Shown: positions 1 to 64,000 of the stretch, in pieces
Layout of the letters: every line of letters starts with the position of its first letter
How positions within the stretch are numbered: the stretch's first letter is position 1
NCBI GenBank assembly: GCA_964538435.1
Contig: CAZIDX010000003.1
Location: 15,948 to 79,947, forward strand
Source: an uncultured Gammaproteobacteria bacterium
GTDB lineage: Bacteria > Patescibacteriota > Patescibacteriia > UBA9934 > GWF2-40-263
Reading direction: 5' to 3'
Length of the DNA: 64,000 nucleotides
Program-made: the position numbers and the translations under genes
The notes under the pieces: generated by a model
What the model saw: the letters and a program-made list of their open reading frames with translations, nothing else
What the model was told of the DNA's origin: nothing
Databases searched by the model: none

Positions 1-1020
1 CTTTGCCTCAGGACTTGATGCGATAAGCTCATCAATGACATCAGGAAGATCAGCCTCTTCAGCGCCTGCATGCATAAAATCCTGCTGAGAAAGAAGCGAC
101 CACACAATCTTTGCGTCCTCATCCACCTTTAATCGAGCAAGTGCCCTGCCCCAAAGACGAAGCGTCTGCACAGATCGTGTTCGATAAAGCTGCTCAACAA
201 TATGCTCTCGCTTTGCCCCTCGCGCAATAAGCTTACTCGCTGTTTGAAGCGTCTTTGGTGTTACATTATTTGTCCTAAAACTTTTTGTCTTTGCAATCAT
301 GCCTGTCAAAAACGCTGTAGCAACTTCTTCATCAATAAGCCCTGGCTCAATCGTCTCGATCAAATCATAACAAACCTCTCCACATGCAGATGCTGTAAAA
401 TCCACAACATTAATCTGTCCGTAATGTTCATTGTCAGGAGAGTGGTCGATATTAATGACAGGTGTGCGGAAAAAGAAATCTGGATTCTCGCTATATAAGT
501 GAGCACACGACTCATAGTCAGGCGAGCCAATACAAAAGATAAGATCAAACCGATATCCAGAAGCACTTGTGCGAACATCTTTCTGATCCCAGAACCCTTT
601 CTTAGGAGAGAGATACACAAAAAGACGATCTTCTTTTAACTCATAGGAAAGCTCGTCAACAGGTGTCTTGGTGGCATCAAGCTCAATCACAAACTGACGC
701 AAATTCTCAAGACTGGGTTGAATCTCACGATGCCCCTGCAAAAACTGAAGGTTCTTTGGCGCACCACCATCAGCCGCAACAACAACAGGTTTTTTCTCAA
801 GCTTGCGCAGAACCTTACTAAGTCCAATAGCCGCAGCATAAGCATCACTACCCCCACCTGATGGAACGCAAATAAGCGGACGATTGCTCCGCTTAATGGT
901 TTCGATCACTTGTTGTGACTCTTTCAATGCCATGTAGAAACCTTGTCGCTCACAAACACGGCCAGAGTCTTTAAATCCCCTCTCATGAAGCCATGCTATT
1001 TCGAGTTTGTTAATAACCAT
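1..1020 (-). CDS. DHH-family phosphoesterase (NrnA-like oligoribonuclease/pAp phosphatase). N-terminal part only: the gene runs off the window at position 1. Start at 1020, or 933 (MALKES...).
   Basis: Manual minus-strand translation gives MVINKLEIAWLHERGF...MALKESQQVIETIKRSNRPLICVPSGGGSDAYAAAIGL...INIDHSPDNEHYGQINVVDF (DHH-like DHS motif, GGGSDA motif I). The ORF track misses it because the stop codon lies outside the window. Track ORFs 202..498(+) and 360..620(-) are other frames of this gene. Confidence 0.55.
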   Translation of the reverse strand, partial: MVINKLEIAWLHERGFKDSGRVCERQGFYMALKESQQVIETIKRSNRPLICVPSGGGSDAYAAAIGLSKVLRKLEKKPVVVAADGGAPKNLQFLQGHREIQPSLENLRQFVIELDATKTPVDELSYELKEDRLFVYLSPKKGFWDQKDVRTSASGYRFDLIFCIGSPDYESCAHLYSENPDFFFRTPVINIDHSPDNEHYGQINVVDFTASACGEVCYDLIETIEPGLIDEEVATAFLTGMIAKTKSFRTNNVTPKTLQTASKLIARGAKREHIVEQLYRTRSVQTLRLWGRALARLKVDEDAKIVWSLLSQQDFMHAGAEEADLPDVIDELIASSPEAK

Positions 1021-1099
1021 CAACAAGCATGGGAAGAAAGTAATTTACCTCGAAAAAACCAGAGCGTCAAGGGTTTGTGTGGATGAAGACAGGCAAAGC

Positions 1100-1128
1100 A
1101 AAAACAGGGCAAAAAGCCCTGTTTTTTA
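1100..1128. terminator. Bidirectional intrinsic terminator (A-run, CAGGGC/GCCCTG hairpin, T-run)
   Basis: aaaaaCAGGGCaaaaaGCCCTGtttttt lies between convergent-transcript ends. The same AAAAACAGGGC...GCCCTGTTTT design recurs at 4266-4300, 24985-25010 and 27981-28010. Confidence 0.6.
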
Positions 1129-1130
1129 GT

Positions 1131-3671
1131 TTATTCTTGCACTGGAGTCTCTTCAGTTTCCGCCACAGGCTCTTCACCTGATTCCTCAAGCTCAGTATTT
1201 TCCCCTTCCTCTATTTCTCCATCCACCTCTTGAGCAGGCTCCTCAACGATCTCTCCGGTATCAATCTCTGTTGTAGCTCCTTGTCCTGACTGAATTGGCT
1301 CTGGAATCACTGTCGTCACCTCCCCAGCCTTCATACGCTCTAAACGATTCTGCGCGACCTCATTCCCTGGATTGTACTGAACCACCTGCTCAACAAGCCT
1401 TAGCGCTTCATATGTTTCTCCACTAATCTCATAGAGCGACGCTAGATACCAAAGCGCGTTCGAATAACTTGGATCAAGTTCCACGATCCGCTCTAGCTCG
1501 GTTGTGGCTGATTCATATTCCCCCAAACGAATGAGCATTTGTGAAAGCTGGAACGCAACACCAATATCAGCAAGGTTGTTATTTCTAAGTGCAGCCAACC
1601 GAACCGCAGCTTGTTCAAGCTGCCCCTGCCGTTCATATACTGCTGCTAAGTAGTAATGCGCTGGAAGATAATCAGATTTAAGCTCAACCGCTCCGGTAAA
1701 AGCTTCCTCAGCAACAAGTAGTAGTCCTGCCTCTTGCTCAGCAGCTGTTGTTGCAAGCTCAACATCTTCAGCATTTCGAAGCGCACGCGCCCGGTCTGCA
1801 ACCGTAAGATACACACGACCTAAGTTTGTTCTATGAGTTGGATTTGTTGGCTCAAGCTGAATAGCATTCATAAACATCTGCGCTGCCAAATCTTCTGCCC
1901 CCTGAGCAAAACTCATGAGATCTCGATAGATCGAACCAAGCATCACCCAGTTAGAAACATAGTTCGGCTCAATCCTTGTTGCAGCAGAGGCAGACCCAAT
2001 CGCTTTTGAAACAATATCTACCACCTCTTGTGTTTGCTCTGTTGTAAGCTCGGCTGTTGCACTCGAAACCACATTCTGTGCCTGCACAAGATAAGCAGAA
2101 GCAAGATTGCGTTGATAACTATCATTAAATCCATTCAAACTAACAGCCTCCTCAAGAGCAGAAACAACATAAGACACATCAGCTCCTCCCTGATCTAATT
2201 CAAGAGCTTTTGCAAACGTAACCTCAGCCGCATACCGCTGACCCGTTACAAACAATGAGCCAAGAAGAGCAATTGCAACCACCACAAACGCAAACGATGT
2301 TGCAAGCCCCAACTTTGGAGCTCGAGCAAAATCTGTTTTCCAAAACTTCACCATCACCTGAGAGGCTAAGAGGCCTGAAAAACCCCAAAGCATAAACTGC
2401 ATGGTGAAATTTGATGAATAAAGCAAATGCGAAATGAAAAGCACTGCCCACCCAGAGAACATCACATACGTCATCTTCCACTCTTCATGATCTCGCTCAA
2501 ACACAAGACGCCCAACAGCCTTCACCCCAATCCAAAACATGAGAACAAGCCACAGCACAGTCCCAACCACACCAAGTGTCGCAAACGTTGTCAGAGCAGC
2601 ACTTTTTGCGCGATCAAATCTGAGCATCCAAAGCTGAGAATTATTCACATCAGCTGGCTTGTATGCAAGATAATCATAAAGGAATGTTCCTGGCCCTGAC
2701 CCAAACAACAAGTTACTTGTTTCAGCCCCAACCGTTGTGGTTGCAATATCCCAACTTGTGCCAAAACTTGGCGAAACTACAATAGGAACACTGAGCTGAA
2801 ACGGAGTCGGTAAAAACAAAAGGACAACACTAACGAACAAAATAATCAAAGGAAGAGCAAACCTTTTAGGATTAGGGAACTCCTGGGACTGAATAAACAC
2901 GAATGTCCCCAAAAGAAGCACTCCAATAATATTAATTACCCAAAAGAGCCAAAAGTCTACAGAAACAAGCGTTACCAAATTAATAAGAGCCACTACAATA
3001 ATAAAGATGCGCATAGCAACCCCCAACCCTCCTTCTGGAATAACTCGATCTCTTCCTTTATTAGACACAAGCCACATTGCAAACCCCACAAACATAACAG
3101 CTGTCATGAACGTGATGAATCCATTAATCGTCCCAATCGTGTTAAACCCTATAGCCTGCGCAAAATCAAACGGTAAATAAAAAAGCCCAAGCATGCTCGA
3201 CAATGTGATGAGTCCTGTAATCGCAGAAGAAAGAAGCAGAGCAAACAAAATATTGCGCTGAACAAGCGTGTCATACGCGATATTCATGAGCATATAAAAC
3301 AAAAACACAAACATGGCCAAAGAAAGGAAGCTTGTATACTCCTGCGAAGCATCCCCCACCCATGTTCGGTATCCTGATACAGACAAGATCGAAGAAACAA
3401 GCACAGCGACAAAAAACAATGCTGGCACAAGATTAAGCCACCCCGATCTAAAAACAAGTTTCTTTGAAATCACCATTTGTCCAAACCACGCTGCAAGACC
3501 AACAACAGCTAGCACGACAAACAACATCTGCTTGTTCTGCTCCAGTACATTCGTTGTCCATGGAAGAAAAAAGATGGGGATGAGAAAGAACAAAAGGTAC
3601 ATTGCCCAAACGGCAGCCATTTGGAACACACCTGTGACCTCCTTTTTTCTCATTGCTGTAGTCGTTGGCAT
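1131..3671 (-). CDS. O-antigen ligase-like polytopic membrane protein with C-terminal TPR repeats and an acidic Glu-rich tail
   Basis: 846 aa. N-terminal about 450 aa with about 12 hydrophobic helices (Wzy_C-like architecture). C-terminal repeated TPR-like helical units (AxxYxxAxxxxP...). Tail EEPAQEVDGEIEEGENTELEESGEEPVAETEETPVQE. Confidence 0.6.
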   Translation of the reverse strand: MPTTTAMRKKEVTGVFQMAAVWAMYLLFFLIPIFFLPWTTNVLEQNKQMLFVVLAVVGLAAWFGQMVISKKLVFRSGWLNLVPALFFVAVLVSSILSVSGYRTWVGDASQEYTSFLSLAMFVFLFYMLMNIAYDTLVQRNILFALLLSSAITGLITLSSMLGLFYLPFDFAQAIGFNTIGTINGFITFMTAVMFVGFAMWLVSNKGRDRVIPEGGLGVAMRIFIIVVALINLVTLVSVDFWLFWVINIIGVLLLGTFVFIQSQEFPNPKRFALPLIILFVSVVLLFLPTPFQLSVPIVVSPSFGTSWDIATTTVGAETSNLLFGSGPGTFLYDYLAYKPADVNNSQLWMLRFDRAKSAALTTFATLGVVGTVLWLVLMFWIGVKAVGRLVFERDHEEWKMTYVMFSGWAVLFISHLLYSSNFTMQFMLWGFSGLLASQVMVKFWKTDFARAPKLGLATSFAFVVVAIALLGSLFVTGQRYAAEVTFAKALELDQGGADVSYVVSALEEAVSLNGFNDSYQRNLASAYLVQAQNVVSSATAELTTEQTQEVVDIVSKAIGSASAATRIEPNYVSNWVMLGSIYRDLMSFAQGAEDLAAQMFMNAIQLEPTNPTHRTNLGRVYLTVADRARALRNAEDVELATTAAEQEAGLLLVAEEAFTGAVELKSDYLPAHYYLAAVYERQGQLEQAAVRLAALRNNNLADIGVAFQLSQMLIRLGEYESATTELERIVELDPSYSNALWYLASLYEISGETYEALRLVEQVVQYNPGNEVAQNRLERMKAGEVTTVIPEPIQSGQGATTEIDTGEIVEEPAQEVDGEIEEGENTELEESGEEPVAETEETPVQE

Positions 3672-3703
3672 AAGACGAAAATGAAATTTTTGATAACCTG
3701 TTA

Positions 3704-4189
3704 TTAATTTGATCCTTTATACTGATAGATAGCCTGCATCACCTTTGAATCTGGCTTCATGTTCTCAAAAAAGAGAATGTGCTCTGGATTAAGTTGCATG
3801 ACATCCTCTGGTCCATGCGCTTCATTTCCAAGCTTGATAAGCGAGATGTTTGCTGCTGTGTCAACAGAAGTGCCTGACTGAAGATAATACACATCAGAAA
3901 GCGTATAAAACGGCTCAGTGGTAAGATCGAGCCTCCCAAAATACACCTGACCATTGTCCAAAAACACAGACTGATAAGCATCAGATGATGGAGTGATCTG
4001 AATCTCATCCCCATCTTCTGTGATAACCGTTGTCACCGGAAGTTCAGGTGCTGGCTTTAAAAACAACCACCATCCCGCAACAAGAACAATAGCGAGGATA
4101 ATGATCCCCCATATCCAACCGAAATTTCCTCCAGCCCCCTTCTTTGTGTGCCCAATTGGACCCTTGTTCATCTTTGATTCAATAGCCAT
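3704..4189 (-). CDS. Hypothetical membrane-anchored protein
   Basis: 161 aa with a single N-terminal TM helix (WIWGIIILAIVLVAGWWLFL). Same strand as, and tightly spaced with, the surface-protein cluster. Confidence 0.4.
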   Translation of the reverse strand: MAIESKMNKGPIGHTKKGAGGNFGWIWGIIILAIVLVAGWWLFLKPAPELPVTTVITEDGDEIQITPSSDAYQSVFLDNGQVYFGRLDLTTEPFYTLSDVYYLQSGTSVDTAANISLIKLGNEAHGPEDVMQLNPEHILFFENMKPDSKVMQAIYQYKGSN

Positions 4190-4265
4190 ATTGTTGAGGT
4201 AAATACGCTGATAATGTTACCTGAAGGCAGAGGTGCTGACAAGTTGACAACTCTCAATATATAAG

Positions 4266-4300
4266 CAAAAACAGGGCCTGTTTAGACCCTGTTTTGTTCT
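4266..4300. terminator. Intrinsic terminator downstream of the giant adhesin gene
   Basis: aaaaACAGGGcctgtttagaCCCTGTtttgttcttttt lies immediately after the stop of 4303..10887(-). Confidence 0.5.
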
Positions 4301-4302
4301 TT

Positions 4303-7300
4303 TTACTCTACGACAGGCTCCTCAACCACCGGCTCTTCCTCAACTGGCTCCTCAACAGGAACCTCCTCTTCAACCACCGGCTCTTCCTCAGCTGCAGGCT
4401 CTTCTACGACAGGCTCCTCAACCACCGGCTCTTCCTCAACTGGCTCCTCAGCAGGAACCTCCTCTTCAACCACCGGCTCTTCCTCAGCTGCAGGCTCTTC
4501 TTGAGCAGGAACCTCTGGCTCTGGAACTGGAGCTGGAGCAGGCGCTTCACTCACTGTTACCCCAATCGTTTCTGTTTCTCCATTTGAAATTGAGACAACT
4601 GGTTCAATTGCACCAATGGCAATCCAGTTAAGTTCAATATTGTCTGGAGTCGTGCTACCCGCACTGTGGTTAATTGTGAATCCAGTTGTTGACTCGTCAC
4701 TGATCCAAAGTCGACCAGGAACATGTTCTGCACTACGCACTGAGAATGTGACAATCGGAAGTGAGTCGTACTCATTCTCAAATGTTACACGCACTGAGTT
4801 ATCACCGGCATTGATCCTTGCTCGCCCAGCCATATCGCGTGATCCATAAAGGTGCTCAGCAACACTTACAGACCCAGCAAACACATGGTCGCCAACTTCT
4901 AGAGTCTCATCAGCCATAGCAACAGCATCACTGCTTCCACCCTGCAAGCTTGTTGCTGGCTCATACCAACCAGTGCTCACAAACACACGAATGGTTCCGT
5001 CACCCGCACCATCAAAGCTCTCCATGGCCGTACCAATCGTCCAACCTTCTGCAACAGCCTTTGCACCGTACCCAGCCACACTTGAAAGGCCAACCCGATC
5101 TCCCACAGCAATAGCGCCATTCTCTCCATTCACCTTTACAGGCACACGACCAGCAAGCGCCACTGGCATAACAAGCTCTCCAGGGAACTCATTACCAATC
5201 ACTTCAGCTGGATCAGTTGAGACAATACCAATCGCTTTTGTCCCAGCTCCTGAAACAGCTTTTTCAACCCTTGCATACTCATCAGTAAGAGACACAACAT
5301 CTCCCATTGCCACACCAGACGACACCTTATAATACTCAGCATAGTCAGCTCCGATTCCACCTTGGAACCACATTTCCACCCAATCCGTTCCATCATACAT
5401 AAGACCCAGAGTATCTCCATTTCCAAGCTCTCGGGTTGCAGCCCCAAGCTGAACCCCGCTCACAACTGAATCATGGTCGTTCAATGTAACCTTGTTTGTA
5501 GCGTGTGCCCCACGAAGGATCAAGGTCTGACCCTCAACACCATCACTGATTGATGGATTCGAAGTGAGAGTAACAGCACCGCTTCCTGTTACAGACACAT
5601 GAGCAGCAATTGGATTGATTGCACTACCAGTTAAAAGCCCTGTTTGTGCATTCGCCTCAAGAATCGCCTTACCCTTTGTAGTTGTATCTCCATCAGAATC
5701 TACTTTAAATACAACATTTGTTCCTGTGCTATCAACAATCCTAAACTCGCTCGAACCAGCAGCTTCTCCAAGTTGAGTAATCACATGACTTCCACTGTTT
5801 GAACTCTGCAAAACAAGATTTCCAGCTGTATTGTTGATCACCAAACTTCCAGTACCATTCACAATTCGAGAAAGTGAACCCGTATGATCGATAACCAGAT
5901 CAGAACCAGCACCAACATTAATCGCATCGTTATCTCCGACATTAATCGAACCAGTCACGGTAAGGTGGCCCTCATTCGTTCCTTCAGCCAATCTCATAAG
6001 TTGATTAGGTGTTCCTCCAGTATCCTCCTCAACCCAATCAATCAATGAACCCCCAGTATCTGTGATTGTGATCATGGCTGTATCATCTTCAAAATAGAGG
6101 TTTGTGTCCCACCCTGATCCAATCGCAAGTCCTGCCTCCAAAACAGATGTACTTGCAGAAGGGTTTGCTAAGTTGTTAATCGCAATTCCAGAATAGTAGT
6201 TATTCAGACCAGTCCATGTTGATCCGTTATTGTTCGCATTCACCGCAATCATGGTTTGCCTGTCAGTTCCATTTCCACCACCAGCACCTAATGTGTAGCT
6301 CATACCTGAATCGATCGTGTCAGTATTTGGTGTGTAGGTGTAGGAAAGACTGTTGCCAGCAGAACCAGTAATCGCGGTTAACACATCAAGTGTTAATGAA
6401 TCAGAGATCGCTGTGAAATCAAGCGTATCAGCAAGCAAATCTGCATTCTCCACATTTGTGAGTGTGTTTCCTGCTCCGTTCGCATCAAAAGCAGCTCCAG
6501 TAATAGCACCTGAGGTGCTGATATCCCAATCAGATGAATTGATCGCCACAGTTCCGCCACCCCCTCCAATCGTTACAGTACCTGTTGAAGTTCCTGTGTT
6601 GATCTGCGTATTGAAACCTGCATCATGGTTTAAGCTCACCAAACCACCAGCAATTCCAGCTCCAGCCTGTCCTGTGATCGTTCCTCCTGCTGTGATTGCA
6701 GTTACATCAGTAATGTTTCCAGATGCATCAACATCAAAGTCACCACCAGCAAACGAAATCGATCCATCAGAACCAGTAACACTCCAATTCGTTCCTCCAA
6801 GATCATTCGCTCCAGCAGCAAGCGCAGCACCGATCGCAGCCGCACTCACATCAATCGCTGTTGTAATCCCTCCGCCACCAGTTGAGGTCATGAGAACACC
6901 TCTTGTTATGGCTAAATCTGCATCTGCATTATCAATAACAATTGCACTATCAAAACCATTGATATTTGCACTGTCAAGCTGGGAAATAGATAGTCCATTT
7001 GCCACTCCGGCAGTAGTTGAAGGTGTACCGTTAATCTGAGCGGCATTCACTGACCCAGCAAGGTCGCTCGCAATCAGAACGTTCTCTGTTCCTGCAAGAG
7101 TAAAGTTCACATCACTCGAGAATGTGCTAACACCGCTGTCATTAATACGGAACACATCAGCACCTGCATCTCTAACAAGAAAATCTCCTGTTCCGTTTGC
7201 GTCAAAAATGAATGCACTCGCACCCAAATTGAACGTTGTCGAAGCATCAAGTGTAATATTGTCCCCAAGATGATCAAAAGACAAAGAATCATCCAGCACT

Positions 7301-10300
7301 TCATTTGCACCAACAGAATCCATTGGAAGCACAACCTCACTGTCACCCGACCCATCAGTCAAGAACGAAATCGCTGTCACTCCAGTTGTACCAACATTGA
7401 TTGAGGTTGCATTGCTTGTTCCAAGATTGAGCGCACCAGCACCAATGGTATCAAGACCTTGACCACCAGGGAGACTCAAGCTTCCAGCAGCAGTCAAAAG
7501 AACGTTTTGAGCAACCATGGAGATATTCTCCCCACTGTCCAATCCGTTCACACCAGCAATCAAGTTAAGAGCGGTTGTATCTCCTGACGTCACATTCAAA
7601 GCTGTTGTGCTGGTCAAATCTCCTCCACCAACATTTACATCACCAAGAACCTCAACATCTCCATCTTCATCAACAGCAAACAGTTCCACCCAGTTTCCAC
7701 TAGATGGTGTTGAGGCTCCCCTACCGATTTCAAACACTTGCTGGTTTGCAGCCATTCCTAAGTTTGTTGAATCTGCTCCATACACAAACATGGCCCGTCC
7801 AATGTTCGCTGACACGGTTCCAGCTGTTACGTTTGAGAGAAGCAAATCTGTTGCGTTATATCTTGTCAGGTAGTCAGAATCTGTTCCAAAAATGAGCGGA
7901 ATACCATCGTTAAGCTGAATGTTTCCAGATCCAAGCACGATTCCATTATCCCACCCTGTTCCAATATTAAGTGCTGTCTCAGTAATTCCTGCCTGCGCAG
8001 AACTCAAATTCCCAGCATTAAATCCATACAGAACGTCCGTGTCATTCGTTGCTGCGCTTGTTAGTGCAAGCTCAATTGCTGCAACACTGTTGTCGGTGTT
8101 GTCATCTCCAAGCGTGAAGTGGATATCAATCGCGTTATTTGCTCCTGGAGTACCACCATCAATATCGATAGTCTCTGTTAGATCAATGTCAATTCCTGCC
8201 GCATCAACAAGCATCTCACCAGCATCTGACTCAAGCCAAACCGTGGCGTTATTGCTTCCAACCTGGATAGTTCGTGCCCCGTCTGTTCCAATATTAATAC
8301 CCTGAGAAACATTATCATCTCCAATTCCAATTGTGCCAGCAGATGAATTAATCGAAAGCTTATCTACAGAATCGAGCTCTAGCGAATCTCCGGATGTAAG
8401 TAGAAGATCCCCTTCATTTCCAACTGTTCTAATCGTAAAGTCATCAACATCATCCGCAGCATTTGTAAGCTCAATCACGAGTGTCTGCGCGTTTGTTCCA
8501 TCATGCGCAGCAACGGAAATGTTATTTCCAAGAGCTGTATCACTCACAGTTGTCGCAACATCCAAACTAAAGATCCCGCCGTCTGCAATATCGATCGTTG
8601 TACTTCCAGTTGAATCAAGATCAATGGTTCCAGCAGAACTTCCTACCAAATTTCCACTCGTGGCTGTTGCGAGCGTCAGATTTCCACTCGTGGCTGTTAC
8701 ATTCGATGCTCCTGTTCCATCAATAGAGAATGTACTAGACGCAAGCATGTCATACGTTCCTGTAACATCGACATCTAAATTGGCGCCAGCGTTAATATCA
8801 ACAAGTCCAGCTGAGGTAACATCCGCCTCGGCCGCCGATGAAAGAAGGAGGTTTCCAGAAGTTGCAGTGGAAAGCGTCAAATCCCCGCTCGTTGCAGTCA
8901 CATTAGAAGTTCCTACACCATCAATACTGAACACTCCTGTTGACTGCATGTCATACAATCCAACCACATCAATATCCAAATTCGCTCCCGCGCTCATGTA
9001 TGTCATGTCAGCACTCATGAGATTCAAATCTCCAGATGTTGTCGTGCGAAGTGTAAGATTCCCGCTTGTGGCAGTAACATTTGAAGCTCCCACACCATCA
9101 ATACTAAAAATTCCTGTAGTATCAAGCGTAAATGTTCCACTATCAACATCAATTGCTGCGCCGGTGTTCACAACATCAATATCATTTGTTCCGTCACCTG
9201 TAAGATCTAGGTCTCCTCCATCAGAAGCAATAGCCACACCAGCACCTCCCATAGTCAAAGTCGCATCCGAGTCAATCGTTGCTGCACCAGTCGCATCTAC
9301 TCCATAAGTTGTTCCTGTTGTGATCGTAGCTGAAGTTGTTGTATCAAGTGTGTACGTTCCAGTGACATCCACATCCATGTTTGCTGCTCCGTTGATATCG
9401 AGAAGCCCTGCAGCTGTGATGTCTACCTCACCAGAAGTTGTTGTTGTAATTGTTAGGTCTGCACCAGCAACCGTGAAGTTTGAATTTGCTGCTGCGTCAA
9501 GTGAAATCGCTCCTGTTGAATCAACAAGTACACCGCCTGTACCTGCGTTCAAATCAAGAGTTGAGCTCGAAGTATTGTTTCCGATCGTAACGGATTTTGT
9601 TCCAGAACTGTTGTTTGCAAGATTGATGGAATCATTTCCTGTTCCAGTCGCCAGGTTAAGCGTGACTGCAACATCGTTATCCGCAATATTGATTGACTTG
9701 CTATCAGTTGAAGTTCGAAGGTAGATCTCACTCTGTGAGCTGGTCAAGTAAATATCTCCTGTGGAACCAGCTGCTGTAAGCGCGATATCACCATCTGATG
9801 TATCCATATTAATAGGTGAACCAGACCCAGATACGTCAATATCAACACCATGAGATGATGCTGATCCAACCAGGTTGATATCAAGTGTTCGCGCATCAAT
9901 CGTAACTGCACCACTCTCGTTCACACCAGACTCATACGCATCCAAATAAATTCCTGACCCACTTGTAGTGTCTGCATCAAGCATGACTGCATCACTCGCG
10001 GCCTCATCACCCTTTACAATCACTGACCCTGTATCTGCCAAAAGCGTAAGATCACCAGCCGTTGTCGTGAAGTTTGATGCCACATCAGACGAAAGCGAAA
10101 TCGCTCCGGTTCCAGTTGATGTGATTGCCTGCCCATCACTTAGCGTGAGCCAAGCAACCCCAGCATCTTGGAAGATCACATCACCTGTTCCCTGAGTATC
10201 AAAGATAAGATCTGGATTGTTTGTGGCAGAAAGCTCAAACTCAAACCCACCCGTCTGACCCTGCGCAGCGTCTACAGTAATTTTTGATGCTGTTGCACCA

Positions 10301-10887
10301 AAACTGTTATACGCCCCATCAAGGTTAAGCGAAGCTGAAGTTGCAAGCGCATCCCAAGAAGATCCGTTGTATACGCGGAATTCGTTTGCTGTAGCGTTGT
10401 AGTACATTCGCCCTTCAAACGCATTTGATGGATCGCTTGTGTTTGTCTGTACTGCTTGTGAAAAGACTGAGTAAGGAGTCTTAAGCACCTGAATTCGACC
10501 AACCGTGTCATAGGACCCGGCTGCATCGGCTTTTACTCGCACTTCCAAATACAAATCATCTACAAAGTCTCCGATATCTGTTCCAAGCGGAACAGCAAGC
10601 GAAAAAAAGCCGTTATCAACACTGATGTCATCAACGTCGATATCAGCTGCTGCAAGACCAGAGCCTCCAGAAGCAGCACTGTAGAAGTTAAATTGGAAAT
10701 CGTAGGTACCATCGGTAACTACATCTCCGGATGTGTCTTTAAGTCGTCCTTGATATCCAATACTTCCTGGATAACCGTAGGACTGTGCAGATGCCGTAGA
10801 AGGCATGGCGAGCAGGGCCATGGTAAGGGTGCTAAACACCATGGAAACCCCCACTAACGTGTGCACGAATATTTTGGCGGTTCGCAT
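4303..10887 (-). CDS. Giant secreted repeat protein (2194 aa) with signal peptide, Thr/Gly/Ser/Asp-rich beta-strand-like repeats and a C-terminal acidic (PVEEE)n tail. Putative surface adhesin or sheath protein.
   Basis: N-terminal signal peptide MRTAKIFVHTLVGVSMVFSTLTMALLAMPSTASA. Internal about 45-aa repeats (e.g. GVFSIDGVGASNVTATSGNLTL.TTTSGNL). C-terminal EPVVEEEVPAEEPVEEEPVVEEPVVEEPAAEE repeats. All plus-strand ORFs inside it (6353..7039, 8333..9307 and others) are low-complexity antisense shadows. Confidence 0.7.
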   Translation of the reverse strand: MRTAKIFVHTLVGVSMVFSTLTMALLAMPSTASAQSYGYPGSIGYQGRLKDTSGDVVTDGTYDFQFNFYSAASGGSGLAAADIDVDDISVDNGFFSLAVPLGTDIGDFVDDLYLEVRVKADAAGSYDTVGRIQVLKTPYSVFSQAVQTNTSDPSNAFEGRMYYNATANEFRVYNGSSWDALATSASLNLDGAYNSFGATASKITVDAAQGQTGGFEFELSATNNPDLIFDTQGTGDVIFQDAGVAWLTLSDGQAITSTGTGAISLSSDVASNFTTTAGDLTLLADTGSVIVKGDEAASDAVMLDADTTSGSGIYLDAYESGVNESGAVTIDARTLDINLVGSASSHGVDIDVSGSGSPINMDTSDGDIALTAAGSTGDIYLTSSQSEIYLRTSTDSKSINIADNDVAVTLNLATGTGNDSINLANNSSGTKSVTIGNNTSSSTLDLNAGTGGVLVDSTGAISLDAAANSNFTVAGADLTITTTTSGEVDITAAGLLDINGAANMDVDVTGTYTLDTTTSATITTGTTYGVDATGAATIDSDATLTMGGAGVAIASDGGDLDLTGDGTNDIDVVNTGAAIDVDSGTFTLDTTGIFSIDGVGASNVTATSGNLTLRTTTSGDLNLMSADMTYMSAGANLDIDVVGLYDMQSTGVFSIDGVGTSNVTATSGDLTLSTATSGNLLLSSAAEADVTSAGLVDINAGANLDVDVTGTYDMLASSTFSIDGTGASNVTATSGNLTLATATSGNLVGSSAGTIDLDSTGSTTIDIADGGIFSLDVATTVSDTALGNNISVAAHDGTNAQTLVIELTNAADDVDDFTIRTVGNEGDLLLTSGDSLELDSVDKLSINSSAGTIGIGDDNVSQGINIGTDGARTIQVGSNNATVWLESDAGEMLVDAAGIDIDLTETIDIDGGTPGANNAIDIHFTLGDDNTDNSVAAIELALTSAATNDTDVLYGFNAGNLSSAQAGITETALNIGTGWDNGIVLGSGNIQLNDGIPLIFGTDSDYLTRYNATDLLLSNVTAGTVSANIGRAMFVYGADSTNLGMAANQQVFEIGRGASTPSSGNWVELFAVDEDGDVEVLGDVNVGGGDLTSTTALNVTSGDTTALNLIAGVNGLDSGENISMVAQNVLLTAAGSLSLPGGQGLDTIGAGALNLGTSNATSINVGTTGVTAISFLTDGSGDSEVVLPMDSVGANEVLDDSLSFDHLGDNITLDASTTFNLGASAFIFDANGTGDFLVRDAGADVFRINDSGVSTFSSDVNFTLAGTENVLIASDLAGSVNAAQINGTPSTTAGVANGLSISQLDSANINGFDSAIVIDNADADLAITRGVLMTSTGGGGITTAIDVSAAAIGAALAAGANDLGGTNWSVTGSDGSISFAGGDFDVDASGNITDVTAITAGGTITGQAGAGIAGGLVSLNHDAGFNTQINTGTSTGTVTIGGGGGTVAINSSDWDISTSGAITGAAFDANGAGNTLTNVENADLLADTLDFTAISDSLTLDVLTAITGSAGNSLSYTYTPNTDTIDSGMSYTLGAGGGNGTDRQTMIAVNANNNGSTWTGLNNYYSGIAINNLANPSASTSVLEAGLAIGSGWDTNLYFEDDTAMITITDTGGSLIDWVEEDTGGTPNQLMRLAEGTNEGHLTVTGSINVGDNDAINVGAGSDLVIDHTGSLSRIVNGTGSLVINNTAGNLVLQSSNSGSHVITQLGEAAGSSEFRIVDSTGTNVVFKVDSDGDTTTKGKAILEANAQTGLLTGSAINPIAAHVSVTGSGAVTLTSNPSISDGVEGQTLILRGAHATNKVTLNDHDSVVSGVQLGAATRELGNGDTLGLMYDGTDWVEMWFQGGIGADYAEYYKVSSGVAMGDVVSLTDEYARVEKAVSGAGTKAIGIVSTDPAEVIGNEFPGELVMPVALAGRVPVKVNGENGAIAVGDRVGLSSVAGYGAKAVAEGWTIGTAMESFDGAGDGTIRVFVSTGWYEPATSLQGGSSDAVAMADETLEVGDHVFAGSVSVAEHLYGSRDMAGRARINAGDNSVRVTFENEYDSLPIVTFSVRSAEHVPGRLWISDESTTGFTINHSAGSTTPDNIELNWIAIGAIEPVVSISNGETETIGVTVSEAPAPAPVPEPEVPAQEEPAAEEEPVVEEEVPAEEPVEEEPVVEEPVVEEPAAEEEPVVEEEVPVEEPVEEEPVVEEPVVE
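4306..4515. repeat. Tandem direct repeat, 2 x about 105 bp, inside the 3' end of the giant gene (encodes the acidic PVEEE tail)
   Basis: ctacgacaggctcctcaaccaccggctcttcctcaactggctcctcaacaggaacctcctcttcaaccaccggctcttcctcagctgcaggctctt repeated with one substitution. Confidence 0.8.
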
Positions 10888-10922
10888 ACGTTAGGTTTTA
10901 ACCTGTTGTTATTGGGTGCAAA

Positions 10923-12149
10923 TTATTGTTTGCGTTTTTTTGTTAAAAGAATGAATGTCATCAGGACAAGGACAAGAGCAGCAATCCCACTTGCTACCAT
11001 TCCCCACGACCATGAATCGTCATTATTGTCATCATCGATTCCCATTGCAGATGTAAGAACATCTGATTCTGCAGTAGGTTCATACCCCTCAGGGCGATCT
11101 AGATCTGTTCCCTCTGGATACACGCGCACAGACACAGCCTCATATGCACTATTCCCTGCTCGATCAAGCGCTGCCACACGAAACTGATATGTACCAGCCT
11201 CCAAATCCTCAATCTCAAGCGGGCTAGTCTGCACCTGGAAGTCGCTCTCATTAATCGCGATCTGATACTGAGCAACGCCGGACGTCTCATCAGTTGTGGC
11301 AAATGTGAGCCACACAGACTCACCCTCTACAACCTGCCCCTGCTCAGCTGTAAGCTCAATTGGATTTGGTGGAGTTGTATCAACAAGAACGGTTCGTGAT
11401 GCAATCTCTGTTTCTTCCTCTCCAGAAACCCCCTTCACACGAAAGTGGTAGATCCCATCTTCAAGCTCCTGCCAGCTCGCACTGAGCTCTTCCCCCTCTA
11501 GCTTCATATCAAGCTCTGTATCAGCAGCTGCCCCGAGCCCGTACCAATATTCATCAACCTCCACTTCAGGCTCTGTCCAAGTGATCTCAGAAGTATTTAC
11601 CGAATACCACTGAGCAGCATTTGGATGCGTACTGCTCTCAACAACAAGCCCAACCTCTTCCTCAGATACCCCCTCAACAAGCACCTCGGAGGTACCAAGC
11701 AATCCTGTATTTATCTTCTCTTCTCCATTTGCAATCGCACGCGAATCACCTGAAATGCTCAGCGTCGCCTCACCTTCAGTCAATGCAAGAAACGTTATCG
11801 TCACAAGCGCTGATTCTTCCACAACTGGACCACGAAGCGTGAAGCCGCCCCATGAAACCTTTCCATTCACATTATCGCGATAATTTCCGGGTGCGGATCG
11901 CTCAAATGCTCCTGTAAGCTGCGCACTACTTGCGCTCAAAACAGTTGGATCATAGGTCACAACAGCTCGAGCTGTATCAAGCTCCTCACCATTTGGATTG
12001 ATCATGACAACCACATCGAACATGGCACCTTGCTCAACCTCAATAGTCTGAGAATCAAAACTCATTGTGGCGTTTCCTACTGCCCCAACCCACATTGGGA
12101 GAGCAAGAAATGCGCTTGCAATAATCAGTAAGGTAAGAAAATTTCTCAT
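10923..12149 (-). CDS. Cell-surface protein with N-terminal cohesin-like domain, FN3-like middle region, acidic linker and C-terminal TM anchor
   Basis: Signal peptide MRNFLTLLIIASAFLALPMWVGA. Cohesin-like hallmarks: VVTYDPTVLSA (compare cohesin VxYDPxVLE), TITFLALTEGEATL. C-terminal hydrophobic anchor MVASGIAALVLVLMTFILL + KKRKQ. Confidence 0.55.
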   Translation of the reverse strand: MRNFLTLLIIASAFLALPMWVGAVGNATMSFDSQTIEVEQGAMFDVVVMINPNGEELDTARAVVTYDPTVLSASSAQLTGAFERSAPGNYRDNVNGKVSWGGFTLRGPVVEESALVTITFLALTEGEATLSISGDSRAIANGEEKINTGLLGTSEVLVEGVSEEEVGLVVESSTHPNAAQWYSVNTSEITWTEPEVEVDEYWYGLGAAADTELDMKLEGEELSASWQELEDGIYHFRVKGVSGEEETEIASRTVLVDTTPPNPIELTAEQGQVVEGESVWLTFATTDETSGVAQYQIAINESDFQVQTSPLEIEDLEAGTYQFRVAALDRAGNSAYEAVSVRVYPEGTDLDRPEGYEPTAESDVLTSAMGIDDDNNDDSWSWGMVASGIAALVLVLMTFILLTKKRKQ

Positions 12150-12180
12150 ACATCTATATCCCCCTAATCAGTCATTATCG

Positions 12181-13029
12181 TTAAACACGAACACCCCATC
12201 GAGCAACCATCATTGAAAAATCATAGTCGTCAACGGCTTCATCTTCATTAAAATCCCCCTCGCGCGAATCATCTCCCCAAAATCCAATAAGCAAACTGAG
12301 GTCATAGTCATTCACAACATCATCCCCATTCACATCACCTACAAGCCGTCTATAAATCTCGTAATCAATTTCATCAATGCTGTTTTGCCCATCAAACGCC
12401 TCAATCGTGAACGTGTTCAAACCATAAGAAAGTGCAACTTCTGCCTGCCAATCTTCTCCGTCATACTCCCCATCAACATCTTCACCATTAATTTCAAGCC
12501 CATCAACACCATCCTCTGCTTCACCAAAAAGCAAAATAGATGATCCAAATGTAAACTCCATCTCTTCCAAACTTCCATCTACTGCAAGATCTCCAGAGGT
12601 TGCAGGTGATGCAGCTCCACCTCCACCACCTCCACCGGGTGCTGGTGGTGAGCCAGACGAGCAACTGCTAGTATCAAACGACGCGCAATCAGAAGCACAC
12701 GCTAACGTTCCAGAATCAAATCCCTGAGTTACACATGTTTGGCTATTCAAATTATTTCCGTCACACGTCTCAAGCGGATCACGAAAACCATCACCGCAGT
12801 AATAGGCAAACGAGGAACCTGACTCAACTTCATACGAAGTTCCTGTCACGCTCCCAACAAGCGGCTCAACAGCACCATCAACCTGATAGGAAGTCCCTGT
12901 CAAAGTGTCATGGCTAGAAAAAACGTTTGCATCTGGATTGAGCTGATAGGTTGTCCCTGTAATCGCCCCCACGCTCATTGGCATAGCTACGATCAAGGTT
13001 GCAATCGTCAATGTGATAATGGATTTCAT
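12181..13029 (-). CDS. Secreted protein with a Myxococcus-type Cys-rich repeat (CGDG...ExCDDGN), Gly-rich linker and C-terminal type-I dockerin-like duplicated Ca-binding segment
   Basis: Signal peptide. YYCGDGFRDPLETCDGNNLNSQTC...ACASDCASFDTSSC. PPAPGGGGGGGAASPA linker. C-terminus GDVNGDDVVNDYDLSLLIGFWG ... GDFNEDEAVDDYDFSMMVARWG (two dockerin-like repeats, DxNxDxxxNxxD + helix). Confidence 0.55.
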   Translation of the reverse strand: MKSIITLTIATLIVAMPMSVGAITGTTYQLNPDANVFSSHDTLTGTSYQVDGAVEPLVGSVTGTSYEVESGSSFAYYCGDGFRDPLETCDGNNLNSQTCVTQGFDSGTLACASDCASFDTSSCSSGSPPAPGGGGGGGAASPATSGDLAVDGSLEEMEFTFGSSILLFGEAEDGVDGLEINGEDVDGEYDGEDWQAEVALSYGLNTFTIEAFDGQNSIDEIDYEIYRRLVGDVNGDDVVNDYDLSLLIGFWGDDSREGDFNEDEAVDDYDFSMMVARWGVRV

Positions 13030-13052
13030 AATCTTTTTTTGAATCTCGTGGG

Positions 13053-14132
13053 TTATCCCTCCAACAAACCTTCCCCATTAGGGTTGTAGCCATTCTCTAC
13101 CTCTGATCCGTCATCATAACCATCACCATCTGTGTCTGCATTTTCAGGATCAGTCCCCCATGTATTTGTTTCATCATGATCGCTCAAACCATCACCATCT
13201 GTATCAATGTCCGCATCTACTTCAGCTTCGGTCTCAGTCGTAGTTTCTGTCACATCCTCAGTTTCAGCCTCGTCATAGGTGAGCAAATCTGTGTAAGCGA
13301 TAGTGTGAAGCACATTCCACTCCATGTCCGTTGAAGGCATGGTTGCGTACTTCTGCCCAAAAAGCTCAAGCGCATCCTCTTCTGCTTGAACATCGCGAGG
13401 GTCTCCCTGACACCCGCCGTAGGCAATGCAGTGAAGAGCCTGCCAATCGTTCCCATTTGATGGCATGCGCGCATAAAACGCGCCAAAGTAAACAAGAGCT
13501 TGTGCCTCAAGCTCTGCATCTGTATTCTCACCAAGGCCATGCTCAGTGTCAGTTGTGTCTGTATCAGTGTCATCTGTGTCACCTGTCACATCAAAGTCAG
13601 CATCCCCATCAGAAAAATAATCCAGTCCAATTGTTGCAACCTCACCACCAGAAACAGTAATGGTCGATTGTCCCAAACTGGAAGTATCTAGCTTTTCCTC
13701 ACCATCATTGATGAGCATTGAGTCATCATCAACATTTATCTCCACGGTCCCAGAACGGAAGGCGTGAAAATTGAGCGTGAAAAGCGTTCCTGAATAATCA
13801 ATTTGATCTCCGAATTTATATGCACCAACACTAAGCTCTCCGCTTGTGTTGTCTCCCCAATTCGAAGGGAGTGCATAAGGGAATAAATCACCCCTCTCAT
13901 ACGAAATAATCTCCATCACACTTGCATCAAAGCTCAGATTAAGTCGCGCAGTATCAATCGATTCACCGTTTGGGGTGAAAAGGACATCTACAGAAAAACT
14001 GTCTCCAGTTTCAACAGAAGTGCTGTGAGGAGACAGCCAAAGAGTGGACGAGCCGCTTGCGTGAACAGGTTGCAAACCAAAACTCGATACGAAAATAAGA
14101 AGTCCCAAAAAGAGGACGGCGAACTTCTTCAT
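13053..14132 (-). CDS. Secreted protein with N-terminal cohesin-like domain, an internal about 45-aa duplicated segment and C-terminal thrombospondin-type-3-like Ca-binding repeats
   Basis: Signal peptide MKKFAVLFLGLLIFVSSFGLQPVHA. LNLSFDASVMEII / TLFTLNFHAFRSGTVEI cohesin-like signature. Duplicated YFGAFYARMPSNGNDWQALHCIAY / LFGQKYATMPSTDMEWNVLHTIAY. C-terminal DTDGDGLSDHDETNTWGTDPENADTDGDGYDDGSEV. Confidence 0.5.
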   Translation of the reverse strand: MKKFAVLFLGLLIFVSSFGLQPVHASGSSTLWLSPHSTSVETGDSFSVDVLFTPNGESIDTARLNLSFDASVMEIISYERGDLFPYALPSNWGDNTSGELSVGAYKFGDQIDYSGTLFTLNFHAFRSGTVEINVDDDSMLINDGEEKLDTSSLGQSTITVSGGEVATIGLDYFSDGDADFDVTGDTDDTDTDTTDTEHGLGENTDAELEAQALVYFGAFYARMPSNGNDWQALHCIAYGGCQGDPRDVQAEEDALELFGQKYATMPSTDMEWNVLHTIAYTDLLTYDEAETEDVTETTTETEAEVDADIDTDGDGLSDHDETNTWGTDPENADTDGDGYDDGSEVENGYNPNGEGLLEG

Positions 14133-14406
14133 AAGAAAAAATTACGGCGGATTAGTCGGGACTATTTTGGAGAGCCCCTTGGGAGCAGTAACCGACAACG
14201 ACCCTCTTCAACAACTGCCAAGCAACTGGGATTGCTGGCGCTGCCTGAAGAAGGTTGTGGGTGCGTCGAAACTTATTCAAAGTATAGCAAAAAAATGAGT
14301 GTTTTTCGATGCAAACTGTGTATAAATCAAGTGATATTTTTGGTTAAAAAACTGTGCAAAAAGCAAAAACAGATACCATACAAAAAACCTGATATAATAA
14401 CCGCGT

Positions 14407-15759
14407 ATGAGCAAGGAGGAACGCATAAGCAAACACATCAAGCAAGAGCCTGGCCTTGCATTCATCCCCGATTTTCTTGAGAGCTTCCCGAAAGCGGAGC
14501 TTTTTCTTGTTGGAGGAGCTGTTCGCGATGCCATTGTTGGACGAAAAATGAAAGAACTAGACTTTGACTTTGTTGTGCGAGGTGTAGAAGCACAAACGCT
14601 TCATGACTGGTTTAAAACCAAAGGGCACATCGACTTAGTTGGGAGAGATTTTGGAGTATTCAAGTTCATGCCAGAAGGCTTCAGTACAGACAACCTGCAA
14701 TTCATCGATATTGCTCTCCCTCGCACCGAAGCTGCGCGCCCTGACAACGTTGGTGGCTACAAAGAATTCGACATCCAGTCTGACCCCAACCTCTCGATCG
14801 AAGATGATCTTTCGCGGCGCGACTTCACAATCAATGCGCTGGCATTTAATGTGCGGACAAGTGAACTCGTTGACCCATTCAATGGTCAACTCGATATTGA
14901 AAAGCGTCTCATTCGAACAGTCGGAAATCCACACGAACGCTTCTCAGAAGACATGTCTCGCATCCTACGCGCCATGCGCTTTGCAACAGAGCTCCGTTTT
15001 GAAATAGAAGCAGAAACACTTTCTTCTGTTAGACAACTCGCTGAGCGCGTAAACAATGAACGAGAAAAAAACAACAATCTCGAATACATCATCCCAAGAG
15101 AAACCCTCGGATCAGAACTTGGAAAAGCCTTCGAACGCAACCCAAGTGGAGCTGTTGATTGGATGATGAAAACAAAGCTCATGCACGCACTTTTCCCCAA
15201 AATTCAACAAATTATTGACGTTGATTCAACCTATATTTTACCAATGCACCAGCTCAAAGAAGGTTGTCTCATGATCACAATGACCCTTCTGCTGCGTGCT
15301 ATCGAACCTGAGAAAATAGAATCTACACTGGTACGTGTTGGCATGAACACTCTCCCACGCGACTCCTCACGCAGGCTCGATATTCACATGGTGCACTGGA
15401 TTATCACGCGACTGCACCCACCAATCACTCCAGAAGACGTCGCTCAAATGCCTGCAGCTGAATTTGAAAAATACTTTTTCAACAACAACGGAAGGCACAT
15501 GCTAAAAATCCTCAACTTCCTCGGCCACGCTGAAGTTGGAGTAGCAGCACGCGACCGCAAGCGCTCCATTGAAGCCAGATGGCTCATTGAACCTGGTGAA
15601 ACAATACCTCCCCTACTCTCAGGAGACGATGTTCTCAAAGCAGGTATTGAACAAGGACCAAAGGTGAGAAAAATCCTGGAAGACTGCCGCAGTCGACAAC
15701 TCGACGGCGAGCTGATGACAAGAGAGGCAGCAAAAACCTGGCTAAAAACCCGCACATAA
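14407..15759 (+). CDS. cca: CCA-adding enzyme / tRNA nucleotidyltransferase (poly(A) polymerase head-domain family)
   Basis: N-terminal FLVGGAVRDAIVGR...DFDFVV and RRDFTINALAF motifs typical of the class-II nucleotidyltransferase head domain. Sits immediately upstream of a tRNA locus. Confidence 0.7.
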   Translation: MSKEERISKHIKQEPGLAFIPDFLESFPKAELFLVGGAVRDAIVGRKMKELDFDFVVRGVEAQTLHDWFKTKGHIDLVGRDFGVFKFMPEGFSTDNLQFIDIALPRTEAARPDNVGGYKEFDIQSDPNLSIEDDLSRRDFTINALAFNVRTSELVDPFNGQLDIEKRLIRTVGNPHERFSEDMSRILRAMRFATELRFEIEAETLSSVRQLAERVNNEREKNNNLEYIIPRETLGSELGKAFERNPSGAVDWMMKTKLMHALFPKIQQIIDVDSTYILPMHQLKEGCLMITMTLLLRAIEPEKIESTLVRVGMNTLPRDSSRRLDIHMVHWIITRLHPPITPEDVAQMPAAEFEKYFFNNNGRHMLKILNFLGHAEVGVAARDRKRSIEARWLIEPGETIPPLLSGDDVLKAGIEQGPKVRKILEDCRSRQLDGELMTREAAKTWLKTRT

Positions 15760-15790
15760 CAAAAACTCCCGAATCACTTCGGGAGTTTTT

Positions 15791-15863
15791 GGTAGGTCCG
15801 AGGGGATTTGAACCTCTGACCTCCACAATGTCAATGTAGCACCCTAACCAATCTCGACGCCCT
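15791..15863 (-). pseudogene. Degenerate tRNA-like sequence (tRNA-Val-like 3' half with intact T-arm and CCA, but no pairing acceptor 5' strand or D-stem)
   Basis: Minus-strand reading ...CTACATTGACATTGTGGAGGTCAGAGGTTCAAATCCCCTCGGACCTACCA. Shares the 20-nt anticodon-arm/variable segment ACATTGACATTGTGGAGGTC with tRNA-Val(GAC) 215 bp away. The 5' portion GGGCGTCGAGATTGGTTAGGGTGC cannot pair with CGGACCT. Confidence 0.35.
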
Positions 15864-16077
15864 GACCAACAACGTCAGGGGTCGGGACCCCGACACCAAA
15901 GGTTGAATGAGTATGGCCAGATTGATGCTGCTCAAGCCTGCGGGATAAATCACTTGTGCTACCTATGTAAAAACGCCCACTATTCTCTTCTTGTAAAAAA
16001 TATATCCATGCCATACATGCACATAATAACAAAAGTGCAGAACAAGAAAATACACCAATATAAACTGGTGTATTTTC

Positions 16078-16154
16078 TGGTGCGCGTATCTGGATTTGAA
16101 CCAGAGACCTCCACAATGTCAATGTGGCACTCTAACCAACTGAGCTATACGCGC
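16078..16154 (-). tRNA. tRNA-Val (anticodon GAC), CCA encoded
   Basis: Minus strand GCGCGTATAGCTCAGTTGGTTAGAGTGCCACATTGACATTGTGGAGGTCTCTGGTTCAAATCCAGATACGCGCACCA. Acceptor GCGCGTA/TACGCGC, anticodon loop TTGACAT, T-loop TTCAAAT. Confidence 0.8.
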
Positions 16155-16211
16155 ATATTCATTTATCGAACAAAAGTATAAGCCACCTCTTACATCACGT
16201 CAATCCTTGCC

Positions 16212-16664
16212 CTAAAAAAACTGACTCCCTCCTCCAACCTGCTTGTCTTGCTCCCTTGCCTCTTCTTCCTCTTCATCATGCAGCACAAGCCACGGCTTTG
16301 TATGCGACTTTGAAAGTGCCATGATTATGAACCCACCAAGCGCAAGCACGGCAGCACCCAGCATAAACGCACCAAACACCCCAGCGAACCCGCACGCAAA
16401 AACCGATGTAACCACCTCTGCTCTTGTTGTAGCTTCAACAAGACATGAATCAACAGCTTCTTGCGAGTAAGACAAACCTAGAACAGAAGCTGCAACTCCA
16501 CACACAAATGCCAAAATACTAAACAAACAACTAAACCGAACCTTTTTTATACGCCCAAGCCGCAAAATTGCAATCACAGCAAAAAACACTCCTCCCAAAA
16601 CCCAATACACCAAAAACCAAAGGATTGCTAAAAAGGCTGAAAATGAGGTAAAAGATATGTCCAT
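16212..16664 (-). CDS. Hypothetical polytopic membrane protein with acidic C-terminus
   Basis: 150 aa with 4 hydrophobic helices and a C-terminal EEEEEAREQDK tail. No recognisable domain. Confidence 0.4.
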   Translation of the reverse strand: MDISFTSFSAFLAILWFLVYWVLGGVFFAVIAILRLGRIKKVRFSCLFSILAFVCGVAASVLGLSYSQEAVDSCLVEATTRAEVVTSVFACGFAGVFGAFMLGAAVLALGGFIIMALSKSHTKPWLVLHDEEEEEAREQDKQVGGGSQFF

Positions 16665-16759
16665 ACAGGTATGAAGGGATTATATCAGCCCCACCTTACC
16701 CCGTCACTGAGAGATTGACTAATAAGGGTGATATACTATAGTAAGCAACCACAAGATAC

Positions 16760-16835
16760 GGGCCTGTAGCTCAGTGGTTAGAGCGCGAAGCTTATACCTT
16801 CGTGGTCGATGGTTCAAATCCATCCAGGCCCACCA
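16760..16835 (+). tRNA. tRNA-Ile with anticodon UAU (unmodified-type AUA decoder), CCA encoded
   Basis: GGGCCTGTAGCTCAGTGGTTAGAGCGCGAAGCTTATACCTTCGTGGTCGATGGTTCAAATCCATCCAGGCCCACCA. Acceptor GGGCCTG/CAGGCCC. Anticodon stem CGAAG/CTTCG with loop CTTATAC, giving anticodon TAT. Confidence 0.75.
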
Positions 16836-16844
16836 AACAAACAT

Positions 16845-17015
16845 ATGCCTTTTATCCTGTTAGGAATTGCCTTGCTCATCACCAGCATCCTGCTGCTGCG
16901 CTGGGCAATCAAAAGCCAAGACAAAGAATTGATCGTTGGATTCAACGCTCTTCTTGTCGCAGCTGTCATCATGATCGTCTTTTTCGGCATCTTCTATAAT
17001 GTGCTCGTACCATAA
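16845..17015 (+). CDS. Possible small (56 aa) two-helix membrane protein. Start taken at MPFILLG, downstream of the tRNA.
   Basis: Track ORF 16809..17015 begins inside tRNA-Ile. The internal ATG at 16845 gives MPFILLGIALLITSILLLRWAIKSQDKELIVGFNALLVAAVIMIVFFGIFYNVLVP. Ends 6 bp before rluD. Confidence 0.3.
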   Translation: MPFILLGIALLITSILLLRWAIKSQDKELIVGFNALLVAAVIMIVFFGIFYNVLVP

Positions 17016-17021
17016 TCTTCT

Positions 17022-17939
17022 ATGCCTGAAATAATTGTCCCAGAAGCTGCCAATGACTTGCGCATTGATACATATCTTGCCACAGAGCTTGAGCTCTCGC
17101 GCTCGCAAATTCAAAAACTTATCAAAGCAGGAGAAATAACGTTGTCTGATTCGTCTGTTCGCCCCAACGCAAAAGTCGAATCCGGAGACGTGATTTTTTA
17201 TCCAGAAACAGAAGTTCCTACAACAACAAAAACTGGACCCGCCCCCATTCTTGATGTTCTCTACGAAGACGATAATGTCATGGTAATCAACAAACCAGCA
17301 GGTCTTATCGTTCACCAAGCTGCACCCACAGACCAAGACCCAAATGTCGTAGATGCCCTACTTGAACTTCACCCAGAGATCGCAGAAGTGGGAGACGATC
17401 CCACCAGACCAGGAATCGTTCATCGCCTAGACAAAGATGTTTCAGGAGTCATGGTGGTTGCAAAAACTCAAGAAGCTTTTGAAGATCTAAAAGATCAATT
17501 TCAAGAACGCTCAATCGAAAAAGAATACATCGCCCTTGTCTACGGATCACTTCCAAAAGATTTCGACACAATAAAAACAAACATATCTCGCTCAAGATCA
17601 CGCGGACGCATGGTTTCAAGACCAATGTCACAGGACGGAAAGGAATCAATCACTGAATACTCCGTCATCGAGCGCCTCCCAACTACCACACATGTACGCG
17701 TGCGCATCCACACCGGACGAACCCATCAAATCCGCGTGCACTTCCACGCACTCGGTTACCCCCTCGTCGGCGACAAGCTCTACAAATTGAAAAAGATGAA
17801 ATTCCGCACACTCGAGCTTGACCGCATCTTCCTCCACGCCCGTCGACTCGGCTTCAACCTTCTTGATGGAACAAGAAAAATCATCGAAGTCGATCTTCCA
17901 CCAGAACTCCACAATCTTCTAAGACAACTCAAGTCCTAA
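17022..17939 (+). CDS. rluD: RluA-family 23S rRNA pseudouridine synthase (RluD-like) with N-terminal S4 domain
   Basis: S4-like N-terminus (RIDTYLATELELSRSQIQKLIKAGEITL). Catalytic HRLDKDVSGVMVVAKT motif. Confidence 0.8.
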   Translation: MPEIIVPEAANDLRIDTYLATELELSRSQIQKLIKAGEITLSDSSVRPNAKVESGDVIFYPETEVPTTTKTGPAPILDVLYEDDNVMVINKPAGLIVHQAAPTDQDPNVVDALLELHPEIAEVGDDPTRPGIVHRLDKDVSGVMVVAKTQEAFEDLKDQFQERSIEKEYIALVYGSLPKDFDTIKTNISRSRSRGRMVSRPMSQDGKESITEYSVIERLPTTTHVRVRIHTGRTHQIRVHFHALGYPLVGDKLYKLKKMKFRTLELDRIFLHARRLGFNLLDGTRKIIEVDLPPELHNLLRQLKS

Positions 17940-17941
17940 GT

Positions 17942-18487
17942 ATGATCATCACACTCACTGGCCTTCCTGGAGCCGGCAAATCAACCATCGCAACCTTGCT
18001 CTCAGAGCAACTCAACATGCCTTGGTACTCCATTGGTGACCTGAGAGGCAAAATGGCAGAAGAACGAGGTATGACCATAGACCAACTCAATGCACTCGGA
18101 GAACACGACGCCTCAACCGACAACAGCGTTGATGAGTACCAAACCAAACTTGGTCAAACTGAGGACAACTTTATTGTGGATGGGCGCCTCTCATGGCACT
18201 TCATTCCAAGCTCATTCAAAATCTTCCTTGACGTCGATGAAGACCATGCTGCTGAGCGTATTTTTCACGCCTCAAAAGAAGGCCTAAGACCCGATGAAGA
18301 CCCGTACGAAACCCCAGAAGACGTACGCAAAACAATTGAAGCGCGCCTGGCATCAGACCAGAAGAGATACCACAAGTACTACAACATCAACTACCTAGAT
18401 CGAGACAATTACGACCTCATAATCGACACAAGCACCAAAACCCCCGAAGAAATCGTAAAAATCATCAAAGAAGCCATAAGCCGTTGA
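17942..18487 (+). CDS. cmk: Cytidylate kinase, archaeal/family-2 type (P-loop (d)CMP kinase)
   Basis: MIITLTGLPGAGKSTIATLLSEQL P-loop. Overall similarity to short family-2 CMP kinases. Start 3 bp after the rluD stop. Confidence 0.6.
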   Translation: MIITLTGLPGAGKSTIATLLSEQLNMPWYSIGDLRGKMAEERGMTIDQLNALGEHDASTDNSVDEYQTKLGQTEDNFIVDGRLSWHFIPSSFKIFLDVDEDHAAERIFHASKEGLRPDEDPYETPEDVRKTIEARLASDQKRYHKYYNINYLDRDNYDLIIDTSTKTPEEIVKIIKEAISR

Positions 18488-18590
18488 CAAAAACGGCTTT
18501 TTTGTTTATGATTGCGCCACATTAAGCACTTATCTAAGAACACTGATTGCCCGCTGTGGTGATGTGGTCCGCTAGGAAGTGACATAAGAA

Positions 18591-19145
18591 ATGACTATGT
18601 CAGACGAAAACACAAAGGCTCCTGAGGAGCAAAAGGAAGAAAAGGCTCCTGAGATCACTCAAGAAGAGCCAACCACAACCGAGGAGACTCCGGTTGAAGA
18701 AGCAAAGGAAGCTCCTGCCGAAGAAACTCCTGAAGAGGAAACCAAGAGCGAGCCAGAGAACCCTGGTCACGCCTACAAAGCAAAGCTTGTAGACTTCGAT
18801 GATCTTAAAACCGGACAAACTGTCCGTGTCCACGAGCTCATCAAAGACATCTCCTCAAAGGGAGAAGAGCGAGAGCGCATCCAGGTATTTGAAGGAATGA
18901 TCCTTGCATTCGGTGGTAAAGGCATTACACGAACCATCACTGTGCGAAAGGTCAACAAAGGATTCGGTGTAGAAAAAATTTACCCGATCAACTCACCTGT
19001 TGTTGCAAAAATCGAACTCGTAAAGAGCGCAAGGGTGCGACAAGCAAAGCTTGGATACCTCAAAAACCTCAAGAAACGATTTAAACGAAAGCTCAAGGAA
19101 ACCCACACAGAACTCGGAAAACAATCAAAGAAAAAGAAGCGGTAA
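18591..19145 (+). CDS. rplS: 50S ribosomal protein L19 with about 70-aa acidic N-terminal extension
   Basis: Core GQTVRVHELIKDISSKGEERERIQVFEGMILAFGGKGITRTITVRKVNKGFGVEKIYPINSPVVAKIELVKSARVRQAKLGYLKNLK matches the L19 family. Preceded by a Glu/Pro/Thr-rich extension (MTMSDENTKAPEEQKEEKAPEITQEEPTTTEETPVEEAKEAPAEETPEEE). Confidence 0.8.
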   Translation: MTMSDENTKAPEEQKEEKAPEITQEEPTTTEETPVEEAKEAPAEETPEEETKSEPENPGHAYKAKLVDFDDLKTGQTVRVHELIKDISSKGEERERIQVFEGMILAFGGKGITRTITVRKVNKGFGVEKIYPINSPVVAKIELVKSARVRQAKLGYLKNLKKRFKRKLKETHTELGKQSKKKKR

Positions 19146-19208
19146 TCTATCAAAAAACACAACCCAAACAGGTTGTGTTTTGTATTAGAAAAGCCTAACC
19201 CCGAAAGA

Positions 19209-20516
19209 TTAGGCAGCGACCTTGAGCTCCCTGATGATGAGCTGCTCACGGTCAGGACCCACACCGATCATGGTGACAGGCACCCCTGTCATCTGTTCGA
19301 TTGTGCGGATGTAGAACTGAGCGTTCTGCGGGAGATCACCGAACGTGCGGCACCCCGTGATGTCCTCCTCCCAACCAGGAAGCTCCTGGTAGAGCGGCTC
19401 GCACGATTCCATCAGCTCGGTCGTGAGCGTGGCGTGATCACCAACCCTATCCATGTGGGCAAACCGCTGAAGATCCGAGCCAGCCATCTTGTAGCCCACG
19501 CAAACCTTCAGAGCCCCCAGGCCCGAGAGCACATCCAGCTTGGTGATGCACAACTCGCGAACCCCGCCCACACGCACACTGTAACGCAGCGCGAACAGAT
19601 CGAGCCACCCACAGTCACGCGGACGTCCTGTGGTCGAGCCGTACTCGTGACCACGATCACGCAGCTCCTGACCCACCTCATCGTCGAGCTTGGTCGGGAA
19701 CGGACCCGCACCCACTCGCGTAAGGTACGCCTTGGCCACAGCGATCACACGATCGAACTCGTAGACCCCCATGGACTGGGAAATACCACCCAGGGTCGTG
19801 GACGAAGACGTGCAGAACGGATTGGTTCCGTTCATCAAGTCGAGCAGGACACCTTGCGCACCCTCGAACAGAACATCCTTCCCCTCAGCCATGGAGCGCT
19901 GGAGGATCTCGCGTGTGTCCCCACGATGCATGTAGAGCACCTTGGCCCGCTTCATCACCCACGCCACCGTCTCATCGAGCGTCATGGGCACGATCTCAGA
20001 CCCGTCGAACTCCTTACACCGCGAGTTGTAGTACTCACCATGCTCGAGTGCGCGACGAATCGCAGCCTCGCTCTTGAGATCACGGATCTTCAGACCACGA
20101 CGCGCAACCATGTCCTCGTAGCACGGACCGATCCCACGATGAGTGGTCCCGATCTTATCCTTGCCCAACCGAGACTCACGCAGCTGGTCGATCTGCTTGT
20201 GAAGCGGAAGCACAACAGGGGCATTGAAATCGAGCACGACCTGAGCACCACGCTCAGTCGCAAGCACGAGTTCTTCGTAGACCACCTCCATGTCATGCGC
20301 CACGCCCGGCCCGGTCAGATTGAGAACACCCTTGCGGATGATCCCAGACGGAAGCACATGCAGAACGAACTTCGTATTGCCGACCCAGATGGTGTGGCCA
20401 GCATTGGCTCCACCATAGAATCGCACCACGATCTTGACGGCTCGAGCAAGCAGGTCAACGACCTTTCCCTTGCCCTCATCGCCCCATTGACCACCGAGCA
20501 CCACGTCACGAGACAC
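19209..20516 (-). CDS. purA: Adenylosuccinate synthetase. GC-rich codon usage unlike flanking genes.
   Basis: N-terminal GGQWGDEGKGKVVDLLA P-loop signature and GANAGHTI. Full length 435 aa. Plus-strand ORF 19173..20534 is its antisense shadow. Confidence 0.85.
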   Translation of the reverse strand: MSRDVVLGGQWGDEGKGKVVDLLARAVKIVVRFYGGANAGHTIWVGNTKFVLHVLPSGIIRKGVLNLTGPGVAHDMEVVYEELVLATERGAQVVLDFNAPVVLPLHKQIDQLRESRLGKDKIGTTHRGIGPCYEDMVARRGLKIRDLKSEAAIRRALEHGEYYNSRCKEFDGSEIVPMTLDETVAWVMKRAKVLYMHRGDTREILQRSMAEGKDVLFEGAQGVLLDLMNGTNPFCTSSSTTLGGISQSMGVYEFDRVIAVAKAYLTRVGAGPFPTKLDDEVGQELRDRGHEYGSTTGRPRDCGWLDLFALRYSVRVGGVRELCITKLDVLSGLGALKVCVGYKMAGSDLQRFAHMDRVGDHATLTTELMESCEPLYQELPGWEEDITGCRTFGDLPQNAQFYIRTIEQMTGVPVTMIGVGPDREQLIIRELKVAA

Positions 20517-20677
20517 AGATCACCTCCTTGGTGAAAGCTCCTTTCAGAAGAAGAGCCACGAAGACCTTACCAACCCTCTATTTTTTAAGCAAGATTAAAG
20601 GTCTAGATCTAAAAAACACCACATGTTATACTTAACCCACGAAAACTGCACCCATTTATTTCGGCCGTTTTCAAAGA

Positions 20678-20715
20678 AAAGCACGACTCTCGTGGGGATT
20701 GTCGTGCTTTTTGCT
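20678..20715. terminator. Bidirectional intrinsic terminator
   Basis: gaaaAGCACGACtctcgtggggattGTCGTGCTttttgc lies between 20796..21143(-) and purA. Confidence 0.5.
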
Positions 20716-20795
20716 TTACCAAAGTCAAACTTCCAAAGTTCAACGTTCAAAGCTAGGCTTCGACAAAAAGAAATACCCCGCCCTTGCGGACGAGG

Positions 20796-21143
20796 CTAGC
20801 CTCCGAGCTGAGGCGGAAATACATGCTCGAAGTGTGGTCGGTACCGATAGTCTCGAATGACCGTCGGTTCTTTGTTGTTGGGACCCCAGAACAGAACCCT
20901 GTGCCACAAAGGTCGCGGCTGCGAGAGTCTCTGCCAGTAGGTCCATGCCACCTGGTTGCTCAACAGCATCGAGCCGCCGTGAAAGAACGCGTTCGCATCC
21001 GATCCTGTGAGCAGGTCGTACGCCCACTCATGATCCTGTGCGTACACACGCACCTGATGATCGATCACACGAGGCACCACGAACAGCAGTGTGAGCAAAC
21101 AGATGACAACACACCAGTCACCCACATTTCTCAGATATCTCAT
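20796..21143 (-). CDS. Hypothetical small membrane-anchored protein (GC-rich class)
   Basis: 115 aa with an N-terminal TM (WCVVICLLTLLFVV) and GC3-rich codons. Confidence 0.35.
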   Translation of the reverse strand: MRYLRNVGDWCVVICLLTLLFVVPRVIDHQVRVYAQDHEWAYDLLTGSDANAFFHGGSMLLSNQVAWTYWQRLSQPRPLWHRVLFWGPNNKEPTVIRDYRYRPHFEHVFPPQLGG

Positions 21144-21157
21144 CTCACTCCTCCGGA

Positions 21158-21538
21158 TTACCGCAATCCGTAGCGGGTCGAGAATGGCGCGTCACTCGAC
21201 TCCGTACTCGGACACTCCTCTTGCACCACGCACTCGCAAGTGCATACCTCCTTCTCACGGAAGTAGACAAAGTAACCCGTGGTGGTTCCTTGACTGTCAG
21301 TGTTGTCGCTCGATATCGAAACGAGCTCAAGCTCGGAACGCTCTCGAAGAAACATCGAAAGCTTGTTCCCAAACGTGCTCTCGTCGCAGTTGAAGTAGTA
21401 GAGCCCATTGCCGTAATCGACAATGCCGCTGTCCGTACTGACCATAGCCAGATTGCTCGGATCACCAGCATCGTCACCCGGCGGGCACCCCACCAGAACA
21501 AATCCCAGCAGAACCACCAACATGATCACACGTCGCAT
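21158..21538 (-). CDS. Hypothetical lipoprotein (GC-rich class)
   Basis: Start taken at MRRVIMLVVLLGFVLVGC (lipobox LVGC). TTGACA-type promoter (GGTTGACAAATAGGG, minus sense) at 21597-21606. Confidence 0.4.
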   Translation of the reverse strand: MRRVIMLVVLLGFVLVGCPPGDDAGDPSNLAMVSTDSGIVDYGNGLYYFNCDESTFGNKLSMFLRERSELELVSISSDNTDSQGTTTGYFVYFREKEVCTCECVVQEECPSTESSDAPFSTRYGLR

Positions 21539-21659
21539 GATCCCTCCTCTCTCTCGCATAAAACACGAGATCCGACTGTAGCTCAATCCCCCCTATTTGT
21601 CAACCACAAAACCACGCCCGAAGACGTAGTTTTGTGTGCTGTTTCTATCAGCTAATCTT

Positions 21660-23381
21660 TTAGATAGTCTTTACATCCTCACCAGATTCCACATGACTTC
21701 CTGATCCATAAGACCAAAGAGTTGTGGCATTCACCTCAACAATCCCGATGTTCCAGTCATCTCCGAAGATCTCACCGGCAGCAGTCTCAGAGGTAATCCA
21801 ATGAAGTTTGTAATCAGATCCTACTACGTATACACGCGGTGAGGTCGCAGCCTTCACACGTGTTCCAGGAGCGAACTTGAGGTCACCCTCAAATTCGTAA
21901 ACACTGAAGTATGCATCAATTGTTGCATCGCTTACTTCATTCATCTGGTCCCATGAACTAAACCATGAGAAGTAGACATTCTCGTCAGGAACAAGCCACA
22001 TTTGGCTGCCACTAACAAGATATACGTCTGCAGATGAAGCTGATGTATACGCCTCAACATCAGCGCGCTCAAGGTCAAGAAGAGGAAGGAAAGTTACCTG
22101 ATAGGTAGCTCCGTCATCTCCAACCCAGTAGGCATGATCAATATCGCTAAGGTAGACTGGCTCATCACCAAACCCAACGTTCATAAGAAACTTTGTTGTC
22201 TGGTTCTCATACCAAATGTCTCCATTAGCATCGATTCCAACAAGGATATCCTCGTTTGAATCGGTAACATGATAGGTTCGGGTTTCCCACTCACCAGTTG
22301 CAAATGTGTAAGAAACATACTCACCCGCATCATTCTGGAAGTAGATCGCATCACTCTCAAGGGTAAAACTACCGTAAAGAGCAACACCGAACTTTGACAC
22401 ACCTGAAAGATCACGAACATAAAGCCCGTTCTCATCATCGATGTATGCCATGTAATCTCCAATCGTCTGCACAGCCTCATCAGCTGAATCTGCAAACCAT
22501 GAAAGATATGCGCCACCAGCCTCTACAGGAACCTCGTCAACTGACGGGTTATAACTGAAGAGCTGGTAGTTCTGGAAGTAGTACACTACGCCATCAGACG
22601 TAAAGTGTGCACCAAGAATCTCGCCTGGCTCCTCAGTCCAAGTCTCAGGAATCGCTTCCATCTGACGTGCGGTCTGATCAATAAGCCAGAGCTGCTCAAA
22701 GCCTCCAGAGAACTGGAACTTCACAAGAGCGAGTCCGTCTTGAACGTCCTCAATCTCCTGCCAAGGAGCAGTGAGAGTGTAAGTGAAGTCGTCGCGCTCA
22801 TATCCGGTTTCAAGATCGAAAACAGAAAGCTGAGCCTCAACCTCACCTGTTCCATCCTCTGCTACGAGGACAGATGTATAAATCCGATCACCATCTGTAG
22901 CAAAGGTCATGAAAGAAAGATCAGAGTCATTTCGATCAATCACCATAAGCTCGCCAAGCGAACCTGTAGCTGGATCAAACTCATAGATCGTTCCCCAATC
23001 AACATTGTCTTCAGTTGGAACACGGAAGATGAATCGGTCATCCTGAGCAGTGTGCCAGAAGTCCGATGTGATAGTGTCACTAACACCCTCCACTGTGAGC
23101 TCCTGCCCATCAGAGAGAATGGTGACATCAACCAAGTTGCAGTTACCCTCGTCCTCACAAGCATCTGAAATCTCCGTCACAAACGTTACGTCTGCAAACT
23201 GATAAATCCCATCAGCATTGTCGAGCTCGAGGCGCTGAACCTGGTAAAAATCGTAATCCCAAGCAGCTTCAGCCATGGTGTTTGACCATTCCCCAGAATC
23301 TGCAAACGCAGAAGGAAGAAACGGACTCACCAAGACTGCAACTGCGATTGCAATCACGAGAGGTTTCTTAAGTGTTGTCAT
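21660..23381 (-). CDS. Hypothetical secreted protein (573 aa, acidic, beta-rich)
   Basis: Signal peptide MTTLKKPLVIAIAVAVLVSPFLPSAFA. Promoter TTGACAAAATGACC (minus sense) at about 23453. Confidence 0.5.
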   Translation of the reverse strand: MTTLKKPLVIAIAVAVLVSPFLPSAFADSGEWSNTMAEAAWDYDFYQVQRLELDNADGIYQFADVTFVTEISDACEDEGNCNLVDVTILSDGQELTVEGVSDTITSDFWHTAQDDRFIFRVPTEDNVDWGTIYEFDPATGSLGELMVIDRNDSDLSFMTFATDGDRIYTSVLVAEDGTGEVEAQLSVFDLETGYERDDFTYTLTAPWQEIEDVQDGLALVKFQFSGGFEQLWLIDQTARQMEAIPETWTEEPGEILGAHFTSDGVVYYFQNYQLFSYNPSVDEVPVEAGGAYLSWFADSADEAVQTIGDYMAYIDDENGLYVRDLSGVSKFGVALYGSFTLESDAIYFQNDAGEYVSYTFATGEWETRTYHVTDSNEDILVGIDANGDIWYENQTTKFLMNVGFGDEPVYLSDIDHAYWVGDDGATYQVTFLPLLDLERADVEAYTSASSADVYLVSGSQMWLVPDENVYFSWFSSWDQMNEVSDATIDAYFSVYEFEGDLKFAPGTRVKAATSPRVYVVGSDYKLHWITSETAAGEIFGDDWNIGIVEVNATTLWSYGSGSHVESGEDVKTI

Positions 23382-23489
23382 AGCTTTTTTGGCTGAAACG
23401 CCTTACTTTTTTACGCTAAACTAACGGCAAATATTAGCATAAATTGGTCATTTTGTCAAGCAGACATAAGACTTTTTGCACTAAAATTA

Positions 23490-23865
23490 GCACAAAACGA
23501 AGACCCCCGCCGCAAGGCTAAGGGGTCCGTATCGTTGGCTTACAAGCCTATTACTTGATTCCCATTGGGTCGTTCTGTGTGGTTGGGTTCCTGATGAATC
23601 AGGCCTTAAGGCACGCCCGTTAGGACTGTTTTGGCTTGTTTTGTTCCGGAAAAACCTCCGGTTGGGGCTGTGCCGCCAGTAGCGACACGAGATCGGGCAG
23701 TGGCTCACTAATGGAAGAGCCGAATCGTCACTTGCACCTCCATGCCATCATTGGCGGGGCGACGAGAGGGAGAGAGATCGGGTTGACGGGCATCAGAGCC
23801 CTACACGCCTACCCTGGACGCCAATGGCTCGCAGCCGGGCGCTTCTGCAGGACAGGAGAAGTAGT
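23490..23865 (-). ncRNA. Candidate structured ncRNA of unknown family (GC-rich, ORF-poor, promoter + terminator)
   Basis: About 570-bp gene-free interval at about 58% GC. Minus-sense promoter GGTTGACAAAAGTGTCATTTTGTGCTAGACT at 23866-23895. Minus-sense terminator GACCCCttagccttgcggcGGGGGTCttcgttttgt at about 23490-23530. No match to RNase P, tmRNA or SRP conserved motifs found by eye. Confidence 0.3.
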
Positions 23866-23954
23866 CTAGCACAAAATGACACTTTTGTCAACCATGCCAG
23901 ACAGTAATCGAAAAGCCGCCAGCATCGTTGCTAGCGGCCGTATGGGACTTGGGT

Positions 23955-24425
23955 TCAGGTACCAGAGAACCTTCTTGTGGTCTCCACCCTGAACACATCG
24001 ACCCCCTTCAAGGTCTCACACACACTCCCCACAAACTCCCTGTCGCGCTGCGGGAGGCTTTGCACCCCCTGAGACCTCTTGACGATCTCTTCGAGGAAGA
24101 ACGAGGTGTTTCGCTGGTGGACATACATCGACTCAGCAGAGATCCTGATGATCCTGCTTTTGAATTCACCCAGCACCTCATCGAGCTCGAGGAGGGTTTC
24201 TTCCAGAAGCTGCAGGGTCTGAAGACCATCATCTCGGTTCGAATCCAGAACCTTGGTCCAGGACCAAAGCACATCAGAACTCGATCCCCGACAAAGCTCC
24301 AGTCCAACAGTCCGCTCAGGATCAGATCCAACTCGCTCGATCCTCAAGGTCCAGTTACCTTTTGGATCTGGATCACCACCCGCCTGCCTCAGTACCTGTA
24401 GGTTATCCTTGAGTGAACTCATCTT
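23955..24425 (-). CDS. Hypothetical protein (GC-rich class). Start taken at MSSLKDNL.
   Basis: Long ORF 23955..24533. The first 36 codons look like read-through. ATG at 24425 gives a 156-aa acidic protein. Confidence 0.35.
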   Translation of the reverse strand, partial: KMSSLKDNLQVLRQAGGDPDPKGNWTLRIERVGSDPERTVGLELCRGSSSDVLWSWTKVLDSNRDDGLQTLQLLEETLLELDEVLGEFKSRIIRISAESMYVHQRNTSFFLEEIVKRSQGVQSLPQRDREFVGSVCETLKGVDVFRVETTRRFSGT

Positions 24426-24546
24426 CTCGTCCTTCCTGCGCCATCTCTGCAGCGCGTGTCGAGAATCGAACCTAACACAAACACACCACCATGTCAATAG
24501 CAACAAACAAAAAAACGCGCACAGTGCACGCACGTTTTCTTATCGA

Positions 24547-24960
24547 TTATTTCTGCTCAAGCCATTCTCTTGCATCTGGTACCGAGTCAAAAATCTTCAT
24601 CACCCCTTTTCTCCCAACAAGATGCGCAATAAAATTCCCAAGAGCCTTAAGTGCAACACTCCCTCCAGCTACGGCAATATGCCCAAGCCTATCATCCTTA
24701 CACATTTCAATGTACTTATCTCTTGCCGCATGAGCCGTGAACGTCACATTGTCCAAGCGCACAATATCGAAAAGCAAATTCATTTGCTCAAGCTCAGACT
24801 CATCAAGAATCTCTTTCACTGCATCATGCACATACCCAGCAAGCCACTCCTGCTGTTCACTATTCCCATCTTTTAAAAACTCAACAATAATCAAATCGTT
24901 TTCACGATTGATAGAAATGATTTCTTTTAACTCTTCCTGTGTAGGCTCTGTCATACACAA
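24547..24960 (-). CDS. STAS-domain protein (anti-sigma-factor-antagonist-like fold), putative
   Basis: 137 aa. Pattern ...IIVEFLKDG...LDNVTFTAHAA...IAVAGGSVALKALG.. resembles STAS/SpoIIAA-like domains. Weak call. Confidence 0.4.
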   Translation of the reverse strand: MCMTEPTQEELKEIISINRENDLIIVEFLKDGNSEQQEWLAGYVHDAVKEILDESELEQMNLLFDIVRLDNVTFTAHAARDKYIEMCKDDRLGHIAVAGGSVALKALGNFIAHLVGRKGVMKIFDSVPDAREWLEQK

Positions 24961-24984
24961 ACCATTCTACACCAACCCGAAATC

Positions 24985-25010
24985 AAAAAACAGGCCATGC
25001 GACCTGTTTA
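24985..25010. terminator. Intrinsic terminator after uvrA
   Basis: aaaaaaCAGGccatgcgaCCTGtttacttc. Confidence 0.45.
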
Positions 25011-25067
25011 CTTCATACCAAAACGAGGTGAGCGAGAACCTGCTTGTGCCAGACGGTCGAGCGACCC

Positions 25068-27899
25068 CTACTTCAGCACATCTTTCAAATACCCTCCCGT
25101 AATACTCTCCTTTGCCTTCACAATCTCCTTTGGAGTCCCTTCTGCAACAACGATTCCACCCTTCATTCCACCTTCAGGCCCCATATCAATCACCCAATCA
25201 GCTCCCTTAATCACATCCAAATTGTGCTCAATGATCACAACCGTATTTCCCTTGTCTGCCAAAAGATGCAGTACACCAAGAAGTCGCTTAATGTCATCAA
25301 AGTGCAGTCCTGTTGTTGGCTCGTCCAAGATGTAAAGCGTGCGACCTGTTGCGCGACGAGAAAGCTCAGTTGCAAGCTTCACGCGCTGAGCCTCACCACC
25401 TGAAAGCGTGGTTGCTGGCTGTCCAAGCTTGATGTAGCCAAGACCAACTTCGTGAAGCACATTAAGCTTTTCAAAAATCGCTGACTGATCCGCAAAGAAG
25501 CGCCGTGCTTCCTCAACCGTCATAGCCAAGATGTCAGCAATGTTCTTTTGCTTGTAATGGATCTCAAGCGCCTCTGCGTTATAGCGCGTTCCACGACACT
25601 CAGGACATTCAACGTAAACGTCAGGCAAGAACTGCATCTCAATTCGTCGCATTCCTTCTCCACTACACGCCTCACAACGTCCGCCGCCTTTCACGTTAAA
25701 ACTAAACTTCCCTGCATCAAACTTCCGCATCTTTGCCTCAGGCACCTCTGTAAACAAATCTCGAATCGCCGTAAACACTCCTGTGTACGTTGCTGGATTC
25801 GATCGTGGCGTGCGCCCAATCGGAGACTGATCCACAGCAACCACCTTATCAATATTCTCAACCCCCTTAATAGCCTTGTGCTCACCAGGATAGGTCTTTG
25901 CGCGATAGAACTTCTTTGAAAGCGCCTTCCCCAAAATATCAAGGATGAGCGTAGACTTCCCAGAACCAGACACACCTGTCACGCACACAAGCTTTCCAAG
26001 AGGAATATCAACATCAATGTTGCGCAAGTTAAAAGCATTTGCACCCTCAACGGTAATCTTCTTTCCACTTCCCTTTCGATATTTCTTTGGAAGCGGGATA
26101 CTCTTTTTTCCAGTCATGTACTGACCAGTGAGCGAGTCTTTGTTGTTTTTAATCTCATCAGTCGTTCCTTCTGCAACCACCTGCCCACCATACTCTCCTG
26201 CTCCAGGGCCGATATCAAACACATAATCAGCAGCCTGAATCATTGCCTCATCATGCTCCACAACAATCACAGAGTTTCCAAACTCCTTAAGCTTCTGAAT
26301 CGTCTCAATAAGCCGATCATTGTCTCGCGGGTGAAGCCCAATCGACGGCTCATCCAAAATATAAATCACCCCAGAAAGTTGAGACCCAAGCTGTGTTGCA
26401 AGTCGCACACGCTGAGACTCACCACCTGAAAGCGTCATTGCACTTCGATCAAGCGTGAGGTACCCAAGTCCAACCTGTGTGAGCTGCTTAATACGCGCGC
26501 GCACTTCCTTTGAAACACGATCAACCACAAGCTGCTCATCATCCGTCAGCTTCACCTCTTCAGTTCCAAGCGTTGCAAAAAGCTCTCCAACATCCTCAAC
26601 CGGCATATTCACAACATCAGCAATCGACTTGTCATGAATGGTAATAGCAAGCACTTCTGGTTTAAGACGATGCCCTTTACAGGCAGGACAAGTCATGCGA
26701 CGCATAAAGCCCTCAAGCTCACTGCGCACATACTCACTATCTGTCTCACGGTACTTCTGCTCAAGCTGAGCCAAAATACCAGGAAATGTCTCGGTCTTTC
26801 CGTTTAGCGTATATTCCTCATCCCCTGTTCCGTAAAGCACGATATCAAGCTTTGCCTTTGCAACTTTATCAATCGACTTATTCATTGGCACACGATGCTT
26901 CTTTCCAACAAGCTCCAACATTCGCTGATAACTCGTTTGATTTCCCGCAATGCGCGTCCACGGACGAATAGCTCCTTCTGCAAACGTAAGCCTCTTGTTT
27001 GGAATAACAAGATCTGGTTCAAGCACAAGCTTCTCTCCAAGCCCCATACATTCGGTGCAAGCACCAAACGGTGAGTTGAAAGAAAACAAACGTGGCTCTG
27101 GTTTTGGGAGATTCAGGTTGCATGCTCCGCACATGAAACTCTGCGAAAGTGTAAACTCATCTCCATTTTCATCATTCACAACCGTAACAAACCCATTCCC
27201 GTAATCAAGCGCCTTCTTCACCTGCTGCGTTACCTGCTCTGTTGAATGCTCCACACCTCCAGCGAGTTCAAAAATAAGCACATCAACATCATGAGGCTTC
27301 TTCTTGTCTCGACGAATATTCATCCCCTCTTCTGTATCAGTGACCAAACCGTCAAAACGAATGCGAGTGAACCCAGCATTAAGCGCAGCCTTAAGCACAT
27401 GCTTATGCTCACCCTTTTGCTGATGCACCATTGGAGCAAAAAGCTGAATCGCATCCTCTCCAAGCTGCGCCTCAACCTTCTCTACAATACTTGCAATCGT
27501 CTGCTCACGAACAACCTGACCACAGCCAGGACAATGAGGACGACCAGCGCGCGCAAAAAGCACACGCAGAAAATCATAAATCTCCGTCACGGTACCCACA
27601 GTAGAACGAGGGTTGTGTGACGAAGATTTTTGGTCAATAGCAATCGTTGGTGAGAGCCCAAGGATCTCATCAACATCTGGTTTATCTTGTAGCTCTAAAA
27701 ATTGTCGAGCATAACTCGAAAGCGACTCCATGTAGCGTCGCTGCCCCTCAGCAAACACTGTGTCAAAAGCAATGGATGACTTTCCTGATCCTGATAGTCC
27801 AGTAACTACGACAAGCTTGTTCTTTGGAATATCAACGTCGATATTTTTCAAGTTGTGCACGCGGGCACCTCGAACCGAAATGAAATCTGATGATGACAT
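25068..27899 (-). CDS. uvrA: Excinuclease ABC subunit A
   Basis: 943 aa. N-terminus [56 protein letters not shown]. Two ABC ATPase modules and zinc-finger Cys clusters. Confidence 0.9.
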
Positions 27900-27980
27900 A
27901 AGAAAAAAGGCTGAAGAACAAATGCGCTCCCGAGCCTATCATGTTTTCTTCTTATCGTCAACGATTGGATCTACCCAATA

Positions 27981-28010
27981 CAAAAACAGGGCTCTTCGAC
28001 CCTGTTATTT
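27981..28010. terminator. Intrinsic terminator after the Cys-rich protein gene
   Basis: caaaaACAGGGctcttcgaCCCTGTtattt. Confidence 0.5.
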
Positions 28011-29627
28011 AACCTTTACTCCATACCTATCTAAATAATCACTAGTTCCTCCATTAGCTTTTGAGCCAGAATTCACACAGTCATACTTTAATGAAAAATC
28101 TCCAAGACCAGCCACTAAAAACGCCCCTGCCTCAACAGCAACACAACTTTCCTCAGGCGGATGCGCATTACAAGGATCATCTTCACACAACGTCTTCAAA
28201 TCCATTTCTGTAGGAAATATTGAAGGCTCCAGATCGTCCATTTTAAATGACTTGTACCCCGTTGTTACCTCTACGGAATCATAGTCTCTACACGATCTCA
28301 CATTTGGACAATCAAGTTTGTACTCCGCACAAACACCATCAATGACAGCCTCTGCTGTTTCAGCAGCAATTTTCGCCCCCTCGGCTGCAGCAAGAAATGG
28401 CCCTGCAACAGGAACAAGTCCCCATCCATACATCTTGAACGCATCAGTCCAACCAACAATCGCTTTTGGATTTTGTGTTTTAAAACACTCATTACGTTGA
28501 TCAAGAACCTGATGTCCTCCAAATGATCTCTGGGTGTCTGCAAGAGAAAAAGAGTCACACACGGACGAAGAGGCTTTTATAGGAGTGTCTTGCCCCGCAA
28601 TAATATCCGTACATCTTGCGCACTGCGCATCAGCACCAGAACCCACACACCGATAAACATCATCTCCCTTTTTCTGACAATAATCATAGGTACACGTCGA
28701 TCCCTCAATCATGTCATTTCCTTCCCAATCTTTATCTACCTTAGCAACAGACCCACACTCCTTTCCGTTTGAATGCTCAGAAAGTATATAAGGCTTCCCA
28801 CCCTGTGGCGGAGGTGAATTCGAGTTAAAAGGTGAAATGAGTGGTGCACCATAATACGTATGATAAACCGTGCTTCCCCACTCTCCAGTCAAATACCCAC
28901 AACTGCTTGTTGGATCCACAAGCTGAACCTGTCGAATCATCGGGAACTTTGGCACTGTTAAATTAAGCAGATTCGGATTAACGGTATGCAAAATGAGCCA
29001 AGTGCTAAAAAGAAGCACAAGTCCTACTACTGCATTTTTGATTCGCTTTTTCGCATTTGCTGTATCACCATGCCCAGCCGCAACCGCATACTGCAAACCA
29101 CCAATCATGATAAACACAATCGCAATAAACCCAGCTATCCCAACAAGCCAAGTATATGCAGTATTTATGTACTCTCCATAATCGTTTGTTGAAGTCAAGT
29201 TCCCCACCTGGACCTGAAGAGTTGTTTTCTCACCCGCAGTCGCTGGATAACAATAGTACCAACCAGGCAGACATTCGGGTGGTTGAAACTTTGTATCAAG
29301 CTCTCCCCCCTGCCCCTCACAACTGCCATCCTTTCCATCTTTCCCTGGAGCAAAACAAAGTGGATTCATTGATGGAAGCTGAGTAGTGTCAAACGCACAA
29401 ACATTCACCGTAGAATCAGCAGCACGGCAAAGATCATAACAGTCAGAGCTGACAACTTTCGTTTTAGCATCAGGGTATTGCGTTGCCCCCTGCCCCTCAA
29501 CAGAGCAATAACAATCACATGTCCGCTCCTCCGCACTCACAACCTGGGCAAAAGAAAAAAACACCAGCGCTGTCACAAACAACACTGCTGCAATTTTGAA
29601 AACGTTTATTGTGCGCGTGTTCATCAT
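28005..29627 (-). CDS. Secreted/membrane Cys-rich protein (540 aa) with signal peptide and a central pair of TM helices
   Basis: Signal peptide [32 protein letters not shown]. More than 30 Cys including CDCYCS and CxxC spacings. Central [28 protein letters not shown]...[18 protein letters not shown] two-helix hairpin. 4-bp overlap with the upstream DsbA-like gene. Confidence 0.5.
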
Positions 29628-30361
29628 AGCTCTTCCTGAGCCGCCAGAGCTTGTGCCATAAGATCAAGCACCTCTGCTGGAATCGCTCCTGGAATGCGGT
29701 TGCCGTTAATAAAGAAGGTTGGTGTTCCGCGCACACCAGCTTCTGTTCCAGCTTCAAAATCCTCCATCACCTCGTTTTCCATTTCACCGGACTCAAGACA
29801 GGACCTGAACTTAACAATATCAATATTGAGCTGCTCAGCCAGCAAGTAAAGCTCTTCCTCATCTAAGTCGCTTTGGTTCTGATAAAGCTTGTCATGATAC
29901 TCCCAAAACTTTCCCTGCGCATGCGCACACTCCCCTGCCTGAGCAGCAAGAAGGGCGATTGGGTGCAGCTCAAGAATTGGAAAATCGCGATACACGTAAT
30001 ACACATCGTCTGGATATGTCGCTGCTAGTTCACGCAGTGTTGTGCTTGTCTCCTTTGAGTATGGACACCCAAAATCTGCAAACTCCACAATCGTCATTGG
30101 CGCCCCAAGCTTTCCAAGCGAAGGGTCATCTGCTGAAACCACATCAATCTCACCTTCAGGAAGCGAATTACTTGTCAGTGATGCGTTTGTTGAAAACGCA
30201 CCAACGGATTGCAAATCCAAATCATCTGTTTTCCCTGTCTTGATAGCGTCCACATAAAAGAGCACACGAAAAACAAAAAGGCCTGCCACCACAAGCATGA
30301 CAATAGTTACGATCGTTGCGAGCCAATTACGATCTTTGTGAATCTGCGCGTCAGTTTTCAT
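29624..30361 (-). CDS. DsbA-family thioredoxin-fold oxidoreductase with N-terminal membrane anchor (CPYS active-site variant)
   Basis: TM anchor LATIVTIVMLVVAGLFVF. Thioredoxin-like FADFGCPYSKE motif. DsbA-like length, with a second Cys pair FRSC. Confidence 0.55.
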   Translation of the reverse strand: MKTDAQIHKDRNWLATIVTIVMLVVAGLFVFRVLFYVDAIKTGKTDDLDLQSVGAFSTNASLTSNSLPEGEIDVVSADDPSLGKLGAPMTIVEFADFGCPYSKETSTTLRELAATYPDDVYYVYRDFPILELHPIALLAAQAGECAHAQGKFWEYHDKLYQNQSDLDEEELYLLAEQLNIDIVKFRSCLESGEMENEVMEDFEAGTEAGVRGTPTFFINGNRIPGAIPAEVLDLMAQALAAQEEL

Positions 30362-30592
30362 AATTCGTCCTCAATGTATAAAAAGTATATCATAGGGAGA
30401 GGTAATCAAACACGTTTATGGACACAGATCATGCACAGCAAAAAGAAGAAGCGCGATCAAAACGCCGCAGCAAGAAAAAGAACCCAAAAATGGCCATGCA
30501 TGGCAAAGGCATGAAACGCTTTGCTTCTAAAGGAAAGAAGACCTCCTAACCATTGACGTTTCTCGCTAAAAATGATACCCTCCGGACGTTAT

Positions 30593-30814
30593 ATGAACAT
30601 CGAACTTATCCTCAATATCGCCCAAATGATCCTTGCTGTACTACTTGTAGTATCAATTATGCTGCAATCACAGGGGGCAGGACTGGGCGCAGCCTTTGGT
30701 GGAGGTGGAAACACCTTTCGAACCAAACGCGGAGCTGAGAAAAAAATCTTCCAGCTCACAATTGTCTTTTCAATTCTTTTCTTTGGCATTGCTCTTGCGA
30801 ATGTCCTCATCTAG
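30593..30814 (+). CDS. secG: Preprotein translocase subunit SecG
   Basis: MNIELILNIAQMILAVLLVVSIMLQSQGAGLGAAFGGGGNTFRTKRGAEKKIFQLTIVFSILFFGIALANVLI, with the typical SecG two-helix + Gly-rich loop. Promoter-like TTGACG-N17-TGATACC sits upstream. Confidence 0.7.
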   Translation: MNIELILNIAQMILAVLLVVSIMLQSQGAGLGAAFGGGGNTFRTKRGAEKKIFQLTIVFSILFFGIALANVLI

Positions 30815-30820
30815 CACTCT

Positions 30821-32785
30821 GTGCCTGACATACGCACGTTTTTAAAATCGCTAAAGAAGAAACCGGTCAACAAGACAAAAGACCTGACCATGCGCCAGGT
30901 CCTTTCCGTCTCAAACAACCGGTTGTTTCCGTCGCTTCGACAATGGAAACAGCTTCCAAAAATCCTCACATCAAAAGAACGGTTCACTCTTAAGGGTGCA
31001 ACCCTGCTGATCCTTCTCTCTCTGATCTCAATGATCGGAGTATTTGCTCTTGAGCACCGAGTAGAAATTCCAGCTGTTGGAGGTGAATACACAGAAGGTC
31101 TCATTGGAGAACCGCAATTTATCAATCCGCTTTACGCATCAGCCAACAATGCTGACGAAGACCTCACAAAACTTGTATTCTCTGGCCTGCTCAAGTGGGA
31201 TGCAGAAAATGGTTTTGTAACAGATCTAGCATCGTCTTACACAACCAACGAGGACGGAACAATCTACACACTCAACATTCGAGACAACGCCCGATTCCAT
31301 GACGGCGAAGAAGTTCGAGCTCGGGACGTGCTTTTCACAATCAACGCCATACAAAACCCATCGTACCGATCCCCACTTGCAGCACAATTTGATGGTGTAT
31401 CAGTTGTCCAAGAAGATGATAAAACCATCTCCTTTATCTTGGACGAACCCTTCACACCATTTGAGCAGTATCTAACCGTGGGAATCATGCCAGCAAGCCA
31501 TTGGGCTGAAATCCTGCCTCAGAGCGTGCCACTCGCAGCACTGAACCTACAACCAATTGGATCAGGTCCTTACAAATTCAAAGAATTTTCAAAAGACAAA
31601 AACGGGAGCATTCACTCCTACACACTCGAGCGCAACTCAGACTACTATGCAGGCGCACCACTCCTTGAAACACTGAACTTTAAATTCTATTCAGACGCAC
31701 TGTCTGGGACGCAAGCACTCGAGGACAAACATGTTGAAGGCGTGAGCCTGGTTGACTACTCGCAAATTGAAAGCGTGCGCGAAAATAAAAATGTCCAGCT
31801 CATCCAGCCGCTCATGCCGCGTCTGGTCACGCTATATTTCAATGAACAAACAAATCTCATTCTCACAGACATCATTGTCCGAAGAGCAATCACACAAGGA
31901 ATTGACACCCAAACACTTAAGACCACGCTCTTTGGTGAAAATGGCGTTGTCGCAAGCGGACCGCTTGTTACCGGAATGATTGGATTCACCCAACGAGAAT
32001 CCCTATTCAACCAGAGTGCGGCAAACATGGCGCTGGATGAATCAGGCTACGATAAGCAATCCTACGGTGAAGCACGTCTTGTGAAAGCAGATCTTGCAGA
32101 CGAAATCCGCAAGCTCCAAGGTGAAGAAGAGACTGAGACAGCAGAAGAAGCAGAGGAAGAGGAAACGGATAACACAAACGCAGACGAAGAAACAATCGAT
32201 GAGGAAACCTCAGCTGATGAAGAGACGGTGGAAACCACCGAAGAAACACCAGCCCCTCAGGCAACAAATGACCCAACCCTTTCTTTTACACTCACAACCA
32301 CAGCAAGCGCAGAACTTGAAGCTGCAGCTAAGCTTATCAAAACTGACCTGGCAGAAATCGGCATAGAGATCGAAATCCTAACCGTCCCAGCAGAACTCTT
32401 CTACACAGAAGTTATTGAACCAAGAAACTTCGAGATCCTTCTCACTCCTGTCATGCTTGGAGCTGACTCAGATGTGTACTCATACTGGCACTCTTCCCAA
32501 ATTGACACCGGACTCAATCTTGCTGGATACGAAAACGAAGACGTGGACACGCTGCTTGATGAAGCTCGCACTGAAACCGACAAAGACGTCCGTGCAGAAA
32601 AGTATGCACAGTTCCAAGAACTTGTTACAGCAGACATGCCTGCCGTATTCCTCTATCAATCCCCATACAGCTACGCTGCTGCAGAGAAAATCAAAAACGT
32701 TGTAATCAACACCATCATCAACCCCGCAGATCGATTCAGAGCAATCAACATGTGGTACAGTAAAACAAAGAAGGGGCTCAAGTAA
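30821..32785 (+). CDS. ABC transporter substrate-binding protein, family 5 (OppA/DppA-like), with an acidic low-complexity insertion
   Basis: N-terminal TM/signal. GGEYTEGLIGEPQFINPLYASANNADEDLTKLVFSGLLKWD matches the family-5 solute-binding-protein N-lobe. Insert EEETETAEEAEEEETDNTNADEETIDEETSADEETVETTEETPAP. Confidence 0.65.
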   Translation: MPDIRTFLKSLKKKPVNKTKDLTMRQVLSVSNNRLFPSLRQWKQLPKILTSKERFTLKGATLLILLSLISMIGVFALEHRVEIPAVGGEYTEGLIGEPQFINPLYASANNADEDLTKLVFSGLLKWDAENGFVTDLASSYTTNEDGTIYTLNIRDNARFHDGEEVRARDVLFTINAIQNPSYRSPLAAQFDGVSVVQEDDKTISFILDEPFTPFEQYLTVGIMPASHWAEILPQSVPLAALNLQPIGSGPYKFKEFSKDKNGSIHSYTLERNSDYYAGAPLLETLNFKFYSDALSGTQALEDKHVEGVSLVDYSQIESVRENKNVQLIQPLMPRLVTLYFNEQTNLILTDIIVRRAITQGIDTQTLKTTLFGENGVVASGPLVTGMIGFTQRESLFNQSAANMALDESGYDKQSYGEARLVKADLADEIRKLQGEEETETAEEAEEEETDNTNADEETIDEETSADEETVETTEETPAPQATNDPTLSFTLTTTASAELEAAAKLIKTDLAEIGIEIEILTVPAELFYTEVIEPRNFEILLTPVMLGADSDVYSYWHSSQIDTGLNLAGYENEDVDTLLDEARTETDKDVRAEKYAQFQELVTADMPAVFLYQSPYSYAAAEKIKNVVINTIINPADRFRAINMWYSKTKKGLK

Positions 32786-32922
32786 CATGATTTTTTCCGT
32801 CCCGCTAAACCTTAGCGGGGTCAAAAAGATCACGTCGAGAGAGAAGAGAGTAACGCACATTCACAACTGAAGACATAACCCAAAACTTATCAAACCCGAT
32901 GTAAATCGGGGTATTCAAATTT

Positions 32923-34755
32923 ATGGTTACAAAAAAACCCACACGACGCAAAGCGTCTGGCGGGTCTGGGAAAAAGCCAAGCAAGGCAAAAAAACAAACG
33001 TCCAAATACAAAGGACGCGTTTTTCGTGCAAAAAAGAAACCTTCAAAAGGTAAAAAGGCTGTCCAGACTCGAACAAAGACGATTCGCGCACCAGGAGGAG
33101 AAAAACTCCGTATTATTATGCTTGGAGGATGCGAAGAAGTTGGTCGAAACTGCACGCTACTTGAATACAAAAACGACATCATCTTCATCGACATGGGACT
33201 CGAGTTCCCAGAAGAAAGCATGCCAGGAGTGGACTACATCATTCCAAACATGAAGTACCTCAAGGGAAAGGAAAAGAACATTCGAGGAGTTGTCATCACT
33301 CACGGTCACTACGACCACATCGGTGCCATCCCTCACACCATTCCAGAAATCGGCAACCCGCCGGTCTACACCCTCCCTCTCACAGCAGCGATCGTAAAAC
33401 GTCGCCAAGAGGACTTCCACACCAAAAAGCTCGACATCAAAGTCACACAACTCAATGATGTCCTAAAGCTCGGTGCCTTCACGGTTTCGTTCTTCCACCT
33501 CAACCACAACATCCCTGACTCTGTTGGAACAGTTGTTGAGACACCTGTTGGAACCATCATTCACACAGGTGACTGGAAGTTCGACTTCCACCCTGCTGGA
33601 GAAGAGCACCCAGACTTCCAACGCATGGCAGAACTCGGGAAAAAAGGCGTCCTTGCACTTATGGGAGACTCAACAAACTCCAATAAGGAAGGACACCAAA
33701 TCTCTGAAAAAGTCATTGCAGAGGAAATTACAGGCATCATCGACAATGCTGAAGGTCGCGTCATCATCGGAACATTCGCTTCCCTGATCGCACGCGTGAA
33801 ACAAATCATTGAAATCTCAGAATCACTTGGAAAGAAAGTAGCAATCGACGGCTACTCCATGCGCACCAACGTAGAGATCGCAAAAGAAATTGGCTTTATC
33901 AAATGCAACAAGTCCACCTTGATCAAGCCAGAGCAAATGGATAGCTACGACGATAAAAAAGTTGTCCTCATCTGCACCGGAGCACAAGGTGAAGCACGAG
34001 CCGCACTCAACCGCATTGCAAACGGCGAACACAAAAGCGTTTCCATCCGACCGACTGACACCGTGATCTTTTCTTCATCAGTCATCCCAGGAAACGAAGC
34101 CGCTGTGCAACGCCTCATGGACACCGTGTACCGCAAGCGAGCAAAAGTCATCCACTACCAAGTCATGGACGTTCATGCTGGAGGACATGCAAAGAAAGAA
34201 GACATCAAGCTCATGCTTGCGCTTATCAAACCAAAGTACTACATCCCAATCGAAGGAAACCACTTCCTGCTCCGCGAAAACGCAGGCGTGGCTTACTCAA
34301 TGGGATGGGATGAAGACCATGTGTTCATTCCAGACAACGGACAGGTGATGGAGTTCTGGAAAGGTGGTGCACGCAAGACACAAGAAAAAGTACCAACTGA
34401 TTACGTCTTCGTAGACGGACTCGGTGTAGGAGACGTCTCTCAAGTCGTGCTCCGCGACCGAAAACTCTTGGCTGAAGAAGGAATGGTTGTCGTGATCGTT
34501 CAAGTTGAAAAGAGAACCGGTAAGCTCATCGGAAGCCCAGATATCATCTCTCGAGGATTCATCTACATGAAGGAGCACCAAGAGCTCATCAAGCAGACCC
34601 GAGACCGCGTAAAGAAACTCGTGGTCGACAAGGATCCAAAATCTGCCGCAGACACAAAATACATCCGCGACCAGATCCGAGACAAAATTGGAACGTTCCT
34701 CTTCAAAAAGACCGAACGCCGCCCAATGGTCCTTCCAGTGATCATCGAGGTATAA
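32923..34755 (+). CDS. rnj: Ribonuclease J (metallo-beta-lactamase/beta-CASP) with Lys-rich N-terminal extension
   Basis: HGHYDHIG motif and beta-CASP region. Overall RNase J architecture, 610 aa. N-terminal KKPTRRKASGGSGKKPSKAKKQTSKYKGR basic tail. Confidence 0.85.
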   Translation: MVTKKPTRRKASGGSGKKPSKAKKQTSKYKGRVFRAKKKPSKGKKAVQTRTKTIRAPGGEKLRIIMLGGCEEVGRNCTLLEYKNDIIFIDMGLEFPEESMPGVDYIIPNMKYLKGKEKNIRGVVITHGHYDHIGAIPHTIPEIGNPPVYTLPLTAAIVKRRQEDFHTKKLDIKVTQLNDVLKLGAFTVSFFHLNHNIPDSVGTVVETPVGTIIHTGDWKFDFHPAGEEHPDFQRMAELGKKGVLALMGDSTNSNKEGHQISEKVIAEEITGIIDNAEGRVIIGTFASLIARVKQIIEISESLGKKVAIDGYSMRTNVEIAKEIGFIKCNKSTLIKPEQMDSYDDKKVVLICTGAQGEARAALNRIANGEHKSVSIRPTDTVIFSSSVIPGNEAAVQRLMDTVYRKRAKVIHYQVMDVHAGGHAKKEDIKLMLALIKPKYYIPIEGNHFLLRENAGVAYSMGWDEDHVFIPDNGQVMEFWKGGARKTQEKVPTDYVFVDGLGVGDVSQVVLRDRKLLAEEGMVVVIVQVEKRTGKLIGSPDIISRGFIYMKEHQELIKQTRDRVKKLVVDKDPKSAADTKYIRDQIRDKIGTFLFKKTERRPMVLPVIIEV

Positions 34756-34857
34756 ACATGTGAATTCACTTCGTACCTACGAAATAAATTCACCAAAACA
34801 TACAAAAACACCCCATTTCCCGGGGTGTTTTTGTATTATACACCCCCACCCCACCCT

Positions 34858-34971
34858 GTCATCCTGGAGGAGTCTTTGTTGACTGAAGGATCCCACACAA
34901 AGCAAGAAATTCTGCAATGAGCAGCTTCAAGCTGTTTCCTGGAGGGGATCCTTCGCTTCGCTCAGGATGAC
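34858..34971. repeat. Nested inverted repeat / structured intergenic element between rnj and trpS
   Basis: Outer arms GTCATCCTG / CAGGATGAC, inner arms TGAAGGATCC / GGATCCTTCG. No T-box consensus present. Confidence 0.4.
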
Positions 34972-35030
34972 AATTTTTGTGAGGGTTGTGTTTTTGCCAC
35001 TTTCCCCCACTTTCTTTATACTACCCCCAT

Positions 35031-36014
35031 ATGCAACGAGTACTCACAGCCCTGCAACCATCGGGCGTTCTCCATATTGGAAACTATTTTGGCGCTATTG
35101 AGCCAATGGTATCGCTTCAGGACACAAGCGAGAACTTTTTGTTTGCCGTGGACTACCACGCAATCACGGTCCCACAAGACCCAGAAGAGCTTCGCAAAAA
35201 CCTCCTGTTCGCCACAGCAACCTACCTAGCCGCTGGCATTGACCCAGAAAAGACCGTGCTCTTCCAGCAATCACTGGTCCCACAGCACACCGAGCTTGGC
35301 TGGGTGCTCAACTGCCTCACGTACATGGGCGAACTTGAGCGCATGACACAGTTCAAAGACAAAGCGCGCGGCAAAGGCGAATCTGTCTCTGTTGGACTCT
35401 TTGATTACCCTGTGCTCATGGCAGCCGACATCCTTCTCTACGACACAGAAGTTGTCCCAGTTGGACACGATCAAAAGCAGCACCTTGAGCTCGCACGAGA
35501 CCTAGCACAGCGCTTTAACAAACGCTTCGGAGAGACATTTGTTGTACCAAAACCAGAGATCCGAAAAACAGGCGCGCGCATCATGGCGCTCGACAACCCA
35601 GACAACAAAATGTCCAAGTCAGCTGAGAGCGCAAAGAGCTACATCTCTCTGATGGATGACGAAGCAACTGTGCTCAAGAAGATTAAGTCCGCTGTCACTG
35701 ACTCAGAAGGCACAATCAAATTCAATCCCGAGCGTCTCGGAGTCGCAAATCTCATGAGCATCTACTCCCTTGTCACAGACAAGACGCTCGAAGAGATCGA
35801 GACCATGTACGAAGGTAAAGGCTACGGCGACTTCAAAACAGACCTGGCAGCTAACATCACTGCATACCTGACCCCGCTCCAAGAAAAAGTAAACGCACTC
35901 ATGGCTGAACCTGAAAAACTCACAACCATTCTCGAGCAAGGCGCAGCAAAAGCCTGCGAGCTTGCAGAAGCAAAAATGAAAGATGTGAGAAAGAAAATCG
36001 GAGTTGCTCTTTAG
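35031..36014 (+). CDS. trpS: Tryptophanyl-tRNA synthetase
   Basis: Start MQRVLTALQPSGVLHIGNYFGAI (HIGH-type motif). KMSKS present (NKMSKSAES). 327 aa. Confidence 0.85.
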   Translation: MQRVLTALQPSGVLHIGNYFGAIEPMVSLQDTSENFLFAVDYHAITVPQDPEELRKNLLFATATYLAAGIDPEKTVLFQQSLVPQHTELGWVLNCLTYMGELERMTQFKDKARGKGESVSVGLFDYPVLMAADILLYDTEVVPVGHDQKQHLELARDLAQRFNKRFGETFVVPKPEIRKTGARIMALDNPDNKMSKSAESAKSYISLMDDEATVLKKIKSAVTDSEGTIKFNPERLGVANLMSIYSLVTDKTLEEIETMYEGKGYGDFKTDLAANITAYLTPLQEKVNALMAEPEKLTTILEQGAAKACELAEAKMKDVRKKIGVAL

Positions 36015-36150
36015 TCAAAAAGACCAAAAACCCGCCAGAAGGTGGGTTTTTAGGTTGACAAAAGTGCCAAAACGTGCTATGGTAGTTAACCAAAACTGAA
36101 CAACCCTGAAACGAACAACTCTCTGCACAACATGCAGATGAAAGGACGCT

Positions 36151-36498
36151 GTGAGAACTCTCAAAGCCCTCGGAATCGGATCCTTCATCCTGATGATCGC
36201 CGCCATCTTCGTCATGGTCGCTGGCCAGCGGTACGGCATGTACCGCGTCGGTGCCTCGAGCCTGATCGACAACCCCCACCACCTCCAGACCACGGGAGGC
36301 TGGTACTCGATCTCCGGTGACAGCCCCCGCGTCACCAAGGTGCTCGGCTGCTACTACGTCAGCACCATCGACACCCGCCCTCACTCCCGCAACAGCCGCC
36401 GCGCCTGGGAGGCCCGAGGCTGGATGATCGACGACGACCTCAAGGTCATCCTCGACAACCAGATCGCGGAGCAGAAGATGGCCGACAACAACCCCTAG
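36151..36498 (+). CDS. Hypothetical small membrane or secreted protein (GC-rich class, about 62% GC)
   Basis: 115 aa with an N-terminal hydrophobic segment ALGIGSFILMIAAIFVMVAG and strongly GC3-biased codons. Confidence 0.4.
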   Translation: MRTLKALGIGSFILMIAAIFVMVAGQRYGMYRVGASSLIDNPHHLQTTGGWYSISGDSPRVTKVLGCYYVSTIDTRPHSRNSRRAWEARGWMIDDDLKVILDNQIAEQKMADNNP

Positions 36499-36658
36499 CC
36501 CCCAACGGACCCCGTCCGCGAACGAGCCCTGCTGCTCGCGCGGCGGGGTTATTTCGTTTAGCAACCCCCATGGAGATGGCGACCTGAAGGCCTCGACGGC
36601 CTGACAGGTCGCAGCCCCCACCACCCCTCCCAAAGGCCCAGGACGTCAAACGGCCGTT

Positions 36659-36748
36659 CGAGGTATTGTGAGAAAAATCACGAGGTGGTGGTCGTCTATC
36701 CTGCGAGACGGCCCGGCTCCGCCTCGTTATTTTTCTCACAATACCTCG
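36659..36748 (+). repeat. Hairpin-embedded conserved-core element, copy 1
   Basis: Core GAGGTGGTGGTCGTCTATCCTGCGAGACGGCCCGGCTCCGCC (36682-36723) flanked by 24-bp perfect inverted repeat cgaggtattgtgagaaaaatcac / tcgttatttttctcacaatacctcg. Confidence 0.8.
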
Positions 36749-36894
36749 TGGCCGCCCCAAGCCCCCGCAGAAAGATCCGAGCGAAAACGCAACCAGACAA
36801 AGGCGAAGGAATGACGAAAGAAGGAAGGAAAGAAAAAAGGAAGGCAAAAAGAATTAGAAAAGCACCACGCCTGTGCGCAGTGCCCCGTATCCCT

Positions 36895-39060
36895 TTACCG
36901 GGAGAAAACGAGTTTGAACTCGAAGTGTTCGTTTGTCGCGTCCTCAACGCATGCCTGCTGAATCATCAGGAAGCTTTCCTCCAGATCAGTCTGCCCAACA
37001 TGCCTAACAGCTCGCTGATAAGCCTGGTTGCAGGCATCGACGTCCACCCTCCGGATCGTATCCACCTTGACCGTGACGTCCTTCGTGGACCAAACCTCCT
37101 CAGGCGCAACTGGAGCCATGTTGAAGCTCCCAAGGTACCCATTCGTGCGACCGCAACTCTCGTCCGCGCACATCTGAAAACCGATCGCTGTCTGCTTGGG
37201 ATCATCCTCAACGAGCTCGATGGAAGGAGCACCCGCAGGCGATCCTGTCAGGCGATAGTCAGCAATGTGACCGTTGCTCACGATCCCATCTATGGGACGA
37301 CCCGTCCAGACGAACACACCAGGACGAGGAACATCGTTGATGATCAGTGCCGCGCGAACCGGAGAGCGGCGCTCATCCAGCTGGAGCAATGCTCGCAGTG
37401 TAACCTCTTGATCATGCCTGTTGACGGTCTTGTACTTGATCAGAAGCTCATCGCCCGCGAGTGTGATCCGCTCGTAGTCACTCAACTCGAGCACAACAAC
37501 CTCTTCCCGCGCGCTCTTGAGCGTAATTCGACCAGTTTCCCAGTCGATCTTGGCTATACTCGCCTCGTGATCATACGCCCAGGTGTCCACGCGCCTGTCA
37601 AAGATGTCGCTGGTGTAAACCTGATAGGTCACACCGCGAAACCCCTCATGCTCGACATCTTCGACCGCAGCCAAGTCATCCTTGGCATCGATCTTACCAT
37701 CGCAGTCGTTGTCCACGCCATCGACCCACTCCGGAGCCTGAGGATGCACAAAGGGGTTGTGATCATCGCAGTCACCATCAGCCCTACGAGCCCCGTCCTT
37801 GTCCAGGTCCTGATAGAGTGTGCCCTCATCCACGATTCCGTCGCAGTCGTTGTCGATTTCGTCGCCTCGGACTCCGCCTTCGGTGCTCACTCCCTCGCGC
37901 GCACCAGGATGGACGTGATCGTTTGTGTCGTCACAGTCGCCAGGAAGGAGGTCAGGTGTCCGGCACTTCTCTTCGTGCTCGCAGTAGCCGTCACCATCGT
38001 CGTCAGTTTCGACTCCGTTGTTGTCTGCAATCCCATCGCAGTCGTTATCCACGGTGAGGCGTTTGAAGAAATGAGCATTTTCGAAGGCAGTGATGAATTC
38101 TGACAGCGTAACATCCCCGACGGTGTAGTCGATGCCTTTTTCGATTTCAACTCGTATGACAACCACGTCTTCCTTGATACTCTCGGATTCGCACACTCCT
38201 TCTTCGTTGCAGAAGATGGGGTGGTGAATCTCGTTTGCACCCGGGTGCACGAACTTGTCTTCGTCATTGCAGTCGCCAGGCTTTGCATCTTCGTCCGTGC
38301 ACCGGTCCACAGCTGCGCAGTATCCATCGCCGTCGTTGTCGTGATGGATGGTGCCTTCGTCCGTGTATCGGTCACAGTCATTGTTGATGCCGTCGCCGTG
38401 CATGCCGTCCTTGTAGACCTCGCCTTCGGGCGCGTCAGGGTAGATGCCAGGGTTGGTGTCATCGCAATCGCCAGGCTTGATCTTCTCGCTCGAGCATCGA
38501 CGTTCGCAGTAGCCATCGCCATCATCATCAGACCGCTCTGTGTCTTCGTCGACTTTGCCATCGCAGTCGTTGTCGACACCAATTCCCATGTCCTTGTAAT
38601 CACGACGGAAGACCTCAGGAGCACCTGGGTAGACGTCCTTGTCCTCGTCATTGCAGTCGTTGGGCTCGGCATCATCGCGACACTGGACTTCGTACTCACA
38701 AAAGCCGTCACCGTCGTTGTCCACGTCGATGGCGCCTTCGTCAGTCACTCCGTCGCAGTCGTTGTCGACACCATCACCAAAGAATGGCGTGTGCTCGGTG
38801 GGTTCCTCGAGGGCGTTGGGGTGAACGAACTTGTCTTCGTCGTTGCAATCCCCGATCTTGAGATCCTCAGACTCACACGACTCCTCGTGTGAGCAGAACC
38901 CATCGCCGTCGCGGTCTACCTTGAGCAGAGCGATTTCTTCTGCGCTGCGGTCGTTGTCGACTCCTTTGGGGAAAAAAGTGCTTACAACCAATGCAAGCAG
39001 AGCACCGACCCCAATGATCGCAGCAATTCTGATTAGCCATTCTTGTGCAGATGGACTCAT
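36895..39060 (-). CDS. Secreted/membrane-anchored protein with many MopE-like putative metal-binding repeats (CxDxDxxVxPGAxExCDGxDNDCDG) and a C-terminal globular domain
   Basis: N-terminal anchor WLIRIAAIIGVGALLALVVSTFF. Ten or more repeats such as CNDEDKFVHPNALE...GVDNDCDGVTDEG and CDDTNPGIYPDAPEG...GINNDCDRYTDEG. GC-rich codons. Confidence 0.55.
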   Translation of the reverse strand: MSPSAQEWLIRIAAIIGVGALLALVVSTFFPKGVDNDRSAEEIALLKVDRDGDGFCSHEESCESEDLKIGDCNDEDKFVHPNALEEPTEHTPFFGDGVDNDCDGVTDEGAIDVDNDGDGFCEYEVQCRDDAEPNDCNDEDKDVYPGAPEVFRRDYKDMGIGVDNDCDGKVDEDTERSDDDGDGYCERRCSSEKIKPGDCDDTNPGIYPDAPEGEVYKDGMHGDGINNDCDRYTDEGTIHHDNDGDGYCAAVDRCTDEDAKPGDCNDEDKFVHPGANEIHHPIFCNEEGVCESESIKEDVVVIRVEIEKGIDYTVGDVTLSEFITAFENAHFFKRLTVDNDCDGIADNNGVETDDDGDGYCEHEEKCRTPDLLPGDCDDTNDHVHPGAREGVSTEGGVRGDEIDNDCDGIVDEGTLYQDLDKDGARRADGDCDDHNPFVHPQAPEWVDGVDNDCDGKIDAKDDLAAVEDVEHEGFRGVTYQVYTSDIFDRRVDTWAYDHEASIAKIDWETGRITLKSAREEVVVLELSDYERITLAGDELLIKYKTVNRHDQEVTLRALLQLDERRSPVRAALIINDVPRPGVFVWTGRPIDGIVSNGHIADYRLTGSPAGAPSIELVEDDPKQTAIGFQMCADESCGRTNGYLGSFNMAPVAPEEVWSTKDVTVKVDTIRRVDVDACNQAYQRAVRHVGQTDLEESFLMIQQACVEDATNEHFEFKLVFSR

Positions 39061-39164
39061 GTGAAAGAGCTCCTTGCTTTGGAGTTGAAGATTCGCAAGA
39101 CAAACGACTTTGTCACAAAATCCCCATTATGTCAATAGAAAACAAAGCTGTGACAACACCCTTC

Positions 39165-39272
39165 AACCAAACAAGAGCGAAGCTATGGTGCGATAAAGAA
39201 TTTTCGAGGTGGTGGTCATCTAGACAGCGCGATGGCCCGGCTCCGCCGAGAAAACTCTTTATTGCACCATGG
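39165..39272 (+). repeat. Hairpin-embedded conserved-core element, copy 2 (with 5' AAGAGCGAAGCT module)
   Basis: Core GAGGTGGTGGTCATCTAGACAGCGCGATGGCCCGGCTCCGCC (39206-39247). Flanks ctatggtgcgataaagaattttc / gagaaaactctttattgcaccatgg. Confidence 0.8.
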
Positions 39273-39301
39273 CGAGCGTATTAGAAAACACCCGCAGTTG
39301 C

Positions 39302-40981
39302 CTACGAGTGCTCGTTATCCTCCGAAGAAGCTCGCTCGAGCTCGGTCTTGTTCCATTCGGCCCGAGCTACCCAGACCCGACATTCCCACATGCGTTCGCA
39401 TTGGTTCAGTCGATGAAAGATGTTCTCAATGTCCACTGGCCCCTTCCCAGGAACCTTGACATCGATCATGTCGAGTTCGCATGAGATTCCCATCTCTGCC
39501 ATGGCACGCTCGAGCTCGACCTTGCGAACCCCCATCGCGATCATGCGTGCGGAAAGTTCCTCACACATGGCATCGAGCTCCTTGATCTTGTCCTGAGCCT
39601 GATCGAAGTAACGCTTAGCCATGAAGAACCAGTCACGCGCCTTTTCAGCTCGCTGCTTGGCCTCAAAATACCACAGCTGCTCATTCTGACGCTCCCCCTC
39701 ACGAAGAAGCTGCCGCGCGCGAGCGTAGAACTGCATTCCCAGTTCATGAAGCTGCCGCAGCTTTTGGTTAGCATGCCGCTTCTCTGCAGCATCCACGCAC
39801 CTCCGAGCAGCCACTGTGGCATCGAGAAGGACTGCGTACGCAGCACTTGCCTCCCGAAGCTTGTCAGCAGCATCTTGCTTGGCAGTCTCGAGCCCCTTGA
39901 CCTGCTTCCCAAGCCGCTCCACCAGAACCCGCAGATCCTGACAAGCCACCAAGACCTCAGGAAAAAGTGAAGCGCGCCCACCGATCATGTCGAGAACCTT
40001 GTCAGCCGCAGCCACAGCACGCTCCTGGGTCACACGTGGATCATGCATTGGATCCATCTTGATTCCCGCAGGAACTTCGATCGTGTCGTAGATCACATCT
40101 TCTTCTACGAGCTCTGCTGCGTGCAGAAGCTCGTCATAGCGCTCATTGTCGAGTCGCTCCACCTCAACGAGCTCTTCGAGTCGCTTCTCGAGCGCGATCG
40201 GATCCGTCGTGCGCAGCTCATCGAGCTCACGCCAAAACCGATCCTCGTTGGCATCCACACGCAGGAGCGGATGCGAGAACCACCTCAGTGAAATCCTCTT
40301 GCTCTGCGCATTATTGAACATCTCCATGGCCCACTGCCGTGAGTAGAGCTCGCGCACTGGTGTCTCAACCACACGAACAAGCTCTTGCACCCTCTTCCAC
40401 CGAGGACGCGCAAGGTTAAGCGCGTGCGAACTGCCAGAAACGAAAGTCTTTGGCCACACCGCAACACGAAATTCTTCCTTACTCATCAAAAGCTTCTTTG
40501 AACCAAGATGCTCGGTACCGAACACGAACTCCTCGTCCATCTTCCGAAAGGCACGCTGAAGCGAGCCTGGCTTCCACCATCGTGCTTGCTCTGCCAGGCC
40601 GCGACAATGCATGTGCAGCATCCGCATGCCTGCATTCGTGACAAGAACCCGATCGAGCACCTGAGCAGCCTGACGATATACCTCGCTGGTCTCCTTGCCT
40701 AGATCCGCAAGCAAATCTACACCTGCGCGTTCAGAGAACTCAGCCCTGTACACACTCGAAGCAAAGCGAACTTCGCTCTCACGCTTTTTCAGAAGACTCT
40801 CGAACTCTTGCTTGAGCTCAGAGAACCACTTGCGTCGCATGGAGATCAGCAATGCGCCAACCACTGCGAGCACAGAACCGATCATCATTGCAGCAACCCA
40901 GATCGCATCGATCTCGCCCGGATTGGTTGTTTGCGCCGCAGCAGGCGCGATTGCCATCATGGCAAGGATAAAGCTCGTCAT
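39302..40981 (-). CDS. Hypothetical membrane-anchored coiled-coil protein (559 aa)
   Basis: Signal/TM at the N-terminus (AIWVAAMMIGSVLAVVGALLISM), then long predicted alpha-helical coiled-coil region rich in E/R/L/A. EzrA-like architecture but no sequence-level assignment. Confidence 0.45.
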   Translation of the reverse strand: MTSFILAMMAIAPAAAQTTNPGEIDAIWVAAMMIGSVLAVVGALLISMRRKWFSELKQEFESLLKKRESEVRFASSVYRAEFSERAGVDLLADLGKETSEVYRQAAQVLDRVLVTNAGMRMLHMHCRGLAEQARWWKPGSLQRAFRKMDEEFVFGTEHLGSKKLLMSKEEFRVAVWPKTFVSGSSHALNLARPRWKRVQELVRVVETPVRELYSRQWAMEMFNNAQSKRISLRWFSHPLLRVDANEDRFWRELDELRTTDPIALEKRLEELVEVERLDNERYDELLHAAELVEEDVIYDTIEVPAGIKMDPMHDPRVTQERAVAAADKVLDMIGGRASLFPEVLVACQDLRVLVERLGKQVKGLETAKQDAADKLREASAAYAVLLDATVAARRCVDAAEKRHANQKLRQLHELGMQFYARARQLLREGERQNEQLWYFEAKQRAEKARDWFFMAKRYFDQAQDKIKELDAMCEELSARMIAMGVRKVELERAMAEMGISCELDMIDVKVPGKGPVDIENIFHRLNQCERMWECRVWVARAEWNKTELERASSEDNEHS

Positions 40982-41094
40982 GGCTTTCTCACTCGGTTGA
41001 AGAGAACATTTCCTTGAGCACCAAAGTACTCCGGACCAAAAACTTAGCGTTTTAAGCCCTTTTTGTCAATTGAAAAGACGCCCTCGAAAGGACG

Positions 41095-42285
41095 TCAGTA
41101 GCGCCAGGAAGACCGACGCTTGGGCTCGTGGTTGTGCTGGTTCATCACGATCCAGACCGACAGGATCAGGCACCCAAGAGCACTGAGTGCATACGTTAGA
41201 ATGGTGACCCACAGAGGCGGCGAGACCTTCACAAGCGAGAAATCCTCGAACTCCTTACGCTCCCAGTCCTGCTCAACCTGCGAGATCATGTAGTCGACGT
41301 GACGAACCAACTCCAGGCGACCGTACTCATGTGCGTCATCCTCGATATTCCTCTTGAGATCCTCACGCTCGGTCCAGGAAACCACCCGAGACCAAGTCAC
41401 GTTCCCCTGCGAATCGACCCCGATCAGAGAGATGAGTTCGTTCTTGTTCCCACCGCTCAGATACTGCTCTTGCCAGTACCCAGCCTCCTCTGGCTGATTC
41501 CGAAACACCATCACGAACATCCGAACCTGGTGCTTGCGCCCAAGCTTGGCATTCGCCTCACTGAGCTTGAACTCAGCCATGTCCGCATCTGAGCCACTGA
41601 CTCCAAGCACTGACCTCTGCTTGTAGTTCTCGAGAATGGGCGGATAGTCGTAGAGACTGTACCGAGCCTTGACCTCGTCTGTGACCTCTTCCCACTTGAT
41701 CAGATCGTTCTTGCCTTGCACACGATTCTCGTACGCATGCTTGGTGGTGACCGGGACGAATGTCTCGGGATTCTTGTCCCACTGCACATAGTACCGATCA
41801 CCGTCGATCGTATGGAAGTCACGATCCAAATCGATGAACATGGGCTCCCCCCAGAGCTTCACCAACTCATCGAACTGCGCCTTGCTGATCGTGGTCTCGA
41901 TGCCATTGGAATCCGTGACAACCGAATGGACGGGGATATGCTTCACGTCGTACGGATGCTCATCGCCGATGTATTGCTGCGTTGTGCAGCTGTACGTTGA
42001 CCCATCCGCGTTGGTGCATGTCGACGCAACTGTGATGTACTCGGGGTGTTGGCACGGAACACGCTTGTTCCAGGCCTGGTTGTGGGCGCCAGAGACACCC
42101 CAACCGCCCCAGAACTCCCAATCCTGCACACTGACACGCTCAGACGTAAACTTGCCCAGCAGAATGATCGCGAGCACCGGAATGAACGGAAGCAAATACT
42201 CCCAGAACACGGTCCGACGCTGGTACTTGAGATACAGAATGAACGCGCAGGCGATCGGAACCGCAAGAGCTCCCCAAATCTCCAT
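41095..42285 (-). CDS. Hypothetical membrane protein (two N-terminal TM helices, large extracytoplasmic domain, C-terminal TM)
   Basis: 396 aa. Promoter TCTTGACAAAATGAG (minus sense) at about 42351-42360. Confidence 0.45.
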   Translation of the reverse strand: MEIWGALAVPIACAFILYLKYQRRTVFWEYLLPFIPVLAIILLGKFTSERVSVQDWEFWGGWGVSGAHNQAWNKRVPCQHPEYITVASTCTNADGSTYSCTTQQYIGDEHPYDVKHIPVHSVVTDSNGIETTISKAQFDELVKLWGEPMFIDLDRDFHTIDGDRYYVQWDKNPETFVPVTTKHAYENRVQGKNDLIKWEEVTDEVKARYSLYDYPPILENYKQRSVLGVSGSDADMAEFKLSEANAKLGRKHQVRMFVMVFRNQPEEAGYWQEQYLSGGNKNELISLIGVDSQGNVTWSRVVSWTEREDLKRNIEDDAHEYGRLELVRHVDYMISQVEQDWERKEFEDFSLVKVSPPLWVTILTYALSALGCLILSVWIVMNQHNHEPKRRSSWRY

Positions 42286-42371
42286 GATTTCCTCCGGTTT
42301 GCTTTGCTCTCAGTAAAAAAGCCAAGAACAAAACCTATCAGCAGTTACTCATTTTGTCAAGATTTCCAACC

Positions 42372-42402
42372 AAAAAAACCTCACAATGTGAGATTTTTTT
42401 GG
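42372..42402. terminator. Bidirectional intrinsic terminator at the rnpB 3' end
   Basis: aaaaaaaCCTCACAatgTGAGAttttttt. Confidence 0.6.
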
Positions 42403-42822
42403 TGTCCCAGGAAATGTCTGTAAGCCGAATTTTGTCTGCCTGCACCGACTAGTGCAGGGAGATGGCAATCTATCTAGGCCCCCTATTGCTAAAGGGCTCG
42501 AGCGAGCTACCAAATTTGCTCTTACACCAGAGAGGGTTTACCACGCACCCATGTCACCACGGGGCGAAACACGTAGCCAAACCTGACCTCGTGTTACTTT
42601 TCACCTTTCATCCCACCGAAGTGGAATTAGTATAGTCTCTGTGGCACTTTCCCTAGGCTTTGATGCGGCTGGGAAGCGGAATTCCAACCCCTCAACGCGC
42701 ACCTTATACCTGGTCACCGTTAGTGACTCCCCTTTTCGCCCCGCTTTGCAGAGGGACGGGTGTTCGGACTTTCCTCGAACTCCACAAGGGAGCTCGTAGC
42801 CATCCAACATTCCTGAGACGCC
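42400..42822 (-). ncRNA. rnpB: RNase P RNA (bacterial type)
   Basis: Minus strand contains CR-I GAGGAAAGTCCGAAC (RC of 42762-42776) and CR-IV-like ACAAAATTCGGCTTACAG (RC of 42421-42438). P4 pairing AGUCCGAA/UUCGGCUU shows GG->AA compensated by CC->UU relative to E. coli. P1 GTCTCAGGAATG/CATTTCCTGGGAC at the ends. TTGACA-N17-TAAGCT promoter at 42823-42858. Terminator at the 3' end. Confidence 0.7.
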
Positions 42823-42858
42823 AAAAGCTTAACAGAAAAAACCCACTTTGTCAATCCC
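42823..42858 (-). promoter_or_regulatory. Promoter of rnpB (-35 TTGACA, -10 TAAGCT)
   Basis: Minus sense ATTGACAAAGTGGGTTTTTTCTGTTAAGCTTTTGGCGTCTCAGG. Confidence 0.5.
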
Positions 42859-42903
42859 CACACCTCGCCGTCTCCCCTATTTCTCTGCTACAATACGATT
42901 ACT

Positions 42904-44316
42904 ATGAAACGATCAGAACTTGCATTCACACTTGGCCTCGTGCCAATGGATCTCCTTGCGCTTTTTGCGGCTGCAACAGCGGCATTCTACGCACGTTTTC
43001 ACCCAATATTTACCGAGATTCGTCCAATCATCTTTGACCTACGTATCGAAGGATACCTCAAAGTTGTCGTGCCCATGGTGATCCTGTTTATCATTGTGTT
43101 TGCACTCTCAGGCCTCTACACCACACAACGCAAAGCTATTGCAAAAGAACTCACACGAGTTGCTCTTGCCTGCTCTGCTTCCATGGCAATGGTATTTGCT
43201 GTCTCATTCTTCTCGCTTATTCTCTTTGAATCTCGATTCATTGCCTTGGCTGCCTGGGCATTCTCAATCATCTTTGTCTGCATCACCCGCCTCGTTGTGC
43301 GAGGTCTCCAGCGATCTCTGCTCAAGCTCGGAGTTGGTGTACGTCGCGTGGTCATCATCGGAGAAACACCAACAGCAGAAGCGTTAGTAGAAGAATTCAG
43401 AAACAAAAAACGTCTCGGTTTCCATGTTGTCACCCAATTCAAAACATTCAATAAAACCGTTGCGCAGCGTCTCACAAAAATGAAACGCGAAGACAAAGTC
43501 GATGAAATCCTTCTTGCTGACCCAGAACTCCCACGTAAAAAAACCATGGAGATCATCGCTTTCTCAGACACGGTACATCTAAACTTCCGTTTCAGCGCAG
43601 ACCTTTTCACAGCAGCAGTGGGCAGATCCATCATTCACACCTATGCAGGTGTCCCTGTGATCGAGGTGCAAAAAACCCCACTCGATGGCTGGGGAGCAAT
43701 CTACAAACGACTCTTTGATATTTTCGGTAGCCTCTTCCTGATCCTTATCACCTCACCGATCATGATCGCAACCGCAGTCGCAATCAAACTCGACTCAAAG
43801 GGACCAATCTTTTTCTCAAAACTCGACAACGGATCAAAAGCCGTGCGCGTAGGCCAAGGCGGACGCCTGTTTCACTACTTCAAGTTCAGGTCAATGCATC
43901 CCGGCACACACCAGCAGCGCTACAAAAAGCTTGCAAAGCAAGACGCTCGAAAAGGCACACCTCTTGTAAAAATCAAAAACGACCCACGCGTCACCGCTGT
44001 TGGAGGCTTTATCCGTATATTCTCCATTGACGAACTCCCAGAATTCTTCCTAGTCCTTATCGGAAAAATGTCACTTGTAGGTCCACGCCCCCACCTCCCA
44101 GAAGAAGTCCGCAAGTACAAAGACGAACACCGCAAAGTCCTCACCATAAAACCTGGTATCACAGGCATGGCACAAATCTCAGGACGAGCAGACCTAGACT
44201 TCGACGATGAAGTAAAACTCGACGTCTACTACATAGAACACTGGTCCCCCTGGCTAGACCTCTACATCCTACTCAAGACCCCCCTAGTAGTCCTCTTCCG
44301 AAAAGGAGCATACTAA
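42904..44316 (+). CDS. Polyprenyl-phosphate sugar phosphotransferase (bacterial sugar transferase family, WbaP/WcaJ-like). Initiating enzyme of polysaccharide synthesis.
   Basis: Four or five N-terminal TM helices. C-terminal KRLFDIFGSLFLILITSPIMIATAVAIKLDSKGPIFF...FYKFRSM...DELPEF...GKMSLVGPRP conserved motifs. Confidence 0.8.
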   Translation: MKRSELAFTLGLVPMDLLALFAAATAAFYARFHPIFTEIRPIIFDLRIEGYLKVVVPMVILFIIVFALSGLYTTQRKAIAKELTRVALACSASMAMVFAVSFFSLILFESRFIALAAWAFSIIFVCITRLVVRGLQRSLLKLGVGVRRVVIIGETPTAEALVEEFRNKKRLGFHVVTQFKTFNKTVAQRLTKMKREDKVDEILLADPELPRKKTMEIIAFSDTVHLNFRFSADLFTAAVGRSIIHTYAGVPVIEVQKTPLDGWGAIYKRLFDIFGSLFLILITSPIMIATAVAIKLDSKGPIFFSKLDNGSKAVRVGQGGRLFHYFKFRSMHPGTHQQRYKKLAKQDARKGTPLVKIKNDPRVTAVGGFIRIFSIDELPEFFLVLIGKMSLVGPRPHLPEEVRKYKDEHRKVLTIKPGITGMAQISGRADLDFDDEVKLDVYYIEHWSPWLDLYILLKTPLVVLFRKGAY

Positions 44317-44354
44317 AAAAGAAAAAATCGGCCACAGCCGATTTTTGATTTGCC

Positions 44355-44665
44355 CCCCTTCACACAAACAAGAGCGCAGCTGTGGTGTAAATAATTGACA
44401 CAAGGTGGTGGTGCCCCCTGCGATATCGGGCGCCCGGCTCCGCCCGCAGTTGCCCCTACCCCAACCAAGAGCGAAGCTGTGATGCTGAAATAAGTTTCTG
44501 AGGTGGTGGTCGTCTATACTGTGAGACGGCCCGGCTCCGCCCGCAAAAGCACCTTCACACAAACAAGAGCGCAGCTGTGGTGTAAATAATTGACACAAGG
44601 TGGTGGTGCCCCCTGCGATATCGGGCGCCCGGCTCCGCCTTGTGTCAATTATTTACACCACAGCA
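44355..44665 (+). repeat. Cluster of three hairpin-embedded core elements (copies 3-5). Copies 3 and 5 are an about 80-bp direct duplication. Only copy 5 keeps both IR arms.
   Basis: Cores at 44402-44444 (AAGGTGGTGGTGCCCCCTGCGATATCGGGCGCCCGGCTCCGCC), 44500-44541 (GAGGTGGTGGTCGTCTATACTGTGAGACGGCCCGGCTCCGCC) and 44598-44639. Copy-5 flanks gtggtgtaaataattgacacaa / ttgtgtcaattatttacaccac. Confidence 0.8.
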
Positions 44666-44673
44666 AGCGACAT

Positions 44674-44702
44674 TGACAAAACCCCATTTTTTGCCTATTA
44701 TT
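44674..44702 (+). promoter_or_regulatory. Sigma70-like promoter for the glycosyltransferase operon (TTGACA-N17-TATTAT)
   Basis: cattgacaaaaccccattttttgcctattatttc. Confidence 0.5.
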
Positions 44703-44730
44703 TCAAACCTTGTTAGGATTCTCATACAGT

Positions 44731-45825
44731 ATGAAACTAGCGCTTGTACACGACTATTTAATGCAAGACGGAGGTGCAGAAAAGGTGTTGGACGTATTCC
44801 AAGGACTATGGCCAGCAGCCCCAACCTACACCCTGTTTTTTGATCCAAAAAAAGTCCCAACCTTTGCCGGTCGGGATATTCGCACATCATTTTTACAACG
44901 CATCCCCTTTGCCATGCGCAAGTACCAGTGGCTCCTCACACTCATGCCACTTGCAACAGAACGCATGGATGTCATTCCTTACGATGTTGTCCTGTCTTCA
45001 ACCAGCGCATTTGCAAAAGGCATTATCACAAACGAGAACGCAATACACATCTGTTACTGTCACACCCCTACCCGCTACCTGTGGTCTGACACACATAGCT
45101 ACGTTGAGGAACTTCGCGTACCACGCCTTGTCAAAGCCATTCTCCCGCCAGTCCTTTCTCGACTGCGTATGTGGGACAAGCACGCCGCAGACCGCGTAGA
45201 TCTTTTCATTGCAAACTCACAGACCGTAAAAAACCGAATCAAAAAATACTACAGGCGCAACGCAACAGTCATCCACCCCCCCGTCGACACACACAGATTC
45301 TCAATCTCAAACAAACCAAAAGAATACTTCCTCACAGGAGGTCGTCTCGTCGCCTACAAACGCTATGACATGGTTGTGGAGGCCGCAAACAGAACAGGTA
45401 TCCCCCTCAAGATCTTTGGATCAGGACCGATCGAAAAAGACTTGCGAAAAATGGCAAAGTCGAACGTAGAATTTCTCGGTCGCGTAAGTGACAAAGAGCA
45501 AGCCAAACTCTACGCAAACGCAAAAGCCTTTATTCACCCTCAAGAAGAAGACTTTGGAATCACACCCGTTGAATCCATGGCAGCAGGCCGCCCGGTTATT
45601 GCCTACCGAAAAGGCGGCGCAACAGAGACTGTTCAAGAAGGACTCTCGGGTCAATTCATTGACGAACAATCCTGGGAAGAACTTGCAGATCACATGATTC
45701 GATTCGACGAAAAAGATTACTTCCCGCCCGCCATCAAAAACTACGCAGAAAAATTCTCTCGCAAACGCTTCGAGCAAGAAATGCGAGACTTTGTCTCAAA
45801 ACACTTCACAAACCACCGAGAGTAA
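44731..45825 (+). CDS. Glycosyltransferase family 4
   Basis: MKLALVHDYLMQDGGAEKVL N-terminus. C-terminal GT4 E-x7-E-type motif region (FIHPQEEDFGITPVESMAAGRPVIA). Confidence 0.75.
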   Translation: MKLALVHDYLMQDGGAEKVLDVFQGLWPAAPTYTLFFDPKKVPTFAGRDIRTSFLQRIPFAMRKYQWLLTLMPLATERMDVIPYDVVLSSTSAFAKGIITNENAIHICYCHTPTRYLWSDTHSYVEELRVPRLVKAILPPVLSRLRMWDKHAADRVDLFIANSQTVKNRIKKYYRRNATVIHPPVDTHRFSISNKPKEYFLTGGRLVAYKRYDMVVEAANRTGIPLKIFGSGPIEKDLRKMAKSNVEFLGRVSDKEQAKLYANAKAFIHPQEEDFGITPVESMAAGRPVIAYRKGGATETVQEGLSGQFIDEQSWEELADHMIRFDEKDYFPPAIKNYAEKFSRKRFEQEMRDFVSKHFTNHRE

Positions 45826-45919
45826 TCTGTTTATGTGAATACTTTGTGAGGTGGTGGTGCCCCCTGCGATATTGGGCGCCCGGCTCCGACGAATATAGTA
45901 TTTACATAAACAGATTACG
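45822..45919 (+). repeat. Hairpin-embedded conserved-core element, copy 6. Left arm overlaps the GT4 stop codon.
   Basis: Core GAGGTGGTGGTGCCCCCTGCGATATTGGGCGCCCGGCTCCGAC (45848-45890). Flanks gtaatctgtttatgtgaatactttgtg / cgaatatagtatttacataaacagattac. Confidence 0.8.
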
Positions 45920-45928
45920 ATCAATCCT

Positions 45929-47080
45929 ATGCGCATCCTGGTCGACATCAGACATTTAGCACATCCAAATCCTTCGGGCGTGGGAGAATACACCATCGAA
46001 CTTCTCCGCGCTCTTTTTCAGTTGGACACAAAAAACCACTACACCCTCTTTTCAACCGGTCGAAAAAAACCAGATCTCAACAAGCTTTTCCCAAACAAGA
46101 CAGATCGCGTTGAACACAAACATGTTTCAATCCCAAACAAACTTCTCAATGCCCGCATGTCTTCCTTGGGTCACCCAACCATCAACTGGTTAATAAAACA
46201 GGAAATTGACCTAATTTTCCTTCCAAATCTAAACATCGCTCCACTTCCACAAGGCATCCCTGTAGTCATGACAGCACATGACCTATCCTGGAAAATCTTC
46301 CCGGAATTTTTTTCAACAAAGATGCAAGCCTGGCACAAGGCAGCAAAACCAAAAGAGCTTTTCAGACGCGTCGACCATTTTTGTGTCCCATCAACTTGCA
46401 CCAAGCAAGACCTTAATCGACTCTTTAACATCGATCCCGACAGTATTCACGTAATCCCACACGGCGTACACCCACGCTACAACTCAGGTATGCAAGCCCG
46501 GGACCACGGCGTACGCTCTCGCTACAAACTCCCAAAACACTTTGCACTCTTTCTTGGAACACTCGAGCCACGCAAAAACATCGTCGCTCTCATCGAGGGA
46601 GTAAAAGAATATCGTGAAATGACCGGCGATGATCTACATCTTGTTCTTGCAGGAAAATGGGGATGGCGCTCACGAACTATCAAGAAACGTCTTTACAAAC
46701 GCGATGTAAAATCATGGGTGCATCTCGTTGGCTATGTAGAAAAAGAAAATCTTCCTGCCCTGATCAGATCTGCGCAGGTGCTTACCTGGCCATCCATATA
46801 CGAAGGGTTTGGGCTCCCAGTCCTGGAAGCTATGGCTTGCAAAACACCCGTGATCACAACAAACACATCCTCTCTTCCAGAACTTACAAAGGGAGCAGCT
46901 ATTCACATTGACCCTTACAACTCAACAGATATTGCCTGCGCGCTAAAAGGCCTCCTTGGCTCAACCTCGCTCTCAAACAAACTTTCAGAGCAAGGAGAAA
47001 AAGTTGCTCAAACCTACACATGGGAGCAATCAGCACTGCAGACACTCCGCGTTTTTGAAGAGGCAAAAGAAAAACGCTAA
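45929..47080 (+). CDS. Glycosyltransferase (GT1/GT4-like)
   Basis: 383 aa. C-terminal GWPSIYEGFGLPVLEAMACKTPVITT GT-B motif. Confidence 0.7.
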   Translation: MRILVDIRHLAHPNPSGVGEYTIELLRALFQLDTKNHYTLFSTGRKKPDLNKLFPNKTDRVEHKHVSIPNKLLNARMSSLGHPTINWLIKQEIDLIFLPNLNIAPLPQGIPVVMTAHDLSWKIFPEFFSTKMQAWHKAAKPKELFRRVDHFCVPSTCTKQDLNRLFNIDPDSIHVIPHGVHPRYNSGMQARDHGVRSRYKLPKHFALFLGTLEPRKNIVALIEGVKEYREMTGDDLHLVLAGKWGWRSRTIKKRLYKRDVKSWVHLVGYVEKENLPALIRSAQVLTWPSIYEGFGLPVLEAMACKTPVITTNTSSLPELTKGAAIHIDPYNSTDIACALKGLLGSTSLSNKLSEQGEKVAQTYTWEQSALQTLRVFEEAKEKR

Positions 47081-47192
47081 AAATAAAGACTTTTTTTGTG
47101 GATATCCTGGGGACCGAACCAGGATTTTTTGCTATAATTGCAGTAGAAAATCATTGTCAGACAATTGGGGTCATTGGCAATGAAACCTGAGT

Positions 47193-48332
47193 ATGAAGAT
47201 TGGCATCGATTCAAGGATGTACGGTCCAACAGTGGGGGGTGGCGGTCTTGGAAGATACGTCGAGCAGCTTGTGGGAAAGCTACACACACTCGATTCCAAG
47301 AACCGCTATGTTTTGTTTCTCAAAGAAGAAAACTTTGCCGCCCCTCCAAGTGACATTGACAAAGTCTTGGCTGATATTCACTGGTACGGCCTAGCCGAGC
47401 AGCTCAAGCTCCCAAAAATCATTGACGCTCAAAACCTAGACCTTGTTCACTTCCCCCATTGGAATGTCCCCATTGGCATCAAGACTCCATTTGTCGTAAC
47501 CATCCACGACTTAATTCTTCTTGAGCAACCACAATCCGCAAGGATCACAACACGGCACCCACTCATTTACAAAACAAAGTATCAATTGTTCAAGCGCGTA
47601 CTAAAACACGCGCTCACCGCATCAGAAAAAATCATTGCCGTCTCCAACTACACAAAACGATCGATTCAAGCATTCTTTCCAGAAATCCCATCTAGCAAAA
47701 TACAGGTTGTCTACGAAGGAATGACCGACCTAAGACCCGATCACTTCACATCAGAAAGCAACCGCTCAGAGCATCTCAAGCACATTCCTCCGCATGAACG
47801 CTACTTCCTCTACGTTGGAAATGCATACCCGCACAAAAATCTAGAATCGCTCCTACATGCATTCTCCTTCTTTCACAAACTTCACCCAGACATCCATCTC
47901 GTGCTTGCAGGCCGCTCTGATGTTTTCTACCAAAAACTTAAAAAAGAGCTGCAAGAAATCGATATTCCAGAATCCGTGGTCACATTCGTCATGAACCCAA
48001 GCGACCACGAACTCGCCCTGCTCTACCAGCACGCAACCGTTTACTTGTTCCCATCAAAATGCGAAGGATTTGGACTGCCACCACTTGAAGCCATGAGTTT
48101 TGGTGTGCCTGTCCTAGCCTCAAACACAAGCTGCCTCCCAGAAATCCTCGGACAAGCAGCGCTCTACTTCTCCCCTGACGACATCGAAGAGATGGTATGC
48201 GTCATGGAAAAAGTCATCAGCGACGACATGCTCCTGGATGAAATGTCTCGTCGTGGAAAAACACAAATCAAACAATATTCTTGGACCCAGATGGCCAAGG
48301 AAATCCAATCGATCTACGAATCCTGTGCCTAA
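47193..48332 (+). CDS. Glycosyltransferase family 4
   Basis: 379 aa. FPSKCEGFGLPPLEAMSFGVPVLAS motif. Confidence 0.7.
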   Translation: MKIGIDSRMYGPTVGGGGLGRYVEQLVGKLHTLDSKNRYVLFLKEENFAAPPSDIDKVLADIHWYGLAEQLKLPKIIDAQNLDLVHFPHWNVPIGIKTPFVVTIHDLILLEQPQSARITTRHPLIYKTKYQLFKRVLKHALTASEKIIAVSNYTKRSIQAFFPEIPSSKIQVVYEGMTDLRPDHFTSESNRSEHLKHIPPHERYFLYVGNAYPHKNLESLLHAFSFFHKLHPDIHLVLAGRSDVFYQKLKKELQEIDIPESVVTFVMNPSDHELALLYQHATVYLFPSKCEGFGLPPLEAMSFGVPVLASNTSCLPEILGQAALYFSPDDIEEMVCVMEKVISDDMLLDEMSRRGKTQIKQYSWTQMAKEIQSIYESCA

Positions 48333-51099
48333 GAAAAAAGCACAAACAAAAAAGAAAACTACGCGTCGCAAAAAACCTGCGATCATTCCTTCAATTACTT
48401 CGCAAACTCAGGGGTCTCAGCTCAAACGAGCTCTTTCGCGCCACAAAACACGCAAAGTAAAAACAGACCTGTTTGATCACGCCCTTCCTGTAAGCGCTCA
48501 ATTCACAGGCGTGATGAATGCACATCACCTGCACGCACAACCAGACATCCAGCACGCCAGCGAGCATGCCTTGTCTCCGTTTGTGCTCTCTCTTAAACCC
48601 CACCACTTCATTGCCCCAACCAAACTTCTTGAAGAAGAATGGACATCTTATCGCGTAAATCTCCTCCACGGGCATGTTGGATCTCCTGCTCAAGCTGAAA
48701 CCTATTCCCCAACACCATTTTCACAAACTGACCCCCTCTCAGACCTCGCTCTCTCACCAGAAGAAATGCGAGATCAACTCACTCAAGAACTTGTCCGAGA
48801 AAACGGGTGGACACGCCTTTCACTTCCAATCCAGAAAGCACGCCCTCTCAAACAAACAGCAACTCTTGCAACATCCACATTCTTCCTTCCAGAAGACTCC
48901 AAACATTTTGAAACATTCTCTTCAGAAAACTTTGTTCCTTCTCAAATTCCAGAAGACATTTTTGCTTACTTTGACCTACCAGAAGAAGAGGAAGCTCTGC
49001 CTGAATCAGAAGTAATAACGCTCGACACACTCGAACATGAACTACTCGAATTCGATGATGAAGACTACTTGGATGAAACCCCTGGAAAACGTTTTGTCAT
49101 AAACTGGAAAGCTCTCCTTATCCTTCCAGGTGGATGGCAACGAACCCTGGTGAGCTTTGTGCTTCTTTCTTTTGCTATTGTTCTCCCCTTGCATGCCATG
49201 AATGTTGTTCAAGAACTCCGCGAAACAAAAACAGAGCTCGAAGTCACCGGACAAGCTGCTGTTTCCCTACTCTCAAGTGGAGCAGATGCGGCTCTTGATA
49301 GAAACACAGCCGTAGCCGCAGCATCGTTCAGTAAAGCCGGAGCAGAATTTGATTCAGCCTCACAAACCATCAATGACCTTGGGATCGGCGCAGCAACAAT
49401 CCTCTCCGCGCTCCCTGTCGCAGGTGATGACTTTCGCACAGGAAAAGCCCTCATCACAGCCGGAGAAGAACTTGCGATTGCAGGTCAGCGTATTGCAGAA
49501 GGAATGCAAGCAGCAGAAAACGAACTTGACCCAACCCCAACATCCAGGTTGGCAATCCTAAACATTTACCTTGAATCAGCGCTCCCTCACCTGATGACCG
49601 CAAAGGAAGCTGTAGAAAAAATCGATGGAGCCATTCTCCCAACAGCGTACCAGGAGACCTTTGACACGCTCCAAACACAACTTCCAAACCTCATCACATC
49701 TGTTGAAGATTTTCTTTCTTTCTATGAAGTCATCAACATTGTACTCGGAGGTGACGGCGTCATGCGTTATCTGCTTATTTTCCAAAACAACACTGAGATC
49801 CGACCAACAGGAGGCTTTATCGGAAGCTTTGCTGAGCTGAAAATCAGAAATGGTGAAATTGAAGAAATGACCGTGCCTGGCGGCGGATCATACGACCTAC
49901 AAGGATCAATGCGCACAACATTTGCAGCCCCAGAGCCGCTTCAAATCCTCAAATCAAAATGGGAGTTCCAAGACGGAAACTGGTTCCCTGACTTCCCAAC
50001 ATCCGCTCGCCAGCTCCTTCAGTTCTACGAAAACGCCGGAGGCCCAACAGTCGACGGAGTCATTGCTGTAAACGCAACCTATGTCGCAGAACTGATCGGA
50101 CTTCTGGGATCCATTCAAATGCCAGAATACAACCGCATTATTGACGAAGAAAATTTCATCTTCGAAGCGCAACGCATTGTAGAGATTGAATACGACAAAG
50201 AAGAAAACAAACCAAAAGCCTTTATCGGCGACCTGGCTCCCCTGCTCCTAGAAAAGGCTCTTGAAAAAACTTCAGAAGATTTTCTAGATGTGCTCTCCTT
50301 TGCCGAGCAAGGCATGCTTGGAAAAGATGTGCAGCTCTATTTCAATAACGACGAGATCCAACGAAAAGTCCTAGAACGAGGCTGGGGTGGTTCTGTTATT
50401 CAAACAGACGGAGACTATCTCATGGTGGTTGATACCAATCTTGGAGGAGGAAAAACCGATGGTGTCATCGAGGAAGACGTGAACCTTGATGTAACAATTG
50501 CTAATGACGGTTCTATTACAAACACTGTCACCATCACACGCACACACCATGGAATCCAAGGACTGCTCTTCACAGGTGTAAACAACGTAGATTACTTGCG
50601 TATCTATGTCCCTAAGGGGAGCGAGCTTCTTGAAGCCAACGGCTTCACTGTGCCAGATGAGACACTGTTTGACCGACCAGAAGAAGGTTGGACCATAGAC
50701 GATGACTTGATCTACGCCGCACTCTCCCAAGAGACAGACCCAGCCACCGGAACAAAAATCACACAAGAACATGGGAAGACCGTGTTTGGAAACTGGGTGC
50801 AAACAAAACCAGGCTCAAGCTCAACCATCACATTCACATACAAGCTTCCATTCACACTAAGCATGCTAAGCAGTGAGCCAACACTCATAGACAAAATCCA
50901 AGATCTCGTTGGCATCCCAGAAACAGACCAGTACTCACTGACCGTGCAAAAACAATCTGGAATCCTTGACCGAACAACAACAGTCAACTTTTCCGCACCT
51001 GATGCAATCAACCAAATCTGGACCTCTCACAAAGACGAAATCACATTTACAAACGCAACCGACGGTTTCTTTGCAACACTCTTTGAAGAGCAGCCGTAA
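48323..51099 (+). CDS. DUF4012-like membrane protein associated with polysaccharide loci. Start taken at the GTG overlapping the upstream stop; alternatively ATG at 48514.
   Basis: Basic N-terminus, single TM (WQRTLVSFVLLSFAIVLPL). C-terminal region GGFIGSFAELKIRNGEIEEMTVPGGGSYDLQG...WFPDFPTSARQ resembles DUF4012 proteins. The track ORF starts at 48238, inside the preceding gene. Confidence 0.5.
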
Positions 51100-51102
51100 T
51101 GT

Positions 51103-52944
51103 ATGAATAAAAAAACAACATCAAAAAAACGGAGGAACAAGCGTGAGATCAAAAAAGAACTTAGGTCCATCTACGTTGGCGCTGATGGAAAAATGCCAGA
51201 CCTAAGCACCCTCACGCGAGATACTTCAGGATTGACTCGAACACTTCTTAAAGTCGTTGTTTTTTTGTTTGCCATCTCAGCGCTCGCCTGGGCAGGATTC
51301 TTTTTATTCACAAACGGATTATTCCAAGACAACGAATCTCTCACCCTCACGATTGACGGTCCTCAAACAGCTGTATCTGGAGAAGAAGTAAGCTACACCA
51401 TCCGCTACGAAAACACAGGCAATGTCCCAGTCGCAGCCCTAAGCGCAAAGCTCAACTTCCCATCCACCTTCCACATCTACTCAACTATCCCAGAAACAAC
51501 ATCTGGCGAAGACGAGTGGACAATTGGATCCGTCACACCTGGTTCAGACGGAGCAATCACAGTAAACGGCGTCTTCCTCTCAGAAGTTCCAAGCTCCCAG
51601 CGCATTCAAGCACTGTTCAACTACAAACCAGCAAACTTTTCATCTGAATTTCAAGACCTGGTATCACAAAAAGTCGACATTGATGACTCAGTGGTTGCCC
51701 TGTCACTCTCTGGCCCAGAAAAAGCGTTGGCTGGAGACGAGGCAGAGTACATTATTAATTTGCAAAACATGAGCACTGACCCGGTTTACAACCTGCGCGT
51801 CACACCTGCTCTACCAATTGATTTTTCACTCACCACAACAGATCCAGAAATCCTAGAAGGAGAATCCTACTGGACAGTAGACGTTCTTGAACCAGGCGAA
51901 CTCAAAGCGCTCAACATGAACGGCACCTACACCTCCACAGCATCTGGTGAGCAAACCGTTTCAGCATCCGTTGGCTTTGTTGATGAAAGTCTGGTACTCA
52001 CACAAAGCTCAGAGAATGTTCTCACAGACATCCTCGGCGGTAGTGTAGGTTTTAGCCTGATTGTAAACGGATCAGCCTCAGACCAAACCGCAGAGGTCGG
52101 ACAAATCCTCCGCCTCTCAATTGACTACGAAAACAACTCAGACCAAAGCATAAAAGACCTAAGCTTTGAACTTTCCATCACAGGTGACGGCGACCTCCCA
52201 ATCGACTGGGAGAACGCAAGCATGAGCGATGGTCTGCTCTCAGGCAGCACCCTCACTTACAACTCAACAACCCACGAAGAACTTGCAGAACTCGCACCAA
52301 CAGACGAAGGTGTCATCGATTTAAGTCTGCCAGTTTTTGACTCACTTACAGAAAACGCAACTGATTCATTCACCATCAATCTAAAAGCTGTACTCTCTGA
52401 AGTCGCAGGTATCTCAAGCGTTCGAGAGATTGATGTCACACCAATTGTCGTAAGTCTCAACTCAGACACAAGTGTTGGCGCACATGCCCGCTACTTCTCA
52501 ACCGGAGGAACCTCAATTGGAACAGGCCCTCTCCCCCCAGTCGTTGGAGAAACAACAAGCTTCCGTGTGTATTGGAACATCAACAATGCTCTGCACGCAC
52601 TCGACGATATCGAACTCATGACAACACTCCCACAAGATGTGACCTGGCTTGAAAATGCAGACAAAGACATCGGAGACATCACCTACGATGCAACAACAAG
52701 ACAGGTGACCTGGACCGTATCAAAACTTCCTACCGATGTTGAAAGTGCTGGAGCCTGGTATGAAATCGCCGTAAACCCTGCCGAGCACGATGTGGGAACA
52801 TTCATGAAGCTAACAAACACCACAAGCTTCACAGCAACAGACACAGTCACAAACACAGAACTCTCAGACACCCTCGACATCCTCACAACAGAGCTCTCTA
52901 ACGATGACTTCGCCGCCGGTCTAGGGGTCGTGATGGAGGAATGA
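51103..52944 (+). CDS. Membrane-anchored surface protein with repeated DUF11/CARDB-like beta-sandwich domains
   Basis: N-terminal TM (LKVVVFLFAISALAWAGFFLF). Repeats of the LTIDGPQTAVSGEEVSYTIRYENTGNVPV type. 613 aa. Confidence 0.5.
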   Translation: MNKKTTSKKRRNKREIKKELRSIYVGADGKMPDLSTLTRDTSGLTRTLLKVVVFLFAISALAWAGFFLFTNGLFQDNESLTLTIDGPQTAVSGEEVSYTIRYENTGNVPVAALSAKLNFPSTFHIYSTIPETTSGEDEWTIGSVTPGSDGAITVNGVFLSEVPSSQRIQALFNYKPANFSSEFQDLVSQKVDIDDSVVALSLSGPEKALAGDEAEYIINLQNMSTDPVYNLRVTPALPIDFSLTTTDPEILEGESYWTVDVLEPGELKALNMNGTYTSTASGEQTVSASVGFVDESLVLTQSSENVLTDILGGSVGFSLIVNGSASDQTAEVGQILRLSIDYENNSDQSIKDLSFELSITGDGDLPIDWENASMSDGLLSGSTLTYNSTTHEELAELAPTDEGVIDLSLPVFDSLTENATDSFTINLKAVLSEVAGISSVREIDVTPIVVSLNSDTSVGAHARYFSTGGTSIGTGPLPPVVGETTSFRVYWNINNALHALDDIELMTTLPQDVTWLENADKDIGDITYDATTRQVTWTVSKLPTDVESAGAWYEIAVNPAEHDVGTFMKLTNTTSFTATDTVTNTELSDTLDILTTELSNDDFAAGLGVVMEE

Positions 52945-52947
52945 TGT

Positions 52948-53796
52948 ATGAACGACTCAAAAATGGAACAATTTTACGAAGAGTTTGCAGAAGAACACAC
53001 AGACGAAGAACTTTATTGGAAAGAAAACCCTCAACCTGGAGGTTACCTCATGCCCCTTAGGGCAAAAACATTGTTAAAAAAAATCGAAGCCTCTATTCAG
53101 TCCCCTAATGACTCCATTGTTGATTTTGGATGTGGGGACGGTATCTTGTTAAAAAAAATCACAAAACCCTGCAAAAAGTTTGGTGTTGATATTTGTGACA
53201 CACATATCCAAAGAGCACAAAACAATATCCCAAATGGAACGTTCAAAAAAATCGCTCCTGAATCACAAACGCCGTTTAAAACAAACTTGTTTGATGTTAC
53301 AGTTTCATCAGAGGTGATCGAACATGTAAAAAATCCAAAACAATTTATTCAAGAACTTGTTCGAATCACGAAACCAGGAGGAACAATCATTGTCACAACC
53401 CCTTCAAAATTTGGCTTCCGTCCAGGCTCACTTACCTGGAAATGGAACATCATGGTGTGTGTTAATCGATTCTTTGACTGGGTTCCTTACAAACTTAAAA
53501 CACTGATTAAAGGAAAAAGTATTTCAGAAGGAGTAGCAAAGGAATTTACAAACCATCACCACCTGCACATTTTTAGCGCAAGAAACCTTCGTAACTTTTT
53601 TCCAAAAAAAACTGTGACAAAAAGCCAGCTTTCAACATGCGGACTATACCTACCACCAATGAAAATCTGGAGTAGGCTAACCTATCATATTCCTTTGATA
53701 AAGAAACTGTACACATTGATGGATATCATGATCGGAAAAATCCCCTTCCTCAAACAGATCAATTGCACTCTCATACTGGTAGTAAAGAAAAAATAG
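52948..53796 (+). CDS. Class I SAM-dependent methyltransferase. Low-GC gene.
   Basis: VDFGCGDGILLKKI (motif I) and IVTTP (motif post-II). About 35% GC, unlike its neighbours. Confidence 0.65.
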   Translation: MNDSKMEQFYEEFAEEHTDEELYWKENPQPGGYLMPLRAKTLLKKIEASIQSPNDSIVDFGCGDGILLKKITKPCKKFGVDICDTHIQRAQNNIPNGTFKKIAPESQTPFKTNLFDVTVSSEVIEHVKNPKQFIQELVRITKPGGTIIVTTPSKFGFRPGSLTWKWNIMVCVNRFFDWVPYKLKTLIKGKSISEGVAKEFTNHHHLHIFSARNLRNFFPKKTVTKSQLSTCGLYLPPMKIWSRLTYHIPLIKKLYTLMDIMIGKIPFLKQINCTLILVVKKK

Positions 53797-53801
53797 AAAC
53801 G

Positions 53802-53834
53802 AAAAAACCACTGATCAATATGATCGGTGGTTTT
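53802..53834. terminator. Bidirectional intrinsic terminator
   Basis: aaaaaaCCACTGATCAatatGATCGGTGGtttt. Confidence 0.6.
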
Positions 53835-54610
53835 AAAAAGCAAGAGTCCCCACCCGACCGAAGTCAGATGGGGACCGTTCTCGCAACCTGTCTCCTGCCC
53901 CTACATGACTTGCAGGGCTTCAGCCGGCGGCGATCACGTCGCACACATCGGCGGCCCGAGGTGGGGCCAGAAGTATCAGATGTTGAGGGATGGGGGCTCG
54001 TACTCTTGTCCCCCTCAAAACGCAGCTGATTTTGGGCGCGCTCAGCCGAGCGCACAGCGTTCGAAGAACCAACATGGCTTTGGCATCGGACCTCGCAGGC
54101 GTCGTTGGGGGAGCGGGGCGGAGGAAGGGCACGGTCACCTTCCCCTCACCCCTGGTTGGAGGGACAGTCCATTTCGCAGCGCAGCAGCGCTCCCGGCCTC
54201 CCATGATCACACACCAGGAAGAAGCAGAAGGCGGGCCAGCGCTGAAGAGCTCGGTCGGCGGCGAAGCGTAGCAGGCAGGCCAAGGTCGGCCTCCTCTCGC
54301 TCCGGCGCGGGGCACGGCAACCAGTCGGAATCCCTTTCGGGCCACAACAGTTGGCGTGAGTAGCACATGCAGCTCTCGCAGCCAGACGGCAACATCGCCG
54401 ACGGCCACGCTCAGCAGCCTGCATGCACCCAGATCTCGGCGCGGCTTAGGACTGTTTTGCTGGGTCTCCGTGACTCCCAGCTGACATGAACGCAAGGCAT
54501 CTCGACGGCGACCAGGGAGGCCGCATCAGCGCCGAACCATGCGTCTTGCACCCAACCGTGTGGCCCATGGCAATGCCAAAAGGCGAAGCAGAGGTTGACG
54601 AGCAAGGATG
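53835..54610 (-). ncRNA. Candidate large GC-rich noncoding transcript or structured RNA (about 780 nt, about 63% GC), unknown family
   Basis: No credible ORF: track ORFs here are Arg/Pro/Ala-rich GC artefacts on both strands. Minus-sense promoter GGGTTGACAAAAACAC at about 54641-54650. Terminator at 53802-53834. Shares the 14-mer TTAGGACTGTTTTG with the 23.5-kb candidate ncRNA. Confidence 0.25.
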
Positions 54611-54702
54611 CAAGGTATCACATTTGGGTGTTTTTGTCAACCCACTCACCTCAAAAACACCTATTTTCGACAAAAAAACGACATTTTACCAACCCTTACT
54701 GA

Positions 54703-54803
54703 GCGAAGCTGTGGTATTGCATGAGAATATGTGAGGTGGTGGTCGTCTATCCTTCGAGACGGCCCGGCTCCGCCGAACATATTCTCATGCAATACCATAG
54801 CGA
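54703..54803 (+). repeat. Hairpin-embedded conserved-core element, copy 7 (with 5' GAGCGAAGCT and 3' GCGAGCGTATTAGAAAA modules)
   Basis: Core GAGGTGGTGGTCGTCTATCCTTCGAGACGGCCCGGCTCCGCC (54733-54774). Flanks gctgtggtattgcatgagaatatgt / gaacatattctcatgcaataccatagc. Confidence 0.8.
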
Positions 54804-54846
54804 GCGTATTAGAAAATCCCGAACATCTGTTCGGGACTCGTACCTT

Positions 54847-55317
54847 CTAAGCGTTGATGTCTGTCTGCATCCGAGGCCGCTTGAGAAAACCCTTCAACCT
54901 CTCGAAACCCTCCTTGGTGCTCACAGCGATCTTGATCGCATCACCAGCCGGAGTCAGCTCATCGATCAGAACCTGCTCACCACCTGGCACCACGACCAGC
55001 AGCTTGGAGCTGTCGACACGCTCGAGCATGTCAGCGACCACACGGACCATCTGGGCATCCGTCACCAGCACCATGAGCACGTCAGCAACCCCCAGCGCCA
55101 GATCCGGCAGCAGCACCAGCTCATCCGGGATCACCGGGGTGATGACATGGTTGGGGGTCGTGAGTTCGAACCGCTTGGCCGACAGAACCACCTCGGCCTG
55201 CCACCCCTGACTCACGATCGCGAGAACATGACGCGCACCACACACATCGAGCATGTAGTGATCGGGATACTCGTTGCTGCAACCAGGGAAACCACAGCAC
55301 TGCATTCGCATCGACAT
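54847..55317 (-). CDS. Hypothetical protein (GC-rich class)
   Basis: 156 aa, no recognisable motif. Promoter GGTTGACAATTGAT (minus sense) at about 55371-55380. Confidence 0.4.
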   Translation of the reverse strand: MSMRMQCCGFPGCSNEYPDHYMLDVCGARHVLAIVSQGWQAEVVLSAKRFELTTPNHVITPVIPDELVLLPDLALGVADVLMVLVTDAQMVRVVADMLERVDSSKLLVVVPGGEQVLIDELTPAGDAIKIAVSTKEGFERLKGFLKRPRMQTDINA

Positions 55318-55412
55318 GAGAACCTCCTTTCTCGTCTCGTGAAGAAATACACCCTACCCAAAAAAGCATCAATTGTCAACCCAAACCAAAAACCACCGAA
55401 AGTCTCGATGGT

Positions 55413-56336
55413 TTAAACGGATCGCCTAACTTTTCTCGCCAGCTCATACAATCGATATCGAAGCGGCTTCAAAATCACATCAAATGTCCCCGCGCTCTCC
55501 ACATCCTCCCCACCAAACCCTCGCTTAAATCTACTTATTCCTTCCCAGGGATGATTCTCTGCGTTTGCTGGCGCAACCCCCCACCAATCGTACCACTGAA
55601 AACCTTTCTCCCTGGCGTCTTGTATAAGCCTCCAGTGCAACAGACTCGGAGCCATCAATTTTCGATATTCATGATCGCTTGCTCCATGTACATACGTACG
55701 CGTATCCCCAAAGTCATTCATAACCGTAGCAGCAACAGCCCTACCCTGAACAAACGCAGCTGCCAAAAACATCTTGCAGTCGCCATCTTTCAAAGAAGAC
55801 AACTGCTTCTCATAATACTTTTTCGAGTGAAGTTTAAACCCACCCCGAGCTCCAGTTTTCTCAAAAAGCCCCCACACATCATCAAGCTCAACCCCCTCAA
55901 TCCTAACCTCCACCTCCTTGCGCTCAGCAAGACGAATGTTATAACGCGTCTTATGATGCATTCCGGAAAGCAAATCTTCCTCACTCTTTGAAAGATCCAA
56001 AATACTTGTCACAGCTGGCTGAAGCTCAATGCTCTTCTTTGCCTCCACCTCAAGCTCTTCAGGCTCAATCCGAGCAAACATTGCCTCTCCACCAATCTCC
56101 CCCATCTTCCCAATCGGCCCTTTTGGTGCTGACCAATACTCACCAAACATCGGCACCTGCTTTCTAATCCAAAGCGTTTGCCCAATCACCTTACCCTCAT
56201 GTTCTACTCGCTGCCTCTCAATCTTCTCACCAAGAACCTTCTGGAACCCCCCCCACTCCCAAGATTGTAAAAACCGACCCGATCGCGGGCCGTTTTCCAA
56301 AACAAAACTATTCCAATCTTTTCTGTTCATAATCAT
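55413..56336 (-). CDS. FemAB-family peptidoglycan interpeptide-bridge aminoacyltransferase
   Basis: 307 aa. Pattern ...FLQSWEWGGFQKVLGEK... and GxxVAATV... typical of the FemX/FemAB fold. Overlaps the ruvA stop by 4 bp. Confidence 0.65.
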   Translation of the reverse strand: MIMNRKDWNSFVLENGPRSGRFLQSWEWGGFQKVLGEKIERQRVEHEGKVIGQTLWIRKQVPMFGEYWSAPKGPIGKMGEIGGEAMFARIEPEELEVEAKKSIELQPAVTSILDLSKSEEDLLSGMHHKTRYNIRLAERKEVEVRIEGVELDDVWGLFEKTGARGGFKLHSKKYYEKQLSSLKDGDCKMFLAAAFVQGRAVAATVMNDFGDTRTYVHGASDHEYRKLMAPSLLHWRLIQDAREKGFQWYDWWGVAPANAENHPWEGISRFKRGFGGEDVESAGTFDVILKPLRYRLYELARKVRRSV

Positions 56337-56878
56337 TTCACCATCCCCCTAAGAGCCGAGCGAATCCTTTCATCAGTAGTGTCTCCTTGAGCCGCAGCAA
56401 TCGCAGCCTCTGCATCCCGCTTTTTATACCCAAGCCCAACAAGTGCGTCAACAGCGTCTGTGTCAAACGACTCCACTGGTTCATCATCCGCAAGAACACC
56501 CTTTAGTTCCAAAACGATTTTCTGTGCTGTCTTCTTTCCAACCCCAGACACATTTGTAAGAGCACTAAGATCTCCTTTCATGATAGTTGACCGCACCTGA
56601 TCAACCGAATGCGAGAAAACAATCTTCTGTGCAATCTTTGGACCCACCCCTGAAATCGCAATAAGTTTCCAAAAAAGCTCAAGCTGATCAACACTTGAAA
56701 AACCAAACAGCTCGCGCTCATTATCACGAATCACCTCGTGCAGATACACTTCCACCTCACCCCGAAAATCATGAGTAGCGCTCTCAGGCAAAGAAACACG
56801 GTAGCCAATGCCTCCGTGCTTGATAATCAAATACCCATCTCCATGATAAAGAACCTCTCCCTGCAAATACGCCATCAT
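56333..56878 (-). CDS. ruvA: Holliday junction DNA helicase RuvA
   Basis: Start MMAYLQGEVLYHGDGYLIIKHGGIGYRV with RBS GGGGGAG. HhH motifs LISGVGPKIAQKI / NVSGVGKKTAQKIVLEL. The track ORF extends the N-terminus spuriously. Confidence 0.75.
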   Translation of the reverse strand: MMAYLQGEVLYHGDGYLIIKHGGIGYRVSLPESATHDFRGEVEVYLHEVIRDNERELFGFSSVDQLELFWKLIAISGVGPKIAQKIVFSHSVDQVRSTIMKGDLSALTNVSGVGKKTAQKIVLELKGVLADDEPVESFDTDAVDALVGLGYKKRDAEAAIAAAQGDTTDERIRSALRGMVK

Positions 56879-56879
56879 A

Positions 56880-58136
56880 CTACTCCCCCTGCTTAAATGT
56901 TTTCTTATAGTAAGCCAAGAACCTTCGCTCAATCTCCTGGTCAATTGTTTTCCCAAACTTTGGCATGTCCCCTTTGCCAATAATCCCCGAGTGAATACGC
57001 CGAAGCACTTTTCCAAACTCTGGCCCAGCCTCCATGCCAAGAAGGTCCATGAGCGCCACACCATCAAGCCCAACTGTTTTAAACACATTATTCCGTGCGC
57101 TCTTCTCTTTTTTCTCTCGATTCCGAATCTTCTCAGTCCGCATCATTGGTTCATACTGATGCTCGGACTCAAGCATGTTTACAATCGGCATAGCATCATG
57201 CCAGTACCCATGTACAGATAAAAGCTCTGATCCAAACACCGTATCAAGCAACATGCACCCCTGCATCAAATCAAGAAAATCATCACCATCCCATCCGCGC
57301 GCTCGCGCCAAGTGACGATAGCGTCGAATTCTCTCTGGCCGCACCTTAACAAAATCTTTTATAAACTCCATGTGATGCGTAATAAGATCTTCAAGTAAAT
57401 CTAAATCTCTAGCTGGCAAATCATGCGCCTGACAAAATCTCTCAAGCAATTGCTCAAACACAGGTGTATGAATCTGCCGAGCATGATGCGGATACTTCAC
57501 ATCAATCTCATACGTCATGTAAAAATCACGCTGAAGCTCGCGTGCGCCATGCCCAGGATGTTGCTCTTCAAAATCCCGATAAAGCTCTAAGTACCTCTCT
57601 CGAAGCTGTGCGCGATCCGCATGAGACTTATGCGCATACTGATTCTCCTCCATGTTAAATCCTTGCTCCTCACCCCGGGAATGCTCTCGCGACCTAAACC
57701 GAATCGTAGACCACTTTGCAATATCATGCACAAGTGTGAACACCTCATAAAGCGCGGCTTGTTCCTTAATTGTCTCTTCAAGCTCTTCAATCTCCCCCTC
57801 ATAGCCCTTGAGCCTACGGAACTCCTCAATATCAATAAGATGAACTTTCTCATCTACAATCGCATAAAGAGCCATGAGCATGCTGCGCAAATGATCGCGC
57901 ATAAAAGGACCTTCAGCATGATACCGAACATCCTGAGGAGTGCGCAGCGAATCCATAAAAAGCGGTTCAGATTGGCTCGCGCTATCAAGCATCTGCTCTG
58001 CACGCAAATACAAATCCTTATCAGCACGAATACGCTTCACCACTTGGTCAAGATACTCTGTTTCTTTTTTCTCGTGCGTTGATTCAAATCTCCACATATC
58101 ACCTTCTATTCTACGCCAAACCAAAAAGAGCTCCAA
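56880..58136 (-). CDS. HD-domain protein (putative metal-dependent phosphohydrolase), 418 aa
   Basis: H...HD signature (YHAEG...LVHDIAKW) and a second His-rich region. No finer assignment possible by eye. Confidence 0.45.
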   Translation of the reverse strand: MELFLVWRRIEGDMWRFESTHEKKETEYLDQVVKRIRADKDLYLRAEQMLDSASQSEPLFMDSLRTPQDVRYHAEGPFMRDHLRSMLMALYAIVDEKVHLIDIEEFRRLKGYEGEIEELEETIKEQAALYEVFTLVHDIAKWSTIRFRSREHSRGEEQGFNMEENQYAHKSHADRAQLRERYLELYRDFEEQHPGHGARELQRDFYMTYEIDVKYPHHARQIHTPVFEQLLERFCQAHDLPARDLDLLEDLITHHMEFIKDFVKVRPERIRRYRHLARARGWDGDDFLDLMQGCMLLDTVFGSELLSVHGYWHDAMPIVNMLESEHQYEPMMRTEKIRNREKKEKSARNNVFKTVGLDGVALMDLLGMEAGPEFGKVLRRIHSGIIGKGDMPKFGKTIDQEIERRFLAYYKKTFKQGE

Positions 58137-58146
58137 GTGAGCTCCC

Positions 58147-58731
58147 TTAAATGCCTAGGAATCGCCTCAATATCACATCCGCCTTATTTGCCACTCCTTT
58201 AAACTTCATGGACCCGTCAATAACCTCATGCGCATGCACCTGAAGCGGAACAACGATCTCCCGCTGCGCCGGAAGCGCAACACTTCTGTGATACTCAACA
58301 TCATAATCAGGCTGACGCAAAAGCCGCCTCTCAAGCGCAGTCTCTTCATCAACATCAAGCCACAGCCTAAGATCAAACATGTTGCGTATACGTTCATCAG
58401 AAAAAAGCTGCAACCCCTCCGCAAGAATCACAGGTGCTGGCGTGTAAAGCATCTCCCCTGTTGCTGCGCAAAGCCTGCGATTATAAATAGGAACAAAAAC
58501 CTCATTACCCTCACGAAGCTCTTTCAAAGCCTCAAGCACAGCATCCAGGTGTAAACTCTCAGGCAAATCCCAATGAGGTCGTCCATCCTCAAGCTTTGGG
58601 CAATCAACTGCATCCTTATAAAAATCATCTAACCTAAAACGCTTTACTCCTCCCTGCGCCTCCAAGTGATCTGCCAGCGTTGACTTCCCTGCCCCAGAAA
58701 GCCCAGCCAGTCCAATGAGAAAAGGTTTCAT
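58147..58731 (-). CDS. udk: Uridine kinase-family P-loop nucleoside kinase
   Basis: MKPFLIGLAGLSGAGKSTLADHL P-loop, followed by DDFYK. Matches the uridine/cytidine kinase family. Confidence 0.6.
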   Translation of the reverse strand: MKPFLIGLAGLSGAGKSTLADHLEAQGGVKRFRLDDFYKDAVDCPKLEDGRPHWDLPESLHLDAVLEALKELREGNEVFVPIYNRRLCAATGEMLYTPAPVILAEGLQLFSDERIRNMFDLRLWLDVDEETALERRLLRQPDYDVEYHRSVALPAQREIVVPLQVHAHEVIDGSMKFKGVANKADVILRRFLGI

Positions 58732-58797
58732 ATCGACCTCAGTGTAACGCGATTGATTCAGAGTTTCAAGAATAGAAAAACCGAGCAGATGCCCGGT

Positions 58798-59124
58798 CTA
58801 GTGTCGCTCAGCGAGAATGGCATAGGTGACTGCCATCTGCTCGCCTGGCACTGTCGAGTCCCGAAAGTACTCGACAAGTTCGTTGTCAGAGAGCATACGT
58901 TGCACATCACTGCGCATAAGCCCCCTACCGCGACCATGCACAAGCTTTACCACTCGCTCACCAGCCATGAACTGCTGGTCAACAAACTGCTCAGCCATTT
59001 TCACGCCGTCATGCGTGTCTACAGCTGCGTGCAGATCGCACTCAGGTGCGCCACCAAGCTCTGCAGCCATAAGCGCAACCTCGTACTCACGTGTGCGTTG
59101 TGAGAAGCTATCATGTCGACCCAT
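58798..59124 (-). CDS. Smr-domain protein
   Basis: CDLHAAVDTHDG...VVKLVHGRGRGLMRSDVQRML matches the Smr (MutS2 C-terminal-like) domain consensus LDLHG...IIHGKGTG.LR. Confidence 0.5.
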   Translation of the reverse strand: MGRHDSFSQRTREYEVALMAAELGGAPECDLHAAVDTHDGVKMAEQFVDQQFMAGERVVKLVHGRGRGLMRSDVQRMLSDNELVEYFRDSTVPGEQMAVTYAILAERH

Positions 59125-59364
59125 AGAAATGTGTTTACCCGCCCTTTCTGGGCGAGAGCCTGCAAGAGGCTTTTTCCAAGATCCCCACTGTCACACCAAG
59201 CGGCACAACAATGAAGAGCGGCGTGATCAGCAATGTAGCTCCCACCCCAACCTTCGCACAAGCACCAAGAGCCACCACCGCGCACCGCAGCACAGGGAAC
59301 CTACTCTTCTTCATCACTCACCTCCAAAAGAGTTAGTAAATTCCATCACTCCCCCACGCAAGCA

Positions 59365-59462
59365 ACAAATGAGATTTCTAGATTACGTAGCGAGGTGGTG
59401 GTCATCTATACGGCGAGATGGCCCGGCTCCGCCGAGCGAAGTAATCTATAAATCTCATTTGT
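59365..59462 (+). repeat. Hairpin-embedded conserved-core element, copy 8
   Basis: Core GAGGTGGTGGTCATCTATACGGCGAGATGGCCCGGCTCCGCC (59392-59433). 27-bp flanks acaaatgagatttctagattacgtagc / gagcgaagtaatctataaatctcatttgt. Confidence 0.8.
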
Positions 59463-59480
59463 TACGCAGCCACACCCTAC

Positions 59481-60449
59481 CTATTCATTATCATCTTCGT
59501 CAACAATTTCTCTCCCAATAATCTCCTCAACAACATCCTCAAGCGTCACAATCCCCACAAACTTCCCACTCTTTTCCGTCACATGCGCCATATGCGCCTT
59601 ATTCTTAATCATCATGTTCAAGAGCGTATCAAGCCTCCTTCGCCTTGATACATGAAACATACCAGCTGTGCGCATCACCTTCTCAACTGTGAACTTATCA
59701 TCTGGATCAACCCCAATAAGATCCTTTGCGTAAAGCGTTCCAACAATCATGTTTTTGCTACCAGAATAAACTGGAATGCGCGTATACCCACTCTCCTTTA
59801 TCAAAAGGAGCCCCTTCTTATCAAGAACGAGTGACTTTGATATCTGATGTACATATTTTCGTGGAGTCATCACATCCTCAACATGCTTTTCAGAATACGT
59901 AAGCGCACCAAGCAAAATCCTCTCCTCATCAGCATCAACCGAAGACCGCGGATCATCTTCATGCATCTTGATAATCTGCTGCAGCTCCCGCTTTGACCAC
60001 ACGGTTCGCATCTCCTCTCCAAGCACACGATCCAGTACCCATGCAATCGGTTTTGCAATCGGATACAAAATAATCATCACAAGCTCAACAATCCAAGCCG
60101 TGCGAGAACCAATCTCAAGCGCAAAGCGTGCACAGGTGGCCTGAGGAATAATCTCCCCAAAAATCACAATGAGTCCAGTTGCAACAACTCCAGCAACCAC
60201 ACCACTTGCAACACTTCCTAAAATAATAGAAACCGCTGCGTTCACCGCAACGTTTCCAAGCAAAAGTGAGACAAGCAGCAAGTTCCCGCGCCTGCGCACC
60301 CGAAATACCCGTTTTGCCTCTGCATCCCCAAGCTCAGCCTTACGCTCAAGCTCAGTTCTGTCCAAACTGTAAAGCCCGAGCGTGAGCCCTGAAAACAAGG
60401 CTGAAAACACGAGCAAAATGAGTAGCGATATCCAAGTCAGTGGATCCAT
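59481..60449 (-). CDS. CNNM/HlyC/CorC-family transporter (DUF21 membrane domain + CBS pair + CorC_HlyC C-terminal domain)
   Basis: MDPLTWISLLILLVFSALFSGLTLGLYSLDRTELERK N-terminus with 4 TM, then CBS-like segments and a C-terminal transporter-associated domain. Confidence 0.75.
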   Translation of the reverse strand: MDPLTWISLLILLVFSALFSGLTLGLYSLDRTELERKAELGDAEAKRVFRVRRRGNLLLVSLLLGNVAVNAAVSIILGSVASGVVAGVVATGLIVIFGEIIPQATCARFALEIGSRTAWIVELVMIILYPIAKPIAWVLDRVLGEEMRTVWSKRELQQIIKMHEDDPRSSVDADEERILLGALTYSEKHVEDVMTPRKYVHQISKSLVLDKKGLLLIKESGYTRIPVYSGSKNMIVGTLYAKDLIGVDPDDKFTVEKVMRTAGMFHVSRRRRLDTLLNMMIKNKAHMAHVTEKSGKFVGIVTLEDVVEEIIGREIVDEDDNE

Positions 60450-60455
60450 AAATGA

Positions 60456-61391
60456 TTACAATGTTTCTTTTTGATGAGACACCATTTTAATCGCATCCTT
60501 CACATCACGCAATGTGATCTTTTGCCCCTCAGGTTCATTTCGATGCCCCCAATTGCGATCAAGTCCAAATGTAAACCCACCAAATCTTTCAAACAAATGA
60601 AGTGCGTACGGTGATTCCTGGACATAAATAAGACCTCTCCCATGCTCAACAATAATCATCGGGGTCGGCTCACCAATCTCATCAAACATCATCCGAGAAA
60701 TACGAGGTCGAAGCTGCGCATCCGCACGCGTAGTCACAACCAAAAACTCTCTCCATGTCTGCCTCTGCTCCCAAGCTTTGCGAGCCTGTCGCTGTTTGCG
60801 CTCTTCTGTCTTCGGATTCTTGTGATGCGCAGTAAGCTCATCCATGTACGCAAGCACACGACCAATCTCCTCATGCGAATACCCAGCCTCCTGAAGCGCC
60901 CACAAATATCCTCGATCCTGAATCCCAATCCCACGAACCATCTTTGGATCAAAGCCCATCTTCTTAAGCTGAGCATCTGTAATCTCAAACATCTCCAAAA
61001 ACTGCTCAAGTGATGACAACAAAAGCTTCCCATCAGGACCATGAGCGCGGGCAAGGCCTGTGTAGTGATGATGATCAATAATCACAACATCCACACCAGA
61101 CGATCGAAGCTTCGTCTCTGACTCCACACCAGGCATCTCAACAATAATTGCCTTCGTGTATCCCCCATCAACCACTTGAGCAACATAATCATGCCCCTTA
61201 TCAAGCGACGCCCCATGAAGCTGATGCGACTCAATCACAGGCATGCCTATTTTCAAAGCAATCTGATGAATAAGCACTGCCTCAGCATCATTTGTGGGAA
61301 CAATAAGTACCGTTTTCGAATAATCCATAGTAGCTACAGTATAGCAAAACGCGGCGCCTTTCGTAGGACGCCGCGTCTCGTAGAGTCGCAA
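60456..61391 (-). CDS. Hypothetical protein with DHH-like His cluster (possible phosphoesterase)
   Basis: VVIIDHHHY motif. 311 aa. Weak assignment. Confidence 0.35.
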   Translation of the reverse strand: MRLYETRRPTKGAAFCYTVATMDYSKTVLIVPTNDAEAVLIHQIALKIGMPVIESHQLHGASLDKGHDYVAQVVDGGYTKAIIVEMPGVESETKLRSSGVDVVIIDHHHYTGLARAHGPDGKLLLSSLEQFLEMFEITDAQLKKMGFDPKMVRGIGIQDRGYLWALQEAGYSHEEIGRVLAYMDELTAHHKNPKTEERKQRQARKAWEQRQTWREFLVVTTRADAQLRPRISRMMFDEIGEPTPMIIVEHGRGLIYVQESPYALHLFERFGGFTFGLDRNWGHRNEPEGQKITLRDVKDAIKMVSHQKETL

Positions 61392-61409
61392 GGACTCAGG
61401 TTGAGTTGC

Positions 61410-62033
61410 TCAACCAAGAACAGCCGTGAACATGGCTGCATGTTGCCGATGCGTTTCCTTCATCACGACATCGAGCGTCTCCAAGCGCTTGAGCCCAAGG
61501 AGCCGACGAATGCCGTTGACGTAGTCAAGGCCACGGAACAAGAACTCATAGTGGAGCCAGAGGTCACCATCGAGCAAACCGCCGCCACCCATTCCACCAG
61601 ACACACCACCAACGACTTCCCAGCCATCGAGGCGCGTCTCCGGCACGAACGAACGTTCGTAAATGGTGGCCATACCAACACCGACGGGAAGACGCTTCAG
61701 CTCGGTCCTGCACATAGCAACGTACTGATCGACCTGCTCTGCAGTCATGCTGTAGATATCATCCGGCTCGCAAAAGCCAGGATCCTCAAAGATGGTCACG
61801 GAACACCCATCTTCAGGATGCTCACAGCAACCCCAGGCCACGCCATTGAGGTACCGCAGGAGCCGACGCATGCGCCGACGCGTGATCCACGCAGGGACCA
61901 TGTCGACCGGGATGGTCAAAAAGATCTGACCACCGTAGTCACCCTCGAAAACGTACCAACGACGATTCTCTGTCGGCTGCACATCGCTGTTCATCCGACA
62001 ATTGGTCCACTTGGGACCACGAAGCTTGCTCAT
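61410..62033 (-). CDS. Hypothetical protein (GC-rich class)
   Basis: 207 aa with GGMGGGG low-complexity. Promoter TTGTGACAGAGTC (minus sense) at about 62051-62060. Confidence 0.4.
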   Translation of the reverse strand: MSKLRGPKWTNCRMNSDVQPTENRRWYVFEGDYGGQIFLTIPVDMVPAWITRRRMRRLLRYLNGVAWGCCEHPEDGCSVTIFEDPGFCEPDDIYSMTAEQVDQYVAMCRTELKRLPVGVGMATIYERSFVPETRLDGWEVVGGVSGGMGGGGLLDGDLWLHYEFLFRGLDYVNGIRRLLGLKRLETLDVVMKETHRQHAAMFTAVLG

Positions 62034-62168
62034 GGACTCTCCCCTTGAGACTCTGTCACAAACAAATGCTTATGACATTCCCGAAAAGCACGATTTCTCC
62101 TGCTCTTTGGAAACGCGAGCTCTAGCATGAGCTCGCCGTTCCTCCTAGCGCCGCAGAGGGCGCCTGTA

Positions 62169-62708
62169 TCAGTCCTGCAGACCCTGAACGGCCGCAAGGA
62201 CTGGTTGGGAGATGTGATCGTAGTCACAAACCCTCTGCCGACCAGTCTCCACCGTGACCCTCAAGGTCAGGAAGAAGCCTGTGTCGCGACAGCTCCACCA
62301 GTCGTGACTGATGTTGAGCTCGAGCAGGCGACCGTCAGCCAGACGGAAGGACTCACCTTCTCCATCTCGCTTGTTGTACCAGTCGCCTTCCTGCATACCC
62401 ACGATCTCGTCCTGGTCCAGGAGTACCTGAGCCTCATCCGAGATGTTCACACGCACAGGAAGCACCTCTCCTGTCTCAGAGAGTGTGAGCGTCTGAACCC
62501 GAGTCTCCTCGATCTTCTTGACGATCCTCGTCTTCTGATCGACGGGCTTGCAGGAGCCATCGCACTCGCCTTCTGGGTAGGCACCGTAGCCCTGCGACTC
62601 ATCCCAATCATCGATGAGCTGGACCTTGAAATGCCTCGCCCCATCGCACACCATGTACGTATCCGTGCCGCAGCTAGAACGCTCGGCGTAGATTCTCGGC
62701 TGACTCAT
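62169..62708 (-). CDS. Hypothetical Cys-containing protein (GC-rich class). Start at MSQPRIY with strong RBS AGGAGGAATC.
   Basis: The track ORF extends to 62741. The ATG at 62708 has a canonical SD. Confidence 0.4.
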   Translation of the reverse strand: MSQPRIYAERSSCGTDTYMVCDGARHFKVQLIDDWDESQGYGAYPEGECDGSCKPVDQKTRIVKKIEETRVQTLTLSETGEVLPVRVNISDEAQVLLDQDEIVGMQEGDWYNKRDGEGESFRLADGRLLELNISHDWWSCRDTGFFLTLRVTVETGRQRVCDYDHISQPVLAAVQGLQD

Positions 62709-62865
62709 GATTCCTCCTGAAGTAAAACCCCAACCTGACACATGTCAGCTCGGGAGGAATGAATTCCCCTTCCTGAAAAATCGATCCCTCAATCTCTCAG
62801 GAAGAGTACCCCAGACTTAGATTGGATACCCCTCTGTCTGCCTCCGCAAGGGAGGGCTGGGGGTT

Positions 62866-63040
62866 ACGTAACGGGACTCGTCTCCACCCGCTTGATCACG
62901 ACGCCGCGGCGACGAATCAAGACCACCTTGTTCTGAGGCGGCTCGGGCTCGGGCTTCTTGCGAAGCTCGGCCGGGCTGGTGGTGAACCACGCGCGAGCGC
63001 GGCGGACGATACCAAAGGACTGGGTCAGTGCCTGCATATC
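62866..63040 (-). CDS. Small basic protein (57 aa), hypothetical
   Basis: Strong RBS GAGGAGGAGATATG. MQALTQSFGIVRRARAWFTTSPAELRKKPEPEPPQNKVVLIRRRGVVIKRVETSPVT. The track's 62817..63092 ORF is an overlapping alternative frame. Confidence 0.3.
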
Positions 63041-63100
63041 TCCTCCTCATGGATGCAGTTCTGTGTAAGCAGATCTCCAAATCGACTTGCACAGAATCAC

Positions 63101-63143
63101 ATCAACCTCTCAAAACCTCCCAGCACTGGCTTAGTTGAGGTGC
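63101..63143 (-). promoter_or_regulatory. Conserved palindromic operator-like motif, copy a (upstream of the 57-aa ORF)
   Basis: Plus strand ATCAACCTCTCAAAACCTCCCAGCACTGGCTTAGTTGAGGTGC. Half-sites CAACCTCTCAA / TTGAGGTG are inverted. Confidence 0.45.
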
Positions 63144-63178
63144 TAGACTGTTGCCAGACTAGCCGTCCCCCAGCTCTC

Positions 63179-63562
63179 CTAGTACCAATCGGAAACACAG
63201 CACCAACGACCCTCTTCAAACTCAACATAGTCTCCGTAGTACTCATCTCCTCCCCAAGCGTCCCAATCAGCGTCAGTTCGTGGAATTCCATCCCGCTCAA
63301 GTTCCTCGATCCACTTCATGACCTGCACCTTCGTTTCCTCAGGCAGCCAGTGAAGTTTCTCGTCTCCCTCGACATCAGGATGTGAAAACCAAATCCACGT
63401 CTTCTGATCTTCATCATTCGGCCCCACAGCCTTCCAACCACCTTCAAGTCGCATATTCAGAGCACGGACCACGTCCCAAGCATGTTCAAGACCGAGGCCC
63501 CATACATACTCCATACCCTTCTTGCAGAACATGTCGATGATACGAGCTTCGAAATCGTACAT
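63179..63562 (-). CDS. Hypothetical acidic Trp-rich protein (GC-rich class). Start at MYDFEARII with RBS AGGAGGAAACT.
   Basis: 127 aa. The track ORF extends to 63601. Confidence 0.4.
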   Translation of the reverse strand: MYDFEARIIDMFCKKGMEYVWGLGLEHAWDVVRALNMRLEGGWKAVGPNDEDQKTWIWFSHPDVEGDEKLHWLPEETKVQVMKWIEELERDGIPRTDADWDAWGGDEYYGDYVEFEEGRWCCVSDWY

Positions 63563-63619
63563 AGTTTCCTCCTGTTGTTTGAAACGAAATCTTTTCGACA
63601 AACTCAGGATTTCACTATG

Positions 63620-63663
63620 ACCAACCTCTCAAAGCTCCCCAGCATCAGCTCAGTTGAGGTGCC
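63620..63663 (-). promoter_or_regulatory. Conserved palindromic operator-like motif, copy b (upstream of 63179..63562)
   Basis: Plus strand ACCAACCTCTCAAAGCTCCCCAGCATCAGCTCAGTTGAGGTGC. Confidence 0.45.
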
Positions 63664-63921
63664 CGCCACACAAGGTGCAGCGAGCAGTCTTGCTCCGCGA
63701 GGAGCGAAGATTCGTACCCCAGAACTTGATCTAGCCGGCCATTGTGACCTCCATAAACCGGAAGGTCGCCTGCTCGATCTCTTCGACGGTGTACTCCCGC
63801 CGATCCGTCAGGCGCGGAAGACCGCCCACCTGAATGATCAGCAGATCGTCACCAATAGTCAGCACGTACGTTGAGGGTGCGGGACGAAGAAATCTTGAGA
63901 CATGTTCACCTTCTTCTTGAT

Positions 63922-63967
63922 GTTGACCTCTCAGAGCACCGGCGAATCCGGAACTCAATTGAGGTGC
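63922..63967 (-). promoter_or_regulatory. Conserved palindromic operator-like motif, copy c (at window edge)
   Basis: Plus strand GTTGACCTCTCAGAGCACCGGCGAATCCGGAACTCAATTGAGGTGC. The track ORF 63731..63970 starts (TTG) inside this motif and is doubtful. Confidence 0.4.
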
Positions 63968-64000
63968 CAAATATTGCTACTTGGCCGTGTCCCCACTGTC

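Follow-up and report, generated by a model that had tools for sequence, protein, structure and literature searches.

Which structure would a bacterium build at its surface from an operon in which cohesin and dockerin modules accompany a giant secreted protein and no glycoside hydrolase, and how would its parts be held together? We addressed this question in the genome of a Candidatus Uhrbacteria-like bacterium (CPR/Patescibacteria); Uhrbacteria are tiny and probably symbiotic.

Operon layout and gene order

Within the window, i.e., the whole 64-kb stretch of DNA analysed, six co-oriented genes fill exactly positions 1131-14132 on the minus strand, as given in a preliminary description of this DNA, with gaps of 23-113 nt between them. 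The features, in the direction of transcription, are:

14281..14309, minus strand: promoter-like site (TCGAAA-17-TATACT, extended -10 TG), 150 nt upstream of the first gene
13053..14132, minus strand: Coh1, secreted cohesin protein, 359 aa (signal peptide, cohesin, acidic linker, repeats, TSP3 tail)
12181..13029, minus strand: Doc, dockerin-tailed secreted protein, 282 aa (signal peptide, repeats, Cys module, Ig-like domain, dockerin)
10923..12149, minus strand: CohTM, membrane-anchored cohesin, 408 aa (signal peptide, cohesin, two Ig/FN3-like domains, acidic linker, TM segment, KKRKQ tail)
4303..10887, minus strand: giant putative fibre protein, 2194 aa (signal peptide, MAT-type N-domain, shaft, auto-chaperone, H-type lectin, acidic tail)
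3704..4189, minus strand: small bitopic membrane protein, 161 aa (one TM segment at aa 26-44, conserved ectodomain of ~90 aa)
1131..3671, minus strand: polytopic membrane protein, 846 aa (TM segments, extracytoplasmic TPR domain, acidic tail)
1100..1126, no strand assigned: intrinsic-terminator-like hairpin (11-bp stem, T/A runs on both sides), 5 nt past the stop codon of the 846-aa gene

All six products present a signal peptide or a TM segment. The terminator-like hairpin would close the operon. The promoter-like site came from a consensus scan only, in which the number of sites was not above chance, and it is supported solely by lying between divergent genes, in an intergenic region of 274 nt. 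Searches of Pfam and NCBIfam revealed no GH, CE, PL or CBM family in any of the six proteins, and no GH or CBM was present among 20 other window ORFs scanned, in agreement with the earlier statement that glycoside hydrolases are absent.

The gene order Coh1-Doc-CohTM-giant-161-aa-846-aa was near-invariant across 43 species-level genomes or loci, so that the cluster is conserved in relatives, a check that the preliminary description had proposed. The Coh1 gene lay directly upstream of Doc in 32 of 37 loci, and the step from CohTM to the giant gene was kept in 36/37. The membrane-anchored cohesin does stand beside a dockerin-bearing partner, as had been noticed, since CohTM followed Doc in 36 of 38 loci. 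Further downstream, the 161-aa gene came after the giant gene in 12/12 loci and the 846-aa gene after the 161-aa gene in 10/12. The same housekeeping genes flanked the locus, also in distant species. Two loci (L004 and L027) had no cohesin in the fetched DNA, yet the fibre gene was still directly after Doc.

Cohesin and dockerin proteins

The HMM searches suggested earlier found Pfam Cohesin in Coh1 and Dockerin_1 in Doc, both above cut-off, and in their orthologues too. The Coh1 cohesin domain (aa 26-170, nt 13623-14057) scored 35.6 bits against a cut-off of 24.1, and 14 of 16 orthologues were matched. It is followed at aa 205-283 (nt 13284-13520) by two copies of an uncharacterised repeat of ~30 aa, 'E..AL.yFGaf..rMPs..DW.aLH.IAY', present in 2-6 copies among orthologues. 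The thrombospondin-type-3 repeats ascribed to this protein were recovered as a Ca-binding tail at aa ~300-350 (TSP3_bac, 25.2 bits, cut-off 25), but this tail is not conserved, being limited to the window protein and one orthologue (L012).

The cohesin of CohTM (aa 24-165, nt 11655-12080) is borderline in Pfam, at 23.2 bits, 0.9 under the cut-off; 16 of 23 orthologues were matched (best E 7.4e-9), and the Coh1 and CohTM cohesins are close paralogues (cross-HMM E ~1e-40). Two Ig/FN3-like domains at aa 166-345 (fn3 27.8 bits, cut-off 25; Y_Y_Y 27.7), a C-terminal TM segment at aa 384-402 and a KKRKQ tail complete an architecture that is kept in the 23 orthologues and that corresponds to the cohesin-FN3-TM protein first described. 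An NCBIfam OmpL47-type barrel model also scored 39.2 on CohTM. These two cohesins are the only ones in the 64 kb, which contain no multi-cohesin scaffoldin, and the dockerin of Doc is likewise the only one.

In Doc, three 'S-T-S-Y-x-L' repeats (aa 23-75) precede a six-Cys module (aa 76-125), a Gly-rich linker, an Ig-like domain (aa 148-227) and the dockerin (aa 228-282, nt 12184-12348; 23.8 bits, cut-off 22.9). What had been read as Cys-rich repeats is thus one six-Cys module and not a repeat array. The duplicated Ca-binding segment at the C-terminus was borne out: both copies, at residues 232-253 and 259-280, carry the D-x-N-x-D...[ND]-D-Y-D loop pattern. Conservation within Doc is highest in the dockerin, with 61% mean identity and 11 invariant residues in the two Ca-loop/helix segments, against 59% for the Cys-rich module, whose six Cys are all invariant in the family. 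The dockerin family profile retrieved solved dockerins, and, of the two region folds obtained, that of the Doc C-terminus was predicted as a dockerin, matching the one in NagH, which is part of a solved cohesin-dockerin complex outside cellulosomes. The N-terminal repeats alone were predicted to be disordered (pLDDT ~40), as would be expected of a region that adopts its fold upon binding a partner.

The giant protein

The giant protein (21% Ser+Thr) has a long, conserved signal peptide at its start and then a MAT-type N-domain at aa 35-175 (nt 10363-10785); the NCBIfam model Bdello_MAT_N matched 31 of 34 orthologues, with a match of 19.4 bits that is far below its curated cut-off of 60. The shaft (aa ~180-1780) is G/T/A/S/D-rich, contains no Cys, differs in length and sequence between species, and leads to a small beta-sandwich. 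Next comes a domain like the D4 auto-chaperone of phi29 gp12 (aa ~1845-1980, nt 4948-5355), with GAD1848YAE1851 at its start. The chain continues with an H-type lectin (aa ~2017-2100, nt 4588-4839) and closes with an acidic Pro/Glu tail (aa 2120-2194). D1848 and E1851 would correspond to the catalytic residues of gp12 as reported by Xiang et al. 2009. The Pfam family PF11962 for gp12-type auto-chaperones matched only 1 of 17 orthologues. The C-terminal region matched phage preneck-appendage proteins and tailspikes, and homologues of the auto-chaperone domain occur outside phage contexts too.

The (PVEEE)n tail reported earlier is present, and within it lies a tandem duplication of 96 nt (4307-4501) whose copies are 98% identical. 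The label of a giant repeat protein stands as to the signal peptide and this tail; at the DNA level the gene has no tandem repeats outside it. On these domain matches the protein is probably a MAT-like, tailspike-like fibre with auto-chaperone and H-type lectin, and probably trimeric. Were the auto-chaperone cleaved, the lectin downstream would be lost from the fibre, a poor fit to an adhesin with a lectin at its tip. The giant protein has no dockerin and hence is not itself docked cargo.

The two membrane proteins

The 161-aa protein has a conserved cytoplasmic N-terminus, MAIESKMxRGPIG, and shows 30 invariant columns in 13 orthologues, with 61% mean identity in the ectodomain; it had no match in Pfam, NCBIfam or PDB. 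The 846-aa protein, the product of the most conserved gene of the operon, has at least 10 TM segments in aa 1-500 (nt 2172-3671), and TPR repeats at aa ~550-775 before the acidic tail; Pfam gave TPR families only. Uhrbacteria share 50-72% identity across its membrane domain, and the family of the protein is very large and CPR-wide (2285 clusters at 50% identity). The description of this protein as O-antigen-ligase-like was not sustained for the window protein, as neither it nor its 120 closest homologues matched Wzy_C; the link is transitive, through 2 of 40 distant family members that matched PF04932 (best E 3.5e-8). As to anchoring, the fibre could also be held by the 161-aa protein, by the TPR domain or by its own acidic tail.

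Co-variation of domains

We compared distance matrices of 8 domains over 29 loci (28 pairs) by partial-Mantel tests. Such tests have a recognised liberal bias when sequences are related; p<=0.01 was reached by half of the pairs, and we therefore rely on the order of the pairs alone. The top three of the 28 pairs were the dockerin with the CohTM cohesin (0.43), the dockerin with the CohTM Ig domains (0.42) and the Doc N-repeats with the fibre N-domain (0.42), the last of which ranked first when Pearson partial r was used (0.50). The Doc N-repeats gave 0.00 with their own dockerin, and the dockerin gave 0.07 with the fibre N-domain. The housekeeping-gene control of co-variation covered 10 loci only. 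In other Parcubacteria we found gene pairs in which a protein with a C-terminal dockerin is followed by a protein made of signal peptide, cohesin, linker and TM segment; there the cargo with its own dockerin was a 974-aa repeat protein or an Ig-like protein of 211 aa, and a TM-cohesin gene came next in each case.

The proposal of a Ca-dependent cohesin-dockerin system for surface docking is partly supported, by the modules detected with HMMs, by their adjacency and by the recurrence of the pairing in other Parcubacteria; it does not extend directly to the giant protein, for want of a dockerin on it.

A model and its alternatives

We propose, with about even confidence, that this one operon serves to make a long surface fibre and to anchor it, with Doc docking the fibre to the membrane cohesin. 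The giant protein, itself secreted, would fold as a trimeric, phage-tailspike-like fibre of the Bdellovibrio MAT kind, its N-domain of ~140 aa sitting at the cell surface and its shaft varying with lineage. The phi29-gp12-type auto-chaperone would nucleate trimerisation and may self-cleave at the conserved G-A-D1848-x-A-E1851; the H-type lectin may bind sugars. CohTM would be the socket, its cohesin held off the membrane by the two Ig/FN3 domains and the C-terminal anchor, and Doc the plug, whose Ca-type dockerin would bind that cohesin. The paralogous cohesin of Coh1 would bind the same dockerin, and the extra Coh1 repeats may link the complex with the wall. We infer that Doc acts as an adaptor whose S-T-S-Y repeats and Cys-rich module hold the fibre N-domain, so that the fibre would be docked through the cohesin-dockerin pair. 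The 846-aa Wzy_C-related/TPR protein and the 161-aa protein would be conserved accessory factors, which may help to assemble the fibre or to transfer glycans onto it.

It is possible, if rather unlikely, that the operon holds two independent surface modules: cohesin and dockerin would display Doc itself, the functional cargo being its Cys-rich and Ig-like domains, e.g., a ligand or metal binder, and the fibre would be anchored separately by its own N-domain, the 161-aa protein or the TPR protein. The lack of a dockerin on the giant protein suits this arrangement, as do the dockerins carried directly on cargo in other Parcubacteria, the near-equal conservation of Cys-rich module and dockerin, and the constant place of the 161-aa gene after the fibre gene; but Doc and fibre genes remain adjacent in the loci where CohTM is absent, and the Doc N-repeats co-vary more with the fibre N-domain than with any part of their own chain. 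Improbable in our judgement is a role in general envelope architecture, with the giant protein as part of a surface layer or sheath, glycosylated or ligated to the wall by the Wzy_C-like/TPR protein, and with cohesin and dockerin as a wall-membrane tie. The strong conservation and CPR-wide spread of the 846-aa family, its two distant Wzy_C members, the Ser+Thr content of the fibre, a polysaccharide-synthesis cluster at 42.9-53 kb of the window, and Coh1 repeats that could bind the wall all speak for it. However, the matches at the ends of the giant protein are to modules of fibres and tailspikes (MAT N-domain, gp12 auto-chaperone, H-lectin) and not to S-layer families, and the shaft varies between species as adhesin shafts do.

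Two further readings we regard as very improbable. The similarity of the giant C-terminus to preneck appendages and tailspikes might mark a prophage or tailocin remnant, the giant protein being merely a phage tail fibre, but a PHROGs search was empty and the cluster has no other phage gene, all its proteins have secretion signals, the flanking housekeeping genes are the same in distant species, and the auto-chaperone has non-phage homologues. A true cellulosome-like complex for polysaccharide degradation would account for the presence of cohesin and dockerin modules, and is hardly credible given six proteins free of degradative or carbohydrate-binding families, a single dockerin and no multi-cohesin scaffoldin in the 64 kb.

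Relation to known systems

Fibres of the mosaic adhesive trimer (MAT) type were described in Bdellovibrio bacteriovorus (Caulton et al. 2024, PMC10769870). In both cases a conserved beta-rich N-domain of ~130-140 aa directly adjoins the signal peptide, and a long variable fibre and a C-terminal chaperone or lectin-type tip come after it, in a small bacterium living on other cells. The giant protein differs in being twice as long, in its N-domain score well under the curated cut-off, in its C-terminus (phi29-gp12, G2-type, auto-chaperone plus H-type lectin, not S74 or NS74 tips) and in belonging to a monoderm-like CPR cell. Its gene also belongs to a fixed operon that encodes cohesin, dockerin and membrane proteins, whereas for the MAT N-domain a surface element yet to be named is presumed as the binding partner (PMC10769870). 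The counterpart of the auto-chaperone is the C-terminal domain of the phi29 gp12 preneck appendage, a tailspike (MEROPS G2, Pfam PF11962, PDB 3GQH); unlike gp12, the giant protein is cellular and secreted, and its auto-chaperone is not terminal, the H-type lectin and acidic tail coming after it.

Among cellulosome anchoring scaffoldins are SdbA and OlpB of C. thermocellum, and ScaE of R. flavefaciens, which anchors the adhesin CttA via an X-dockerin. Here too an envelope-fixed cohesin would take a dockerin-tailed protein, and the cargo in R. flavefaciens can be an adhesin instead of an enzyme; the anchor of CohTM is a C-terminal TM helix in place of SLH domains or sortase, and one dockerin with two single-cohesin proteins, no enzymes and no CBM occurs in a non-cellulolytic organism. 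The NagH-NagJ pair of Clostridium perfringens (PDB 2OZN/2JNK) joins secreted glycoside hydrolase toxins and not a surface protein to a membrane anchor. The Wzy_C superfamily includes the O-antigen ligase WaaL and the O-oligosaccharyltransferases PglL/PilO; the 846-aa protein resembles them in being polytopic with a large extracytoplasmic part and in its two matching distant relatives, its window also contains an undecaprenyl-phosphate sugar transferase cluster, and it differs by the missing Wzy_C match in its close family and by its C-terminal TPR domain. The operon is a testable candidate for how Uhrbacteria build and anchor an attachment organelle, which may serve in attachment to the host.

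Organization and conservation of the operon

The preliminary description had read positions 1131-14132 as a cohesin-dockerin surface-assembly cluster without glycoside hydrolases. Its observations were confirmed, and its interpretation was supported in part. The six co-oriented ORFs were recovered with exactly the coordinates below, all on the minus strand.

Genes of the operon in order of transcription
13053-14132, minus: Coh1, secreted cohesin protein, 359 aa, first
12181-13029, minus: Doc, dockerin-tailed protein, 282 aa, second
10923-12149, minus: CohTM, membrane-anchored cohesin, 408 aa, third
4303-10887, minus: giant protein, 2194 aa, fourth
3704-4189, minus: small protein, 161 aa, fifth
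1131-3671, minus: membrane/TPR protein, 846 aa, last

The genes are separated by gaps of 23-113 nt, neighbouring ones lie in different reading frames, and all six products carry a signal peptide or TM segments. A terminator hairpin with an 11-bp stem (1100-1126) lies 5 nt past the stop codon of the 846-aa gene. At the other end, a promoter-like site at 14309-14281, in the divergent intergenic region upstream of the operon, is a candidate by virtue of its position, the scan having returned no more such sites than expected by chance. Neither the six proteins nor the 20 further ORFs of the window that were scanned contain a glycoside hydrolase (GH), CE, PL or CBM family, in agreement with the initial reading. 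A cellulosome was rejected on these grounds, i.e., there are no carbohydrate-active enzymes or CBMs, and the 64 kb hold one dockerin and two single-cohesin proteins.

Homologues are named Candidatus Uhrbacteria or Parcubacteria, and the window holds further CPR traits, a T4SS-pilin-domain protein and DsbA. A pattern scan with one genome per species retrieved 43 loci, nearly all from Uhrbacteria MAGs, and the order of the cluster was kept across these species-level loci. Counting only loci with enough flanking DNA, Coh1 was upstream of Doc in 32/37, CohTM downstream of Doc in 36/38 and the giant gene after CohTM in 36/37; the small gene followed the giant in 12/12 loci and was itself followed by the TPR gene in 10/12. 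Two divergent loci (L004 and L027) had the fibre gene, i.e., that of the giant, directly after Doc, and the DNA fetched for them contains no cohesin. Distant relatives share the same flanking housekeeping genes, which excludes a mobile element; the prophage reading was rejected on the identity of these flanks. Eleven public MAGs (TPA assemblies; L013, L019-L023, L031, L035, L038, L042 and L043) titled 'uncultured Gammaproteobacteria bacterium' bear the Uhrbacteria-type operon, so that they are probably assigned to the wrong organism.

Cohesin and dockerin domains

Coh1 scored 35.6 bits against Pfam Cohesin (PF00963, cut-off 24.1), a family that also matched 14/16 of its orthologues. The CohTM of the window reached 23.2 bits, 0.9 under the cut-off, and 16/23 of its orthologues were matched (best E 7.4e-9). 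The cohesin domains of both proteins are close paralogues (cross-HMM E ~1e-40) and the only cohesins in the 64-kb window. CohTM also matched Pfam fn3 (27.8 bits), and its profile found an FN3 domain in the PDB together with a marginal cohesin match (5g5d, E 0.6).

Doc scored 23.8 bits against Pfam Dockerin_1 (PF00404, cut-off 22.9), for which many of its homologues carry a precomputed match, and was the sole dockerin carrier of the 64-kb window in the HMM scan. A profile of 41 Doc homologues retrieved the solved dockerins 4fl4, 2jnk, 1daq, 2mte and 2y3n (E 4e-4 to 0.02). The domain consists of a duplicated ~22-residue segment, each copy with an EF-hand-like Ca loop of canonical pattern (acidic/amide at positions 1, 3, 5, 9 and 12) followed by a helix; all 41 homologues keep the acidic residues, the D-Y-D-[LF]-S motif and a Trp downstream unchanged. 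The agreement of these family-level checks (orthologue matches, paralogy and the Doc profile) removes the doubt over the borderline Pfam scores. Both domain assignments of the preliminary description thus hold, that of CohTM through its orthologues and paralogy.

Doc was modelled with AlphaFold at a mean pLDDT of 75.5. The dockerin came out best, with two helices at pLDDT 94-98; an Ig-like domain reached ~90 and a Cys-rich module ~80-89. The N-terminal S-T-S-Y repeats had a pLDDT of ~40 and are predicted to be disordered on their own. Elsewhere in the window, at 28005-30361 (minus), the gene for a 540-aa T4SS_pilin-domain (PF18895) protein overlaps a co-directional DsbA-like thioredoxin gene by 4 nt; the DsbA-like protein may have a bearing on Doc, with its six invariant Cys.

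The thrombospondin-type-3 repeats described earlier in Coh1 score 25.2 bits against TSP3_bac (PF18884, cut-off 25) and are not conserved; with matches in only 2/16 orthologues, they are a variable tail and no family feature. An uncharacterised ~30-aa repeat, 'E..AL.yFGaf..rMPs..DW.aLH.IAY', stands after the cohesin in Coh1 (13284-13520, minus) and in its orthologues of L002, L018, L023, L028 and L030, in 2-6 copies; it is absent from Pfam. One orthologue gave a faint match to the pseudomurein-binding repeat (E 0.028), and the repeat may be a wall-binding module.

Comparable gene pairs were found in other Parcubacteria. One genome (L047) has two, each consisting of a secreted dockerin-ended protein followed by a protein of the layout signal peptide-cohesin-linker-C-terminal TM, and L048 is similar.

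Dockerin-protein/TM-cohesin gene pairs in other Parcubacteria
L047, 3407-4871: first pair
L047, 7247-11019: second pair
L048, 149-7076: dockerin-protein/TM-cohesin genes

From these loci, a TM-anchored cohesin adjoining a dockerin-tailed partner looks general in Parcubacteria. The dockerin motifs vary between pairs (DDYDFS vs DALDFN), and one 1254-aa protein of the L047/L048 loci contains two cohesins; the sequences suggest a wider display system with diversified specificity in CPR bacteria.

The giant protein as a candidate trimeric fibre

Orthologues of the giant protein measured 1800-2880 aa, and their conservation is limited to ~200-400 residues at the N-terminus and ~350 at the C-terminus. 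The giant lacks Cys, is poor in Lys (0.8%) and consists to 21% of Ser+Thr. Its signal peptide (10800-10887, minus) is unusually long and conserved between species, MRTAKxxLHxxVxISMVFYTLAxALLAxP, and by analogy recalls the extended or specialised ones of other very large surface proteins. Residues 35-175 form an N-terminal domain matching NCBIfam NF053851, the N-domain of Bdellovibrio mosaic adhesive trimer (MAT) fibres. The match of the window protein (aa 35-103, E 7.4e-4) scored 19.4 bits, and 31/34 orthologues matched at E<=0.1 (best 3e-11), all under 60 bits, the curated cut-off set for the Bdellovibrio subfamily; the matches indicate domain homology and not subfamily membership. The MAT N-domain is conserved, beta-rich, ~130 aa long and placed directly after the signal peptide, a layout that the giant would share, and it presumably binds a surface element of still unidentified nature (PMC10769870).

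At the other end, an AlphaFold model of residues 1780-2125 (pLDDT 80, with two blocks >90) adopted the tandem beta-tulip fold of the phi29 gp12 C-terminal domain, and a fold search of this model against predicted viral structures gave preneck appendage proteins as the top matches (E 8.6e-10). The relationship needed the fold search, since a profile of the C-terminus returned only noise against PDB sequences. Peptidase G2 (PF11962) had no match in the window giant at E<=1; it matched 1/17 orthologues (E 2e-4), and three more distant homologues carry a precomputed match. In phi29 the tailspike trimerises through the action of the gp12 domain, which is subsequently removed by cleavage. A G-A-D-x-A-E motif starts the domain in the giant, with D1848 invariant and E1851 conserved in at least 90%. 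G2 autocleavage uses an Asp/Glu pair like the D/E of this motif, and D1848/E1851 may be the counterparts of the catalytic acidic pair of gp12. Homologues of the auto-chaperone domain occur in non-phage contexts too. The only Pfam match of the giant itself was a sub-threshold one to H_lectin (PF09458).

The protein ends in an acidic Pro/Glu tail; the 846-aa protein, too, has an acidic tail at its end. That of the giant contains a 96-nt tandem duplication (4307-4501, minus; 98% identical, no indels) with the look of a recent expansion. By TRF, DNA repeats are confined to this tail, and self-BLAST found no internal repeats. Instead of the 'repeat adhesin' of the first description, a MAT-like, tailspike-like fibre is the more fitting term, with an N-domain, a variable shaft, an auto-chaperone, a putative H-type lectin and the acidic tail. 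Its conserved ends, variable shaft and trimer-type C-terminal modules are consistent with a putative trimeric, meandering beta-helical fibre. The whole giant sequence had no match in the PDB, and a comparison of the giant, small, Doc and TPR proteins with PHROGs was uninformative.

Accessory membrane proteins

The 161-aa product was confirmed as a small membrane protein, with a conserved cytoplasmic N-terminus, one TM segment and an ectodomain that is strongly conserved, with a mean identity of 61%; its profile found no relative of known structure in the PDB. The 846-aa protein is the best-conserved product of the operon (membrane domain 50-72% identical) and belongs to a family of ~800-aa membrane-plus-TPR proteins with 2285 clusters at 50% identity. 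Its Pfam matches were to TPR families only. The label 'O-antigen-ligase-like' did not survive in its direct form: Wzy_C (PF04932) had no match in the window protein, 6 orthologues or the 120 closest homologues, and matched 2/40 distant members of the family (best E 3.5e-8), so that any ligase relationship would be transitive and weak.

The window also contains a surface-polysaccharide gene cluster (42904-52944, plus), which includes the following genes.

Surface-polysaccharide cluster
42904-44316, plus: Bac_transf initiating sugar transferase
45929-47080, plus: GT4 glycosyltransferase
48238-51099, plus: DUF4012 protein
51103-52944, plus: DUF11 repeat protein

This cluster could be the source of a lipid-linked glycan for the 846-aa protein, putatively related to Wzy_C.

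Other features of the window

The stretch 36000-42000 has a GC content of 54-58%, compared with ~46% in most of the window. The 721-aa product of an ORF at 36895-39060 (minus) has Cys-rich motifs that match Cu-binding_MopE strongly (E 1.4e-33), and two ORFs within the high-GC stretch, 39302-40981 and 41095-42285, had no Pfam match. A tRNA-Ile with a TAT anticodon (16760-16835, plus), i.e., with direct AUA reading, uncommon in bacteria, adjoins a tRNA-Val(GAC) at 16078-16154. Ribosomal protein L19 (18591-19145, plus) has a putative N-terminal extension of ~65 aa, the Pfam domain covering residues 68-166 of 184. ORFs 19173-20534 (plus, 453 aa) and 21660-23381 (minus, 573 aa) had no Pfam match; a 570-aa gene, also without one, occupies a similar place between UvrA and L19 on a related 502-kb contig.

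A possible two-interface adaptor

We compared pairwise distance matrices of 8 domains over 29 loci, each pair being controlled for the mean of the other domains; housekeeping genes shared only 10 loci and were uninformative as a control, so this mean of other cluster domains was used instead. Such tests are liberal on related sequences, and the coefficients below are used for their ranking alone. By Spearman partial correlation, the dockerin with the CohTM cohesin ranked highest of the 28 pairs (0.43), followed by the dockerin with the CohTM Ig domains and the Doc N-repeats with the fibre N-domain (both 0.42); the latter ranked first by Pearson partial r (0.50). The CohTM cohesin with the Ig domains of its own chain gave 0.39, as did the dockerin with the Coh1 cohesin. 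At the lower end, the Doc N-repeats gave 0.00 with Doc's own dockerin and <=0 with either cohesin, and the dockerin gave 0.07 with the fibre N-domain. This ranking is the one to be expected if Doc were an adaptor with two interfaces. Gene adjacency in 36/38 loci and the top co-variation rank point indirectly to a putative Ca2+-dependent, high-affinity binding of dockerin and cohesin.

The giant carries no dockerin and hence is not simply docked cargo. The main rival explanation separates the two systems: the cohesin-dockerin pair would display Doc itself and the fibre would be anchored independently. Against it speak the high rank of the Doc N-repeats with the fibre N-domain and the loci in which fibre and Doc genes adjoin without a cohesin gene. 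Our working model, of an adaptor, was built from the ranking, the predicted disorder of the Doc N-repeats, this adjacency and the question of the MAT N-domain partner. In it, the S-T-S-Y repeats and Cys-rich module of Doc would clasp the N-terminal domains of the MAT-type trimeric fibre, and the dockerin would plug the assembly into the TM-anchored cohesin. Taken as a whole, i.e., a two-faced adaptor that is also the first anchoring mechanism for MAT fibres and part of a host-attachment organelle throughout Uhrbacteria, the proposal is tentative, and we consider it rather doubtful.

Non-cellulosomal cohesins and dockerins, reportedly surveyed by Peer et al. in 2009, are already known, as are MAT fibres and tailspike auto-chaperones, and a dockerin of the C. 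perfringens toxin complex was recovered in our searches with Doc. In the cohesin/dockerin literature on CPR, Patescibacteria, Parcubacteria or Uhrbacteria we found no description of such elements joined as a constant set within a single CPR operon. The set comprises one dockerin protein as the candidate adaptor, a pair of paralogous cohesins, of which one is TM-anchored, and a MAT-like fibre with a G2-type chaperone and a putative H-lectin; the bitopic protein, which is conserved, and the Wzy_C-related/TPR protein complete it. Its parts are small enough for direct biochemistry (dockerin, 55 aa; cohesins and fibre N-domain, 140 aa each).

Most Parcubacteria, including Uhrbacteria, are uncultured and presumed to live attached to other cells, and we know of no mechanism described for this attachment. 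The operon order is kept in at least 43 species-level genomes and its products are secreted or membrane proteins only, which makes it a concrete, cloneable candidate for an attachment apparatus. If the adaptor model is true, it would give the first identified anchoring mechanism of MAT-type fibres, and a host-attachment organelle across Uhrbacteria in which a module of cellulosomes is joined to one of phage tailspikes. The cohesin-dockerin pair would gain a role as the membrane socket of a surface structure that is not enzymatic, in a phylum that is not cellulolytic. MAT/tailspike-like fibres would no longer be confined to predatory Proteobacteria, and the holder of their N-domain might have been found.

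Follow-up and report, generated by a model that had tools for sequence, protein, structure and literature searches.

On the minus strand of the interval 23382-23954, the window, that is the whole 64,000-nucleotide stretch of DNA that was analysed, contains a self-contained non-coding unit. A promoter of high quality and an intrinsic terminator enclose a body of about 360 nt that carries no protein gene, and compared with its relatives this genome has the unit as an insertion. The reading we favour, tentatively, is that the unit is a young, orphan and lineage-restricted non-coding RNA (ncRNA) gene, functional and independently transcribed, whose largely unstructured product acts in trans.

The gene-free interval is real. 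It extends from the stop codon of a 155-aa ORF (23955) to the start of a 573-aa ORF (23381), and the description of it in an earlier, sequence-only reading as holding short ORFs only is borne out by the ORF listing, by negative codon-usage scores and by the lack of 3-base periodicity. Along the minus strand, the 155-aa stop codon is followed by terminator 1, promoter A, the body of the unit, terminator 2, promoter B, a 50-nt leader and the 573-aa ORF. The features are as follows.

23905..23939, minus strand: terminator 1, an 11-bp GC-rich hairpin (23939..23914) followed by UUUUCGAUUA, found by terminator scan and by folding against shuffles
23863..23891, minus strand: promoter A, TTGACAAAAGTGTCATTTTGTGCTAGACT, with the -35 box TTGACA, a 17-nt spacer and the TG-extended -10 box TAGACT
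23494..23856, minus strand: predicted untranslated transcript, about 360 nt, 58% GC and C-rich (31% C)
23620..23633, minus strand: the 14-mer CAAAACAGUCCUAA in common with the 54-kb candidate, probably coincidental in the unit
23492..23528, minus strand: terminator 2, hairpin GGACCCC..GGGGUC (23528..23502) followed by UUCGUUUUGU
23431..23459, minus strand: promoter B of the 573-aa gene, TTGACA-17-TAATAT, the downstream boundary, outside the unit

The promoter TTGACA-N17-TAGACT, previously placed at 23866-23895, is thus present a few bases away at 23891..23863. The terminator expected at about 23490-23530, a GC-rich hairpin with a U-run, is likewise there, with a ΔG of -21.6 kcal/mol and a z-score of -3.03. 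Terminator 1 has a ΔG of -20.1 kcal/mol and a z-score of -4.54, with none of 200 shuffles as good; as a predicted terminator, it would end transcription of the upstream 155-aa gene and insulate the unit. That two strong intrinsic terminators bracket the unit supports its reading as an RNA gene. Taking the start to lie near 23856, a position derived from the geometry of promoter A, the promoter and terminator positions predict a transcript of about 360 nt (23856..23494), close to the 370 nt or so proposed from the sequence alone. No gene lies within 482 nt downstream of promoter A. The unit therefore has its own promoter and an intrinsic terminator around a non-coding body, which is how a stand-alone ncRNA gene is recognised.

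The GC content was said to exceed that of the flanks, and this holds: the predicted transcript has 58.2% GC, with a 200-nt peak of 63%, against 48.5% for the window and 46.9% for the 573-aa gene. This is 10 points over the genome; the RNase P RNA of the window (53%) and the 54-kb candidate (63%) are also higher. The 5' half of the transcript, at 62% GC, is predicted to be poorly structured, and the 3' half to contain short hairpins. The window belongs to a metagenome-assembled genome of Candidatus Uhrbacteria (Patescibacteria/CPR). A copy identical to the window over the interval is present in the Logan assembly of SRR8146440, and the same sequence is found in an NCBI contig of 178,555 bp.

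Promoter A resembles many others in the window. The pattern TTGAC[AT]-N16-18-TANNNT occurs 13 times, with 10 of the occurrences intergenic. The sites have in common the extended consensus TTGACAAA...TGnTAnnnT, in which TTGACAAA is followed by N and then by a T-rich stretch ahead of the TG.

16715-16742, 18484-18512, 23431-23459, 24469-24497, 36055-36083, 41041-41069, 42332-42360, 42826-42854, 44673-44701: other sites of the promoter class in the window

Members of this class lie 47-68 nt upstream of protein-gene starts; one is directly 5' of the RNase P RNA (end of the -10 box at 42826, start of the Rfam match at 42815) and another directly 5' of tRNA-Ile. Scored with a weight matrix for which eight of the window's other promoters served as the training set, promoter A itself being left out, promoter A reaches 25.9 bits and is the top non-training site among some 128,000 positions. 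The best scores in 20 window-wide shuffles averaged 11.6 bits, with a maximum of 21.1 bits. To judge from its sequence, promoter A is a member of the host's own strongest promoter class rather than foreign. Only promoter A and the promoter at 54640..54612 are class members that have no gene behind them. Across Uhrbacteria the 573-aa homologue has a conserved counterpart of promoter B upstream of it, and the analysis as a whole sharpens the strong-promoter consensus of this lineage. Throughout the window, few genes have a recognisable Shine-Dalgarno sequence at their starts. Several genes have a -10-like box as little as 8-18 nt upstream of the start codon, a spacing suggestive of leaderless mRNAs or of very short leaders.

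The body of the unit is non-coding. Its codon-usage log-odds are negative in all six frames, from -0.12 to -0.29, a range that also holds for the RNase P RNA; 360-nt windows of true genes give +0.22 ± 0.09. The unit has no 3-base periodicity (p=0.155), and in the neighbouring genes, where periodicity is strong, 0 of 200 shuffles were as periodic. Six-frame translation of the unit gave no match at E≤10 among the best 8000 candidates from 5.8 billion proteins, nor did blastx return anything significant when the 2,291 ORFs of 50 codons or more in the related loci served as the database. The longest ORF, of 77 aa and antisense, was rejected as a protein gene; its single match in 1.84 billion representatives is a 57-aa tandem-repeat-protein artefact. 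A decayed protein gene was rejected, since these searches gave no protein similarity and codon periodicity is missing. A type I toxin–antitoxin system involving a 22-aa hydrophobic plus-strand ORF (23555-23623) was dropped because a plus-strand promoter was not found.

Comparison of both strands of 23300-24050 with the 4227 models of Rfam 15, which cover 6S, tmRNA, SRP, RNase P, riboswitches, T-box, ribozymes and OLE, GOLLD, ROOL and raiA among others, gave no match at the gathering threshold and none at E≤10. ARAGORN found no tmRNA; tRNA-Val and tRNA-Ile are its only calls in the window. These searches agree with the statement of the sequence-only reading that the interval matches none of RNase P, tmRNA, SRP RNA or 6S, and the Rfam/Infernal scan of both strands that it had proposed assigns the unit to no known family at E≤10. 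The RNase P RNA that it had placed elsewhere in the window is confirmed by Rfam at 42404-42815 on the minus strand, with 159 bits. The interval contains no tandem repeats, and its internal repeats are short and at chance level only. Repeat-based RNA loci (CRISPR, TIGR arrays, ToxI-like loci and the DGR template repeat) were rejected, as there is no tandem repeat and no second copy of the unit in the window.

The unit had also been proposed to be a structured ncRNA. It is indeed non-coding, has a promoter and a terminator and matches no known family, but the word structured is not upheld. For the minus strand, the minimum free energy (MFE) of the whole transcript has a z-score of -0.42, and 32 of 100 shuffles fold equally well; the RNase P RNA in the same window reaches -3.90. 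The plus strand of the unit gives -0.25. In sliding 100-nt windows the mean z-score of the unit is -0.13, its 5' 175 nt being less stable than shuffles, and that of the RNase P RNA is -1.17. The 54-kb candidate has a z-score of only -0.84 though it is conserved, so the test is weak. The folding calculations therefore argue against a compact fold of the unit RNA, in a test that is not decisive.

Among known RNAs, two invite comparison. 6S RNA is an abundant housekeeping RNA of about 180-200 nt with a strong promoter and its own terminator; it forms a single rod with a central bubble and paired 5' and 3' ends, and in divergent phyla sequence models often fail to detect it. We rejected 6S RNA as an identity for the unit, which has about 360 nt and a multi-branched MFE fold with unpaired termini, matches no Rfam 6S model at E≤10 and, contrary to the expectation for a housekeeping RNA, is absent from relatives. 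The RNase P RNA resembles the unit in promoter class, in length and in elevated GC but differs in having a strong family match and a z-score of -3.9, where the unit has no match and a z-score of -0.4. Long intergenic regions of high GC are enriched for ncRNA genes (PMC6429828), and the unit is like the stand-alone ncRNA genes of such screens (Stav et al. 2019, PMC6429828) in being gene-free, in its raised GC, in its own promoter and Rho-independent terminator and in giving no coding signal. The candidates of that study, however, need homologues with conserved sequence and covariation, whereas for the unit no homologue was found in the collections searched and folding is no better than that of shuffles. 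Stand-alone bacterial ncRNA genes are well known as a kind, and the unit would be an orphan member.

The history of the unit emerges from comparison with relatives. The comparison covered the surroundings of 573-aa homologues in 29 genome loci and 23 metagenome loci, together with several individual contigs, about 55 syntenic loci in all. Searches with blastn and nhmmer found no match to the body of the unit in these loci; conservation is limited to promoter B and the 5' leader. Lack of conservation in relatives, which together with lack of transcription had been named as counting against the candidate, is thus what the ~55 loci show, as far as it is testable. In most relatives uvrA directly precedes the 573-aa homologue with a spacer of about 100-150 bp, and in others one or two unrelated small ORFs (125-253 aa) lie between them. 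A promoter scan of nine relatives' loci with extra DNA at the site found one class promoter in each, the counterpart of promoter B.

The nearest relative compared as DNA (L031/L048) has 71-73% identity in the 573-aa protein. Its locus contains a homologue of the 155-aa ORF, a single terminator and a homologue of promoter B, the promoter B region being 82.5% identical to that of L031 over 149 nt. From the gene stop to promoter B there are about 105 bp in this relative and about 495 bp in the window, which points to a lineage-specific insertion of about 390 bp. Terminator 2 and a small hairpin after it align with the spacers of L031 and L032, whereas terminator 1 and promoter A do not; a counterpart of terminator 1, looked for by alignment in these two spacers, was not found. 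Since terminator 2 is located where relatives have the terminator of the 155-aa-gene homologue, it is probably the ancestral terminator of the 155-aa gene, co-opted by the unit. On these alignments, the unit is a lineage-specific insertion of some 390-425 bp, comprising terminator, promoter and body, between the 155-aa stop codon and the old terminator.

A tandem duplication of the terminator–promoter module was considered and rejected: the second module aligns with relatives, and the first shares generic promoter similarity only. A mobile or viral origin was rejected as well, for the unit showed no similarity to phages or plasmids by blastn, nor to viral contigs in 20-mer scans, and the inserted segment has no terminal inverted repeats.

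Of the two closer relatives, one may carry an insert at the same site too; the other, GCA_900089805.1, was compared in the 54-kb region. The UvrA of the first, JGI metagenome 3300072015, clusters at 90% with that of the window, and the 573-aa homologue there is 82% identical. The uvrA contig (10,736 bp) ends 16 nt after a 163-aa gene, and the contig with the 573-aa homologue (4,057 bp) has 342 nt upstream of it, where no gene lies on the same strand and the gene calls include a single antisense ORF fragment. From the gene calls on these contigs, the spacer is probably at least 220-358 nt. The distance from gene stop to gene start in L031 and L032 is 160-180 bp, and it is the longer spacer in the metagenome that raises the possibility of an insert there.

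The spacer between uvrA and the 573-aa gene (window 23382-25067; L002-L055) is an insertion hot spot, empty in most relatives. In the window it holds a SpoIIAA-like 137-aa ORF, the 155-aa ORF (with homologues in L031 and L032) and the unit. The proteins neighbouring the unit have no PADLOC or NCBIfam match, and their only Pfam match is the SpoIIAA-like one of the 137-aa ORF; defence-system or RNA-associated neighbours were rejected on these results.

The favoured reading, a functional RNA gene, would account for these observations as follows. A segment of about 390-425 bp would have been inserted just past the stop codon of the 155-aa gene, bringing with it a terminator, a promoter and an RNA body, and would use the old terminator of the 155-aa gene as its own. 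Transcription from promoter A, of sigma-70 type, would start near 23856 and stop at the intrinsic terminator near 23494, giving an untranslated C-rich RNA of about 360 nt. We infer that the unit is transcribed, with ends near these positions, and that its product is functional. The RNA would most likely be regulatory or sequestering in trans through its weakly structured, C-rich 5' half, and a compactly folded catalytic or scaffold role would be less likely. The conserved 54-kb unit, which stands behind the same type of promoter, indicates that in this lineage a unit with no protein gene can be a real RNA gene. The insert's layout of terminator, promoter and body is also the one expected of a copied, complete RNA gene. 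A search for trans targets among the 42 translation-start regions of the window, by a crude method, gave a best duplex no better than shuffles. Also counting against the favoured reading are the missing homologues, in the ~55 loci and in the phage, plasmid and viral collections, the unremarkable folding stability and the empty Rfam scan. A full-text literature search found no papers on regulatory RNAs of candidate-phyla-radiation bacteria. If transcribed and functional, the unit would exemplify an RNA gene of very recent origin in a streamlined genome, and a complete cassette of terminator, promoter and body would have been acquired at a recombination hot spot. It is at present an orphan without comparative support, and a single sequence cannot show selection on it; its value is mainly as a target for transcript mapping.

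The strongest competitor, possible if rather doubtful, is that the unit is a functionless relic or a recent neutral insertion, either a leftover cassette or a captured foreign GC-rich fragment, perhaps transcribed but without a role. The site is highly variable in the way described above, the segment is unique to this genome among the ~55 loci, its composition is foreign to the genome and the folding z-scores carry no structure signal. The state of the segment nevertheless speaks against decay. No trace of a decayed ORF is seen in periodicity, in blastx against the relatives' cassette ORFs, which returned nothing significant, or in the six-frame search with its 8000 best candidates. Promoter A and both terminators are intact and near consensus, a state that one would not expect of DNA decaying in a genome so small and gene-dense, and promoter A is of the host's own class.

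That the unit encodes a very small protein, or is a dual-function RNA, is improbable. The first AUG of the unit (23793) lies 70 nt past the -10 box, a distance similar to that of real genes behind the promoter class, and opens a 21-codon ORF; read-through of a single in-frame UGA would extend it to a 57-codon frame that ends at the TAA inside the 14-mer. An ORF ends at this TAA in both the unit and the 54-kb unit, and since most genes of the window have no Shine-Dalgarno sequence, its absence here is uninformative. The frame of 23793, however, has the worst codon score of the six (-0.29), and UGA serves as a stop in this genome, for example at the end of the 155-aa gene. The sister genome has CAA in place of the TAA of the 54-kb unit, whose ORF is therefore not conserved. 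No protein homologue appeared among the 8000 best candidates, and about 230 nt of the transcript would be left unexplained.

Still less credit is due to the notion that the unit serves the 573-aa gene in cis, as a long leader or as a second promoter further upstream, with terminator 2 as a regulated attenuator of the riboswitch or T-box kind. The unit is on the same strand immediately upstream, a terminator does precede the 573-aa gene, and AAGUAAUAGGCUUGUAAGCCAA (23556..23535) resembles the conserved 5'-UTR hairpin AAGUAAGGCGUUUCAGCCAA (23408..23389) of the 573-aa mRNA. Against this, the 573-aa gene retains its conserved promoter B downstream of terminator 2, relatives do without such a leader, Rfam finds no riboswitch, T-box or leader family at E≤10, and terminator 2 appears to be the upstream gene's ancestral terminator. 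The resemblance between the hairpins is borderline; by a rough estimate about 0.1 would be expected by chance in the region.

The leader hairpin of the 573-aa mRNA, GGCGUUUCAGCC, lies 10-12 nt before the start codon and is identical in the three closest species. Its look-alike is in the 3' part of the unit, at window 23535-23556.

window 23389-23408 (minus strand), L031:2582-2593 and L032:3983-3994: 573-aa leader hairpin

The 54-kb candidate is itself a gene-less unit, of 63% GC and about 780 nt, at 53830-54640 on the minus strand (body about 53830-54606) behind a promoter of the same class. It has no Rfam match. An orthologue is present in GCA_900089805.1 (L056:11830-12640), where the FemAB at the locus has 84% protein and 79% DNA identity. 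The two copies of the unit align in blocks with 77-80% nucleotide identity, and the stretches between the blocks are rich in indels. RNAalifold predicts 162 pairs for the two sequences, 27 of them changed on both sides, as in the hairpin CUGGG..CCCAG, which becomes CCAGG..CCUGG. Such compensatory changes are only suggestive, the structure being derived from the same two sequences. The candidate is absent in more distant relatives (L057/L058 and L059/L060), and the JGI 3300072015 relative has an 857-bp gene-free gap at its position. So far as two sequences can suggest, it has the look of a genuine large RNA, undescribed and belonging to a narrow clade of Uhrbacteria, and the comparative signature of a real structured RNA is on this candidate, not on the unit at 23 kb. 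The two agree in promoter class, high GC, non-coding character, lack of an Rfam match and absence from distant Uhrbacteria, and have one 14-mer in common; they differ in length, the 54-kb unit being roughly double the other, and in that the 54-kb unit has an orthologue with conserved blocks, whereas the studied unit has no known orthologue.

The 14-mer is present, as reported, at 23620-23633 and 54446-54459, but the link that was drawn from it does not survive. Against the window the match is near chance (blastn E=0.3), with equally good unrelated matches. For this pair alone its score is reached by 2 of 300 dinucleotide shuffles, and the alignment consists of the 14-mer only, with no extension; against the sister-genome copy of the 54-kb region the match is not found, and 147 of 300 shuffles do as well. 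An nhmmer profile of the 54-kb candidate and its orthologue gave nothing in the unit at E≤10. MAFFT, the nhmmer profile and Smith–Waterman alignment with shuffles reveal the 14-mer only, and paralogy was rejected. By these comparisons the two units are not detectably related, and the shared 14-mer is most likely a coincidence.

The proposal that the unit is nevertheless a diverged paralogue or a functional partner of the 54-kb RNA, CAAAACAGUCCUAA being a common site through which it might, for instance, mimic and compete for a GGACUG strand, is as improbable as the cis-acting leader. It draws on the low number of shuffles that reach the 14-mer score for this pair, on these being the only two gene-less units behind the promoter class and on the place of the motif within the 54-kb RNA, where it falls inside a conserved block and where a predicted helix joins its CAGUCC to a GGACUG some 290 nt further downstream. 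The predicted helix is, however, invariant and so gains no support from covariation, and the orthologue's copy of the motif differs, reading C-AAACAGUCCCAA with CAA in place of TAA. By inspection, the unit contains no GGACUG partner for the CAGUCC of its 14-mer. The window-wide E-value, the end of similarity at the 14-mer and the empty profile search stand against the proposal as well. Fainter still is its most elaborate form, which takes the predicted closure of a long-range helix in the larger RNA by the CAAAACAGUCCUAA element as its basis and would make the two units members of a set of Uhrbacteria-specific, strongly expressed ncRNAs that form an RNA–RNA regulatory pair, in which the studied unit would be a recent mimic or competitor tuning the folding or partner binding of the larger RNA in a reduced-genome symbiont.

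Elsewhere in the window there are eight long hairpins of about 90 nt, which combine a conserved apical core with basal arms of 30-35 nt that are variable but complementary.

36659-36748, 39167-39254, 44357-44444, 44461-44548, 44552-44664, 45803-45890, 54708-54801, 59364-59463, plus strand: long-hairpin copies

The core occurs in two variants, GGTGGTGGTCGTCTA..GAGACGGCCCGGCTCCGCC and GGTGGTGGTGCCCCC..GGGCGCCCGGCTCCG. All eight copies are intergenic and all are in the plus orientation, whatever the direction of the genes. The family has no Rfam match, and the 3' arm of the first variant's core, GGCCCGGCTCCGCC, is absent in 60 of 60 relatives' loci.

The 573-aa protein (21660-23381, minus strand) belongs to a family of at least 54 members with many invariant Trp, Gly and Asp residues. 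The family is seemingly restricted to Uhrbacteria and relatives: all named ones among the 54 homologues come from Uhrbacteria, Parcubacteria or Patescibacteria, and most of the retrieved genome loci are titled likewise. No Pfam, NCBIfam or PADLOC domain was found in the protein; its translation suggests a signal-peptide-like N-terminus. Nearby, a 115-aa ORF (20796-21143, minus strand), preceded by GGAGGAG, fills most of a 641-bp interval left empty by public gene calls, and that interval is therefore not another non-coding candidate. Finally, the tRNA-Ile found by ARAGORN at window 16760-16835 has the anticodon UAU. This tRNA is uncommon in bacteria, in which AUA is usually decoded by a lysidine-modified CAU tRNA.

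Follow-up and report, generated by a model that had tools for sequence, protein, structure and literature searches.

A family of same-strand intergenic hairpin elements with a conserved core in uncultivated groundwater Patescibacteria

Here we describe a genuine, uncatalogued family of non-coding hairpin elements of about 100-300 bases, intergenic and lineage-restricted, which combine a conserved asymmetric core with covarying stems and are hosted by uncultivated groundwater Patescibacteria. The host lineage is probably Uhrbacteria-like, to judge by how homologues of a neighbouring gene are named. Eight copies, all on the + strand, occur in the window (the whole analysed stretch of 64,000 nucleotides). 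Most likely, the element is small mobile or structural DNA and not a gene.

Copies of the core and their architectures

The core has 42-44 nt and the form AGGTGGTGGT-N19/20-CCCGGCTCCG. A motif scan, allowing at most one mismatch in GAGGTGGTGG and at most two in CCCGGCTCCGCC, placed both motifs together on the + strand at 36682, 39206, 44402, 44500, 44597/8, 45848, 54733 and 59392. Taken singly, the former motif had 21 matches (4.8 expected) and the latter nine (2.7 expected), numbers reached in none of 100 shuffles. A covariance model built from the eight copies scored them at 61.6-70.4 bits and the next match in the window at 11 bits, and it detected no copy at 1-36 kb and none on the - strand. 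The eight same-strand cores listed in the initial annotation are borne out by both searches.

Eleven further copies were found on four contigs of FLOH01, a related metagenome genome, giving a family of 19 that samples only two genomes, the loci of one having been chosen by the pattern itself. No match above chance was seen in Rfam 15, in 185,579 species-representative genomes or in viral contigs, and the features of REP, attC and CRISPR are absent, in agreement with the earlier view that this is no named repeat class. A single degenerate relic was observed (L080:3492-3535, 29.5 bits).

Form A (about 300 nt) adds 5' hairpins, a closing helix and a tail rich in purines; form B (about 115-130 nt) has a GCGAAGC-containing 5' module and a GCRAGCG-ATTGACA / ATTAGAAAA 3' module; the third form consists of minimal hairpins. 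The copies in the window are the following.

36561..36861, + strand: A-type unit; small hairpins 36568-36579 and 36580-36611, then a C-rich linker; core 36682-36723 in the long hairpin 36652-36756; closing helix of 36644-36647 with 36802-36805; purine-rich tail ending in ATTAGAAAA (36853-36861)
39173..39302, + strand: B-type copy; 5' module 39173-39190; arms ~39181-39204 and 39251-39274; core 39206-39247; 3' module GCGAGCGTATTAGAAAA at 39272-39288; CCCGCAGTTGCC at 39291-39302
44370..44466, + strand: half copy 1 of the tandem cluster; 5' module, 5' arm and type-2 core 44402-44444, without 3' arm; terminal sequence CGCAGTTGCC
44467..44564, + strand: half copy 2; 5' module, 5' arm and type-1 core 44500-44541, without 3' arm
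44565..44683, + strand: full B-type copy; arms 44574-44603 and 44635-44664; core 44598-44639; 3' module GCAAGCGACATTGACAAAAC
45822..45918, + strand: minimal copy; arms 45822-45843 and 45897-45918; type-2 core 45848-45890 (CCGAC variant)
54699..54816, + strand: B-type copy; 5' module 54699-54716; arms 54708-54739 and 54770-54801; core 54733-54774; 3' module 54800-54816
59364..59463, + strand: minimal copy; core 59392-59433; arms 59364-59398 and 59429-59463 (83% complementary)

The modules described earlier were recovered, AAGAGCG(A/C)AGCTGTGGTG five times against 0.09 expected and GCGAGCGTATTAGAAAA twice, and the reported triple cluster with its duplication has a 98-bp period, units 1 and 3 being identical over ~80 nt. 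The 36682 copy belongs to a larger multi-helix unit of ~300 nt that had escaped the first reading; this A-type unit has seven homologues in FLOH01 contigs, at 72-81% identity. The unit ends are fuzzy and show neither terminal inverted repeats nor target duplications; a conserved target sequence was likewise not found.

Folding of the core and arms, and gain of whole hairpins

The GC-rich apex of 42-44 nt has P1 (GGUGG/CCGCC, one pair being U.G), a single-nucleotide bulge, the asymmetric loop CGGCU, the 7-8-bp helix P2 and an apical loop close to YCNGCG. The inner-stem variants named at the outset (GGTCGTCT/AGACGGCC, GGTCATC/GATGGCC and GGTGCCC/GGGCGCC) are all present; across the 19 copies P2 has double compensatory changes at three pairs, and one P2 pair switches between U.G and U-A. 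The suggested GGTGG/CCGCC pairing is likewise upheld, with U.G retained in 16 of 17 distinct copies and C-G in the remaining one. The consensus fold of the A unit comprises 64 pairs in four helices, 15 of them doubly compensated against 5.1+-1.6 in shuffles and at most two in a control with partners slid. At the arm/core junction, 6 of 16 full copies have a tandem 5'-GA/GA-3', which on the opposite strand becomes C.T/T.C. The arms have 7 G.T versus 2 A.C pairs. These U.G pairs and tandem G.A pairs suit a fold of the + strand only.

Such observations bear on the main rival of a DNA element, a structured ncRNA family, trans-acting or protein-binding, from the C-rich strand, whose copies multiply by duplication; the conserved apex would be the functional site and the long helix its scaffold. 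We consider this possible but doubtful. Strong covariation in the four A-unit helices and in P2 speaks for it, as do the U.G pairs and tandem G.A motifs typical of RNA and a core that is near-identical in the two genomes despite neighbouring proteins of 27-82% identity. Against it, G.U pairs are few in the arms (7, compared with 445 Watson-Crick pairs), and no Rfam family matches.

Full copies have an AT-rich stem of 22-35 bp beneath the apex; the arm length first given as 13-27 is corrected to 22-35 nt. A core lies inside each of the five longest inverted repeats in the window, every long palindrome there contains one, and the six full hairpins folded as DNA give z = -3.9 to -11.3. The statement that every copy forms one long hairpin is correct for six of the eight, and fails for the half copies at 44402 and 44500. 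Similarly, the arms were described as unique to each copy, which applies to the mid-stem of B and minimal copies alone: the B stem bases GCTGTGGT/ACCACAGC are common to several copies, and A-type arms are homologous, with 82% identity among copies and homology recognisable across two genomes. Drift has saturated the stem sequence of B and minimal copies (mid-stem identity of 51% versus 47% when shuffled, the cores being 81% identical) with pairing kept at 96% Watson-Crick, and B copies also keep a stem length of 25-27 nt, a constancy that counts for an ncRNA. In B and minimal copies, the conserved cores and the saturated yet paired arms, along with the lone relic, resemble long-term purifying selection on every copy, hence a function for the host, more than selfish DNA in decay.

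Gain and loss affect the hairpin as a whole. At the GT1|GT2 junction the window has a complete 97-nt hairpin, and three relatives are empty, with a 6-nt spacer in FLOH01, 1 nt in the JGI relative and overlapping genes in L157. These empty sites contain neither palindrome nor core, which indicates that arms and core arrived together; the proposed targeting of, or insertion into, existing palindromes is not supported at this one polarised site, where no palindrome pre-existed. FLOH01 has an A-type copy at the 3' end of uvrA, a site that is empty in the window; three copies occupy the Bac_transf|GT1 spacer of the window and none that of FLOH01; and at the gene end of the 39173..39302 copy FLOH01 has an A-type copy with the identical 3' sequence ATTAGAAAACACCCGCAGT. 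Copies within FLOH01 share 84-91% identity with one another versus 76% with the A copy of the window, and a more distant syntenic relative lacks the elements. This gain and loss between relatives, together with the half copies and the tandem triple, argues against an ncRNA family.

Strand orientation and likeness to known systems

The claim that all copies lie on the + strand irrespective of gene orientation holds for 8/8 in the window, where flanking gene orientation is mixed. Orientation is also uniform within each of the four FLOH01 contigs (5, 2, 2 and 2 copies), and all 19 copies are on the C-rich strand of their own contig (5 contigs). GC skew of the element strand ranges from ~0 to -0.29 on the five contigs, is negative at every locus and is independent of gene strand; four copies lie between two opposite-strand genes. 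Orientation thus tracks the DNA strand and not the genes, which suggests that its cause lies in the DNA. For IS200/IS605, IS607, IS91 and other elements, a bias of orientation linked to replication has been described and ascribed to the mechanism by which they transpose (PMC3971601).

We tentatively favour, with slightly less than even confidence, a new hairpin repeat, locked to one strand and recognised by its apex, which is either mobile via ssDNA or retained as structure. The folding strand would be the one reading GGTGGTGG..., always the C-rich strand, and a candidate trans-acting protein would recognise the apex, which is conserved; in B copies it would also recognise the base of the stem, set at a constant helical distance. 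If the element spread or were processed as folded ssDNA in step with replication, much as IS200/IS605 and REP/RAYT elements do, the absolute strand lock would be accounted for, although this argument assigns no leading or lagging polarity. Copies would survive at 'safe' positions adjoining terminators, and some B copies may supply a -35 box to the next gene. Whole-unit gain and loss, the strand lock, the + strand-only fold, the lack of promoters and unit ends free of terminal inverted repeats and target duplications count for a DNA element; the missing mobility gene, fuzzy ends, lack of a target sequence and selection-like arm pairing count against it. As stated initially, no transposase, RT or integrase gene is nearby among the ORFs tested (Pfam/NCBIfam, 36-61 kb), nor is an HUH gene, and tblastn with approximate Y1 transposase queries gave a weak negative over ~170 kb, which comprised the window and FLOH01 sequence.

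Strand lock following GC skew on five contigs and a fold specific to one strand would also suit a host ssDNA replication signal, such as a hairpin on one template strand that serves priming or resembles a single-strand origin, the lineage being one of extreme strand asymmetry; unusual whole-chromosome G/C disparity was reported for some CPR genomes (PMC7143001). We find this quite improbable, since the distribution is patchy (8 copies in 23 kb, 0 in the neighbouring 36 kb) and includes a tandem triple with half copies, close relatives differ by gain and loss of copies, the more distant one has none, and nothing ties the elements to replication proteins. The ssoA single-strand origins of rolling-circle plasmids are long imperfect ssDNA hairpins with one functional orientation and short motifs conserved in both apex and stem, the remaining paired sequence being unconserved; they occur once per plasmid, tied to a Rep/dso module, whereas our family has many chromosomal copies and no Rep gene. 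Two motifs may speak for such a signal: GCGAAGC is known to form a mini-hairpin of great stability in DNA, and the NGCG(A/T) loop at the apex may resemble the CS-6 loop of ssoA, a weak likeness of motif (NGCG[A/T] vs TAGCGT).

Other known systems share part of the picture. REP/BIME/REPIN sequences, which RAYT (HUH Y1) transposases mobilise, are likewise short, non-coding extragenic hairpins at gene 3' ends and between convergent genes, acting as folded single strands without coding capacity. However, REPs are imperfect palindromes of 20-40 nt that conserve a 5' GT(A/G)G and usually form inverted pairs, in contrast to units of 95-300 nt with an asymmetric conserved apex, variable stems, one orientation and no RAYT gene seen. 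IS200/IS605 ends and their non-autonomous derivatives, the PATEs, have one-strand hairpins without terminal inverted repeats or target duplications, and IS200/IS605 orientation is biased relative to replication (PMC3971601); here, TnpA was not found, the A unit has 5' and 3' hairpins unlike each other, there is no conserved 4-5-nt left-end target, and the stems are far longer and not conserved in sequence. The Correia (Neisseria) and ERIC/IRU (enterobacteria) MITEs are intergenic long hairpins of 100-150 bp, present or absent between relatives, that can carry outward promoter boxes. MITEs, however, have conserved terminal inverted repeats, target duplications and both orientations, whereas our family has a conserved centre between arms that vary, shows no duplications and keeps to one orientation.

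Integron attC sites are structure- rather than sequence-dependent, function on one strand and lie at gene ends. Structured, strand-specific, sequence-variable sites at gene ends, 4 of 6 loci of which abut GC-rich, lineage-specific segments, might suggest attC-like recombination sites of integron-like cassettes without a nearby integrase. This is highly unlikely: no R''/R' (RYYYAAC/GTTRRRY) or L boxes are visible in the elements, conserved and variable parts are swapped (the apex here, the stem base in attC), no cassette array is present, copies are spaced 1-9 kb apart among genes on both strands, and the tested ORFs at 36-61 kb include no integrase.

Terminators and promoters around the elements

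The copies were said to be intergenic, which is true except that the 5' arm of the 45848 copy includes the stop codon of the upstream glycosyltransferase gene. True terminators adjoin the elements and do not surround them. The A unit lies between the terminator of ORF 36151-36498 (36525-36550, +) and that of a convergent 721-aa gene (36886-36859, -); the 54699..54816 copy is followed by a hairpin (54818-54837) that on the - strand, with TTTTCTAAT, forms the terminator of the convergent ORF 54847-55317; the 59364..59463 copy is 47 nt from the 3' end of a convergent CNNM/CBS gene; and the 39173..39302 copy has both neighbours on the - strand. The element hairpins themselves were not called in a terminator scan. 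Their arms are AT-rich, 22-35 bp long and without a T-run behind, so the earlier suggestion of terminator-like palindromes is not sustained.

For an ncRNA, the A-run/hairpin/T-run terminators that follow several FLOH01 A copies on the same strand are favourable. Speaking against it, no sigma-70-like promoter was found upstream of any copy, conservation begins abruptly a few bases past the terminator of the upstream gene, four copies sit between opposite-strand genes, and B copies lie between a terminator and the -35 box of the next gene, where little transcription is expected.

Host intergenic 'punctuation' of REP/Correia type would act in cis as RNA or DNA, through a read-through stop, mRNA 3'-end stabilisation or RNase III sites, with B 3' modules as promoters. 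Each of the eight A copies is directed towards the 3' end of a convergent gene, which lies 96-171 nt away from its core, and copies stand beside intrinsic terminators. The TTGACA of the 44565..44683 copy is the -35 box of a promoter-like site (44673-44701, TTGACA-17-TATTAT, 11/12), the top match in 35.9-46.1 kb, and TTGACA-17-TAnnnT recurs in 3/3 B copies with a same-strand gene downstream (44673-44701, L080 upstream of rpmF, and L090), the box being degenerate (TTAGAA) where the next gene is convergent. We nevertheless regard punctuation as unlikely: the hairpins have no T-run and are not called as terminators, and an asymmetric conserved apex on a fixed strand amid mixed transcription is unexpected for a cis-acting mRNA element. 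Moreover, the GT1 orthologue in FLOH01 seemingly uses TTGCCC-17-TAGGAT; the window has the counterpart TTGCCT-17-TAGGAT, so the -35 box of the element may be redundant at GT1.

Copy number, fold and constraint of the repeat family

The two halves of the core occur together eight times on the plus strand of the window, each half at a frequency far above that in shuffled sequence, and a covariance model made from these eight copies scores them at 61.6-70.4 bits, against at most 11 bits for any other match in the 64 kb of the window. With this model, the first 36 kb and the minus strand of the window are without a copy. The eight plus-strand copies reported in the initial annotation, with cores at 36682, 39206, 44402, 44500, 44598, 45848, 54733 and 59392, are thus confirmed by both the pattern counts and the model; the common modules on the 5' and 3' sides were also found as described there, as was the tandem cluster, whose period is 98 bp. 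Six of the copies are long hairpins, with minimum free energies as single-stranded DNA 3.9-11.3 SD below shuffles. All five longest inverted repeats of the window enclose a core, and it holds no comparable palindrome without one. The proposal that every copy lies in a long inverted repeat therefore stands for the six full hairpins, but not for the half copies at 44402 and 44500, which consist of 5' module, 5' arm and core and lack the 3' arm.

Together with 11 copies in FLOH01, a related metagenome genome, the family has 19 copies, and the core fold is present in all of them: a helix P1 (GGUGG/CCGCC), a bulged U, a second helix P2 of 7-8 bp, an apical loop of approximately YCNGCG, and a 5-nt asymmetric loop CGGCU. 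The compensatory changes noticed earlier in the internal stem are upheld over the 19 copies, with three P2 pairs doubly compensated (CG/GC, GC/CG/AU and UA/CG). Of 17 distinct copies, 16 have the central U.G of P1 and one has C-G; a second U.G, in P2, alternates with U-A. The copies are of three types.

Types of unit in the family
A type: window 36561-36861, plus strand, and seven FLOH01 copies; unit of about 300 nt, boundaries approximate
B type: window copies 39206, 44598, 54733 and the half copies 44402 and 44500, plus strand; FLOH01 loci L080 and L090
Minimal hairpins: window copies 45848 and 59392, plus strand; FLOH01 locus L081

The 5' part of the A unit has two small hairpins and a C-rich linker; then come a closing helix and the long hairpin, and after these a purine-rich tail whose length varies. 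The predicted fold has 64 pairs, with 97.8% of their cells paired; 15 of the pairs are changed on both sides, compared with 5.1 +- 1.6 in shuffles (none of 500 as high) and at most two when the partners are slid by 1-3 columns. A pseudoknot between an upstream CCACCACC tract and GGTGGTGG was considered for this unit; the copy at FLOH01 locus L116 alters the tract with the core unchanged, and thus the pseudoknot is not supported. Another FLOH01 A-type copy (L086:6350-6445, minus strand) has an insert of about 85 nt in the linker, which holds GGCGGAGCCGGG, the reverse complement of the core 3' segment, within a small palindrome CCCGGCGGAGCCGGG.

At the base of the B-type stem lie 5' AAGAGCGAAGC and 3' GCRAGCG-(A/T)ATT(GAC/AG)AAAA. 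The initial annotation regarded the arms as unique to each copy. This is correct for the B and minimal copies, where the 20 nt of arm beside the core are 51% identical, compared with 47% in shuffled sequence and 81% in the cores, but not for the A-type arms, which are 82% identical among copies and whose differences are mostly compensated. Nevertheless the arms of the 16 full copies of all three types contain 445 Watson-Crick pairs, 7 G.T, 2 A.C, 10 other mismatches and 18 gapped positions, and in six B copies GCTG of the base module is 25-27 nt away from the GGTGG of the core. Since arm identity is at the level of shuffled sequence while pairing and the 25-27 nt distance are retained, the arm sequence is free, and its pairing and length are constrained.

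Three non-Watson-Crick features are sensible only on the plus (GGTGGTGG) strand: the U.G pairs, the larger number of G.T than of A.C pairs in the arms (7:2), and a tandem 5'-GA/GA-3' at the arm/core junction in 6 of 16 full copies, this position being Watson-Crick in the other 10. The complementary strand would have C.A and C.T/T.C mismatches at the same positions. G.T(U) and sheared G.A pairs are tolerated by RNA and single-stranded DNA alike, so that the folding strand is fixed by these features and its chemistry is not. The GCGAAGC motif can form a very stable DNA mini-hairpin, and there may be a resemblance between the apical loop and the CS-6 loop of ssoA origins.

The family is therefore real, folds on one defined strand, and is under constraint for apex sequence, stem pairing and stem length. 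The core and the pairing are kept in every copy although the arms are saturated with changes, and only one degenerate relic was seen, which looks like purifying selection acting on each copy; a host function thus stays in play. Such a function might be that of a structured non-coding RNA family, a possible though somewhat doubtful reading which this conservation favors, or of a cis-acting "punctuation" between genes, for which the same retention of core and pairing speaks and which we regard as improbable.

Distribution and turnover of units

Rfam 15 holds no matching family: at gathering score only RNase P and two tRNAs were found in the whole window, and scans of the A and B copies by E-value yielded nothing but microRNA-precursor matches far below threshold, explained by the generic resemblance of long hairpins. 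A 20-base exact-pattern scan covered 185,579 species with one genome each. It gave 73 single matches, nearly all of them in high-GC genomes and none from this clade; these are taken as chance. The sole locus with multiple matches (L058:325-2171 of CAVWNV010000011.1, an Acidimicrobiaceae MAG) has four minus-strand pattern matches 603 bp apart, and this even spacing suggests a tandem repeat of an unrelated high-GC genome rather than the hairpin family.

In the metagenome scan, true copies were found only in four contigs of FLOH01 (GCA_900089805.1), ten at 48-71 bits and one degenerate at 29.5 bits, the remaining metagenome matches being at 23-39 bits; five matches in viral contigs (13-26 bits) were at chance level. 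FLOH01 shares synteny with the window at the sugar-transferase/glycosyltransferase cluster, the neighboring proteins being 27-82% identical. Names on homologues of the adjacent glycosyltransferase are mostly Candidatus Uhrbacteria or Patescibacteria, and the related contigs come from groundwater. No copy was seen in the syntenic relatives L157-L158 (more distant, with 61% identity in the second glycosyltransferase, GT2, of L157) and L075-L079. The sequence covered amounts to 64 kb of the window genome and about 100 kb of one relative, the loci of which were picked by the pattern itself, and the family is best called a small structured intergenic repeat, so far restricted to two related Patescibacteria genomes. 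One further contig (L074, Logan SRR8146440, 7643 bp) is from the same organism and covers only the stretch from the 36682 copy to the 44402 cluster; it appears to break at these two copies, and thus the repeats fragment short-read assemblies of this genome.

Whole units are gained and lost. The spacer between the adjacent glycosyltransferase genes GT1 and GT2 is 103 nt in the window and mostly filled by a 97-nt hairpin (45822-45918), compared with 6 nt in FLOH01, 1 nt in a JGI relative (81% identity) and overlapping genes in L157. As three relatives are empty here, the ancestral state is empty. The suggestion that the core had been inserted into an existing palindrome is not borne out at this site: the search for empty sites proposed initially did yield a filled/empty pair, but the state of a palindrome without core was not there, and the sequence comparison shows that arms and core arrived together, with no earlier palindrome. 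The 13 nt of the empty site have been replaced in the filled one and are not duplicated there. The empty FLOH01 site has no similarity to the arms, and their copying from the target was rejected.

Other sites differ as well. At the uvrA 3' end FLOH01 carries an A unit flanked by two terminator hairpins, and the window a single terminator. In the window the spacer between the sugar transferase and GT1 is occupied by the triple cluster; the FLOH01 spacer lacks a copy and is filled by two GC-rich opposite-strand ORFs of 168 and 257 aa with no family match (L156:11744-13045); being filled differently in the two genomes, it seems to be an insertion hotspot. At the 3' end of the 559/602-aa gene a copy is present in both genomes; the two agree in orientation and in their 3' sequence ATTAGAAAACACCCGCAGT, and the type is B in the window and A in FLOH01. 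The A copies of FLOH01 are 84-91% identical to each other and 76% identical to that of the window, a sequence pattern that fits intragenomic spread or homogenization. The unit boundaries, which are approximate, showed neither terminal inverted repeats nor target duplications nor a conserved target sequence, and in 16 copies no direct repeats. Overall, the family is well supported by 19 copies, strong covariation and one polarized gain.

Orientation relative to DNA strand and genes

All copies of a contig share one strand (eight plus-strand copies in the window; 5, 2, 2 and 2 on the FLOH01 contigs), and on all five contigs this is the C-rich strand, the skew of the element strand being negative at every locus, from about zero (-0.002, L080) to -0.29. 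Within the window, plus-strand GC skew stays below zero in all 2-kb bins (-0.06 to -0.32), irrespective of gene strand. Some CPR genomes are reported to have an extreme G/C strand disparity with one sign along the entire chromosome (PMC7143001), and the element-strand skew of the window and FLOH01 (L080-L133, L156) resembles it.

Orientation does not follow transcription. Each of the eight A copies faces a convergent gene at its 3' end; several copies are flanked on both sides by genes of the opposite strand, and others on both sides by genes of the same strand. The fixed plus strand asserted in the initial annotation is thus found in 8 of 8 window copies, with flanking genes on both strands: orientation is locked to the C-rich DNA strand and not to genes. 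This lock argues for a cause at the DNA level. A host replication signal would be such a cause; we consider it quite improbable in view of the patchy distribution and turnover of the copies.

No sigma-70-like promoter was found before any copy, and conservation of the A unit begins a few bases past the terminator of the upstream gene. In the three B copies that precede a gene of the same strand, TTGACA of the 3' module lies 17 nt from TAnnnT.

TTGACA-17-TAnnnT sites downstream of B cores
Window 44673-44701: 11/12, the top promoter-like site of the scanned region
FLOH01 L080: upstream of rpmF
FLOH01 L090

In a B copy whose next gene is convergent the box is TTAGAA. GT1 of the window keeps TTGCCT-17-TAGGAT, the counterpart of TTGCCC-17-TAGGAT in FLOH01, and therefore the -35 box of the element may be redundant. 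The terminator scan detected neighboring terminators (36525-36550, 36886-36859 and 44346-44323) and none of the element hairpins; an intrinsic terminator was rejected, the arms being AT-rich with no T-run after them.

Known hairpin elements and possible mechanisms

The repeats share several traits with REP/BIME, IS200/IS605-derived elements (PATEs) and hairpin MITEs: they are short non-coding hairpins located by terminators, and they are polymorphic between relatives. However, the tests of defining sequence and architecture were negative for REP/BIME and MITEs and mixed for PATEs, and the initial annotation, too, did not recognize them as REP/BIME, attC, CRISPR or IS200 ends. REP sequences are imperfect palindromes of 20-40 nt with a conserved 5' GT(A/G)G, occurring in both orientations and typically in inverted pairs, and RAYT genes are often REP-flanked. 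In contrast, the units here are 95-300 nt with a conserved apex, a GTAG-type head was not seen in the copies read, and 19 of 19 copies are co-oriented within their contigs; no RAYT (Y1 HUH) gene was found among tested ORFs or by tblastn within the 64-kb window and about 100 kb of FLOH01. Classical MITEs have family-wide terminal inverted repeats and a target-site duplication at each copy. Presence/absence polymorphism at orthologous sites is shared with them, whereas the core-adjacent arms of B and minimal copies are not conserved, the A and B units extend past the arms, and no target-site duplication was seen.

In attC sites the R''/R' boxes (RYYYAAC ... GTTRRRY) and the stem base are conserved, and cassettes form a co-oriented array with IntI nearby. 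Here no R boxes are visible in the element sequences, neighboring genes are on both strands at a spacing of 1-9 kb, and no integrase was found, so that attC-like recombination sites, although also folded hairpins in a common orientation, are a very improbable explanation. Conservation is terminal in MITEs and at the stem base in attC; here it is at the apex, joined in B copies by the stem base, the two being separated by a free spacer helix whose length is fixed. A CRISPR array was rejected, there being only three units of 98-bp period, of which the first and third are duplicates including the "spacer"; no cas domains were found in the tested ORFs. Arms as spacers or guides were likewise rejected: the arm sequences occur nowhere else in the window, and exact matches in viral contigs numbered 0, 1 and 0, the lone 19-mer being at chance level.

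PATEs have no terminal repeats or duplications; they carry one-strand subterminal hairpins and a 4-5-nt target 5' of the left end, and are mobilized by Y1 TnpA. Terminal repeats and duplications are lacking here too, but the A-unit hairpins near both ends are dissimilar, B and minimal copies carry a single hairpin, and the left flanks (...AAAC, ...AACC, ...TTAC, ...GTAA, ...TCCA), at uncertain boundaries, are not conserved. A replication-type orientation bias, read here from the C-rich strand on 5 of 5 contigs, is a common trait. In IS200/IS605 and related families such bias has been ascribed to single-stranded DNA transposition at the replication fork (PMC3971601).

This being the best-documented cause of a strand lock, a hairpin element of that kind is favored. 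We tentatively lean, by analogy and at somewhat under even odds, towards a non-autonomous element recognized by its apex, in which folded single-stranded DNA would be transposed or processed at the replication fork by IS200/IS605 logic. No mobilizing gene was identified: in agreement with the initial annotation, transposase, RT and integrase domains are absent from the Pfam/NCBIfam-tested ORFs at 36-61 kb, and tblastn with two Y1 transposase queries, the TnpA sequences of IS608 and IS200, over about 170 kb gave no match, a weak negative. A shared cargo gene was rejected, the ORFs upstream of the copies being mutually unrelated.

The mobile and functional readings would not be mutually exclusive; REP and Correia elements are mobile as well as functional. 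More speculatively, and rather unlikely in this full form, the family may be a strand-specific nucleic-acid signal in which apex and stem base, 25-27 bp apart across a helix of arbitrary sequence, are read by a putative protein on one DNA strand or its RNA, for HUH-like mobilization, as a replication/priming signal, or as a multi-copy non-coding RNA with a specificity-carrying duplex. The replication/priming option would tie the signal to the extreme G/C strand asymmetry of the lineage.

The genomes of CPR bacteria are tiny and leave little DNA to spare, and descriptions of mobile or regulatory RNA/DNA elements in them are, to our knowledge, very few. Among bacterial repeats, the combination of conserved tip, free stem, fixed stem length and one-strand orientation is an unusual one. 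If single-stranded DNA transposition underlies the strand lock, the family points to an undiscovered mobilizing enzyme in these organisms; if a host function does, the family would offer a handle on the organization of replication or transcription under extreme strand asymmetry. Its covariance model is also a possible marker for the clade.

Several other features of the window were recorded.

Further features of the window
36151-36498: ORF of 115 aa, 64% GC, no family match, directly upstream of the A-type unit; promoter TTGACA-17-TATGGT at 36055-36083, terminator at 36525-36550; this region and 36.9-41 kb are absent from L157
53850-54620: about 770 nt of 63-66% GC (genome about 47%), directly upstream of the 54733 copy; overlapping ORFs on both strands, no Pfam, NCBIfam or Rfam match; may be coding or may be a structured RNA
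54847-55317, minus strand: GC-rich ORF of 156 aa adjoining a copy, no family match
58798-59124, minus strand: GC-rich ORF of 108 aa with an Smr domain (MutS2-like nuclease domain), about 240 nt upstream of the 59392 hairpin
42404-42815, minus strand: class A RNase P RNA (158.9 bits), between a 396-aa gene and the sugar transferase
16760-16835, plus strand: tRNA-Ile, anticodon TAT
19173-21655: about 52% GC; the longest plus-strand ORFs give an implausible R/H/L/T-rich translation, and the real genes probably lie on the opposite strand or in a different frame
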